DNA from: Macrostomum hystrix
Lineage: Eukaryota > Animalia > Platyhelminthes
Reading direction: 5' to 3'
DNA: 64,000 bases
Assembly: GCA_950097015.1 (NCBI GenBank)
Contig: CATNEN010000003.1
Coordinates: 2,790,001-2,854,000, forward strand
Numbering within the stretch: position 1 is the first letter of the stretch; each line of letters starts with the position of its first letter. Shown in pieces: positions 1 through 64,000 of the stretch. The notes beneath the pieces are model-generated. The model had not been told where the DNA came from, did no database searches, and saw nothing but the letters and a program-made list of their open reading frames with translations. The position numbers were made by a program, and so were the translations under genes.

Positions 1-120
1 TTCTTATGATTGTAGAAATCACCACAGGTGCGGCTTATAAACTCGAAGACAATATAGAGACCTCAAGTAATAATTAAAGCAAGTGAAGTTTCTAGGAAAT
101 GAGTCGCTCCCAAAAGTTTT

Positions 121-807
121 TCATCCACTTCCAGCTTTCGCAGCTGATCCATTGACAGAGCCGCTGTCAAGATTCTTCGCAGCAGAATCGCTTCCCAAAC
201 CTTCGTCTTCTTCCGTTGCCTCTTCACCATCGCTGTCTTCATCCGCGTCGGTATCTTCGTCATCATCTTCGGAATCTGTGTCATCATCGTCGTCGTCGTC
301 TTCATCGCCGGAGCTTATCTGATCCAGCAGCAGACGGTCTGAGATCACGGCGCGAAACTGCAACGCTTCCAGATTGTCCGGCTCGTACAGTAGAATCATT
401 TCGCACAGCTTGGCCGCATTGTTGAAGTCCTTGGTCATGACGCACTCGATGAATTCCATCAGCAGCTCAGTAGGAGCCTCCCGTCGTCTAGGCGTGGCTG
501 CGCCTGAACCATCGTGCGGCGTGCGGGCGCTACCGAGGCCGCTGTCCAGATTGCTGCGGCTTGTTGAAGACGCCGAAGCCGGAGCTGGAGGAACACGAGC
601 CGCTGACGTCGCCGACGCCGAGGCCGACGCTGTGGCTGCAGCCGGTTGACGACGTCGGGATGCTGCGGCAGCTGGCGACACCACCGAAGGTGCCGAACCA
701 GCTGGACGCTGCGAGACAGACAGCAGCGAGGACGCTGTCGGTGACAGCTGCGGTGGTGGCTTCCTTCCGCCGCCACTGCCGCCGCCGCCGCGAGAAGCTG
801 TTGCCAT
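121..807 (-). CDS. ERICH2: Glutamate-rich protein 2-like (ERICH2-like), apparently single coding exon, 228 aa
   Basis: Motif APTELLMEFIECVMTKDFNNAAKLCEMILLYEPDNLEALQF matches the ERICH2 core as I recall it (APLEL..EF..A.M...Y..A.KLCQMILIYEPEN.EA..F); followed by an Asp/Glu-rich tail; low-complexity Ala/Ser N-terminus. Confidence 0.75.
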   Translation of the reverse strand: MATASRGGGGSGGGRKPPPQLSPTASSLLSVSQRPAGSAPSVVSPAAAASRRRQPAAATASASASATSAARVPPAPASASSTSRSNLDSGLGSARTPHDGSGAATPRRREAPTELLMEFIECVMTKDFNNAAKLCEMILLYEPDNLEALQFRAVISDRLLLDQISSGDEDDDDDDDTDSEDDDEDTDADEDSDGEEATEEDEGLGSDSAAKNLDSGSVNGSAAKAGSG

Positions 808-981
808 GGTGATCTATGGCAGACTCTGAATACATAAACAATTATAATATTAATAGTAGTGCTACTGTGCTACTGTAATGATTTCATTTATCGAACGAAC
901 TTAAAAACCTAAATTTAGCTTTCAAATTTCGAGCGCCATGTAAGGTCGAAGCTGTTAAAAGGAGAGGTCGAGACAAATCAC

Positions 982-1150
982 GGAGGTCAATATACCAAAG
1001 GGAGGTCAAGATACTAACGGGAGGTCAATATACCAAAGGGAGGTCAAGATACTAACGGGAGGTCAATATACCAAAGGGAGGTCAAGATACTAACGGGAGG
1101 TCAATATACCAAAGGGAGGTCAAGATACCAGGAGGTTAATATATCAGAGG
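982..1150. repeat. Short tandem repeat of two alternating 19-bp units (GGAGGTCAATATACCAAAG / GGAGGTCAAGATACTAACG)
   Basis: About 4 copies of a 38-bp dimer, read directly. Confidence 0.9.
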
Positions 1151-2747
1151 TGTCAAGATAAAGGCAAGCGTAGGGTCAAAACGTGGCTACGGAATAACGA
1201 CTGTTTTCTAGGAAAACACAGAAAATAAATTATGTGAGCTATAACTTTAGCCAGACAACACAAAAATATGCCACTTAAATAATTTTTCACGAGTTGGTTT
1301 GCTGGTGGCCACAGCTTTTTATATATTGTAAACAAAAAAGACACGGAAGTACACGGCAATATATATATGTATATATATATATATAATATTTGTTATACTC
1401 TTTATCAGCGTTTAAATAAGCAAAAAATAATGGTTATAACAAAACAAAGAGACACATACGTAAAAAAGTTCAATCGAAAAAACGGACAAAAATATATAAG
1501 TGCATGAGTATATCTCATTGGATACTAGGTATTTGGACAGAAGATCTTTGTCGCAAAAAATAAATAAAACATTTTAAAGTAAAACAACTTTTAAAGAAAC
1601 TATGAAGTTAAGATTAGTCTCTTAAGCAGTAGAACTGAAAGGAAGAACAAATATAATTGATTCTTTAAAAAACATCCAAAGAACATGTACTGCTCTATTT
1701 TAATCAAATTATCTTTTTCATACATATAATGTGAATGACAATTAAAATTTCATAAAATGGGCGGATAGACGGATATATAACGGAAAAAGAACACCAAAGA
1801 AAAACTACGTAAAGAGTAGATAACAAAATAACAAAAACTGTTTTATTACAGTATAATATGGATTTACTGATTATTGTGTAATGCCCTACATATTTTTATG
1901 TTTACGCCATTTTTAAACGCGGATTTTTCACAGATACATTTCTGGAACACAACGCTATCGAAATGCAAAGTAAAACAAAATTCGAACAAAAACAAAATGA
2001 CAGATAACGCTTGCTGAGTTATGAGTATTGTCTTTTCGGTACTGCAATCGTATAATAGTGCCAAAAAAAGAAATTTTTATTGAATTTAGCAAAAAGCTAA
2101 ATCTTAGAACAATTAAATTAACAAAAAAATAATTTTTACTTCACTTTTTTGAGGTCAGGTCTTTTCGTGCCCACTTTTTACAATGCGTACTCCGATAATA
2201 TTTCGCTTTTTGATAATGTTGTCGAGGACATATTGTTTTGTTAAAATGAAGTAAAAATAACAACAAACTAAAATCTACACACGAAAGATAAAGTGTGTAC
2301 GAAAAAAATATTAAAACAAAAAAGATTTGTTAATATGAATTACATACTACACCCACACACAGACAACACGGATAGCAAAGTTTAAGCATAAATTTGTGCA
2401 TAAAGAAAAAGTTTTTTCCGTCATCACAAGATCATTGCTAGCAGGCTGCACACACTGTCAACTAGAATTGCGTTACTAAGTTTCTCGCTAACCGTTACTT
2501 TTTCTACATCTGATAAACTAGAAACGAAAAGTTGTTAGTTTTTATGGAAAATTCCTCATACCAAATAACGAATCATAAAGCGTTAATTATTTATATTAAA
2601 TAGAAGCTTATTATCCGTTACTTTCCGACAAACGTCAATAAATCTGTGTTAAGTTTTAGTTGTAGAATCGTTAAAAGTAACGGAACAAAAAAGTAACGAC
2701 TTTCGTAAATTGCGAAAAATATCGAACCAATACTACTTTATCCTTGA

Positions 2748-5700
2748 TCAATCATCTTCGGGTCCTTTAGAAAATCCGTTATTGACATTCTTGTCAGCAA
2801 CGCCAGGTGCTGGTGGCTGCATCGGTAGTTCAGTCAGGGGGTCGGGGCTGAATGGCTTGTAACGCATCGCCAGCAGGATGAATACGAACACATTCAGCAG
2901 CATCAGGATGGCGAACATCAGAAACTCGTAGCTCTGATAGGGAATGATGCGCACTTCGCTAACCACCATGACGACAACGTTGCCAATGGCGACGCACATT
3001 AGCCAGAGAGCTTGGATTAGCGACTTCATAGAGGTCGGGGCTTCGGCATAGGACAGAGCCAAGCCGGAGATTGAGAACAGCACCTCCGCTATGGAGATAA
3101 GGATGTACTGCGGAACCTGCCACATCATTGACACTGAATTGGCTCGGACTTCTTCAACTAGGAATGAGCGAATTGTGCCGGTCGCATCGGAGTACAGGAT
3201 TAGAGTCATGATCTGACCGTCTGCGGGCATAAGTAAAGGATTTTGTACAGATTTTAGTGTTAGGAAGAAACAGGTAGACTGTAGGGAGACAGGGTAGACT
3301 GAAGAAAGACAGAGGTGGACTGTAGGGAGACAGAGGTAGACTGTAGGGAGAAAGAGGTAGACTGTAGGGAGAAAGAGGTAGACTGTAGGGAGACAGAGTT
3401 AGACTGTAGGGAGAAAGAGGTAGACTGTAGGGAGACAGAGGTAGACTGTAGGGAGACAGAGGTAGACTGTAGGGAGACAGAGGTAGACTGTAGGGAGACA
3501 GAGGTAGACTGAAGAAAGACAGAGGTAGACTGTAGGGAGACAGAGGTAGACTGTAGGGAGACAGAGGTAGACTGAAGAAAGACAGAGGTAGACTGTAGGG
3601 AGAAAGAGGTAGACTGTAGGGAGACAGAGGTAGACTGTAGGGAGAAAGAGGTAGACTGTAGGGAGAAAGAGGTAGACTGTAGGGAGAAAGAGGTAGACTG
3701 TGTAGGCATGGAGGAAGACTGTGTAGGCATGGAGGTAGACTGTGTAGGCATGGAGGAAGACTGTGTAGGCATGGAGGTAGACTGTGTAGGCATGGAGGAA
3801 GACTGTGTAGGCATGGAGGTAGACTGTGTAGGCATGGAGGAAGACTGTGTAGGCATGGAGGAAGACTGTGTAGGCATGGAGGTAGACTGTGTAGGCATGG
3901 AGGTAGACTGTGCAGGCATGGAGGAAGACTGTGTAGGCATGGAGGAAGACTGTGTAGGCATGGAGGAAGACTGTGTAGGCATGGAGGAAGACTGTGTAGG
4001 CATGGAGGAAGACTGTGTAGGCATGGAGGTAGACTGTGTAGGCATGGAGGAAGACTGTGTAGGCATGGAGGAAGACTGTGTAGGCATGGAGGAAGACTGT
4101 GTAGGCATGGAGGAAGACTGTGTAGGCATGGAGGTAGACTGTGTAGGCATGGAGAAAGACTGTGTAGGCATGGAGGTAGACTGTGCAGGCATGGAGGAAG
4201 ACTGTGTAGGCATGGAGGAAGACTGTGTAGGCATGGAGGAAGACTGTGTAGGCATGGAGGAAGACTGTGTAGGCATGGAGGAAGACTGTGTAGGCATGGA
4301 GGTAGACTGTGTAGGCATGGAGAAAGACTGTGTAGGCATGGAGAAAGACTGTGTAGGCATGGAGGAAGACTGTGTAGGCATGGAGGAAGACTGTGTAGGC
4401 ATGGAGGAAGACTGTGTAGGCATGGAGGAAGACTGTGTAGGCATGGAGGAAGACTGTGTAGGCATGGAGGAAGACTGTGTAGGCATGGAGGTAGACTGTG
4501 CAGGCATGGAGGTAGACTGTGTAGGCATGGAGGAAGACTGTGTAGGCATGGAGGAAGACTGTGTAGGCATGGAGGAAGACTGTGTAGGCATGGAGGAAGA
4601 CTGTGTAGGCATGGAGGTAGACTGTGTAGGCATGGAGAAAGACTGTGTAGGCATGGAGAAAGACTGTGTAGGCATGGAGGAAGACTGTGTAGGCATGGAG
4701 GAAGACTGTGTAGGCATGGAGGAAGACTGTGTAGGCATGGAGGAAGACTGTGTAGGCATGGAGGAAGACTGTGTAGGCATGGAGGAAGACTGTGTAGGCA
4801 TGGAGGTAGACTGTGCAGGCATGGAGGTAGACTGTGTAGGCATGGAGGAAGACTGTGTAGGCATGGAGGAAGACTGTGTAGGCATGGGAGGAAGACAGTG
4901 CAGGCATGGAGAAAGACTGTGTAGGCATGGAGGTAGACTATGCAGGCATGGAGGAAGACTGTGTAGGCATGGAGGAAGACTGTGTAGGCATGGAGGAAGA
5001 CTGTGTAGGCATGGAGGAAGACTGTGTAGGCATGGAGGAAGACTGTGTAGGCATGGAGGTTAGACTGTGTAGGCATGGAGAAAGACTGTGTAGGCATGGA
5101 GGAAAGACTGTGTAGGCATGGAGGTAGACTGTGTAGGCATGGAGGTAGACTGTGTAGGCATGGAGGAAGACTGTGTAGGCATGGAGGAAGACTGTGTAGG
5201 CATGGAGGAAGACTGTGTAGGCATGGAGGTAGACTGTGTAGGCATGGAGGAAAGACTGTGTAGGCATGGAGAAAGACTGTGTAGGCATGGAGGAAGACTG
5301 TGTAGGCATGGAGGAAGACTGTGTAGGCATGGAGGAAGACTGTGTAGGCATGGAGGAAGACTGTGTAGGCATGGAGGAAGACTGTGTAGGCATGGAGGAA
5401 GACTGTGTAGGCATGGAGGTAGACTGTGCAGGCATGGAGGTAGACTGTGTAGGCATGGAGGAAGACTGTGTAGGCATGGAGGAAGACTGTGTAGGCATGG
5501 AGGAAGACAGTGCAGGCATGGAGAAAGACTGTGTAGGCATGGAGGTAGACTATGCAGGCATGGAGGAAGACTGTGTAGGCATGGAGGAAGACTGTGTAGG
5601 CATGGAGGAAGACTGTGTAGGCATGGAGGAAGACTGTGTAGGCATGGAGGAAGACTGTGTAGGCATGGAGGTAGACTGTGTAGGCATGGAGAAAGACTGT

Positions 5701-8700
5701 GTAGGCATGGAGGAAAGACTGTGTAGGCATGGAGGTAGACTGTGTCAGGCATGGAGGTAGACTGTGTAGGCATGGAGGTAAGACTGTGCAGGCATGGAGG
5801 AAGACTGTGTAGGCATGGAGGAAGACTGTGTAGGCATGGAGGTAAGACTGTGTAGGCATGGAGGTAGACTGTGTAGGCATGGAGGAAGACTGTGTAGGCA
5901 TGGAGGTAGACTGTGTAGGCATGGAGGAAGACTGTGTAGGCATGGAGGAAGACTGTGTAGGCATGGAGGTAGACTGTGTAGGCATGGAGGAAGACTGTGT
6001 AGGCATGGAGGAAGACTGTGTAGGCATGGAGGAAGACTGTGTAGGCATGGAGGTAGACTGTGTAGGCATGGAGGAAGACTGTGTAGGCATGGAGGTAGAC
6101 TGTGTAGGCATGGAGGTAGACTGTGTAGGCATGGAGAAGACTGTGTAGGCATGGAGGATAGACTGTGTAGGCATGGAGGAAGACTGGTAGGCATGGAGGA
6201 AGACTGTGTAGGCATGGAGGTAGACTGTGTAGGCATGGAGGAAGGACTGTGTAGGCATGGAGGAAGACTGTGTAGGCATGGAGGAAGACTGTGTAGGCAT
6301 GGAGGAAGACTGTGTAGGCATGGAGGAAGACTGTGTAGGCATGGAGGAAGACTGTGTAGGCATGGAGGTAGACTGTGTAGGCATGGAGGTAGACTGTGTA
6401 GGCATGGAGGTAGACTGTGCAGGCATGGAGGAAGACTGTGTAGGCATGGAGGAAGACTGTGTAGGCATGGAGGAAGACTGTGTAGGCATGGAGGAAGACT
6501 GTGTAGGCATGGAGGGAAGACTGTGTAGGCATGGAGGAAGACTGTGTAGGCATGGAGGAAGACTGTGTAGGCATGGAGGAAGACTGTGTAGGCATGGAGG
6601 AAGACTGTGTAGGCATGGAGGAAGACTGTGTAGGCATGGAGGTAGACTGTGTAGGCATGGAGGTAGACTGTGTAGGCATGGAGGTAGACTGTGCAGGCAT
6701 GGAGGAAGACTGTGTAGGCATGGAGGAAGACTGTGTAGGCATGGAGGAAGACTGTGTAGGCATGGAGGAAGACTGTGTAGGCATGGAGGAAGACTGTGTA
6801 GGCATGGAGGTAGACTGTGTAGGCATGGAGAAAGACTGTGTAGGCATGGAGAAAGACTGTGTAGGCATGGAGGAAGACTGTGTAGGCATGGAGGTAGACT
6901 GTGTAGGCATGGAGGAAGACTGTGTAGGCATGGAGGTAGACTGTGTAGGCATGGAGAAAGACTGTGTAGGCATGGAGGAAGACTGTGTAGGCATGGAGGT
7001 AGACTGTAGTGGAGGTAGAAAAAAGAAGAAACCAATTGAAACAGAAAACAAAGATTTATCCCGGTTTTCACATTTTTAGCTCGCTCATAAACAAGCACGA
7101 AGCGAAGCAGTGCGAACTGCTATAGAATACGATCAAGTAGAACTCGCAACGCCATTGTCAATGTTAAAACTTTACCGATAATAACAACTATGAAATCGCT
7201 GACTGTCTAATGACATTGTAAATAAACAAAACCTTTACTATAGAGCAGAAAGTAACATAGAGAAAGAGAGAAGGAGAGAGAGAAGACTCTATCTAGTATT
7301 TCCGCTGTCAAACAATGGCTAGGCCATTCTATTTGAATATTCTCTTATTTAGCTGTCGCACTAGTTAGTGTGTGTGTGTGTGTGTGTCAAATATTCTAGC
7401 GTTGAAAATATTGCAAGCAGACACGCATTATTCACAGCTCACGTGTTCCGAGAATTTAATAGCAGAAATATTCGCCAGATTTTTTCTCATTTTCAGATGT
7501 ACTTTTAGCTAGATACTCATAGTGCTTGGACCAGACATATTAATTTTAATTTCCTGCCTTTATCGCTGAGAGCACACGAAGATTGTCCCCAAGGACCCCT
7601 AGTAGAATTCGATCCCAAAATCACGACCCACTGCGAGTTCATTAAACTAGGCCAACATTGTCGAAAGTTTAACTGAACAGAACTTTTAACTGGCGAGGTT
7701 TTAATGCTGCAACAAAAAACGAAGAAAATATTTCTTCGAAAATAGAATTCAACTGTTAACTTACAACCGTGATGCAAAAAATCATTAGATACCACTCCTG
7801 GTTAGTGTTATGCGAATAATTATTTGATAATTATAGTGTCGCCTTAAATAGTTGGGTAAGCAAATAACTAACCTATGTACCTGAAGGGATGCCAACCTAT
7901 GTACCTGAAGGGATGCCAACCTATGTACCTGAGGAGATGCCAACCTATGTACCTGAGGAGATGCCAACCTATGTACCTGAGGAGATGCCAACCTATGTAC
8001 CTGAGGAGATGCCAACCTAAGTACCTGAGGAGATGCCAACCTATGTACCTGAGGAGATGCCAACCTATGTACCTGATGAGATGCCAACCTGTGTACCTGA
8101 GGGGATAATAACCTATGTACCTGAGGGGATAATAACCTATGTACCTGAGGGGATAATAACCTATGTACCTGAAGGGATAATAACTTATGTACCTGAAGGG
8201 ATAATAACCTATGTACCTGAAGGGATAATAACCTATGTACCTGAGGGGATAATAACCTATGTACCTGAGGGGATAATAACCTATGTACCTGAAGGGATAA
8301 TAACCTATGTACCTGAAGGGATAATAACCTATGTACCTGAAGGGATAATAACCTATGTACCTGAGGGGATAATAACCTATGTACTTGAAGGGATAATAAC
8401 CTATGTACCTGAAGGGATAATAACCTATGTACCTGAAGGGATAATAACCTATGTACCTGAAGGTACACAACTAAAACAACTAAGAGAGTACATGGATACA
8501 CGAAACACTCAAAGCAGCAGGAACTCACTATTAACTCCAACATTTGGTAGCTCTGGTTTGCCCTTGCCAGTAAAGTTACCGGACAAATGCACAGAGTAGA
8601 AACCGCTCTGCACAGGCTGATAGTCCGTGAACCTGATATCGCTAACTGAGGTTAAATTAAATAGAAATTCGATTTTGTCTTTCACTCGACTAATTCGATT

Positions 8701-11700
8701 CAGCGACAGGCGATCATAGCGCAGTTTATCGGCTAGGGTAGGATCCGTCAGCATTACTCGAATCAGGCTCAGGCCTTTGTGATGCTTCTCGGTGACAGCT
8801 GGTACTGCGGCCAGCTGGCCCGAACCATAGACTATGACGTCATATGAATTTTTGTTTCCGGTTAGGGTCAGGTTGGACATAACAGAGACTGTTTCCAAGC
8901 AGTCTGGATTCGAATCAGCGGCGACGTTCCACAGTTGAGAGGTCTGTCGGTGCGGGAGAGGGTAGGTAGAATGTACATTGATAAAGACAGTGACGAATGT
9001 ACATTAGTCTAGGCAGTGACGAATGTACATTGATCTCAGCGGTGACGAATGTACATTGATCTCAGCGGTGACGAATGTACATTAGTCTAGGCAGTGACGA
9101 ATGTACATTAGTCTAGGCCGTGACGAACATACATTGGTCTAGGCAGTGACGAATGTACATTGGTCTAGGCAGTGACGAATGTACATTGGTCTAGGCAGTG
9201 ACGAATGTACATTGGTCTAGGCAGTGACGAATGTACATTGGTCTAGGCAGTGACGAATGTACATTGGTCTAGGCCGTGACGAACATACATTGGTCTAGGC
9301 AGTGACGAATGTACATTGGTCTAGGCAGTGACGAATGTACATTGGTCTAGGCAGTGACGAATGTACATTGGTCTAGGCAGTGACGAATGTACATTGGTCT
9401 AGGCAGTGACGAATGTACATTGGTCTAGGCAGTGACGAATATACATTGGTCTAGGCAGTGACGAATGTACATTGGTCTAGGCAGTGACGAATGTACATTG
9501 GTCTAGTGACAGCGGTATACTCACCTTATCGTGCAGAATTGCTCGCGAATAAGAAAATGTCGGTACCGGATCAACGGAGCCTTCAAATTTGAAGTTGACA
9601 TCGCAGGCCCTTGTTCCGGTGAGGGCGTTGACAAATTTCAGTTTGATTTGGCCGGCCTTGGGCACAACTGGCAGCTCCCTTTCGATGCGCATCTGGACGG
9701 CCATCGCCGCTACAAAAGCTACCGAAGCTAGCAGCATGCCAACACCCATGCGCTTGCACAGGGATGTCGACAGGTGGAGCTTGCCTGCCAACGGAAGAAT
9801 TATAATTGCTGGCCGTTGCTTTACTTTTAGAGGGCATTATGCACTTTGTTAAACGGCCCTGGGGTGGGTTTAAGAAGCCCTTCGCTCAGGTGTTACTGAA
9901 TCGATTCTAGAAGTCCCTATGTCAATAGTTGAAAGGTGATCTGAATTTAGCTCTCATAAATTACGCAATTAGTGTACAACACAGTCACATGGAAACTTAG
10001 AGAAAAGGTATATGCAAAGCGGTCACTCAAACAAAACTAAGCAGAAACCATGGGCTTTCCCTAGAAGATGTTTATAGAGACTTCAGAAAAAAAGAAATTA
10101 TTAAATATTTGTAGATTTCAAAAAGCACTTAAAAGCACTTCAAAAAACCTTAATCTTTTGTTTAAGATAACTGAAAAAATAAGATCATTGTAAATCAATT
10201 AACTTAATTTCATTTTTCTCAGCTAAAATAAGATCAACAACCTATAAGATGGCCTCTTATTCTTCCCGAATACCAAACACAGCAATTGCACTTTTCACAA
10301 CATAAACTTTCAATGAACTGTCGAAACAAAATGAAAATGAAAATTCATTTCTTAAGAAATCATAAAAAATCAACTAATTGGCATAATTTAACGCAACGCT
10401 CAAATCACAGTTGATGCTGGATTGTTACAACAATACTTACCTTCCCATCTGCCTAGAAAAATCAAATAGAAAAGCTATAAATATTAGATTGTGTGGGGTA
10501 GATCATCCTAATGAATAACTGGGTGTGTGGGATAGATAATCCTAATGAATAACTGGGTGTGTCGGGTAGATAATCCTAATGAATAACTGGGTGTGTCGGG
10601 CAGATAATCCTAATGAATAACTGGGTGTGTCGGGTAGATAATCCTAATGAATAACTGGGTGTGTCGGGTAGATAATCCTAATGAATAACTGGGTGTGTCG
10701 GGTAGATAATCCTAATGAATAACTGGGTGTGTCGGGAAGATAATCCTAATGAATAACTGGGTGTGTCGGGTAGATAATCCTAATGAATAACTGGGTGTGT
10801 CGGGTAGATAATCCTAATGAATAACTGGGTGTGTCGGGTAGATAATCCTAATGAATAACTGGGTGTCTCGGATAGATAATCCTAATGAATAACTGGGTGT
10901 GTCGGGTAGATAATCCTAATGAATAACTGGGTGTGTCGGGTAGATAATCCTAATGAATAACTGGGTGTGTCGGGTAGATAATCCTAATGAATAACTGGGT
11001 GTGTCGGGTAGATAATCCTAATGAATAACTGGGTGTCTCGGATAGATAATCCTAATGAATAACTGGGTGTGTCGGGTAGATAATCCTAATGAATAACTAG
11101 GTGTGTCGGGTAGATAATCCTAATGAATAACTGGGTGTCTCGGATAGATAATCCTAATGAATAACTGGGTGTGTCGGGTAGATAATCCTAATGAATAACT
11201 GGGTGTGTGGGGTAGATAATCCTAATGAATAACTGGGTGTGTGGGGTAGATAATCCTAATGAATAACTGGGTGTGTGGGGTAGATAATCCTAATGAATAA
11301 CTGGGTGTGTCGGGTAGATAATCCTAATGAATAACTGGGTGTGTGGGATAGATAATCCTAATGAATAACTGGGTGTGTCGGGTAGATAATCCTAATGAAT
11401 AACTGGGTGTGTCGGGTAGATAATCCTAATGAATAACTGGGTGTGTCGGGTGGATAATCCTAATGAATAACTGGGTGTGTCGGGTAGATAATCCTAATGA
11501 ATAACTGGGTGTGTCGGGTAGATAATCCTAATGAATAACTGGGTGTGTCGGGTAGATAATCCTAATGAATAACTGGGTGTCTCGGATAGATAATCCTAAT
11601 GAATAACTGGGTGTGTCGGGTAGATAATCCTAATGAATAACTGGGTGTGTCGGAGAGATAATCCTAATGAATAACTGGGTGTGTCGGGTAGATAATCCTA

Positions 11701-14700
11701 ATGAATAACTGGGTGTGTCGGAGAGATAATCCTAATGAATAACTGGGTGTGTCGGGTAGATAATCCTAATGAATAACTGGGTGTGTCGGGTAGATAATCC
11801 TAATGAATAACTGGGTGTGTCGGGTAGATAATCCTAATGAATAACTGGGTGTGTCGGGTAGATAATCCTAATGAATAACTGGGTGTGTCGGGTAGATAAT
11901 CCTAATGAATAACTGGGTGTGTCGGGTAGATAATCCTAATGAATACCTGGGTGTCTCGGATAGATAATCCTAATGAATAACTGGGTGTGTCGGGTAGATA
12001 ATCCTAATGAATAACTGGGTGTGTCGGGAAGATAATCCTAATGAATAACTGGGTGTGTCGGGTAGATAATCCTAATGAATAACTGGGTGTGTCGGGTAGA
12101 TAATCCTAATGAATAACTGGGTGTGTCGGGTAGATAATCCTAATGAATAACTGGGTGTCTCGGATAGATAATCCTAATGAATAACTGGGTGTGTCGGGTA
12201 GATAATCCTAATGAATAACTGGGTGTGTCGGGTAGATAATCCTAATGAATAACTGGGTGTGTCGGGTAGATAATCCTAATGAATAACTGGGTGTGTCGGG
12301 TAGATAATCCTAATGAATAACTGGGTGTCTCGGATAGATAATCCTAATGAATAACTGGGTGTGTCGGGTAGATAATCCTAATGAATAACTAGGTGTGTCG
12401 GGTAGATAATCCTAATGAATAACTGGGTGTCTCGGATAGATAATCCTAATGAATAACTGGGTGTGTCGGGTAGATAATCCTAATGAATAACTGGGTGTGT
12501 GGGGTAGATAATCCTAATGAATAACTGGGTGTGTGGGGTAGATAATCCTAATGAATAACTGGGTGTGTGGGGTAGATAATCCTAATGAATAACTGGGTGT
12601 GTCGGGTAGATAATCCTAATGAATAACTGGGTGTGTGGGATAGATAATCCTAATGAATAACTGGGTGTGTCGGGTAGATAATCCTAATGAATAACTGGGT
12701 GTGTCGGGTAGATAATCCTAATGAATAACTGGGTGTGTCGGGTGGATAATCCTAATGAATAACTGGGTGTGTCGGGTAGATAATCCTAATGAATAACTGG
12801 GTGTGTCGGGTAGATAATCCTAATGAATAACTGGGTGTGTCGGGTAGATAATCCTAATGAATAACTGGGTGTCTCGGATAGATAATCCTAATGAATAACT
12901 GGGTGTGTCGGGTAGATAATCCTAATGAATAACTGGGTGTGTCGGAGAGATAATCCTAATGAATAACTGGGTGTGTCGGGTAGATAATCCTAATGAATAA
13001 CTGGGTGTGTCGGAGAGATAATCCTAATGAATAACTGGGTGTGTCGGGTAGATAATCCTAATGAATAACTGGGTGTGTCGGGTAGATAATCCTAATGAAT
13101 AACTGGGTGTGTCGGGTAGATAATCCTAATGAATAACTGGGTGTGTCGGGTAGATAATCCTAATGAATAACTGGGTGTGTCGGGTGGATAATCCTAATGA
13201 ATAACTGGGTGTGTCGGGTAGATAATCCTAATGAATAACTGGGTGTGTCGGGTAGATAATCCTAATGAATAACTGGGTGTGTCGGGTAGATAATCCTAAT
13301 GAATAACTGGGTGTCTCGGATAGATAATCCTAATGAATAACTGGGTGTGTCGGGTAGATAATCCTAATGAATAACTGGGTGTGTCGGAGAGATAATCCTA
13401 ATGAATAACTGGGTGTGTCGGGTAGATAATCCTAATGAATAACTGGGTGTGTCGGAGAGATAATCCTAATGAATAACTGGGTGTGTCGGGTAGATAATCC
13501 TAATGAATACCTGGGTGTCTCGGATAGATAATCCTAATGAATAACTGGGTGTGTGGGATAGATAATCCTAATGAATAACTGGGTGTGTCGGGTAGATAAT
13601 CCTAATGAATAACTGGGTGTGTCGGGTAGATAATCCTAATGAATAACTGGGTGTGTCGGGTAGATAATCCTAATGAATACCTGGGTGTCTCGGATAGATA
13701 ATCCTAATGAATAACTAGGTGTGTGGGATAGATAATCCTAATGAATAACTGGGTGTGTCGGGTAGATAATCCTAATGAATAACTGGGTGTGCGGGGTAGA
13801 TAAACCTAAAAAATTTGACACAAAAAGGTTCTTCACACAAACGCTAGAGACGCTGTTACAGAAAATAAACTAATAAATAGGGATAACAATTGAGCACACA
13901 GAGAAGCAAATGACTCACTCATCAGCGGATAGATGCAGCAATCGAAGATTGGAATGAGTACTAAAATGAGCAGCGAGTTGAGAGCCTGCATCTGGTCAGG
14001 CAGTATTGACCAATCCCAGAACAAGTAGCCATCCATTAGCGAGGCTTGAATGGTCCATCGCGAGCCCATCTGGTCGAACAGGGCCCAAAAGATTGGGAAA
14101 GGAATGTAGAGCAGCAGTAAGCGGCTAAATTGTCTTAGATCGCGAATAAATGTCGGCGGAAATCGGTCAGAATCGGCGTAATCCAAAAACTGTTTGTCCA
14201 TATCTTTGACCGGCGTAGCTCTGTAGTTGCGAAATGCGCTGACAATGCAACAGGCAGCCTGGCTAACAACGCTTTTGCCTGGCTGTGCCATGCGATACAT
14301 TGGCTTGCCGGCTACGAATACAATGATGGCTAGTCCCATAGCAATCGCCGGTATGCCGAATGCCAAGGCGTAGCAATTTTCACCCATACAGAAGGTGTTA
14401 GACCGCACAATGGGTATCAAAATGGTTGACAAAAGTGAGCCGAGATTGATGGCAAAGTAGAATGTGGAAAAGAATGCTTCTCGCATCCAGGCTTTGCCCT
14501 CCGGAATTTGGTCGGCTCCGAATGCTGAAACATTCGGCTTGATGCCGCCAGTGCCCAGACCAATCAGCATCAAGCCGACTAGTGCACCTGCCAGGCCCAG
14601 GTGGGGCACGGCTGTGGCGGCTAGGATGACGCCGCCAATGCAGTACACAATGGACAGGATGACAATAGTCCAGAAGCGACCCAGAAGACTGTCGGCTATG

Positions 14701-15044
14701 ATGCCACCAATGATTGGCGAGAAATAGCACAGCACTACAAACAGGTGGAAGATGGCTGTTGAATGGTCCGGGCCAAGACCGATGAACTTCAACAGGTACA
14801 GCGTCAGGATGGTGCGAACACCGAAATAGTTAAAACGTTCGCAGAACTCGTTGGTGACGATAAAATAGACGCTGATTGGAAAGCGACAGAATGCTGGAGA
14901 ACAGCCCGACGGCTGAACGTCCGGGTCTTCCTGAGCGTCGGTGGCATCAGCGGCAGCAGGCTTTGGGCTGTTCAATGGCTCGCTGTGCGACCCAGCCAAG
15001 CCCCCCTCCGAGTTGATTAACTTCGTCTGCTCGCCACTAGACAT
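2748..15044 (-). CDS. Proton-coupled oligopeptide transporter, SLC15A1/2 (PepT)-like, 4 exons, ~757 aa
   Basis: Exons 15044-13919, 9784-9525, 8943-8529, 3220-2748; all GT-AG and phase-consistent (2274 nt). POT family motifs NEFCERFNYFG, GTGGIKPNVSAFGADQ, FYFAINLGSL, FWALFDQMGSRW, PDQMQALN, WQVPQY, AEVLFSISGL, EAPTSMKS; extracellular domain in exons 2-4. Confidence 0.95.
3272..7010. repeat. Intronic 21-bp minisatellite with two subfamilies: GACTGTAGGGAGA(C/A)AGAGGTA (3272-3700), then GACTGTGTAGGCATGGAGG(A/T)A (3700-7010)
   Basis: Roughly 175 tandem units in the last intron of the PepT gene; source of the long spurious ORFs. Confidence 0.97.
7368..7387. repeat. (GT)n microsatellite
   Basis: Read directly. 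Confidence 0.9.
7870..8463. repeat. Intronic 24-bp minisatellite ACCTATGTACCTGA(A/G)GGGAT(GCCA/AATA)
   Basis: About 25 tandem units starting ~65 bp from the exon 3 donor. Confidence 0.97.
8968..9505. repeat. Intronic 26-bp minisatellite GGCAGTGACGAATGTACATTGGTCTA
   Basis: About 20 units fill almost all of intron 2 (8944-9524). Confidence 0.97.
10488..13805. repeat. Intronic 34-bp minisatellite GATAATCCTAATGAATAACTGGGTGTGTCGGGTA with 1292-bp higher-order duplication
   Basis: About 97 units; rare variants recur at a 1292-bp offset. Confidence 0.97.
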
Positions 15045-16323
15045 AGCAACGAGAAAACGATTAGCAATGGAGGACTATAGGAGAGCTAGGGAAACTATGG
15101 CTACTGAATGTAACAAACTAAAATGTTAAACTGTGCCGCTAAGTTTGTCTTGCTCAAGCTTTAGCTTAAGGAGGTGGATAAGCTGAAAATTGTCTAGTTG
15201 CAAGTAGTGCTCAAAGTGCTTCCTGAAATTTTAAAAGAAAGTTGGTGAAAGCGCAGACTTCATAATAATGATAATGTTTTAACTTAGTAACAAAAATATC
15301 TTAGCAAAAATCATCAAAAACATTGTTGGATATAAAAACTAACTATTTAAAATGACCATTACTAGTAAAAGCAAGTGCACATATTAAATATTTTAAATAC
15401 AATCTAAAACAGGTCATGTGATTATGATGCTTAACAATTTGGCTCGATTGACTATGATGTGAACTAAATTCTGGATAATGATAAAAAAGATGCTGATGTA
15501 TCCCAGTGAAGTGAATAAAGAAAATAAATGAACTAATGACCATTAAATAATAACTAATATTTACTTACATAACAATAATTACCAGTGTGAATATTGGAAC
15601 TTACAAGGTTAAACAAAATATGAAACAGTTGTCACTACATAACAAAATCTATTATTCCAGTTTTTAACTTGCAAAGTACTATTTTTTAATTTTATATTGC
15701 CATGAAATCACTGAGATATGATAGCTCTCTACAAGAAACTAGCTTTTCAAAAAAACTAAAAATGTGAATATATAATCTAATGTATTTAAAATACAAATGC
15801 ATAAACTTGACAACAGTCAAAAGCAAACTTTTTTATTATTAGAGGAGTTAGCGTTTTACTCATCGTCTAGGGTCTAGGTCTAGCTAACTCAAAATGAGTT
15901 ATAAATTTGATTCTGCTTTTTAAAGCAAACAAAATACTTTTAAAAATTGATGCTTAATTTCCTTTTCTTGCATGAGTCAGAAAGAGTTAAGTGTTAAAGT
16001 CTTCTTGAGTTATAAGTTTTATTCTTATGTCAATATTTAATTTTCTCTTCAAATAATTTATTTTATTTTTTAGTTTAGTAACCTTTGCTCAACATGCCAC
16101 TTTTTACTAATTAAACAACAATATAGTCATCGATAAAGCAAATTTAAAGTATCGTGCGTATCTGGGCTTTGTGTTATTAAGTTTATGTTACTAATGTTTA
16201 CCAAAGAAAATAAATACAGAACTAAATAAACCGATATATTTCAACGTTTAAAAACTTTGCGCGAAACAAATGCTGTATATGGGGGGTGTATAAAACATGG
16301 GCTCGCATTGGGCACACTGGGAC

Positions 16324-19300
16324 CACCCGTGTTACACTCCGTAAAGCCAAATCTGCGTTACAACACGAGCCTACAAAGCGGTACTCTGCGCGCAGCGGCG
16401 TATTGATACGCGCAGCTTATAGCTTTCAAAGCCAATACAACGCTTTTATGTGGGGCAAACGTCGAACGTGCTGCTATATATAAATACGTGCTGAAATATA
16501 AATATAAAGCATGCTGCTTATGTTAAATAAGTTTCGCAACAGGACAACTAATCTAACATAATGTTTAGGCTAGTGAAAGCTTAAGCCAGTAATTATACAA
16601 TTAGGCTATCGTATAATTGGAATTGGCTGTTGCTAATTCTATTTTTAGTACTAGCACTAATAGTAGCTAGGCTGAGCTAGTTGAATATGACTATTCAAAA
16701 GGATATTAGACAATAGCAAAAAATTATATATCATATATCGACTATAGCTTTAGGTATAGCTTGCTTATGTGCTTCTGTGTACTGTGTAGCCTAGCTAAAA
16801 TATGTTTAGTGTATATATATATAGGCCTATATATATATATATATATAACTGCTATACAGCATTATAGCCTACTTCAAAACCACTTTCACAATTGATAATC
16901 AATGGCCTGACAAATATAACTAGATTCAATGCAAGTACACCAGTATTTAAATAAACTGACTAGTCTAAATGAAATTCTCTTGGTAGCTATTGATATGAAA
17001 AATGTTTTGATATACCTAAATACCTAAAAATAGCTAAAGGTCCCTACCTATATAAATGTTCTTTTTATTGACTGACAAAATGTATATAATTATATTGATC
17101 TAGCTCCTGATCTATTATGTCTTGTAAATCTATTATGTCTACTAGCAAAATAAAAAGAAACATTATTGCCAGCTAGCTAGTTACTATCCTAAAGGCTTTC
17201 CTACTCTCCTCTAGCCTCCGCCCTCCTCAACCATCCTCTACCCTCCACTACTCTCCTCTATCTTCCCTGCCATCCTCTACCCTCCACTACCCTTCACTAT
17301 CCTCCCCACCATCCTTTACCCTCCTTCACCATCCTCTACTCTCCTCTACACCCTTCCCTCTTCCCTCTACTCCTCTTCCCTTTACTACTATCCTCTACCC
17401 TCCTCTACTCTGCTCTAACCTCTTCTCTCCACTACCATCCTCTACCCTTCTCTACCCTCTTCTACCCTCCTATAACCTCCTCTAACCTCCTCTACCCTCC
17501 TTTACCCTGCTCTACCCTGCTCTACCCTCCTCTACCCTCCTCTAACCTCCTCTAACCTCCTCTACCCTCCTCTACCCTGCTCTACCCTGCTCTACCCTCC
17601 TCTACCCTCCTCTAACCTCCTCTAACCTCCTCTACCCTCCTCTACCCTGCTCTACCCTGCTCTACCCTCCTCTAACCTCCTCTACCCTCCTCTACCCTTC
17701 TCTACCCTCCTCTAACCTCCTCTAACCTCCTCTACCCTGCTCTACCCTCCTCTACCCTCCTCTAACCTCCTCTAACCTCCTCTACCCTGCTCTACCCTCC
17801 TCTACTCTCCTCTATCCCCTTCCCTCCACTACCATCGACCATCGACCATCCTCTACCCTCCTCTACCCTCCTCTACCCTGCTCTACCCTCCTCTACTCTC
17901 CACTACCATCCTCTACCCTTCTCTACCCTCCTCTACCCTCCTCTAACCTCAACCTCCTCTACCCTCCTCTAACCTCAACCTCCTCTACCCTCCTCTACCC
18001 TGCTCTACCCTCCTCTACCCTCCTCTAACCTCCTCTAACCTCCTCTACCCTCCTCTACCCTGCTCTACCCTGCTCTACCCTCCTCTACCCTCCTCTAACC
18101 TCCTCTAACCTCCTCTACCCTCCTCTACCCTGCTCTACCCTGCTCTACCCTCCTCTAACCTCCTCTACCCTCCTCTACCCTTCTCTACCCTCCTCTAACC
18201 TCCTCTAACCTCCTCTACCCTGCTCTACCCTCCTCTACCCTGCTCTAACCTCCTCTAACCTCCTCTACCCTGCTCTACCCTCCTCTACCCTCCTCTAACC
18301 TCCTCTAACCTCCTCTAACCTCCTCTACCCTGCTCTACCCTCCTCTACTCTCCTCTATCCCCTTCCCTCCACTACCATCGACCATCGACCATCCTCTACC
18401 CTCCTCTACCCTCCTCTACCCTGCTCTACCCTCCTGTACTCTCCACTACCATCCTCTACCCTTCTCTACCCTCCTCTACCCTCCTCTAACCTCAACCTCC
18501 TCTACCCTCCTCTAACCTCAACCTCCTCTACCCTCCTCTACCCTGCTCTACCCTGCTCTACCCTCCTCTACTCTCCTCTATCCCCTTCCCTCCACTACCA
18601 TCGACCATCGACCATCCTCTACCCTCCTCTACCCTCCTCTACCCTCCTCTAACCTCAACCTCCTCTACCCTCCTCTAACCTCAACCTCCTCTACCCTCCT
18701 CTACCCTGCTCTACCCTGCTCTACCCTCCTCTACTCTCCTCTACCCCCTTCCCTCCTCTTCCCTCCACTACCATCCTCTACCCTGCTCTACCCTCCGCTA
18801 CTCTCCTCTACTCAACTATACTCTACTATATCTTTCCCTGCTCTTTCCTCCTCTACCCTCCTCTACTCTCCTCTACTCAACTCTACTCTACTATATCTTT
18901 CCCTGCTCTTTCCTCCTCTACCCTCCTCTACTCTCCTCTACTCAACTCTACTATATCTTTCCCTGCTCTTTCCTCCTCTACCCTCCTCTACCCTTCTCTA
19001 CCCTCCTCTACCCTCCTCTACCCTCCTCTACTCTCCTCTACCCCCTTCCCTCCTCTTCTCTCCACTACCATCGACCATCGACCCTCCTCTACCCTCCTCT
19101 ACCCTCCTCTACCCTCCTCTACCCTCCTCTATCTTCCCCGCCATCCTCTACCCTCCACTCCCCTTCTCTTTCCTACCCGCCATCCTCTACCCTCCACTCC
19201 CCTTCTCTATCCTCCCCAACATCCTCTACCCTCCTTCACCAGTCTTTACTCTCCTCTACCCCCTTCCCTCCTCAACCATTCTCTACCCTGCTCTAACCTC

Positions 19301-19618
19301 GTCGATCCTCCCCACTATCCTCTACCCTCCGCTACCCTCCTCTATCTTCCCCGCCATCCTCTACCCTCCACCACCCTCCCTAGCCATCCACTAATCTCCT
19401 CTACCCCCTTCCATCCTCTTCCCTCCACTACCATCAACCATCCTCTACCCTCCTCTACCCTGCTCTAACCTCCCCTACCATCCTCTACCCTGCTCTAACC
19501 TCCCCTACCATCCTCTACCCTGCTCTAACCTCCCCTACCCTCCCCTACCCTGCTCTACCCTGCTCTACCCTCCTCTACCCTCCTCTACCCTGCTCTAACC
19601 TCGTCGATCCTCCCCACC
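16324..19618 (+). repeat. Left terminal inverted repeat (~880 bp unique AT-rich part plus C-rich satellite)
   Basis: Reverse complement of ~34533-38079. In the unique part I saw only small differences (2-bp indel near 17037/37366, TA-run length). The inner boundary is approximate. Confidence 0.92.
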
Positions 19619-20660
19619 CTCCTCTATCTTCCCCGCCATCCTCTACCCTCCACCACCCTCCCTCTATCTTTCCCTGCTCTACCCTCCTCTACTCTCCTCT
19701 ACCCCCTTCCCTCCTCTTACCTCCACTACCATCGACCATCGACCATCCTCTACCCTCCTCTACCCTCCTCTACCCTCCTCTACCCTCCTCTAACCTCCTC
19801 TACCCCCTTCCCTCCTCTTCCCTCCACTACCATCCTCTACCCTTCTCTACCCTCCTCTACCCTCCTCTAACCTCCTCTAACCTCCTCTACCCTCCTCTAA
19901 CCTGCTCTACCCTGCTCTACCCTCCTCTACTCTCCTCTACCCCCTTACCTCCTCTTCCCTCCACTACCATCGACCATCGACCATCCTCTACCCTCCTCTA
20001 CCCTCCTCTACCCTCCTCTAACCTCCTCTACCCTCCTCTACGCTCCTCTACCCCCTTCCCTCCTCTTCCCTCCACTACCATCGACCATCGACCATCCTCT
20101 ACCCTCCTCTACCGTCCTCTACCCTCCTCTACCCTCCTCTACCCTCCTCTACCCTCCTCTACCCTCCTCTACCCTCCTATACCCTCCTCTAACCTCCTCT
20201 AACCTCCTCTACCCTCCTATACCCTCCTCTAACCTCCTCTAACCTCCTCTACCCTCCTCTACTCTCCTCTACTCTACTCTACTCTACTCTACCTTTCCCT
20301 GCTCTTTCCTCCTCTACCCTCCTTTACCCTCCTCTACCCTCCTCTACCCTCCTCTACTCTCCTCTACCCCCTTCCCTCCTTTTCCTTCCACTACCATCGA
20401 CCATCGACCCTCCTCTACCCTCCTCTACCCTCCTCTACCCTCCTCTACCCTCCTATACCCTCCTCTAACCTCCTCTAACCTCCTCTACCCTCCTCTACCC
20501 TCCTCTACTCTCCTCTACTCTCCTCTACCCTCCTCTACTCTCCTCTACTCTACTCTACTCTACTCTACTCTACTCTACCTTTCCCTGCTCTTTCCTCCTC
20601 TACCCTCCTTTACCCTCCTCTACCCTCCTCTACCCTCCTCTACTCTCCTCTACCCCCTTT
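17200..20660. repeat. C-rich 10-bp satellite (CCTCTACCCT / CCTCTAACCT / GCTCTACCCT)
   Basis: Read directly; strongly pyrimidine-biased plus strand. Confidence 0.97.
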
Positions 20661-20760
20661 CTTTTTCTTTTTCTCGTCTTGTTTGTCGTTTATTGATTGC
20701 GTTTTTAAATTGTCAATGTTTTTTTCTAAATAATGATATGCCTATCTTCAAATTGCAGGC

Positions 20761-23700
20761 ATGTTGAGAAAGCTTTCTTCTTGGAATGTGTTCTGTATGG
20801 AACAACAAAAAGGACGAAGTGACTTGAGTTGTAAGTTTTTAACAATATTTAAATTTAGGTAAGAGTCAATATATTATTTTTTGCCATAATTTATTAAACC
20901 AAAACGAAAAAATGATAGGAAATTGTTCAGAAGTATATTAGATTGATTTTATGAAGGCTTGCTTCCCTGCTTAGGTTTGATGCCCTTTGCCCAAAGCAAT
21001 GGAAAAATTGGTCTTGTTCGTTGTTTTCTTCATCGGGCCTTTTTCATCTGCAGTTCGTGGGAGCTGTTCCACAATGAGATTGAACATCTGACACGTTTAT
21101 TTGGTCTTATCGGCTACCTGAGAACCTTCCTGTCTAGAATTACGAGTATTAACAAGTTTCTGTGTGAAAAGCTGGATGACCCGCAGAGTTTGCAAGCTTT
21201 TGAGCCTAAGAATCATATTATTTCGTTACCTTTCTTGGATTGTGCTCTGTTGAGTTTAAAAAGATCAGAAAGTTATTCCGAAAAAAAATCTCAATGCTCA
21301 AATTCGTCTTGTTTTTCGCACCGAAAAGATCGCTATGTTTGTGAGCAATCTGAGATATAGTGTGCCTCGACCTCTTGCTGCAGCTGGTGTTGTGTACAAA
21401 TTTTATTGTTCTGGTGACCGGAACATTTCCTATATAGGAAAGACTAAGCGAAACCTGTACACGAGGGTTAGAGAACACTGGCTTAAGAACTCTGCCATTA
21501 ATGAACATCTGCTCCCACGCAAGAGATGCTGTGACGCTGAACCACATGAAATTATTAAGACTATAAGGTTTTGTAAGAACGATTACAAACTTCGCCTATT
21601 AGAGGCTATGTACATTAAGGCCCAAAAACCTACTCTTAACAATCAGCTCACCATGCGGGGTGCTAGCCGTCAGCTTCAACTTTTTTAGTTTGCTTGCTCA
21701 AAACTGGACTGGACTGACTTGACGCGTACCATGCCTTTACACCCAAAATTTAGCACATAGTCTTGTACTTTTATTCTCTCGTCAACCGTAATAATATATA
21801 TATGTTCAAATCAATATAATATATTTATGAATATATTTCTTTTCTTGTGTCGTTTTTTGTTTAATAAATTATTGAGTTCTGAAGATTACCATTGTGGACA
21901 ACATGCATCGGCAATAACATATTATGCTGATTCTTACCTTCATTTATCTATTGTTCCTAAAGCGAGCTACACTACCTGAATTTTACCAATATTCTTCCTC
22001 CTTGAATTTTATGCTAAATGTAAGTCAACACTTGCACGTACGCAACACACGCACCTTTCCAGCTGCACCTTGCCCCACCGCAGCTTGCTCCACCACACCT
22101 TGCCTCACCAAACCTTGCACCATCGTATCTTGCTTCACCGCAACTTGCACCACCGCACATTTCCTGCTGCACCTTGCATTACTACAAAAGCGTATATTCA
22201 ATTTTCCACCAATTGTAGCTAATTCGCAGAACTTAAGCCAAATATTTGCAAACCTGCCTCCTGAAGAGCTGGAGCGTCTTAAGCTAGCTGCTGAGAGAGC
22301 GAATGCTGAGAACCAAGCAGGAAAGAAAGTGGAGTCCATAAAGCTGAAGCGCAAGTTCGAATCTTTGGTTAGTCACTGAGCACTGACCAATTACATATAC
22401 GAGCGTATACGAGATATATACCTATTTTGTGATATCTCGCATACCTTTAATTTTCAACTAGGTTACCCAGTTGGCAAAAATCGGAGGCAGTGCCTCTTGT
22501 GTAATTCGTCTGCCAGACCGCAAACTAGTCATTCTTGAAACCCCTGATGTTAGTGGAGCCGCAGAGCGGACGAATTTCGCTTCAGTAAGTAACTTCTAGC
22601 GCTTTAGTCCACATGCGAATACCAAGTTGAACGCGAGTTAAATCGTTATTCAACGTTTTGTCTCTTTCTAGTATGCGTTCTTTCGCAGCAGCGGTTCTAC
22701 CGATGACATGACAATCGAAGAGTTGCGCTCTTCATGCGCTTCCATGCTACAGCTTAAGTATAGTAAGTGCGACTATTCTGCATAATCGTATATCATTGTA
22801 TATCATTCCGTTAAACGTATTTCAGAATGTAGAATGTAATGTAGTCCTCGATTGTGTATGTCCATCTATCCAAATTATGTTACTACTTTCAGATTATTAT
22901 AATTAACTTGTATGAGCACAATCCTGTAATGCTTTTAGAGCAGTCAGGCGGCGGCCGTCGTCTGAACTACGTAAAATATCCAGCCCAGGGATTTTGGTCC
23001 TCATGGCCTCTAGGCGTTCCACCGAATATTCCAGTCAATTCGATGTCAAAGGAGCAGCTTCTCAAAGTCTGGCGCGTCAGAGACGAGCTACAGTTCAATC
23101 CCAGGAGCAGCTCCTCTGTTTCAACCGGATCGTTTAATCGAAATCTGGATCATGAGTCTGGGTTTGTTATACCATATTTTTTACATATTTTTTTTAAGTT
23201 CGTTGTGCTTGGATTAGCAGCCTGCAAAAAGGCAATTCTGCCAATTTCGCTGACCCCTGAACAGACACGCGCATACTCACTAGAAAGTGTGTGTGTGTGT
23301 GTGTGTCTGTGTGTGTACTCTTGTACTCTGTATGTAAACTCTGCCCTGACTTCATCCTCAGGCAGCTCGTCGACGCTTGTACACTCACAGTGTGCCTCCG
23401 ACCGTCCAATGCGTCAACTGCACTTCCCACTTCCCTATTTTTAAGCTAAGTACTCATGAACTCACTAAACTCCTTTTAGGTCATCCGTGGCTGGCGTTTT
23501 TTCGGGTTTTGTCGAATACGATAGCACCAATCAAGCCACCTTTGAGCGCTCATCTTCCGAGACCGCTTCCGATTCTGGTGCTGCTGCCTCGGTGCGCACG
23601 ACATCTGGTGCTGCTGCCTTGGTGCGCACGACATCTGGTGCTGCTGCGTCGGTGCGCTCGACATCTGGTGCTGCTGCGTCGGTGCGCTCGACATCTGGTG

Positions 23701-24377
23701 CTGCTGCCTCGGTGCGCTCGACATCTGGTGCTGCTGCCTCGGTGCGCACGACATCTGGTACTGCTGCGTCGGTGCGCTCGACATCTGGTGCTGCTGCGTC
23801 GGTGCGCTCGACATCTGGTGCTGCTGCGTCGGTGCGCTCGACATCTGGTGCTGCTGCCTCGGTGCGCACGACATCTGGTGCTGCTGCCTCGGTGCGCTCG
23901 ACATCTGGTACTGCTGCGTCGGTGCGCTCGACATCTGGTGCTGCTGCCTCGGTGCGCTCGACATCTGGTGCTGCTGCCTCGGTGCGCTCGACATCTGGTG
24001 CTGCTGCCTCGGTGCGCTCGACATCTGGTGCTGCTGCCTCGGTGCGCACGACATCTGGTACTGCTGCGTCGGTGCGCTCGACATCTGGTGCTGCTGCCTC
24101 GGTGCGCTCGACATCTGGTGCTGCTGCCTCGGTGCGCTCGACATCTGGTGCTGCTGCCTCGGTGCGCACGACATCTGGTACTGCTGCGTCGGTGCGCTCG
24201 ACATCTGGTGCTGCTGCGTCGGTGCGCTCGACATCTGGAACCATTATCACTAACTCCGATCCTTCACCTCCTTTCTCGTTAGTCCAGAGTACAGTTGCCG
24301 GGTCGTCTGGCATTCGCGTTTTCTTTCGTTCCTCTGACTCAGTAGCGACAAAAGTTTTTCGAATAGACACCTCTTAG
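20761..24377 (+). CDS. Transposon accessory gene, 6 exons, ~517 aa: N-terminal HMG-box-like region, central WP-motif region, C-terminal 10-aa repeat
   Basis: Exons 20761-20830, 22219-22367, 22462-22584, 22672-22762, 22939-23161, 23480-24377; all GT-AG and phase-consistent (1554 nt). Spliced N-terminus MLRKLSSWNVFCMEQQKGRSDLSSNSQNLSQIFANLPPEELERLKLAAERANAE follows the HMG-box helix pattern. The 3' end is less certain. Confidence 0.7.
20959..21688 (+). mobile_element. Penelope-like retroelement 3' fragment (RT thumb/linker plus GIY-YIG endonuclease), frameshifted
   Basis: GVVYKFYC...SYIGKTKRNLYTRVREH...SAINEH...LEAMYIKAQKPTLNNQ is a GIY-YIG domain; upstream LHRAFFICSSWELFHNEI...ISLPF is typical of PLEs; lies in intron 1 of the HMG-like gene. 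Confidence 0.9.
23215..23420 (-). mobile_element. Truncated SINE family A copy (3' part)
   Basis: GGCAATTCTGCCAATTTCGCTGACCCCTGAACAGACACGC resembles 32250-32290 and the reverse complement of 49640-49680; intronic. Confidence 0.65.
23570..24240 (+). repeat. 30-bp coding tandem repeat (TSGAAASVRS)n, ~22 units
   Basis: Units ACATCTGGTGCTGCTGC(C/G)TCGGTGCGC(T/A)CG inside predicted exon 6. Confidence 0.95.
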
Positions 24378-24529
24378 CAACCGTCTTCTTTTCTGGCTCA
24401 TATCAGTTAAAGATTGTGAACATAAAATCGGTCGTAGTTTACGCTAAGGTCTTTCTAGCCACTGTTTTAGTTCTTATTCGTAGTTGTACAACTTCCCACG
24501 ATAGAAACACCGAGCATCTAAAATTCTGG

Positions 24530-24828
24530 ATTGCATTTAGATAATGTTGCATTTAGATAGTGTTGCATTTAGGTAGTGTTGCATTTAGATAGTGTTGCAT
24601 TTAGATAGTGTTGCATTTAGATAGTGTTGCATTTAGGTAGTGTTGCATTTAGGTAGTGTTGCATTTAGATAGTGTTGCATTTAGGTAGTGTTGCATTTAG
24701 ATAATGTTGCATTTAGATAGTGTTGCATTTAGATAGTGTTGCATTTAGATAGTGTTGCATTTAGGTAGTGTTGCATTTAGGTAGTGTTGCATTTAGATAG
24801 TGTTGCATTTAGATAGTGTTGCATTTAG
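24530..24828. repeat. 16-bp tandem repeat GTTGCATTTAG(A/G)TAGT
   Basis: About 18 units, read directly. Confidence 0.95.
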
Positions 24829-25429
24829 CGGTGCGTATTTTTAATGCAGGATGACGAGAACAAGTGGGGAGCTGGACTAAAACGAGGTAGAAACCAGAAT
24901 AAAGTTAGCCCGCTCTACAGCATTTATCACATGCTTATGTAAGCACTGCTCCCCTCACCTTTCGAAGTGCTTGAGTGGCAAAAGGCCATGATGGTAATTT
25001 TATACTGAGTTGATCAGGCGCAATCAAGGCAAAAGGACTTTATCAATGACCACTTGACAACATACAGCTTGCTAATTAAATAAGATTTGAGAGGAATTTA
25101 AGTATACGTGATTGGCAGCCAAAAGTTTGACTTCACTCATGTGAGTTGTTACTCGTAAAGGCTGAAAGTGTACTCTCAGTTTTCCTGGATTTTCTTGGCT
25201 TTTTTACTTTGCTTAATCAAGTCGCTAGATTTAGCTAGGTACTTTTTTCTTTGCTAAGCACTTACTATGTCTTCTTACGGAAAGTGTGGCGAGGTTCTAC
25301 ATGTATGACAATTGTTGTAATGGGAAATTAAAAAATGCAGCCATAAACCATTTTCATGGTGTATGGAATATCCTGCGGAGTAATATTCATAAAATAATTA
25401 ACTGCACGTGCCCCAATTGGGGCAGATTT

Positions 25430-25560
25430 ACAGAAGACAGCACAGCCGCAGCTATTTTGCGCTGTGCCTCCGCAGGCTGGGTATGACTATTCAGTCCATG
25501 GACTGGGGCGGGGCCACGCGCAGCCTCAATTACGCTGGCACCCGTTTAAAGCTTGGCCTT
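25430..25560 (-). mobile_element. Degenerate SINE family B fragment
   Basis: TTCAGTCCATGGACTGGGG...CCAC...CCTCAATTAC is shared with 41900-41945. Confidence 0.5.
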
Positions 25561-25821
25561 AATAACATGGTATATAATAACAAACGCTACGTAGCCCACT
25601 GCATGGTAACAAAAAATGGGCATCAATTAAGGCTCGCGTCGAATGGGGCGCCACAGCAGACAGCTTGCGAGCGGACAAACTCCGGCCGTTGTCAGTGTCG
25701 TTTGAGACCATAAAAAACGTAAAATTTTGCTTAGTCTAAAAAACTAAAATTAAACTTACACTCCATATTCAACTCAAAACGCGTGACTTGTATATCGAGC
25801 ACTGGATTGACTCCGATGTAA

Positions 25822-26147
25822 GTAGGATGACTGCGAGTGTATTCAATACAGCTGGGATGCAAGTACATGTAGGATGACTGCGAGTGTATTCAATACAGCT
25901 GGGATGCAAGTACATGTAGGATGACTGCGAGTGTATTCAATACAGCTGGGATGCAAGTACATGTAGGATGACTGCGAGTGTATTCAATACAGCTGGGATG
26001 CAAGTACATGTAGGATGACTGCGAGTGTATTCAATACAGCTGGGATGCAAGTACATGTAGGATGACTGCGAGTGTATTCAATACAGCTGGGATGCAAGTA
26101 CATGTAGGATGACTGCGAGTGTATTCAATACAGCTGGGATGCAAGTA
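25822..26147. repeat. 47-bp tandem repeat GTAGGATGACTGCGAGTGTATTCAATACAGCTGGGATGCAAGTACAT (~7 units)
   Basis: Period of 47 bp read directly; the last unit is interrupted by the Tc1 element and resumes at 27747. Confidence 0.95.
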
Positions 26148-27746
26148 TTGCTTTTGTCGCGCTATGTGGAACAGTGGACATGCAAAACGGAACGGCCCAT
26201 GGTGGAATTCTATGGCCAAGCGTTTGAATTCACACGAGAAAGAAGCCATAGACAACTCAATTTGTCATGCTATGTGGAACGATGAGCCAGAATAGAAGGA
26301 ACGATTTTAGTTTTTCAGAGACAAGAACACGCTTTCATTTTCTTTCGTTTGATCAGTTAAGCAATAATGGCGCCCCAAATTGCTGTACGTGATCGACGTA
26401 CAGCGCATCGTCGCCGCCTTGCACCGTGGACTGTCGATGAAGGATGTGTCAGTCTTGTTAGGAGTATCCAAAACTTCTGTTCAGCGTATTCGGTCAACAT
26501 TCGAACAAGCTGCATGGCAGGTTGGAAGCTTTGCCTCGTGGAGGATGCAAGGAAGCAAACTGCAAAATGGACGCAAAGATGCGAGATTTTTTACAACATG
26601 AGGTGCAGCGAAATCCCTTTCAAACGCTAAAGTCAATGGCTGAGAAGCTGATCGGACGCTTTCCTGACAAGCCACAGGTGAGCCTTAAAACAATTGATCG
26701 AACAATGGATGGTTTGCTCTTTACGGTCAAACTTGCTACCAAGGGGACGGATATATTCACCTAAACACCAACCGAGTCGAAAGCCTGGACGCCAGAAGCG
26801 AATACGCTAACTTCATGCTCCACTTAGCTCCAGGAGTTCACACTGTCTACTTAGATGAGACCGGTTTTAACTTGTGGACCCGGAGGTCGTAGGGCAGGTC
26901 GGCTCGTGGACACCAAGTGTTCGCAAGGATTCGGCACGGTGACAACCCAGAGGGGTCCTAACGTTACGGTTTGCATGGCAATTTCGTCGGAGTTCCGGTT
27001 GGTGCATTATGTCATCCAGAGAGGGGCCAAACGCAGCAAAGGTTTCAAGAATTTTTAGACCACCTAGCAGACCGCTGCCATCAACTGGACCCTACCGGAA
27101 ACTGGGTAATTTTTATGGATGGCCCAAATTTTCATCGTGGTGTGGAGATCCGAGAGAACCATCGGGACAGAATTGTGACACGAATCCTACCCCCGTATTC
27201 ACCATTTCTAAACCCGACCGAATTTGCTGCGTTGAAGTCAAATCTCAAGAACCGTTTGGCGGAAGCCGGCATGGTTGAGAATGAGCAAGTTTGAACAGAA
27301 GGAGTGACACTTAAGCAGTGGAGATTCATGCTACTTGAACGAGAGGCGACTGAAGCTGTTGGTCAAGCAATCACTGCGGACAAGTGCGCTGGCTGGGAGC
27401 TGCGCTGCAATCGATTGTTTGGATTGGGTTTGAGGCGACATCTGTTTTAGGGGTTGAAATTTTTTAACTTTGATGTTTCAATTGCAGACTTAAAATATGA
27501 TTTATTGGAATGCAACTCTGAAAAATGTTCTGTTTCTGCTTAATTTCATTCTTTCTGCAAATAAAATCTAAAATCGTTCCTTCTATTCTGGCTCATCGTT
27601 CCACATAGCATGACAAATTGTCTTGCATCAATTGCATGAGTTGTCTATGGCTTACTTTCTTTTGTGAGTTCAAACGCTCGGCCATAGAATTCCATGGGCC
27701 GTTCCGTTTTGCATGCCCACTGTTCCACATAGTGCGAAAAATACAA
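26148..27746 (+). mobile_element. IS630-Tc1-mariner superfamily transposon, ~1.6 kb, ~165-bp imperfect TIRs, TA target duplication, disrupted transposase
   Basis: TIRs 26148-26310 and ~27568-27746; TA at 26146-7 and 27747-8. Transposase pieces 26367-27450: HTH (LSMKDVSVLLGVSKTSVQRI), YLDETGF, IFMDGPNFH, LPPYSPFLNPTE, broken by stops and frameshifts. Confidence 0.93.
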
Positions 27747-29540
27747 TACATGTAGGATGACTCTGAGTAAGTGAGTTAAGTGAAGTGGTAAAAAGCTTCG
27801 TACATATGTATATGGCAAATTCTTAACAAAATGTTTTTTGGGTGGCGTAAGGGTGAACGATATGCTGACGATGGCGGGCCAATCGTTGAAATTGCGTGAG
27901 CCGAAGTGAATAATTTCGACAAAGTAAGTTAAAAATCACTTTGACATGTCTACGCTCTTATAATGTGCCCTGGGCATTCACGCTTGTCACGATGCCCAAG
28001 CACACTAATACGAGCATTTTAATTTAATTGCGTACACGCACGATGACTCAGTTTAAGTCATCGTGAGGCAGATAACAGGTAACTGTCTGCCTGTCTCGCT
28101 TGACCTTGGAGCATGTGCACCTATGTCTGTTAGTTTGATGCGAATCTGCGGGGCTTCAGCCTCTCCCCCGCGCTGTCAGTATTTAAGAGGGCTTTCAGCC
28201 TGTGTGCCAGCGCGCTTTTTGACACCTTCTGCTGCGTGTTGCTTTTCGAGTCTGCATTTCTAAAACTGGTGCCGCTGGTTATTTTAGCGCCAAATAAATG
28301 TTCGCTTTAACTGTCCGGCCTCGTCCTATCGGTTGTTCGTGCCATGCATTTCTGCTGCTTGGACTACATCCTCTGGGAGTTAGCATTTTTTTGGGTTATT
28401 GCGATACCAAAATATTAATTTGTAAGTACTTTTACCTGATTGAAATGTGGTTCCAATCATCAAGGACAATTTATAATTGGACGAATCAACCAACGATTCA
28501 TAATTTAAGCTTACGCTCGTAGTCCTTCTGGTATAATTGGCACGTTCTAGAACCGAAAAAAAGAAAGAAATCGGATGAATAAAACTTTATACAGACCTAA
28601 AATTTTATTCGCCGTTAATTAATTTCCGTTAAACACACAATCAGATATACAATTTATTTGGCTTTTAACCGTTTCCTTAAAAAAATCGCAGCAAGGAAAG
28701 CAATCCAATATACATTCATGATTGAAGTAACAAAAATGGAGATATTTTTGACTTACCATGAGCCTTAGATTTAATAAATAATGAACATAGCTTTGATTCT
28801 CATCAAAACGTGTCGTCTTTCCACAAGCTCTCTAAGACATCAGCGATCACGGTAGGTTCTAGATCAACTGAACTCAATTTGTAACAAAAACTGGGTAACT
28901 ATCCTTTCTATATATTATGGATCAGAGAAACCATTCAAACAATCATAGGCATGCAATGTAAGGGGCGTAAGGAACAATTACGAGAATTTAGTTGGGCACA
29001 GGACGGAACCGGTATAAATGTAACAATTACTTGCTACGTTAAGCTACGCTTGTTTCTATGGTATTTATATAATGCCTCGAATTTAGTCTATTATACAATT
29101 AAAAAATAGCTAGAAGTACAACGTTCAGAAACAACACAAATATAAGTAGGGAGATACGAGAAGTTATACGAGAAGATACAAGAACCTGAAGTACAATAAG
29201 CTTGACTGATTTGCAAATACATAAGTGAACTGCATGTACATTACTAAACAAGAACAGCATTAAAAAGAATTTCTGAGCATAAGATTATAGCTTATCCTGT
29301 GCAAGTAACGTGACTTTAATCAACTGCGCTTGTAAGTGCCACAGATAACCTAAAGCCACAGCCACACTGCTGCTCTGAACATTTTTGCTGCCTATCGCTA
29401 GCTCGTACGTACGCGTTTTCTTAGCACATACATGTGTAAGTTAAACTGGTCTGGGAATCCAGAGCACATATGTCATTCACAAGTAAGTCAGAGAAAAAGA
29501 AGTGCAGACCCGACAACGCAGTGCATTAAGAGAACTGAAT

Positions 29541-32500
29541 TCATTCAGTGTCTGTGTCATCATCCGATGCTGAAAGAACAGGAAGGAATGAAATAATAGT
29601 ACGAAAAGCTATTTATAGCACAATGTAAAGCAGTACGAGCGACAAATCACGCGCGCATATTCGACAATTTGTTGCCTGTGTGGGCAACAAAAACATAATA
29701 AAGTGAGCCCGAAATAATCTAGTCTAAAGTGATGAGATACAAACACTTTCAATCTTTACAACCTTCTGAAACTATCATACCATAACATGGACATGGTCGC
29801 CGAATCGTTTTTAAAAATTGGCAATTTTTACTTACCGGAGTCACTCATAGAGTAAACGTCACACGTTTCTTCGTCAAGAGCCACAGAGCCGACTGCCTCC
29901 ATCGCCAGTATGTTGGTGTCTTGAACCAGGGTTTTTTCTGATGGAAAGGCGGTGACATGCCGATGAAGAAGTCGACTGAGACCGATGAGCCGATTGTAAA
30001 GCACAGGAGAGTTATAATGACTTGAGGCAATGCGCGCCCAGGTTTGCTGAATGGCCCGAAGTAGAAAGCGGGTGGAGCGTCGAACTTCACACTCCACAAT
30101 GGCTATCTCCTCTTTAGCTCGAAGGCGCATATGATATAGACGATAGGCAACCATCTGCGACGTTGTATTTGCGTCCAATTGGCTAAGATTAGCTGTTTTA
30201 AAGCCTTCAGCTGCAAAGCTCGTAAAATCTTCTAGACTAAGTGGAGGCTCAGAAGATAGGCTAGAGTTGAAGCGACGAACTATGATCTCGCGTTTTTTAT
30301 CGATTGCTTTCTTAGCCGACGCCAAGCGTTTTGCCATTTTCTGACCCCGATCGGTAGCGACATGCTGGGCCAGATATTCCCGCTCTGCGGTTAGTGCAGC
30401 TAGATCGTTGATAGCTAACTCACGAGTAGTGCTCACCCGTCTTTGATTAGATGTTGCCATGATGGATGCACAAAAGTCTGGCGCCCAAGATTCCACGTAC
30501 GCCTCAGAAGCAGAAAGCGTCGCTGAAAAAAGTAACGAAAAATTATTGCGGAAAAGCAAGAGTAAAAAGAGGCTACATTTAATCGAGTGCAAAGCATGCT
30601 GTACTAAATTAAAATGTTTTGCTTTTGTGCAAAGTTTATCTGACGAGTTCATACGTGAGATTTGATGGCTCGAAGCAAATGCAGTTATCTCATTTTCGAT
30701 GCGTGCATTGGTCCGCTGGACGTATTTGATGCGCTGCGTCAGCCAGTTAGCTACACGAATTTAGGCATCGGATGGGATGGTTGTTAAGTTATTAATTGGG
30801 ATAAAACTTTCACGTGTACAGAATTAGCTGACTTTGATAACTTATTAGCATGAGCGCAAGAGAAAGAGGTCAAGAAGCACAAGATGCAAAACTTCCCGCA
30901 AAAGCATTTCCGGTTCATTTATAAACTACAAGTAGCTGGTATTGCCTTACTGATGTTGACGATTAATTCGAAGTTCATGTCAGCAGCTAAAGTGTTTAAA
31001 AATCGACGTCTATTGACGTGAGTCATCTCCTTCGTTTGTGCGGAAAAAACGCCGTAAATAGCTCCACAGTCGTTCGCAACCTTCGCCGTCTGTAAGACCG
31101 ACATCCGGTTTGAAGCGTACGCCGTTTGTTAGCTGGCACGGCCATGAATGTCCGTAGGCATGCATTGCAGGCACTACGAAAGCAATTTGAGAATCCCGAA
31201 ATGTAGCTTTCAGCTTGCATGCAATGTCATATGAGACAATAATGCGAGCCGCTGGGTTGCGTGCCACAGCTGTCTTCACTGATGCCACAGCGTAGTTGAG
31301 TCTAAGATGGAGTAGTTCGGATTGGCTAGCAAGTAAGTCCAGTGCATAGTACATTAAGTTTAAAGTTTCTGCGACCAACCCCAAACTTAATGTGGCTTTG
31401 CCTTGTAGCGGCTCATGACTAGCCGTTAGGATGCATTACCACTCTGCCAATGATCAGAAAAAATGAAAAATGAAAATTCCTAACTAAAACTAAACTCTTA
31501 ATCACATTACCGTTCTCCACTTGTAATCATATCCGAAAGCGTTAATATTGACTCGTGGCGGCAAGATGCAGCAAACAGGCCAAAGACATCCAAATTTGTT
31601 TTGTCTCTTGCCGTGACGAGCTGCTGACCTCTTTCACCTGCTTTCCAATTAGGACAACTCTGAGCATTGACTTGAAAGTCACCGGACATGTCTGCTTCCA
31701 CAAAGTAGCTATTGGTGTCGTGCTCAGGAAAAGATGAAAGGCCGGCAGAGGCTCTGTGCCGCATTCCGAAGCAGCCGTCGAGCTGAACAATCAATGGAGC
31801 CGACAAGGTATCTTGGCATTCGGACTAAACAGAGATTAGGAATGGTTAAAAAAAATTATTTTGACTAAAAAAGCAATACAATACACGTTGGAGCACTGTT
31901 TGGAGAAAGTGGGGCAAAACTTGACGAAATTTCGAGGCTCCTATAAATTACATTTCGCACATGTGAATATTTACAATACCCATGATTAGATATAAGAGAA
32001 GGAAAAATGCTAATTCTTCGACTTAAACCGTATAGCAAGCTGGACAATTGGTCTCTCCATCCCACTGAATTGAACTCAAAAGCTGGCGAAAAGCAGTCAT
32101 TGAGCCGAAAGTATTCAGCGGCCGGTATAGATTCATCTGAAATAAAAAAGCTTGATAACATATACTACCTGTAATAATAATAATGTTAGCAGGAGGGCTG
32201 TGGGCAATGGCACATCATTTGGTGACACTAGACCTGCAGCCAGCGAGGAGGCAATTCTGCCCATTCCGCTGACTCCTGAGCACACACGCACACAGATACC
32301 GTACGCAGGCACACACTCACACAGAGGTGTACATCTGCCCTGACTTTTTCATCGTCAGGCGGTGTACATTTTCTGTGCGTTGGAGGTTGGCCCTCATGGG
32401 CGTAAATTGCACGACAAGCCCCCAAGCCTTCTCTCCGCGGCTGCACCTCAAATTAATGTGGCCTTGCTCGCGGAATCGAGCTCAGGGACCGTGGTGCGAG

Positions 32501-34282
32501 AGGCAAACGCGTTAACCGCTCTGCCACTCACCCCCTCATATACTACCTATAAAAACATCAAGCATCAAAACATTTTGCATTGAATTCTGTCACCAAATAA
32601 ATTTGGCTCCAAGAGTATACAGGTACCAAAACTTCCTGACTTAACGTGCATGTAGACAAAAAAATTACTTCATCGTACCCCTTGTCGGCCCCACATAGGC
32701 GATCTGAAAGATGCCATGGCACAACAAGCACTTTGTAGGGAGCCTGCACACTTTTTGTTGATAGCGATAAGCTGTAAAAGGAGCTTGAAAGAGGCAGCAG
32801 TAACGCGAATCGCCAGATCTGGTTCAGCTTGCAGCGGCCAGAATCCATGGCGAACCAGTGATGCGCGGATGTTGCTGCAATTACATACTTCTAAAGAAGC
32901 ATCGAATTCGTCGCCTGAAATTGTGTTATGAAATTTGATTGGATTTCAGCGTAATGTATATGTATATGATGTATGAGGTGGAGCGAGTGTATGTTGTGTA
33001 TATGTTGTATCTCAATATCAGCACGATCTAGGATTAGAAACTAAGGGTGAGCTGCCGACAGCACAGCCACAGCCATTGCGTAGCGCATTTGAAGATTCAC
33101 AAAATTAATCCCAGACAATGCTAGCACTCATTTAACAGCTGGGTGAACTGAAGCAATGCAGAGTTAAGTGTTGTGCTAATAGACAAAAAGTTTACAGTAA
33201 AATCAGGAATCGAACCTCGACCTTCAAGCCCTGAGTCGGACATTATAAACTACAAACCCACATGTCGGTAAGAAAGCAAGAAGGTTTTCCGCTTTAAAAG
33301 GTTTTAAAAAAGTAATTTGGCCCTGTACAAATAGTGATAAAAATCGTATAGGCATTTACTTACCATTGTCATCAAAAATAAACACTTGCTTGACAAACGA
33401 TGATCCCAAGCACGAGCATCGACGTTTCAGCACAGCGGGAGCTGTCAGTGGAACGTAAACAAGACCCTGTTGGAAGTAGTAAATTAAAAAATACAAACAA
33501 TTCTGAATTCTGAGAATAAAAATGCAAATGATACAGTGAAAACACTGTAAAAAATACAATAGTATAGTGTATTGATAAACTAATCTTAAATGTCATAAAA
33601 ATCATTCAAAGTGCACCGAAAGCCAAAACTGTAAAGGCTCGTTCACACTGCCATGAAATGAAGTGACTCGTTTTGGTGTACACCTACTTTGTGGTAAAAT
33701 GAATGGGAATTAAGAAAGTAAATTACTGTGTTCTAGCCTACGTTTGATGGCAGTATGAGCCAACTTTAAAGCTTACATTCCACTGTTCCGCCACGTGCGG
33801 AGGATGATGTTTGTGTTGTTCGTCAAGGCAATTACGGCAGACTTGCAGTAAGTGGCATGCACTGCACCGAAACGGCGCCTCATGTGTTTTACACTTTACG
33901 CAGTTGCCTAATGGGCTAAAAAAATCGCAGATTGCTGACTCTGCATCGCGCTGGCTATCTGACCATGCCTTGGTAGCACGATTGATACGATCCTGATATT
34001 GTGTGTTGCCACACAGGGGTGGTGAAGCAGAACTGAATGAAAGGTGTTCTTCGGCACTGGGGGCAGATTCTTGATCATGTGGTCGTTGCGGCGGTCTGTG
34101 AAGGTTTTTTATACGCTAAAAACTTACAATTCTGTACATTTACGCGCAACGTACACTTTCCGTAATCACAGAACTTACAAAGAGCTAGTACCATCAACCG
34201 TTATCTTTCGCCTGCTAGCTCGCTGACCAGGTGTGTAGTGTCTTACTTTAAAGTGCAACTCAGTAACTTTTGCACGCAGCAT
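29541..34282 (-). CDS. KDZ (Kyakuja-Dileera-Zisupton) family transposase with N-terminal CxC-type zinc-binding domains; 10 exons, ~781 aa, one +1 frameshift in a homopolymer
   Basis: Exons 34282-34179, 34095-33777, 33466-33364, 32914-32679, 32136-32029, 31824-31511, 31301-30951, 30750-30655, 30522-29836, 29569-29541; GT-AG and phase-consistent except one extra base in the A6 run at 31044-31049. Motifs: CVKC..FRCSAC..CRNC..H..PPH..EQWNG; VCNC..LVRHGFWP; CPAC; LDGCF; SCRH..DMITSGER; YDIAC; VPAMHAYGH..CQ; GLTDGEGCERLWS; RAKEEIAIVECE. Confidence 0.9.
32171..32536 (-). mobile_element. Full-length tRNA-derived SINE (family A) with 12-bp TSD
   Basis: TSD CATATACTACCT at 32159-32170 and 32537-32548; minus-strand head with A-box TGGCAGAGCGG and B-box-like GCTCGATTCC; (ATT)n tail; lies in transposase intron 4. 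Confidence 0.88.
33050..33265 (-). mobile_element. Degenerate tRNA-derived SINE (family B)
   Basis: GGGTGAACTGAAGCAATGCAGAGTTAAGTG...GGAATCGAACCTCGACCTTC is shared with 41970-42060; lies in transposase intron 3. Confidence 0.65.
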
Positions 34283-34362
34283 ATTGCTAAAAAAATAATG
34301 CCTTATGAGTAAACACTAAACAGCGAAAAATGTCGATTTATAAAAGGAAGAGCAAGCTTAGC

Positions 34363-37200
34363 AAGAGGAGGATAGAGGAGGATAGAGCAGGGTGGAGGAG
34401 GCTAAAAGAGGCTAGAGGAGGTTGAGGATGGTGGAGGGTAGAGGATAGTGGGGAGGGTAGAGGAGGGTAGCGGAGGGTAGAGGATGGTTGAAGAGGGTGG
34501 AGGGTAGAGGATAGTGGGGAGGGTAGAGGATGGTGGGGAGGATCGACGAGGTTAGAGCAGGGTAGAGGAGGGTAGAGGAGGGTAGAGCAGGGTAGAGCAG
34601 GGTAGGGGAGGGTAGGGGAGGTTAGAGCAGGGTAGAGGATGGTAGGGGAGGTTAGAGCAGGGTAGAGGATGGTAGGGGAGGTTAGAGCAGGGTAGAGGAG
34701 GGTAGAGGATGGTTGATGGTAGTGGAGGGAAGAGGATGGAAGGGGGTAGAGGAGATTAGTGGATGGCTAGGGAGGGTGGTGGAGGGTAGAGGATGGCGGG
34801 GAAGATAGAGGAGGGTAGCGGAGGGTAGAGGATAGTGGGGAGGATCGACGAGGTTAGAGCAGGGTAGAGAATGGTTGAGGAGGGAAGGGGGTAGAGGAGA
34901 GTAAAGACTGGTGAAGGAGGGTAGAGGATGTTGGGGAGGATAGAGAAGGGGAGTGGAGGGTAGAGGATGGCGGGTAGGAAAGAGAAGGGGAGTGGAGGGT
35001 AGAGGATGGCGGGTAGGAAAGAGAAGGGGAGTGGAGGGTAGAGGATGGCGGGGAAGATAGAGGAGGGTAGAGGAGGGTAGAGAAGGGAAGGGGGTAGAGG
35101 AGAGTAGAGGAGGGTAGAGCAGGATAGAGCAGGGTAGAGGAGGGTAGAGGAGGGTAGAGGAGGGTCGATGGTCGATGGTAGTGGAGAGAAGAGGAGGGAA
35201 GGGGGTAGAGGAGAGTAGAGGAGGGTAGAGGAGGGTAGAGAAGGGTAGAGGAGGGTAGAGGAGGAAAGAGCAGGGAAAGATATAGTAGAGTAGAGTTGAG
35301 TAGAGGAGAGTAGAGGAGGGTAGAGGAGGAAAGAGCAGGGAAAGATAGAGTAGAGTAGAGTTGAGTAGAGGAGAGTAGAGGAGGGTAGAGCAGGGTAGAG
35401 GAGGGTAGAGGAGGGTAGAGGATGGTAGTGGAGGGAAGAGGAGGGAAGGGGGTAGAGGAGAGTAGAGGAGGGTAGAGCAGGGTAGAGCAGGGTAGAGGAG
35501 GGTAGAGGAGGTTGAGGTTAGAGGAGGGTAGAGGAGGTTGAGGTTAGAGGAGGGTAGAGGAGGGTAGAGAAGGGTAGAGGATGGTAGTGGAGAGTACAGG
35601 AGGGTAGAGCAGGGTAGAGGAGGGTAGAGGAGGGTAGAGGATGGTCGATGGTCGATGGTAGTGGAGGGAAGGGGATAGAGGAGAGTAGAGGAGGGTAGAG
35701 CAGGGTAGAGGAGGTTAGAGGAGGTTAGAGGAGGTTAGAGGAGGGTAGAGGAGGGTAGAGCAGGGTAGAGGAGGTTAGAGGAGGTTAGAGCAGGGTAGAG
35801 GAGGGTAGAGCAGGGTAGAGGAGGTTAGAGGAGGTTAGAGGAGGGTAGAGAAGGGTAGAGGAGGGTAGAGGAGGTTAGAGGAGGGTAGAGCAGGGTAGAG
35901 CAGGGTAGAGGAGGGTAGAGGAGGTTAGAGGAGGTTAGAGGAGGGTAGAGGAGGGTAGAGCAGGGTAGAGCAGGGTAGAGGAGGGTAGAGGAGGTTAGAG
36001 GAGGTTAGAGGAGGGTAGAGGAGGGTAGAGCAGGGTAGAGGAGGGTAGAGGAGGTTGAGGTTAGAGGAGGGTAGAGGAGGTTGAGGTTAGAGGAGGGTAG
36101 AGGAGGGTAGAGAAGGGTAGAGGATGGTAGTGGAGAGTAGAGGAGGGTAGAGCAGGGTAGAGGAGGGTACAGAGGAGGGTAGAGGATGGTCGATGGTCGA
36201 TGGTAGTGGAGGGAAGGGGATAGAGGAGAGTAGAGGAGGGTAGAGCAGGGTAGAGGAGGTTAGAGGAGGTTAGAGGAGGTTAGAGGAGGGTAGAGCAGGG
36301 TAGAGGAGGTTAGAGGAGGTTAGAGGAGGGTAGAGGAGGGTAGAGCAGGGTAGAGGAGGTTAGAGGAGGTTAGAGGAGGGTAGAGAAGGGTAGAGGAGGG
36401 TAGAGGAGGTTAGAGGAGGGTAGAGCAGGGTAGAGCAGGGTAGAGGAGGGTAGAGGAGGTTAGAGGAGGTTAGAGGAGGGTAGAGGAGGGTAGAGCAGGG
36501 TAGAGCAGGGTAGAGGAGGGTAGAGGAGGTTAGAGGAGGTTAGAGGAGGGTAGAGGAGGGTAGAGCAGGGTAGAGGAGGTTAGAGGAGGTTAGAGGAGGT
36601 TAGAGGAGGGTAGAGCAGGGTAGAGGAGGTTAGAGGAGGTTAGAGGAGGGTAGAGGAGGGTAGAGCAGGGTAGAGGAGGTTAGAGGAGGTTAGAGGAGGG
36701 TAGAGAAGGGTAGAGGAGGGTAGAGGAGGTTAGAGGAGGGTAGAGCAGGGTAGAGCAGGGTAGAGGAGGGTAGAGGAGGTTAGAGGAGGTTAGAGGAGGG
36801 TAGAGGAGGGTAGAGCAGGGTAGAGCAGGGTAGAGGAGGGTAGAGGAGGTTAGAGGAGGTTAGAGGAGGGTAGAGGAGGGTAGAGCAGGGTAGAGCAGGG
36901 TAAAGGAGGGTAGAGGAGGTTAGAGGAGGTTATAGGAGGGTAGAAGAGGGTAGAGAAGGGTAGAGGATGGTAGTGGAGAGAAGAGGTTAGAGCAGAGTAG
37001 AGGAGGGTAGAGGATAGTAGTAAAGGGAAGAGGAGTAGAGGGAAGAGGGAAGGGTGTAGAGGAGAGTAGAGGATGGTGAAGGAGGGTAAAGGATGGTGGG
37101 GAGGATAGTGAAGGGTAGTGGAGGGTAGAGGATGGCAGGGAAGATAGAGGAGAGTAGTGGAGGGTAGAGGATGGTTGAGGAGGGCGGAGGCTAGAGGAGA
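34363..37200. repeat. G-rich 10-bp satellite (AGGGTAGAGG / AGGTTAGAGG), inverted counterpart of 17200-20660
   Basis: Read directly. Confidence 0.97.
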
Positions 37201-38079
37201 GTAGGAAAGCCTTTAGGATAGTAACTAGCTAGCTGGCAATAATGTTTCTTTTTATTTTGCTAGTAGACATAATAGATTTACAAGACATAATAGATCAGGA
37301 GCTAGATCAATATAATTATATACATTTTGTCAGTCAATAAAAAGAACATTTATATAGGTAGGGACCTAGCTATTTTTAGGTATTTAGGTATATCAAAACA
37401 TTTTTCATATCAATAGCTACCAAGAGAATTTCATTTAGACTAGTCAGTTTATTTAAATACTGGTGTACTTGCATTGAATCTAGTTATATTTGTCAGGCCA
37501 TTGATTATCAATTGTGAAAGTGGTTTTGAAGTAGGCTATAATGCTGTATAGCAGTTATATATATATATATATATAGGCCTATATATATATACACTAAACA
37601 TATTTTAGCTAGGCTACACAGTACACAGAAGCACATAAGCAAGCTATACCTAAAGCTATAGTCGATATATGATATATAATTTTTTGCTATTGTCTAATAT
37701 CCTTTTGAATAGTCATATTCAACTAGCTCAGCCTAGCTACTATTAGTGCTAGTACTAAAAATAGAATTAGCAACAGCCAATTCCAATTATACGATAGCCT
37801 AATTGTATAATTACTGGCTTAAGCTTTCACTAGCCTAAACATTATGTTAGATTAGTTGTCCTGTTGCGAAACTTATTTAACATAAGCAGCATGCTTTATA
37901 TTTATATTTCAGCACGTATTTATATATAGCAGCACGTTCGACGTTTGCCCCACATAAAAGCGTTGTATTGGCTTTGAAAGCTATAAGCTGCGCGTATCAA
38001 TACGCCGCTGCGCGCAGAGTACCGCTTTGTAGGCTCGTGTTGTAACGCAGATTTGGCTTTACGGAGTGTAACACGGGTG
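34533..38079 (-). repeat. Right terminal inverted repeat
   Basis: Reverse complement of 16324-~19618, including the same irregular satellite variants (e.g. ACCATCGACCATCGACC); satellite copy number differs between the arms. Confidence 0.92.
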
Positions 38080-38544
38080 ATGCATAATAAAGGCACGATA
38101 ATTAAAACGAGTTAAAAAATAGTTTTGAAATCATATCAAGACACTCTAAAAGTACAATACAAAGTAAAAAAATGCATTGTTTATCAAAGCAAAAACAGAG
38201 TTTATAATTCCATAGAAATTAAAGCATATTTGTTTCTTTACTCTAGATTTATTATGTAAATTTTTTGTTTACATACTCGCAAAAGGTGTAAACGAAATAA
38301 ATATTTAAATGTCGCGAAAAGTGTGCATTGGGCCGGCCGGAATACGGCGTCGACGAAGACCAGGCTTTATATATTTATTGTATTGCGTTCCTTAAAAATG
38401 TGGAGTATATGCATTACGCAGTGTGGCGAGTTATCGCCTTATTCTCTTGAGACTATTGCTGCCACTGTACCCGAAATATATTGCTTCAGTTCAATAAGGG
38501 CTAAGGCTCTTGTCTCGTCTGTACCGTAGATGTATGAGGAAACC

Positions 38545-38792
38545 CAGCTTAGAAACTTTGTCCGACTCGGAATATTCCGACACTTATTCCGACAGTTAAT
38601 GTGTTATACATTACCTGTCGGAATATTCCGACAGTTATTCCGACTCGAAATTATATGCATACATCTAATAAGCTCTCAGACAGTTATTCCGACTCGAATT
38701 TAACTGTCGGAATATCCGACAGGTAATGTATAACACATTAACTGTCGGAATAAGTGTCGGAATATTCCGAGTCGGACAAAGTTTCTAAGCTG
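38545..38792. mobile_element. 248-bp foldback MITE, probably hAT superfamily
   Basis: ~90-bp TIRs starting CAGCTTAGAAAC and ending GTTTCTAAGCTG; 8-bp TSD AGGAAACC at 38537-38544 and 38793-38800; internal repeated TTCCGAC motifs. Confidence 0.88.
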
Positions 38793-39229
38793 AGGAAACC
38801 CTAGAACTTGTCTGTAGTGTAGTGCCTCTATAGTCAGTAGTCTGTAGTTTGTAGGAAATCCTAGATAATGATCTAGGAAATCCTGATCCAATAATCGCTT
38901 GATCATTTTTTCTTTTTCTGGTAGGGGTTCTATTTAGGGTGGGCTTTCTTTGGCTAGGGCCTATGCTGCCTATTTTTCATGACTCATAAGTAGCAACTCC
39001 ACTATTCCTATTTTCTAATGTAAATTCTTTTTTTGCAATTGGTTTGCAGGGGACTGCTGGTCGAGAACTTAAACTGTATTTAATGAAATATGTATATTTA
39101 AAATAACATACTTAGGTTTCATTCAAGCTAATCCTTTCTGTTAAGCATTTAGCCTTAAGTTATAGATCCATGGAGAGTCTAAGGACCAGGTAAGTCCAGG
39201 TTCAGTTTTTATTGAAGCAGTCCTAACTT

Positions 39230-40220
39230 ATTAGGCCTAATAAACAAAGTTTGTTAGGGTTAGGTTATTCCGTAAAGAATAGAATAACAGAGCACCTAAG
39301 CACTGCTCACCAGTGCTCTTGAGCTTAGCCTGCTCAGGCAGCTATTTAAATTACATTTTAGTTTACTTTCAGGGCCATAGGTCTCACAGACTGCTTAGCC
39401 CTGGATTGGGAGTGGGTTCTGCCTGTTGATTTGTCTCCATCTCAGGGCAGCCCATAGGACATTGAGGATGGGAACTCGGCCCGGAGCACGAGGCAGCTCC
39501 GGCTCGATGTGGAAGCTGTGCAGCCGAGCTGCTCTCATCTTGAGCAGCCAGGCCACACCGAGCTGCTTGACTCTGGCTGAGAGCATTGGCATGCCGGCCA
39601 GTTTGTGAAGGTATTCAGTGCTCAGGTAAGAAAGCACACTTATAGCAGATTTGCAGAGCAAGGTTCTGGATCTTTTGCAGTTTCATCTGGTTGGTGACAC
39701 AAATCAGAGTCAATATTGGGGCACCGTAGGTAAGAATGCTCTCACCATAGGCCCTGTACAGCATCTTGAGAGTGACGCTGCTCAGTTTGGTGATCTTGGT
39801 GATGTGGCACAGGGACATGACAATGGCCCTGCACGTGTTCGCCATGTTGTCCATGTGTTTGTTCAAGCAAAGATTGGCGTTGAGGAGGACACCTAGAAAT
39901 TTCACTTCCTAACAGTAGGGGACCTCCGTCTGTCCCAGCTGCAGTTTGGGTCGCAAGTCGGCGCAAGCTGTCGGCTTGTAGTTGAAGGCTATTGCCTTGC
40001 TTACTGCACCACTCCCAGACTTGTCTGACCTATAGCTCTATAGCTTTATAGCTAGCTCTATAGGCATGTCCGCAGACCAGCAAAGGTGTCTGCGGAAGCC
40101 CAGATGGCCATGTCGTCAGCAAACTGACTGCATTTCACATTTGGATTTTCAGGAATTGGCATTGTGCCGATGTACAGCAGTGCAGGTGAGGACTCAAGAT
40201 GCCTCCTTGAGGTATGCAGC
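39230..40220 (-). mobile_element. Decayed non-LTR retrotransposon (LINE) 3' fragment
   Basis: RT motifs on the minus strand: PQGGILSP-like (~40190-40212), QFADDMAIW (~40100-40128), KFLGVLLNANL, LYRAYGESILTYGAP, LQKIQNLAL; frameshifted. Confidence 0.85.
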
Positions 40221-41559
40221 TAGGATAAACAAAGTTTATTAATCTGTAGTATATAATCACTCCATGTATATTACTATTAAGGCCCTACCTTAATGACTGA
40301 GATTGGGAAGTAATGACAACTTTGTATTTTGTTTGGCAATTTTATGTTAATGTTCATTTACATTAATTATGGCAACCAGCTACTAAATTACTTTTCTTTC
40401 CAGATACTAGGCTTTAGCAACCTTGCAAAAATGCACAGCCAACAACCTCAATTCAGCTAGAATAGGCCTAGCTAGGTTACTTTTGTGGCATTGCATCTTC
40501 AAAATGTTATTCTAAAAGTTGGAACTATTAGTACATCTAACATCACCAAGGTATAGCTATAAACTTTCTAAGTAGTCCTTAAGCAGATTGTCATATTGAC
40601 AAAATCCAAGGCTTTAGACTTTGAAAATCTTGTTGCTGGTGGTGCTAATACTTTCTTGATTACTCTTATTAGTATAGGCTTAGGCCTAACAATACATTTA
40701 GGCAGGCACATAGAATGCACATGCTATTTTAGAAGTAGACCAGCTTGTATTTATTATATTTATTATTAAAATACATAATAAGAAACTAACTATTCAACTT
40801 TGTTCTATCTTGGCAACAAAATTTACAGCCTGAAATTAAATCTGCTGCAGTAGAAAGCTCACTTGGATGAATAAAAAGCCACTGTTTTAGTGGCTCTAGT
40901 CTCCAGTATTGGTGTAATACATTAAGATTGAGTACTCAATTATAAAATATAAATTATTTTTGTCATTTTTAAGTAAGATTTAAAAGCCTAATGTTAGTAA
41001 GGCAAGAAAGACTAACATAGTAATGTTAGTATTTAATTCTGTCATGTCTACAAATTACCAGAAAATTTGAAACCAGGTATTAAAAAATTTTTTGATGTTA
41101 TTTATAATTGTTGTTAAATAGTTGTGCTAGTTAGTGACCTAAACCTTTATAGTTCTTAAAATAAAGCAAAAATGTCCTATTTATATGGCATAGTATAATA
41201 TTACAGACTGTGTATTGGTAAATATTGTTATCTCAAGCCTTTTATAACTTTGTTGACATACGTAAAAGTCTTTTGTTCATTTCTAACTTCTATATTTTGA
41301 ACAAAGAGAAGTTTCTTAATAGTCTTATTTTATTTATTTTGCAGTGCAGCCCAAAATTGTCAGTCTTCACTAAACAAAACATATTTGTGATACTTCTGTT
41401 GCTTTACTGTAAGGTCTTGTCATTTCTGACCATTCCACATTGTTCATAATCTGTCTCCTTTTTAAAGCCTTTGTATGATCTGTAGCTCATAGATTCAAAA
41501 TAATTCTGTCAATCTTGTAATTTGTATCATTCTTATATAAAATCTTCCTAATCTAAACT

Positions 41560-46540
<4,981 letters not shown>

Positions 46541-46879
46541 AAAGATTGCGACATAATGGATAACTGTTAAAACTAGTGAGAACTGATTATTGTAGTATTG
46601 TTTGACATAGACTCCGATGGCATTATATAGTGCATATAAACCTCTGCGTATTGCTATTCTACGTAAATTAAAACTTTATTTTGTCTGCTCTCTCTACTGT
46701 GACATGTGACTTTTTGCTGTTGGTTTTTTTGCTTTTCTCTTTAGGTCGCTGGTGTAGAAAGGAAAGAAACATTTCAATTGGTAATTTGTAACCTATTAAG
46801 TTCTTGACTTAGTTAACTTTTTTCCTGCCCTTATCTTTGAATCTCGAAGATTCCCGCTATCTCTCAGATTACCATCTGT

Positions 46880-47715
46880 CAGTCTCAGATTCTCCCCCCT
46901 GTTGTGTCTCAGATTCTCCCCCTGTTGAGTCTCAGATTCTCCCCCCTGTTGTGTCTCAGATTCTCCCACTGTTGAGTCTCAGATTCCCCCCCCCTGTTGT
47001 GTCTCAGATTCTCCCCCCTGTTGTGTCTCAGATTCTCCCACTGTTGAGTCTCAGATTCTCCCCCCTGTTGTGTCTCAGATTCTCCCCCCTGTTGTGTCAT
47101 AGATTCTCCCTCTGTTGAGTCTCAGATTCCCCCCCTGTTGAGTCTCAGATTCTCCCCCCCCCTGTTGAGTCTCAGATTCTCCCCCTGTTGAGTCTCAGAT
47201 TCTCCCCCTGTTGTGTCTCAGATTCTCCCCCCTGTTGTGTCATAGATTCTCCCCCTGTTGAGTCTCAGATTCTCCCCCCCTGTTGAGTCTCAGATTCTCC
47301 CCCCCCTGTTGTGTCATAGATTCTCCCCCTGTTGAGTCTCAGATTCTCCCCCCCTGTTGAGTCTCAGATTCTCCCCCTGTTGAGTCTCAGATTCTCCCCC
47401 TGTTGAGTCTCAGATTCTCCCCCTGTTGAGTCTCAGATTCTCCCCCTGTTGAGTCTCAGATTCTCCCCCTGTTGAGTCTTAGATTTCTCCCTGTTGAGTC
47501 TTAGATTATCTCCCTGTTGAGTCTCAGATTCTCCCCCTGTTGAGTCTCAGATTCTCCCCCTGTTGAGTCTCAGATTCTCCCCCTGTTGAGTCTCAGATTC
47601 TTCCCCTGTTGAGTCTCAGATTCTCCCCCCTGTTGAGTCTCAGATTCTCCCCCTGTTGAGTCTCAGATTCTCCCCCTGTTGAGTCTTAGATTATCTCCCT
47701 GTTGAGTCTCAGATT
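46880..47715. repeat. ~23-27-bp minisatellite CTCAGATTCTC(n)TGTTG(A/T)GT
   Basis: Read directly; variable C run. Confidence 0.95.
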
Positions 47716-48564
47716 GTCGAAGTCTGTGTACATGGCTTATATCGCATTAATGGTTACTAACTGGTGCTTCAAAATTAAGCCCAAAAGTATCGACCTTTAA
47801 AAGGTTAGAATGTTTTTCATGCATCAATAGTATTAGTATTAAGTAATGAATCGTTACTAGACAAAAAGTGTAACTATATTTGCTATTGTTTGAGCTGTCA
47901 ATCCCTCTAAGGACTTATTGGCTATCAGCTGATGTTTTAGTGACTGTTGATGAAAATCGAAACAAAAATTATAAAATGTCCTCGATTACGTCCAATCATA
48001 AAAACGCTTGTTCCTATTGTGATTATATTCTTTAAGTTTTTGCATTATTTGTATTACTGCTAGTACCATATTGATTTTGTGACAGGCTTTAAAATTTTCA
48101 GAAATTTCTAAAAAAACACAAACTCTGTTGCATTTTTACCAACCCATGCAAGACAGTGTTCAGATTCTTGCAAATTTATGACCTAGTTACAAGCTCCATT
48201 GTCACATTGTTCTATGTGACATTGCGAATATTCGCGACTATTCGCGCTGCTTAAAAAAGAATTGTTGGAATAATATTTCAGACATAATTTCAGCAATCCT
48301 TTGTTATCACTTGGTTTATTTTTTGTCGACTGCAGATTAGCTTTATGCTTCTTAAGCCTTAATCTGGTTCTACTAATGCACATTATATATTTATGAGCTT
48401 TGTCTATGCATACAGCACTAAGAGGTTTTTCATGCAAATAAACTGTTAAAAACTGGCACATCTCGTTGTTATTTGAAATTTAATTAGCAAAATTGTTTGG
48501 CTGTTTAACAATGAGTTTTTATATACTCGTATGTTATACTTGTTTTGCAACACTGTATACAGCA

Positions 48565-49020
48565 GTTGCAGCTTTTGCTTCGATTCTATCTGCGGATCTT
48601 GCTTCAATTCTATCTGCAGATCTTGCTTCGATTCTAGCTGCGGATCTTGTCTCGATTCTATCTGCGGATCTTGTCTCGATTCTATCTGCGGATCTTGCCT
48701 CGATTCTATCTGCGGATCTTGCTTCGATTCTAGCTGCGGATCTTGCTTCGATTCTAGCTGCGGATCTTGCTTCGATTCTATCTGCGGATCTTCCTTCGAT
48801 TCTATCTGCGGATCTTGCTTCGATTCTAGCTGCAGATCTTGCCTCGATTCTAGCTGCGGATCTTGCTTCGATTCTAGCTGCAGCTCTTGCAACGATTCTA
48901 TTTAATACTCTTGCTACCATTCTATTTGATACTCTTGCTACCATTCTATTTGATACTCTTGCTACGATTCCAGTTGCTACTCGTGCTACGATTCTAGCTG
49001 TAGCTTTTGCTACGATCTTA
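48565..49020. repeat. 24-bp tandem repeat TCTTGCTTCGATTCTA(T/G)CTGCGGA, diverging toward its right end
   Basis: About 19 units, read directly. Confidence 0.93.
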
Positions 49021-49425
49021 CGGTAAGCCACTGTTTAATATAAATGTGCGTTCTACAAATGGTATGAGAATTGCCTGAACTAAACCCCATGTAGCACCAA
49101 ACAGACAAGCTTATCGCAGCAGTGACAATGACATCGGCTTGAAAAATGGAAATAAATAATACGGGTATTAAATTCTTCCCCAAGCAAAGCACAATGGCAG
49201 CTGGTTTCGACTACTCTGAAGAGAGTCAATCATTCGTAAGTGCTATAGGAGAGAATATAGTTAGATTAAGTTGGTCCTATTGTGCGACGAATATTATAAC
49301 TTTTGTACGACTTCGTAGATGAGACTATTTTACTTCATGCTTTATGTAGCTATTATTGATCAGATAATGCGTGCTAGTGCGAGAAACAGAAGAACACAAG
49401 AACCTCCATCCCCCGTATTCATGCT

Positions 49426-49757
49426 GCGGGATGAGTGGCAGAGCGGTCCAACGCGTTTGCCTCTCGCATCAAGGTCCTTGGGCTCGATTCCGCGGCGAGG
49501 CCACATTTGGGGCGCAGCCGCGGAGAGAAGGCTTGGTGGCTTGTCCTGCAATTTATGCCCTTGAGGGCCAACCACCAAGGCACAGTGAGTGTACACTGCT
49601 TGACGATAAGAAATCAGGGCAGATGTACACACCTGTGTGAGTGTGTGCTCAGGAGTCAGTGAAGTAGGCAGAATTACCTTCTCGCTGGCTGCGGGTCTAG
49701 TGTCACAAATGATTTGTCTGTGTGCCAACAGCCTTCCTGCAAACATTAATTTTATTG
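49426..49757 (+). mobile_element. Full-length tRNA-derived SINE (family A)
   Basis: Colinear with the reverse complement of 32171-32536; A-box TGGCAGAGCGG, B-box-like GCTCGATTCC, ATT-rich tail. Confidence 0.85.
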
Positions 49758-49758
49758 C

Positions 49759-50273
49759 ACGGTGGCGCACACCCAAAGCTACGTGGCGCCCACCCAAAGC
49801 TACACGGTGGCGCACACCCAAAGCCACGGTGGCGCCCACCCAAAGCTACGGTGGCGCACACCCAAAGCCACGGTGGCGCCCACCCAAAGCTACACGGTGG
49901 CGCGCACCCAAAGCTACACGGTGGCGCGCACCCAAAGCTACAGTGGTGCACACCCAAAGACACGGTGGCGCACACCCAAAGCTACGGTGGCGCGCACCCA
50001 AAGCTACGGTGGCACACACCCAAAGCTACGGTGGCGCGCACCCAAAGCTACGGTGGCGCGCACCCAAAGCTACGGTGGCGCGCACCCAAAGCTACGGTGG
50101 CGCACACCCAAAGCCACGGTGGCGCACACCCAAAGCTACGGTGGCGCGCACCCAAAGCCACGGTGGCGCGCACCCAAAGCCACGGTGGCGCACACCCAAA
50201 GCCACGGTGGCGCACACCCAAAGCTACGGTGGCGCGCACCCAAAGCCACGGTGGCGCACACCCAAAGCTACGG
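49759..50273. repeat. 22-bp tandem repeat CGGTGGCGC(A/G)CACCCAAAGC(T/C)A
   Basis: About 23 units starting immediately after the SINE tail. Confidence 0.95.
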
Positions 50274-50986
50274 TATCGCAAATCCTCAGTACTCGTTAAA
50301 AGTTAACAGTGGAGTAGGCTGAATTTTTTAAGTGCCCGAGTGTGCTAGCACACACTCACTCTAAAGAGTATGATCTGTCACAATGGCTTTAGAATAGCTA
50401 TAGAAACAGCTGACAATACCATCGGATGGCTTTAACCTTCGAAGTTATCTGGGTTGAGGAGCGTGAGGGTCGCTAACATTCCTAAAAAGCACACAAGTGA
50501 GTACTAGCTTGAGTCCATTTCAATTGGTTGAGTTTGTTGCATTACGACTTACGAGCAATGATCGCGTAGTTACAGAAACAATTGACGAACTGGTGTAGAA
50601 TTAGCCCTGCTCTAAGCCGAGTATTCGAACTGGATTGAACCAGTTATCCGGCTGGAAACCAAGCTGCATGTGTCTTCAATAGGATCGGAGAATGCATGAA
50701 CGGAATAGAATACTGACCAAGGGGGACACGAGGACACGAGAAAGAGCTTTCTTAACTCTACAGCAAATGCGCTGGCTTACGTGGCATACTAGCTTAGCAA
50801 TCGATGCGATGCGATTTTAAAGTTTCAGAACATTTTAAGCCTAATCAATAAGCAGGGCTGCATAAATACAGTCAGGTGGTCAAAAAAATATGCAATTCAC
50901 AACTTGAATAGCTTCAGGAGTGAAGTAGAGTGTATCATATTGTTAAAATATATTGCTTTAACATAGATACTGAGCACGGTGTCGGC

Positions 50987-53900
50987 ATGAAGCCGCATCT
51001 CTCATCAGTTCTCTTTGCCATTTTTGTGGCACTGAACATTGCAAAATCAGGAAACGCTAACTGGTCAGGTAATTGCACAAACTTACCTGCGTTCTATAGT
51101 CCAACCAAAGCATTTACTTGCAGAAATTTTGTTAAAAAAACTAAAAACTCAAATTTTACCTCGTGATTTAAGGCTGCCAGCTCGTGTCCTCTCCGTCAAG
51201 CTACATCCGAGCGTCAAACATCGGCAGATGCTACGAGTTTCGTGTCACTGGAGTCAACAGCGGCTCTGTGTGGGGCACCGATGTGTACACATCAGACTCG
51301 AACATCGGGAAGGCTGCAGTGCACGCAGGTCAAATAAGACTAGGAGAGACTCGGAACGTGCGCATTCGTATACAGCCGGGTCGCAACTCGTACTCGGGCA
51401 CCAGTCGCTATGGCATCAGTACGACAAGCTACGGTCGATGGGGTCTAAGCTACACCTTCGCTGGTCTCGACAGAAGCAGTCATAGCTACAGCTATTCCAG
51501 ACCGCAAAAGTACTATACAAGACCACGAACGTACCATCATTCAAGAACACCAACGAACCACCATACAAGAACACAAACGTACCATTATTCAAGACCACAG
51601 AAGGAGAGCCAGACAGTAACCAAAACAAGATACGGAAGTAAGTTTCAACAACTTCAGTTTCTTAGTGTCTCATCATAAAAAAATACAAACACTTTTTAAG
51701 CTAAAATAATCGACAAAAATCGCGTTTCTAAAGCGTCATCTTGTTATTTTGATTCGCAATTCGATAGCTTGCCAGCGCGTCTCGTCGGTGAATGCCTACC
51801 TGAGGGCGTCGAACGTCGGCAAGTGCTACGAGTTCCGAGTCACTGGAGTTCAAGGCGGCGTGGTGTGGGGCACTGACGTGTACACTTCGGACTCGAACTT
51901 TGGCTCGGCAGCAGTGCACACGGGTCTAATCAGAGCCGGAGAGACTCGCTACGTGCGCATCATAGTACGCAGGGGTCGCAACTCGTACAGAGGAAGCGTT
52001 CGCTACGGAGTCAGCACTCGCAACTATGGACGCTGGGGTCTGAGCTACACCTTCGCTGGCCTTGGTGGAGGCGGCTCAGGCAGACCGCGTCCAAGACCGC
52101 AGCCGAGACCGCAGCCGAGACCACGTCCGAGTCATGGAGGTGAGTGCTGATGCTGCTGGCCTTGCGCTTCTAAACTGTGATTCCCGTGCAGTGTGTCAAA
52201 TATTAGTTAACGACTAAACTGGCCTGTAAAGGCGAGCCGCAGTGAAAAGCTTTTTCAGTTATAATATTCGAGAAAATTCGCGTTTCTAAAGCGTCATCTT
52301 TTTATTTTGATTCGCAATTCGATAGCTTGCCAGCGCGTCTCGTCGGTGAATGCCTACCTGAGGGCGTCGAACGTCGGCAAGTGCTACGAGTTCCGAGTCA
52401 CTGGAGTTCAAGGCGGCGTGGTGTGGGGCACTGACGTGTACACTTCGGACTCGAACTTTGGCTCGGCAGCAGTGCACACGGGTCTAATCAGAGCCGGAGA
52501 GACTCGCTACGTGCGCATCATAGTACGCAGGGGTCGCAACTCGTACAGAGGAAGCGTTCGCTACGGAGTCAGCACTCGCAACTATGGACGCTGGGGTCTG
52601 AGCTACACCTTCGCTGGCCTTGGTGGAGGCGGCTCAGGCAGACCGCGTCCAAGACCGCAGCCGAGACCGCAGCCGAGACCACGTCCGAGTCATGGAGGTG
52701 AGTGCTGATGCTGCTGGCCTTGCGCTTCTAAACTGTGATTCCCGTGCAGTGTGTCAAATATTAGTTAACGACTAAACTGGCCTGTAAAGGCGAGCCGCAG
52801 TGAAAAGCCTTTTCAGTTATAATATTCGAGAAAATTCGCGTTTCCAAAGCGTCATCTTTTTATTTTGATTCGCAATTCGATAGCTTGCCAGCGCGTCTCG
52901 TCGGTGAATGCCTACCTGAGGGCGTCGAACGTCGGCAAGTGCTACGAGTTCCGAGTCACTGGAGTTCAAGGCGGCGTGGTGTGGGGCACTGACGTGTACA
53001 CTTCGGACTCGAACTTTGGCTCGGCAGCAGTGCACACGGGTCTAATCAGAGCCGGAGAGACTCGCTACGTGCGCATCATAGTACGCAGGGGTCGCAACTC
53101 GTACAGAGGAAGCGTTCGCTACGGAGTCAGCACTCGCAACTATGGACGCTGGGGTCTGAGCTACACCTTCGCTGGCCTTGGTGGAGGCGGCTCAGGCAGA
53201 CCGCGTCCAAGACCGCAGCCGAGACCGCAGCCGAGACCACGTCCGAGTCATGGAGGTGAGTGCTGATGCTGCTGGCCTTGCGCTTCTAAACTGTGATTCC
53301 CGTGCAGTGTGTCAAATATTAGTTAACGACTAAACTGGCATGTGAAAGCGAGCCGCAGTGAAAAGCATTCTTCGTTAAAGTATTCGAGAAAATTCGCGTT
53401 TCTAAAGCGTCATCTTTTTATTTTGATTCGCAATTCGATAGCTTGCCAGCGCGTCTCGTCGGTGAATGCCTACCTGAGGGCGTCGAACGTCGGCAAGTGC
53501 TACGAGTTCCGAGTCACTGGAGTTCAAGGCGGCGTGGTGTGGGGCACTGACGTGTACACTTCGGACTCGAACTTTGGCTCGGCAGCAGTGCACACGGGTC
53601 TAATCAGAGCCGGAGAGACTCGCTACGTGCGCATCATAGTACGCAGGGGTCGCAACTCGTACAGAGGAAGCGTTCGCTACGGAGTCAGCACTCGCAACTA
53701 TGGACGCTGGGGTCTGAGCTACACCTTCGCTGGCCTTGGTGGAGGCGGCTCAGGCAGACCGCGTCCAAGACCGCAGCCGAGACCGCAGCCGAGACCACGT
53801 CCGAGTCATGGAGGTGAGTGCTGATGCTGCTGGCCTTGCGCTTCTAAACTGTGATTCCCGTGCAGTGTGTCAAATATTAGTTAACGACTAAAGTGGCATG

Positions 53901-56900
53901 TGAAAGCGAGCCGCAGTGAAAAGCATTCTTCGTTAAAGTATTCGAGAAAATTCGCGTTTCTAAAGCGTCATCTTTTTATTTTGATTCGCAATTCGATAGC
54001 TTGCCAGCGCGTCTCGTCGGTGAATGCCTACCTGAGGGCGTCGAACGTCGGCAAGTGCTACGAGTTCCGAGTCACTGGAGTTCAAGGCGGCGTGGTGTGG
54101 GGCACTGACGTGTACACTTCGGACTCGAACTTTGGCTCGGCAGCAGTGCACACGGGTCTAATCAGAGCCGGAGAGACTCGCTACGTGCGCATCATAGTAC
54201 GCAGGGGTCGCAACTCGTACAGAGGAAGCGTTCGCTACGGAGTCAGCACTCGCAACTATGGACGCTGGGGTCTGAGCTACACCTTCGCTGGCCTTGGTGG
54301 AGGCGGCTCAGGCAGACCGCGTCCAAGACCGCAGCCGAGACCGCAGCCGAGACCACGTCCGAGTCATGGAGGTGAGTGCTGATGCTGCTGGCCTTGCGCT
54401 TCTAAACTGTGATTCCCGTGCAGTGTGTCAAATATTAGTTAACGACTAAAGTGGCATGTGAAAGCGAGCCGCAGTGAAAAGCATTCTTCGTTAAAGTATT
54501 CGAGAAAATTCGCGTTTCTAAAGCGTCATCTTTTTATTTTGATTCGCAATTCGATAGCTTGCCAGCGCGTCTCGTCGGTGAATGCCTACCTGAGGGCGTC
54601 GAACGTCGGCAAGTGCTACGAGTTCCGAGTCACTGGAGTTCAAGGCGGCGTGGTGTGGGGCACTGACGTGTACACTTCGGACTCGAACTTTGGCTCGGCA
54701 GCAGTGCACACGGGTCTAATCAGAGCCGGAGAGACTCGCTACGTGCGCATCATAGTACGCAGGGGTCGCAACTCGTACAGAGGAAGCGTTCGCTACGGAG
54801 TCAGCACTCGCAACTATGGACGCTGGGGTCTGAGCTACACCTTCGCTGGCCTTGGTGGAGGCGGCTCAGGCAGACCGCGTCCAAGACCGCAGCCGAGACC
54901 GCAGCCGAGACCACGTCCGAGTCATGGAGGTGAGTGCTGATGCTGCTGGCCTTGCGCTTCTAAACTGTGATTCCCGTGCAGTGTGTCAAATATTAGTTAA
55001 CGACTAAACTGGCCTGTAAAGGCGAGCCGCAGTGAAAAGCTTTTTCAGTTATAATATTCGAGAAAATTCGCGTTTCTAAAGCGTCATCTTTTTATTTTGA
55101 TTCGCAATTCGATAGCTTGCCAGCGCGTCTCGTCGGTGAATGCCTACCTAAGGGCGTCGAACGTCGGCAAGTGCTACGAGTTCCGAGTCACTGGAGTTCA
55201 AGGCGGCGTGGTGTGGGGCACTGACGTGTACACTTCGGACTCGAACTTTGGCTCGGCAGCAGTGCACACGGGTCTAATCAGAGCCGGAGAGACTCGCTAC
55301 GTGCGCATCATAGTACGCAGGGGTCGCAACTCGTACAGAGGAAGCGTTCGCTACGGAGTCAGCACTCGCAACTATGGACGCTGGGGTCTGAGCTACACCT
55401 TCGCTGGCCTTGGTGGAGGCGGCTCAGGCAGACCGCGTCCAAGACCGCAGCCGAGACCGCAGCCGAGACCACGTCCGAGTCATGGAGGTGAGTGCTGATG
55501 CTGCTGGCCTTGCGCTTCTAAACTGTGATTCCCGTGCAGTGTGTCAAATATTAGTTAACGACTAAAGTGGCATGTGAAAGCGAGCCGCAGTGAAAAGCAT
55601 TCTTCGTTAAAGTATTCGAGAAAATTCGCGTTTCTAAAGCGTCATCTTTTTATTTTGATTCGCAATTCGATAGCTTGCCAGCGCGTCTCGTCGGTGAATG
55701 CCTACCTGAGGGCGTCGAACGTCGGCAAGTGCTACGAGTTCCGAGTCACTGGAGTTCAAGGCGGCGTGGTGTGGGGCACTGACGTGTACACTTCGGACTC
55801 GAACTTTGGCTCGGCAGCAGTGCACACGGGTCTAATCAGAGCCGGAGAGACTCGCTACGTGCGCATCATAGTACGCAGGGGTCGCAACTCGTACAGAGGA
55901 AGCGTTCGCTACGGAGTCAGCACTCGCAACTATGGACGCTGGGGTCTGAGCTACACCTTCGCTGGCCTTGGTGGAGGCGGCTCAGGCAGACCGCGTCCAA
56001 GACCGCAGCCGAGACCGCAGCCGAGACCACGTCCGAGTCATGGAGGTGAGTGCTGATGCTGCTGGCCTTGCGCTTCTAAACTGTGATTCCCGTGCAGTGT
56101 GTCAAATATTAGTTAACGACTAAACTGGCCTGTAAAGGCGAGCCGCAGTGAAAAGCTTTTTCAGTTATAATATTCGAGAAAATTCGCGTTTCTAAAGCGT
56201 CATCTTTTTATTTTGATTCGCAATTCGATAGCTTGCCAGCGCGTCTCGTCGGTGAATGCCTACCTAAGGGCGTCGAACGTCGGCAAGTGCTACGAGTTCC
56301 GAGTCACTGGAGTTCAAGGCGGCGTGGTGTGGGGCACTGACGTGTACACTTCGGACTCGAACTTTGGCTCGGCAGCAGTGCACACGGGTCTAATCAGAGC
56401 CGGAGAGACTCGCTACGTGCGCATCATAGTACGCAGGGGTCGCAACTCGTACAGAGGAAGCGTTCGCTACGGAGTCAGCACTCGCAACTATGGACGCTGG
56501 GGTCTGAGCTACACCTTCGCTGGCCTCGGTGGAGGCGGCTCAGGCAGACCGCGTCCAAGACCGCAGCCGAGACCGCAGCCGAGACCACGTCCGAGTCATG
56601 GAGGTGAGTGCTGATGCTGCTGGCCTTGCGCTTCTAAACTGTGATTCCCGTGCAGTGTGTCAAATATTAGTTAACGACTAAACTGGCCTGTAAAGGCGAG
56701 CCGCAGTGAAAAGCTTTTTCAGTTATAATATTCGAGAAAATTCGCGTTTCTAAAGCGTCATCTTTTTATTTCGATTCGCAATTCGATAGCTTGCCAGCGC
56801 GTCTCGTCGGTGAATGCCTACCTGAGGGCGTCGAACGTCGGCAAGTGCTACGAGTTCCGAGTCACTGGAGTTCAAGGCGGCGTGGTGTGGGGCACTGACG

Positions 56901-59900
56901 TGTACACTTCGGACTCGAACTTTGGCTCGGCAGCAGTGCACACGGGTCTAATCAGAGCCGGAGAGACTCGCTACGTGCGCATCATAGTACGCAGGGGTCG
57001 CAACTCGTACAGAGGAAGCGTTCGCTACGGAGTCAGCACTCGCAACTATGGACGCTGGGGTCTGAGCTACACCTTCGCTGGCCTTGGTGGAGGCGGCTCA
57101 GGCAGACCGCGTCCAAGACCGCAGCCGAGACCGCAGCCGAGACCACGTCCGAGTCATGGAGGTGAGTGCTGATGCTGCTGGCCTTGCGCTTCTAAACTGT
57201 GATTCCCGTGCAGTGTGTCAAATATTAGTTAACGACTAAACTGGCCTGTAAATGCGAGCCGCAGTGAAAAGCTTTTTCAGTTATAATATTCGAGAAAATT
57301 CGCGTTTCTAAAGCGTCATCTTTTTATTTTGATTCGCAATTCGATAGCTTGCCAGCGCGTCTCGTCGGTGAATGCCTACCTAAGGGCGTCGAACGTCGGC
57401 AAGTGCTACGAGTTCCGAGTCACTGGAGTTCAAGGCGGCGTGGTGTGGGGCACTGACGTGTACACTTCGGACTCGAACTTTGGCTCGGCAGCAGTGCACA
57501 CGGGTCTAATCAGAGCCGGAGAGACTCGCTACGTGCGCATCATAGTACGCAGGGGTCGCAACTCGTACAGAGGAAGCGTTCGCTACGGAGTCAGCACTCG
57601 CAACTATGGACGCTGGGGTCTGAGCTACACCTTCGCTGGCCTCGGTGGAGGCGGCTCAGGCAGACCGCGTCCAAGACCGCAGCCGAGACCGCAGCCGAGA
57701 CCACGTCCGAGTCATGGAGGTGAGTGCTGATGCTGCTGGCCTTGCGCTTCTAAACTGTGATTCCCGTGCAGTGTGTCAAATATTAGTTAACGACTAAACT
57801 GGCCTGTAAAGGCAAGCCGCAGTGAAAAGCTTTTTCAGTTATAATATTCGAGAAAATTCGCGTTTCTAAAGCGTCATCTTTTTATTTCGATTCGCAATTC
57901 GATAGCTTGCCAGCGCGTCTCGTCGGTGAATGCCTACCTGAGGGCGTCGAACGTCGGCAAGTGCTATGAGTTCCGAGTCACTGGAGTTCAAGGCGGCGTG
58001 GTGTGGGGCACTGACGTGTACACTTCGGACTCGAACTTTGGCTCGGCAGCAGTGCACACGGGTCTAATCAGAGCCGGAGAGACTCGCTACGTGCGCATCA
58101 TAGTACGCAGGGGTCGCAACTCGTACAGAGGAAGCGTTCGCTACGGAGTCAGCACTCGCAACTATGGACGCTGGGGTCTGAGCTACACCTTCGCTGGCCT
58201 TGGTGGAGGCGGCTCAGGCAGACCGCGTCCAAGACCGCAGCCGAGACCGCAGCCGAGACCACGTCCGAGTCATGGAGGTGAGTGCTGATGCTGCTGGCCT
58301 TGCGCTTCTAAACTGTGATTCCCGTGCAGTGTGTCAAATATTAGTTAACGACTAAACTGGCATGTGAAAGCGAGCCGCAGTGAAAAGCATTCTTCAGTTA
58401 AAGTATTCGAGAAAATTCGCGTTTCTCAAGCGTCATCTTTTTATTTTGATTCGCAATTCGATAGCTTGCCAGCGCGTCTCGTCGGTGAATGCCTACCTGA
58501 GGGCGTCGAACGTCGGCAAGTGCTACGAGTTCCGAGTCACTGGAGTTCAAGGCGGCGTGGTGTGGGGCACTGACGTGTACACTTCGGACTCGAACTTTGG
58601 CTCGGCAGCAGTGCACACGGGTCTAATCAGAGCCGGAGAGACTCGCTACGTGCGCATCATAGTACGCAGGGGTCGCAACTCGTACAGAGGAAGCGTTCGC
58701 TACGGAGTCAGCACTCGCAACTATGGACGCTGGGGTCTGAGCTACACCTTCGCTGGCCTTGGTGGAGGCGGCTCAGGCAGACCGCGTCCAAGACCGCAGC
58801 CGAGACCGCAGCCGAGACCACGTCCGAGTCATGGAGGTGAGTGCTGATGCTGCTGGCCTTGCGCTTCTAAACTGTGATTCCCGTGCAGTGTGTCAAATAT
58901 TAGTTAACGACTAAACTGGCCTGTAAATGCGAGCCGCAGTGAAAAGCTTTTTCAGTTATAATATTCGAGAAAATTCGCGTTTCTAAAGCGTCATCTTTTT
59001 ATTTTGATTCGCAATTCGATAGCTTGCCAGCGCGTCTCGTCGGTGAATGCCTACCTGAAGGGCGTCGAACGTCGGCAAGTGCTACGAGTTCCGAGTCACT
59101 GGAGTTCAAGGCGGCGTGGTGTGGGGCACTGACGTGTACACTTCGGACTCGAACTTTGGCTCGGCAGCAGTGCACACGGGTCTAATCAGAGCCGGAGAGA
59201 CTCGCTACGTGCGCATCATAGTACGCAGGGGTCGCAACTCGTACAGAGGAAGCGTTCGCTACGGAGTCAGCACTCGCAACTATGGACGCTGGGGTCTGAG
59301 CTACACCTTCGCTGGCCTTGGTGGAGGCGGCTCAGGCAGACCGCGTCCAAGACCGCAGCCGAGACCGCAGCCGAGACCACGTCCGAGTCATGGAGGTGAG
59401 TGCTGATGCTGCTGGCCTTGCGCTTCTAAACTGTGATTCCCGTGCAGTGTGTCAAATATTAGTTAACGACTAAACTGGCCTGTAAAGGCGAGCCGCAGTG
59501 AAAAGCTTTTTCAGTTATAATATTCGAGAAAATTCGCGTTTCTAAAGCGTCATCTTTTTATTTCGATTCGCAATTCGATAGCTTGCCAGCGCGTCTCGTC
59601 GGTGAATGCCTACCTGAGGGCGTCGAACGTCGGCAAGTGCTACGAGTTCCGAGTCACTGGAGTTCAAGGCGGCGTGGTGTGGGGCACTGACGTGTACACT
59701 TCGGACTCGAACTTTGGCTCGGCAGCAGTGCACACGGGTCTAATCAGAGCCGGAGAGACTCGCTACGTGCGCATCATAGTACGCAGGGGTCGCAACTCGT
59801 ACAGAGGAAGCGTTCGCTACGGAGTCAGCACTCGCAACTATGGACGCTGGGGTCTGAGCTACACCTTCGCTGGCCTTGGTGGAGGCGGCTCAGGCAGACC

Positions 59901-62900
59901 GCGTCCAAGACCGCAGCCGAGACCGCAGCCGAGACCACGTCCGAGTCATGGAGGTGAGTGCTGATGCTGCTGGCCTTGCGCTTCTAAACTGTGATTCCCG
60001 TGCAGTGTGTCAAATATTAGTTAACGACTAAACTGGCCTGTAAAGGCGAGCCGCAGTGAAAAGCTTTTTCAGTTATAATATTCGAGAAAATTCGCGTTTC
60101 TAAAGCGTCATCTTTTTATTTCGATTCGCAATTCGATAGCTTGCCAGCGCGTCTCGTCGGTGAATGCCTACCTGAGGGCGTCGAACGTCGGCAAGTGCTA
60201 CGAGTTCCGAGTCACTGGAGTTCAAGGCGGCGTGGTGTGGGGCACTGACGTGTACACTTCGGACTCGAACTTTGGCTCGGCAGCAGTGCACACGGGTCTA
60301 ATCAGAGCCGGAGAGACTCGCTACGTGCGCATCATAGTACGCAGGGGTCGCAACTCGTACAGAGGAAGCGTTCGCTACGGAGTCAGCACTCGCAACTATG
60401 GACGCTGGGGTCTGAGCTACACCTTCGCTGGCCTTGGTGGAGGCGGCTCAGGCAGACCGCGTCCAAGACCGCAGCCGAGACCGCAGCCGAGACCACGTCC
60501 GAGTCATGGAGGTGAGTGCTGATGCTGCTGGCCTTGCGCTTCTAAACTGTGATTCCCGTGCAGTGTGTCAAATATTAGTTAACGACTAAACTGGCCTGTA
60601 AAGGCGAGCCGCAGTGAAAAGCTTTTTCAGTTATAATATTCGAGAAAATTCGCGTTTCTAAAGCGTCATCTTTTTATTTCGATTCGCAATTCGATAGCTT
60701 GCCAGCGCGTCTCGTCGGTGAATGCCTACCTGAGGGCGTCGAACGTCGGCAAGTGCTACGAGTTCCGAGTCACTGGAGTTCAAGGCGGCGTGGTGTGGGG
60801 CACTGACGTGTACACTTCGGACTCGAACTTTGGCTCGGCAGCAGTGCACACGGGTCTAATCAGAGCCGGAGAGACTCGCTACGTGCGCATCATAGTACGC
60901 AGGGGTCGCAACTCGTACAGAGGAAGCGTTCGCTACGGAGTCAGCACTCGCAACTATGGACGCTGGGGTCTGAGCTACACCTTCGCTGGCCTTGGTGGAG
61001 GCGGCTCAGGCAGACCGCGTCCAAGACCGCAGCCGAGACCGCAGCCGAGACCACGTCCGAGTCATGGAGGTGAGTGCTGATGCTGCTGGCCTTGCGCTTC
61101 TAAACTGTGATTCCCGTGCAGTGTGTCAAATATTAGTTAACGACTAAACTGGCATGTGAAAGCGAGCCGCAGTGAAAAGCATTCTTCGTTAAAGTATTCG
61201 AGAAAATTCGCGTTTCTCAAGCGTCATCTTTTTATTTTGATTCGCAATTCGATAGCTTGCCAGCGCGTCTCGTCGGTGAATGCCTACCTGAGGGCGTCGA
61301 ACGTCGGCAAGTGCTACGAGTTCCGAGTCACTGGAGTTCAAGGCGGCGTGGTGTGGGGCACTGACGTGTACACTTCGGACTCGAACTTTGGCTCGGCAGC
61401 AGTGCACACGGGTCTAATCAGAGCCGGAGAGACTCGCTACGTGCGCATCATAGTACGCAGGGGTCGCAACTCGTACAGAGGAAGCGTTCGCTACGGAGTC
61501 AGCACTCGCAACTATGGACGCTGGGGTCTGAGCTACACCTTCGCTGGCCTTGGTGGAGGCGGCTCAGGCAGACCGCGTCCAAGACCGCAGCCGAGACCGC
61601 AGCCGAGACCACGTCCGAGTCATGGAGGTGAGTGCTGATGCTGCTGGCCTTGCGCTTCTAAACTGTGATTCCCGTGCAGTGTGTCAAATATTAGTTAACG
61701 ACTAAACTGGCCTGTAAATGCGAGCCGCAGTGAAAAGCATTCTTCAGTTATAAGTATTCGAGAAAATTCGCGTTTCTCAAGCGTCATCTTTTTATTTTGA
61801 TTCGCAATTCGATAGCTTGCCAGCGCGTCTCGTCGGTGAATGCCTACCTGAGGGCGTCGAACGTCGGCAAGTGCTACGAGTTCCGAGTCACTGGAGTTCA
61901 AGGCGGCGTGGTGTGGGGCACTGACGTGTACACTTCGGACTCGAACTTTGGCTCGGCAGCAGTGCACACGGGTCTAATCAGAGCCGGAGAGACTCGCTAC
62001 GTGCGCATCATAGTACGCAGGGGTCGCAACTCGTACAGAGGAAGCGTTCGCTACGGAGTCAGCACTCGCAACTATGGACGCTGGGGTCTGAGCTACACCT
62101 TCGCTGGCCTTGGTGGAGGCGGCTCAGGCAGACCGCGTCCAAGACCGCAGCCGAGACCGCAGCCGAGACCACGTCCGAGTCATGGAGGTGAGTGCTGATG
62201 CTGCTGGCCTTGCGCTTCTAAACTGTGATTCCCGTGCAGTGTGTCAAATATTAGTTAACGACTAAACTGGCCTGTAAATGCGAGCCGCAGTGAAAAGCTT
62301 TTTCAGTTATAATATTCGAGAAAATTCGCGTTTCTAAAGCGTCATCTTTTTATTTTGATTCGCAATTCGATAGCTTGCCAGCGCGTCTCGTCGGTGAATG
62401 CCTACCTGAGGGCGTCGAACGTCGGCAAGTGCTACGAGTTCCGAGTCACTGGAGTTCAAGGCGGCGTGGTGTGGGGCACTGACGTGTACACTTCGGACTC
62501 GAACTTTGGCTCGGCAGCAGTGCACACGGGTCTAATCAGAGCCGGAGAGACTCGCTACGTGCGCATCATAGTACGCAGGGGTCGCAACTCGTACAGAGGA
62601 AGCGTTCGCTACGGAGTCAGCACTCGCAACTATGGACGCTGGGGTCTGAGCTACACCTTCGCTGGCCTTGGTGGAGGCGGCTCAGGCAGACCGCGTCCAA
62701 GACCGCAGCCGAGACCGCAGCCGAGACCACGTCCGAGTCATGGAGGTGAGTGCTGATGCTGCTGGCCTTGCGCTTCTAAACTGTGATTCCCGTGCAGTGT
62801 GTCAAATATTAGTTAACGACTAAACTGGCCTGTAAAGGCGAGCCGCAGTGAAAAGCATTCTTCAGTTATAAGTATTCGAGAAAATTCGCGTTTCTAAAGC

Positions 62901-63863
62901 GTCATCTTTTTATTTTGATTCGCAATTCGATAGCTTGCCAGCGCGTCTCGTCGGTGAATGCCTACCTGAGGGCGTCGAACGTCGGCAAGTGCTACGAGTT
63001 CCGAGTCACTGGAGTTCAAGGCGGCGTGGTGTGGGGCACTGACGTGTACACTTCGGACTCGAACTTTGGCTCGGCAGCAGTGCACACGGGTCTAATCAGA
63101 GCCGGAGAGACTCGCTACGTGCGCATCATAGTACGCAGGGGTCGCAACTCGTACAGAGGAAGCGTTCGCTACGGAGTCAGCACTCGCAACTATGGACGCT
63201 GGGGTCTGAGCTACACCTTCGCTGGCCTTGGTGGAGGCGGCTCAGGCAGACCGCGTCCAAGACCGCAGCCGAGACCGCAGCCGAGACCACGTCCGAGTCA
63301 TGGAGGTGAGTGCTGATGCTGCTGGCCTTGCGCTTCTAAACTGTGATTCCCGTGCAGTGTGTCAAATATTAGTTAACGACTAAACTGGCCTGTAAAGGCG
63401 AGCCGCAGTGAAAAGCTTTTTCAGTTATAATATTCGAGAAAATTCGCGTTTCTAAAGCGTCATCTTTTTATTTTGATTCGCAATTCGATAGCTTGCCAGC
63501 GCGTCTCGTCGGTGAATGCCTACCTGAGGGCGTCGAACGTCGGCAAGTGCTACGAGTTCCGAGTCACTGGAGTTCAAGGCGGCGTGGTGTGGGGCACTGA
63601 CGTGTACACTTCGGACTCGAACTTTGGCTCGGCAGCAGTGCACACGGGTCTAATCAGAGCCGGAGAGACTCGCTACGTGCGCATCATAGTACGCAGGGGT
63701 CGCAACTCGTACAGAGGAAGCGTTCGCTACGGAGTCAGCACTCGCAACTATGGACGCTGGGGTCTGAGCTACACCTTCGCTGGCCTTGGTGGAGGCGGCT
63801 CAGGCAGACCGCGTCCAAGACCGCAGCCGAGACCGCAGCCGAGACCACGTCCGAGTCATGGAG
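50987..63863 (+). CDS. Secreted multi-LCCL-domain protein (at least 23 domains); continues beyond the window
   Basis: Signal-peptide exon 50987-51068 (MKPHLSSVLFAIFVALNIAKSGNA); divergent LCCL exon 51173-51637; then 22 symmetric phase-1 exons of 372 nt (first 51768-52139, AG|CTTGC...GGAG|GTGAGT). LCCL signature VWGTDVYTSDS....AAVH.G.I...G....Y.GS.R.GV....YG.W. Confidence 0.85.
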
Positions 63864-64000
63864 GTGAGTGCTGATGCTGCTGGCCTTGCGCTTCTAAACT
63901 GTGATTCCCGTGCAGTGTGTCAAATATTAGTTAACGACTAAACTGGCCTGTAAAGGCGAGCCGCAGTGAAAAGCTTTTTCAGTTATAATATTCGAGAAAA
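51720..64000 (+). repeat. 558-bp tandem array (372-bp exon plus 186-bp intron), at least 22 near-identical copies
   Basis: ORF ends recur every 558 bp (52150, 52708 ... 63874), with a few 559-560-bp units. Confidence 0.98.

Follow-up and report, generated by a model that had tools for sequence, protein, structure and literature searches.

The segment from 16324 to 38079 of the window, the 64,000-nucleotide stretch of Macrostomum hystrix DNA analyzed here, is very probably one of three near-identical copies of a two-gene KDZ (Kyakuja-Dileera-Zisupton) DNA transposon. The family inserts as a whole 21.8-kb unit with a 7-bp target-site duplication (TSD), and it is mobile and very young, since near-identical sister copies carry 7-bp TSDs and five empty sites were found. 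Features are listed in Table 1.

The preliminary description of this locus had named further copies with other flanks, as well as empty sites, as checks on its reading, and both exist. Sister copies occur on two other contigs (C38:27769981-27791818 and C31:46607-67970); both align to exactly 16324-38079, and homology stops at identical tips on all three contigs, the copies ranging in size from 21.4 to 21.8 kb. Across ~13.6 kb, the C38 sister differs from the window copy by 2 substitutions (0.015%), and the C31 sister, likewise across ~13.6 kb, by 43 (0.32%). Both sisters have a 7-bp TSD (CACTTGT and ACTATTA), and the insertion of one of them was precise, as seen at five paralogous empty sites, 99% identical, in which exactly 7 bp are shared between the match to the left flank and the match to the right flank. 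The family therefore has the defined ends, TSD, and empty sites by which a DNA transposon is recognized, although the window copy itself is without a TSD. Diverged loci with an "86% tip" (C38:4.26 Mb, C30, C39, and C33) were considered as KDZ relatives and rejected, having other tips, 9-bp TSDs, and retroelement interiors.

The limits of the element are sharp at both ends, with termini CAC...GTG and the tip CACCCGTG. The outermost 713 bp of the two arms are 100% complementary and the adjoining 785 bp 99% complementary, while the arms differ in length (4,332 bp on the left vs 3,716 bp on the right). Each terminal inverted repeat (TIR) contains a satellite array of a 10-bp CT-rich unit, through which the inverted similarity continues until it ends at 20655 and 34364; thus, the inverted ends and the more than 3 kb of inverted similarity described earlier are borne out. 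The same applies to the start of each gene just inside a satellite, the ATG at 20761 lying 106 bp inside the left array and the ATG at 34282 lying 82 bp inside the right one. An Rfam search of the window gave no match. Long inverted satellite arrays are difficult to assemble, and the window copy has no TSD, both of which might suggest that a KDZ gene has been enclosed by a segmental duplication in inverted orientation, or by a misassembly, in place of a transposon; however, the same architecture recurs on three contigs, in all of which homology breaks off exactly at identical tips, and the 7-bp TSDs and empty sites further count against such a structure, which we regard as extremely improbable.

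Table 1. Features of the element and its left flank, in window coordinates.
Feature	Position	Strand	Description
Left flank	16282-16323	+	Terminal 42 bp (tip) of a repeat from an unrelated family, broken by the element
Left TIR	16324-20655	+	4,332 bp; unique terminal segment 16324-~17200, tip CACCCGTGTTACACTCCG
Left TIR satellite	17221-20655	+	10-bp unit, consensus CCCTCCTCTA
Second gene, exon 1	20761-20830	+	MLRKLSSWNVFCMEQQKGRSDLS; acceptor-like TTGCAG/GC just before ATG, donor T/GTAAGT
Penelope-like retroelement fragment	20968-21751	+	GIY-YIG domain, frameshifted; inside intron 1 of the second gene
Second gene, exon 2	22219-22367	+	..NLSQIFANLPPEELERLKLAAERANAENQ..; joined to exon 1, looks "HMG-like"
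Second gene, small exon (predicted)	22687-22764	+	..IEELRSSCASMLQLKY; matching exon LRIAVSNMLQNKFSKY upstream of the module in paralogs
Second gene, module exon	22890-23165	+	Conserved ~60-aa module RRLNYVKYPAQGFWSSWPLGVPPNIPVNSMSKEQLLKVWRVRDELQF, candidate GTF2I-like repeat; approximate 3' boundary
Second gene, likely C-terminal exon (inferred)	23480-24374	+	Open frame through 30-bp minisatellite
Internal minisatellite	24531-24828		16-bp units
Internal minisatellite	25822-26147		47-bp units
Nested degenerate Tc1/mariner-like element	26144-27749	+	HTH_23 + DDE_3, ~190-bp TIRs
KDZ transposase gene	29828-34282	-	9 predicted coding exons; Pfam, M. lignano homology, splice/phase arithmetic
Transposase exons 1-5 (predicted)	34282-34179, 34095-33777, 33466-33364, 32914-32679, 32136-32029	-	
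Transposase exons 6-9 (predicted)	31824-31511, 31301-30951, 30750-30655, 30522-29831	-	
Transposase stop codon	29828-29830	-	
A6 run	31044-31049	-	A6 on + strand, T6 in gene; A5 in both sisters
Right TIR	34364-38079	-	3,716 bp; unique terminal segment extends to 38079
Right TIR satellite	34364-37184		Unit AGAGGAGGGT on + strand

The gene on the minus strand encodes the transposase. Pfam PF18758 (KDZ) matches two adjacent exons at 3.5e-22 (79.6 bits, profile 101-192) and 2.3e-11 (44.3 bits, profile 3-98), both above the cut-off of 26.6, in line with the profile check suggested beforehand, and a genome-wide KDZ profile scan agrees with this assignment. Minus-strand translation together with homolog alignment recovered the whole motif set previously claimed (CPAC, DGCF, CRH..GER, YDIAC, HAYGHSWPC, and DGEGCERLWS), among which DGCF, YDIAC, and DGEGCER are motifs of the D-D-E type carried by the KDZ domain. 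A homology search with a threshold of E≤1e-3 returned 947 relatives; those of M. lignano were closest, followed by molluscs, a sea star, and basidiomycetes. The exon at 32914-32679 aligns to M. lignano proteins named CxC2/CxC1 domain-containing in UniRef; a Pfam scan of this exon for CxC1/CxC2-type cysteine clusters gave no match at E≤1, and exon 2 gave a weak B-box match (Pfam, E 0.011). The last two introns (200 and 132 nt, GT..AG borders) are precisely absent from the database protein P0151, which comes from an assembly of either RNA or DNA. In each sister the reading frame stays open through all nine exons, with a predicted product of 774 aa; thus, the spliced 781-aa protein originally proposed stands as an intron-bearing gene, but the frame is broken in the window copy and the sister product differs in length.

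The break arises from an extra A in the run at 31044-31049, which shifts the frame directly after DGEGCERLWSYLRRF and leaves two stops in transposase exon 7; it may reflect a genuine mutation or a mistake in the assembly. Because its transposase is frameshifted, the window copy as assembled is probably not autonomous and would need transposase in trans. At its junctions, 16324 and 38079, a TSD was looked for and none was found, the duplication having been lost. The remainder of the repeat that forms the left flank is not in the window, and a locus at C3:8357 kb, considered as the missing half of the interrupted repeat, was rejected as merely another copy of it. On one side of the window copy, a rearrangement later than the insertion altered the flank right up to the tip. 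The earlier suggestion of a complete, possibly autonomous element thus holds for the unit as a whole, whose mobility is seen in the sisters, TSDs, and empty sites, but not for this copy, given its frameshift and lack of a TSD. Alternatively, the window copy might be intact and autonomous, the extra A and two other private 1-bp insertions being homopolymer errors of the assembly: all three of these insertions fall within A6-A9 runs (21281, 31044, and 31848), in a copy only 2 substitutions away from its C38 sister. However, slippage in homopolymers is the most frequent kind of genuine mutation as well, the 1-bp differences peculiar to the C31 copy include some outside long runs, and the window copy also bears the flank rearrangement, so that we consider this possible while leaning against it.

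The second gene, read from the plus strand toward the transposase, is real by the evidence of its sequence conservation and accompanies KDZ genes of its clade at at least seven other loci. Its exon 1 shares 70% amino acid identity with a paralog in L053, where exons 1 and 2 are both conserved, and paralogs of the module, 29-41% identical, lie in convergent orientation 7-8.5 kb from KDZ genes on C9, C41, C1 (three cases), C7, and C39. The putative last exon reads a 30-bp minisatellite (23574-24238, 22 units) as decapeptide repeats, SGAAASVR[ST]T, and tandem peptide repeats follow the module in the paralogs too. Of the two spliced, inward-reading genes first reported, both are predicted here, as are most of their splice sites; the second is conserved next to KDZ genes, and the transposase gene is frameshifted in this copy. 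The second gene could instead have been captured as cargo, or be the decaying remnant of a host gene, and play no part in transposition, a view consistent with the lack of any domain recognized by Pfam, with the retroelement fragment absorbed by its first intron, and with a 1-bp insertion in its putative last exon in the C31 copy. Nevertheless, counterparts of the module and of the N-terminal exons, 30-70% identical in protein sequence, are found repeatedly, and the gene occupies the same convergent place beside diverged KDZ genes at the loci counted above. Such recurrent placement is what one would expect if the element had maintained the gene for long, and not from a chance capture, which makes cargo quite unlikely.

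Homology searches offer limited guidance to the identity of the second protein. Its resemblance to an HMG domain, from which an HMG-like partner had been proposed, is one of motif and was not upheld by Pfam: exons 1 and 2 and their paralogs, searched one by one, gave no Pfam match of any kind at E≤10, where an HMG box would span two exons and the profile search proceeded exon by exon. A protein homology search with a 199-aa frame of the gene gave no match, and the ESM Atlas gave no usable match. For the module, Pfam returned no match, to GTF2I or otherwise, in eight paralogs or in the module exon itself, and a PDB profile search was not significant, with GTF2IRD1 at E=1 among noise. An AlphaFold2 (AF2) model of the module reached a mean pLDDT of 63; in a Foldseek search with it, seven of the ten top rows were GTF2I domains, the top matches standing at E 0.23, and in the VIA-wide comparison with 48,161 chains, just two reached Z≥2, both of them GTF2I domains (Z 3.4, 57 residues aligned, rmsd 4.0-4.2). 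The modeled module may thus weakly resemble the GTF2I repeat fold.

Part of the stretch between the two genes is nested junk, consisting of the Penelope-like fragment and the Tc1-like element. The former is flanked by a 64-bp inverted repeat (20886-20949 and 21808-21872); open reading frames at 20947-21685, considered as exons of the second gene, were rejected as they belong to this GIY-YIG fragment. All three copies contain the Tc1/mariner-like element, which belongs to an abundant, independent family of repeats, and the 16-bp and 47-bp minisatellites vary in number of units from copy to copy. As previously stated, no TET/JBP gene is present in the window copy or its sisters: genome-wide, matches to PF12851 (TET/JBP) were confined to C1:5.26 Mb and C38:11.08 Mb, with none in any of the three copies.

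The layout of the element recalls certain plant transposons. CACTA elements have a 3-bp TSD, CAC... termini, and subterminal repeat arrays bound by an accessory protein, while MuDR has a MULE transposase and a 9-bp TSD. The element shares with CACTA/En-Spm and MuDR the combination of a transposase and a second gene, and with CACTA also the CAC... termini and the repeat arrays; however, its KDZ transposase and 7-bp TSD set it apart, and the resemblance is one of design only. The comparison with MuDR drawn at the outset is accordingly retained as an analogy of layout and not as a relationship. Within the KDZ class, Zisupton is the lineage well characterized with TIRs and TSDs, and it is found in fish, fungi, and others. 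The transposase belongs to the same superfamily as those of Zisupton and Dileera (PF18758), but the TSD of Zisupton and of the characterized Dileera family Zisupton-1_PGr is 8 bp (PMC12730594), whereas two copies of the present family and the five empty sites show 7 bp. A literature search on Zisupton and Dileera found no multi-kilobase satellite TIRs and no second gene of the kind found here. Kyakuja elements of basidiomycete fungi have a 7-bp TSD and CA...TG termini, are described without TIRs, and often carry a TET/JBP gene (PMC12730594). Compared by features and not by a tree, the present element is like Kyakuja in its KDZ transposase domain, 7-bp TSD, and CA..TG ends, and unlike it in its 3.7-4.3-kb TIRs, its lack of a TET/JBP gene, its intron-rich transposase gene, and its animal host.

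The closest full-length relatives are the M. lignano proteins PAA89046.1, PAA55188.1, and PAA87534.1, with 55-61% core identity. The KDZ-like proteins of M. lignano, whose UniRef names are of the type "CxC2/CxC1/B box-type domain-containing", are colinear across all exon blocks and have the zinc-finger head and C-terminal region in common with the transposase; in contrast to the present family, their database entries are for hypothetical proteins only, and neither an element structure nor ends nor a partner gene is described for them. The KDZ class is not new to animals, because KDZ proteins are annotated in M. lignano, molluscs, and a sea star. Hence, the architecture initially judged unfamiliar in animals belongs to a class already present in them.

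In the proposed mechanism, the transposase would excise and reinsert the element by cut-and-paste. The second protein might act as a DNA-binding accessory factor in which an HMG-like head is followed by a GTF2I-like repeat and a tail of decapeptide repeats, and, speculatively, it could recognize the phased 10-bp repeats of the TIRs, as TnpA does at the subterminal repeats of CACTA. Both messages may receive a trans-spliced leader, since an acceptor-like site lies 2-4 nt before each ATG; directly 5' of the transposase ATG, the sequence reads TTTTTTTAG/CAAT. A broader proposal, that this animal KDZ clade has long kept its own sequence-specific DNA-binding partner, with an HMG-like head and a GTF2I-type repeat, and with the kilobase-sized TIR arrays of helically phased 10-bp repeats as its platform, strikes us as unlikely, if worth stating.

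To our knowledge, fungi and, with Zisupton, fish are the only hosts in which KDZ elements have been studied in depth, and we know of almost nothing on animal KDZ beyond "hypothetical protein" entries. The family described here provides a complete, datable, and evidently recently mobile animal KDZ element with exact ends, TSD, empty sites, and an exon map, and its conserved partner gene differs from the TET/JBP partner of fungi. It is suited to the study of how KDZ transposases recognize element ends, of a non-enzymatic partner role, and of the tolerance of 4-kb satellite TIRs. Furthermore, near-identical copies may feed ectopic rearrangements, as the damaged flank of the window copy suggests. 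GTF2I-type repeats are familiar from the vertebrate TFII-I family; if the broader proposal above were true, the element would carry a transposon-borne flatworm counterpart of these repeats, and its giant satellite TIRs would be functional arrays for transposase recruitment and not junk.

The terminal 877 bp of the element occur full-length at six places, which form three inverted pairs spaced 21.4–21.8 kb apart: the window copy and two sister copies on contigs C38 and C31 (Table). The C38 copy matches the window element in a single alignment at 99.1% identity, and that of C31 aligns in inverted orientation. Across the 13.6-kb unique interior, the window copy differs by 2 substitutions (0.015%) from the C38 copy and by 43 (0.32%) from the C31 copy, the remaining differences among copies being minisatellite copy number and small indels. 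Homology between the copies ends precisely at the element tips, and the C38 and C31 copies are each flanked by a 7-bp target-site duplication (TSD; CACTTGT and ACTATTA, respectively). The C38 copy is inserted inside another repeat. At each of five paralogous sites of 99% identity, the sequence matching its left flank and that matching its right flank share exactly 7 bp. These five empty sites show that the whole 21.8-kb unit inserted precisely, which makes a mis-assembly or segmental duplication very unlikely.

In the window, a repeat finder paired the inverted arms 16324–17036/37367–38079 (713 nt, 100%) and 17038–17822/36583–37367 (785 nt, 99%), with many more inverted pairs inward of the latter. 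Tandem Repeats Finder resolved the inner parts of the terminal inverted repeats (TIRs) into arrays of a 10-bp unit, with the consensus CCCTCCTCTA at 17221–20655 and its complement at 34364–37184, and the GC skew is extreme (−0.9 and +0.8) because of these arrays. Similarity between the two sides is lost immediately inward of the arrays; therefore, the arms span 16324–20655 (4,332 bp) and 34364–38079 (3,716 bp). Both ends share the tip sequence CACCCGTGTTACACTCCGTAAAGCC. As described from the sequence earlier, both genes start close to the satellites, with ATG 20761 lying 106 bp inside the left array and ATG 34282 82 bp inside the right array.

The Pfam KDZ profile (PF18758) matches two minus-strand frames above the cut-off, 31010–31384 (3.5e-22) and 31507–31806 (2.3e-11), and all motifs listed in the preliminary description are present (CPACYTV, LDGCFGMRHR, CRHESI..GER, YDIACKL, HAYGHSWPC, and DGEGCERLWS). 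An exhaustive HMMER search returned 947 relatives of one transposase exon; the closest named relatives are Macrostomum lignano hypothetical proteins (55–61% identity in the core), followed by relatives from molluscs, a sea star, and numerous basidiomycetes. Eight window blocks in the interval 34082–29894 are colinear with full-length M. lignano proteins. The reading frames of these blocks, the GT..AG sites, and phase arithmetic together yield nine predicted coding exons, which were examined one by one. In the sister copies, the predicted coding length is 2,322 nt (774 codons); the spliced length of 781 aa proposed previously reflects a different choice at a single acceptor and nothing else. 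The final two transposase introns, of 200 and 132 nt, are precisely absent from the database protein P0151 (404 aa, about 80–94% identical, from a public assembly), as would be the case for a spliced transcript.

Transposase homologs run unbroken through ...ERLWSYLRRF-SAQTKEMTH..., whereas the window alignment switches frame at 31046/31047 and window exon 7 contains two stops, because of one extra A at 31044–31049 (A6 in the window copy versus A5 in both sisters, in which all nine exons are open). Three single-base insertions are private to the window copy (21281, 31044, and 31848), every one within an A6–A9 run, and may represent real slippage or assembly error. Within an active family, the window copy is probably either defective or mis-called: of the complete, possibly autonomous element envisaged at first, whole-unit mobility stands for the family, whereas the window transposase is frameshifted as assembled.

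The second gene contains, in frame 22845–23441, a module of ~60 aa (RRLNYVKYPAQGFWSSWPLGVPPNIPVNSMSKEQLLKVWRVRDELQF) with paralogs at 29–41% identity. Seven of these lie 7–8.5 kb from a KDZ exon in the same convergent layout as in the window, and the KDZ genes at all seven loci are members of the intron-bearing group nearest to the window transposase. Exons 1 and 2 are conserved in another paralog, in which the intervening intron is only about 120 bp; window intron 1 took in a Penelope-like fragment (20947–21685), a frameshifted GIY-YIG tail with diverged relatives elsewhere, flanked by a 64-bp inverted repeat (82%; 20886–20949 and 21808–21872). A predicted short helix-like exon has an equivalent ahead of the module in the paralogs, all of which carry tandem peptide repeats after the module; in the window, one frame of the 30-bp minisatellite at 23574–24238 stays open and reads as 22 decapeptides. 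On this conservation, we conclude that the predicted second gene is real and part of the element lineage, in agreement with the partner gene first read from the left end; that the plus-strand side is mere debris was set aside, since the module and exons are conserved beside KDZ genes.

No second-gene exon or paralog has a Pfam match, and a profile search of the module against PDB sequences was not significant. AlphaFold modelled the module with low confidence (pLDDT 63); GTF2I domains occupy seven of the ten top Foldseek rows for this low-confidence model, with a best E of only 0.23, and a Foldseek-independent search with the same pLDDT-63 model gave Z≥2 for 2 of 48,161 chains, both GTF2I domains (Z 3.4). 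An HMG-like pattern, SSWNVFCMEQQK ... LSQIFANLPPEELERLKLAAERANAEN, is divided between two exons. Acceptor-like sites immediately precede the start codons of the second gene (TTGCAG/GC-ATG) and the transposase (TTTTTTTAG/CAAT-ATG), an arrangement consistent with trans-splicing.

The element also contains a degenerate Tc1-like element from an abundant family (26144–27749). Tet_JBP profile matches are absent from all three copies, bearing out the initial reading of an element without TET/JBP. The only Tet_JBP (PF12851) matches of the genome, C1:5257733–5259697 and C38:11079765–11080100, fall within frames open over 940 and 822 aa, and neither is linked to the studied KDZ copies.

The window copy has no TSD, its left flank ending in ...CACTGGGAC and its right flank beginning with ATGCATAATAAAGG. 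The left 42 bp (16282–16323) correspond to the tip of an unrelated repeat family, which begins GGGGGTGTATAAAACATGGGCTCGC... and has at least nine copies at 94–100% identity (window 16282–16326; loci L064–L068). Elsewhere, this repeat continues from ...GGGAC into CACTGGGTTTGAAAC, sharing a 3-bp microhomology (CAC) with the transposon tip; the KDZ element interrupts one copy after its terminal 42 bp, and the missing remainder, CACTGGGTTTGAAAC, is found nowhere in the window. The right flank is single-copy over 465 bp. So one side of the window copy appears to have been rearranged flush with the tip after insertion, an outcome that either a neighbouring deletion or aberrant transposition would produce. 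On the same contig, 297 kb downstream, a 195-bp fragment (L071, C3:3124675–3124869) joins the outermost 185 bp of the TIR, at 100% identity, to a flank, CATGCATGAT..., similar to the right flank of the window copy, ATGCATAAT..., over about ten bases; possible origins are a templated patch and an old, truncated copy. The surroundings are rich in tandem repeats: unrelated, strongly strand-skewed minisatellite arrays (units of 21–34 bp, up to 3.3 kb) crowd both flanks, and a 558-bp satellite without an Rfam match occupies 51208–64000; its head-to-tail units number at least 23, are 99–100% identical with few exceptions, and continue past the window end.

Table. Coordinates of element copies, predicted exons, and related loci (window positions unless a contig, C, is named)
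Feature	Location	Strand	Remark
Window copy	16324-38079		terminal 877-bp pair
C38 copy	C38:27769981-27791818		terminal 877-bp pair
C31 copy	C31:46607-67970		terminal 877-bp pair
Empty sites of C38 insertion	C39:10232046-52; C1:23959868-74; C8:2940436-42; C33:4514356-62; C24:2204667-73		7-bp flank overlap
Transposase predicted exon 1	34282-34179	-	
Transposase predicted exon 2	34095-33777	-	
Transposase predicted exon 3	33466-33364	-	
Transposase predicted exon 4	32914-32679	-	
Transposase predicted exon 5	32136-32029	-	
Transposase predicted exon 6	31824-31511	-	
Transposase predicted exon 7	31301-30951	-	
Transposase predicted exon 8	30750-30655	-	
Transposase predicted exon 9	30522-29831	-	stop 29828-29830
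Second gene exon 1	20761-20830	+	70% conserved in another paralog
Second gene exon 2	22219-22367	+	47% conserved in same paralog
Second gene predicted helix-like exon	22687-22764	+	
Module paralogs beside KDZ exons	C9; C41; C1:17.5 Mb; C7; C1:19.99 Mb; C1:3.56 Mb; C39		convergent
Flanking minisatellite arrays	3261-7007; 7864-8463; 8969-9506; 10490-13809; 44397-46175; 46881-47715; 48575-49000; 49759-50274		
Long-frame KDZ lineage, examples	C1:19427868; C1:3464015; C7:10981807; C25:9643636		genome profile matches
15-29-kb family	L041-L043 (C38:4259078-4279365); C30:4414660-4436126; C39:8820434-8849946; C33		

Genome-wide, about 100 KDZ profile matches fall into at least three lineages. A separate lineage has uninterrupted frames of about 700–845 aa in at least 12 near-identical copies, mostly on contig C1, and a third group has frames of 235–382 aa. 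A second family of large elements (15–29 kb) has TIRs of 3–4 kb, the tip ACTAAGTACTGATTTCACC, and 9-bp TSDs (CAATTATCG, ATTGAGGAT); its members carry internally an LTR-retroelement pol together with two non-LTR RT/RNase H ORFs but lack a KDZ gene, and a 160-bp stretch ~430 bp inside each tip is 86% identical to the KDZ TIR tip.

Among known families, Zisupton and the single characterised Dileera family generate 8-bp TSDs, Kyakuja has 7-bp TSDs and CA..TG termini without TIRs, and fungal KDZ members often carry TET/JBP (PMC12730594). The window element family, with TSDs of 7 bp rather than the 8 bp of Zisupton and the Dileera family, resembles Kyakuja in TSD length and CA..TG ends; however, it differs from Kyakuja in its 4-kb TIRs, introns, animal host, and different partner gene. 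A literature search found no description of an element with such architecture, as had been supposed for animals, but KDZ-type proteins are already deposited for several animals. We therefore rate the element family, which is real and well documented, as a new architectural variant of the known KDZ superfamily.
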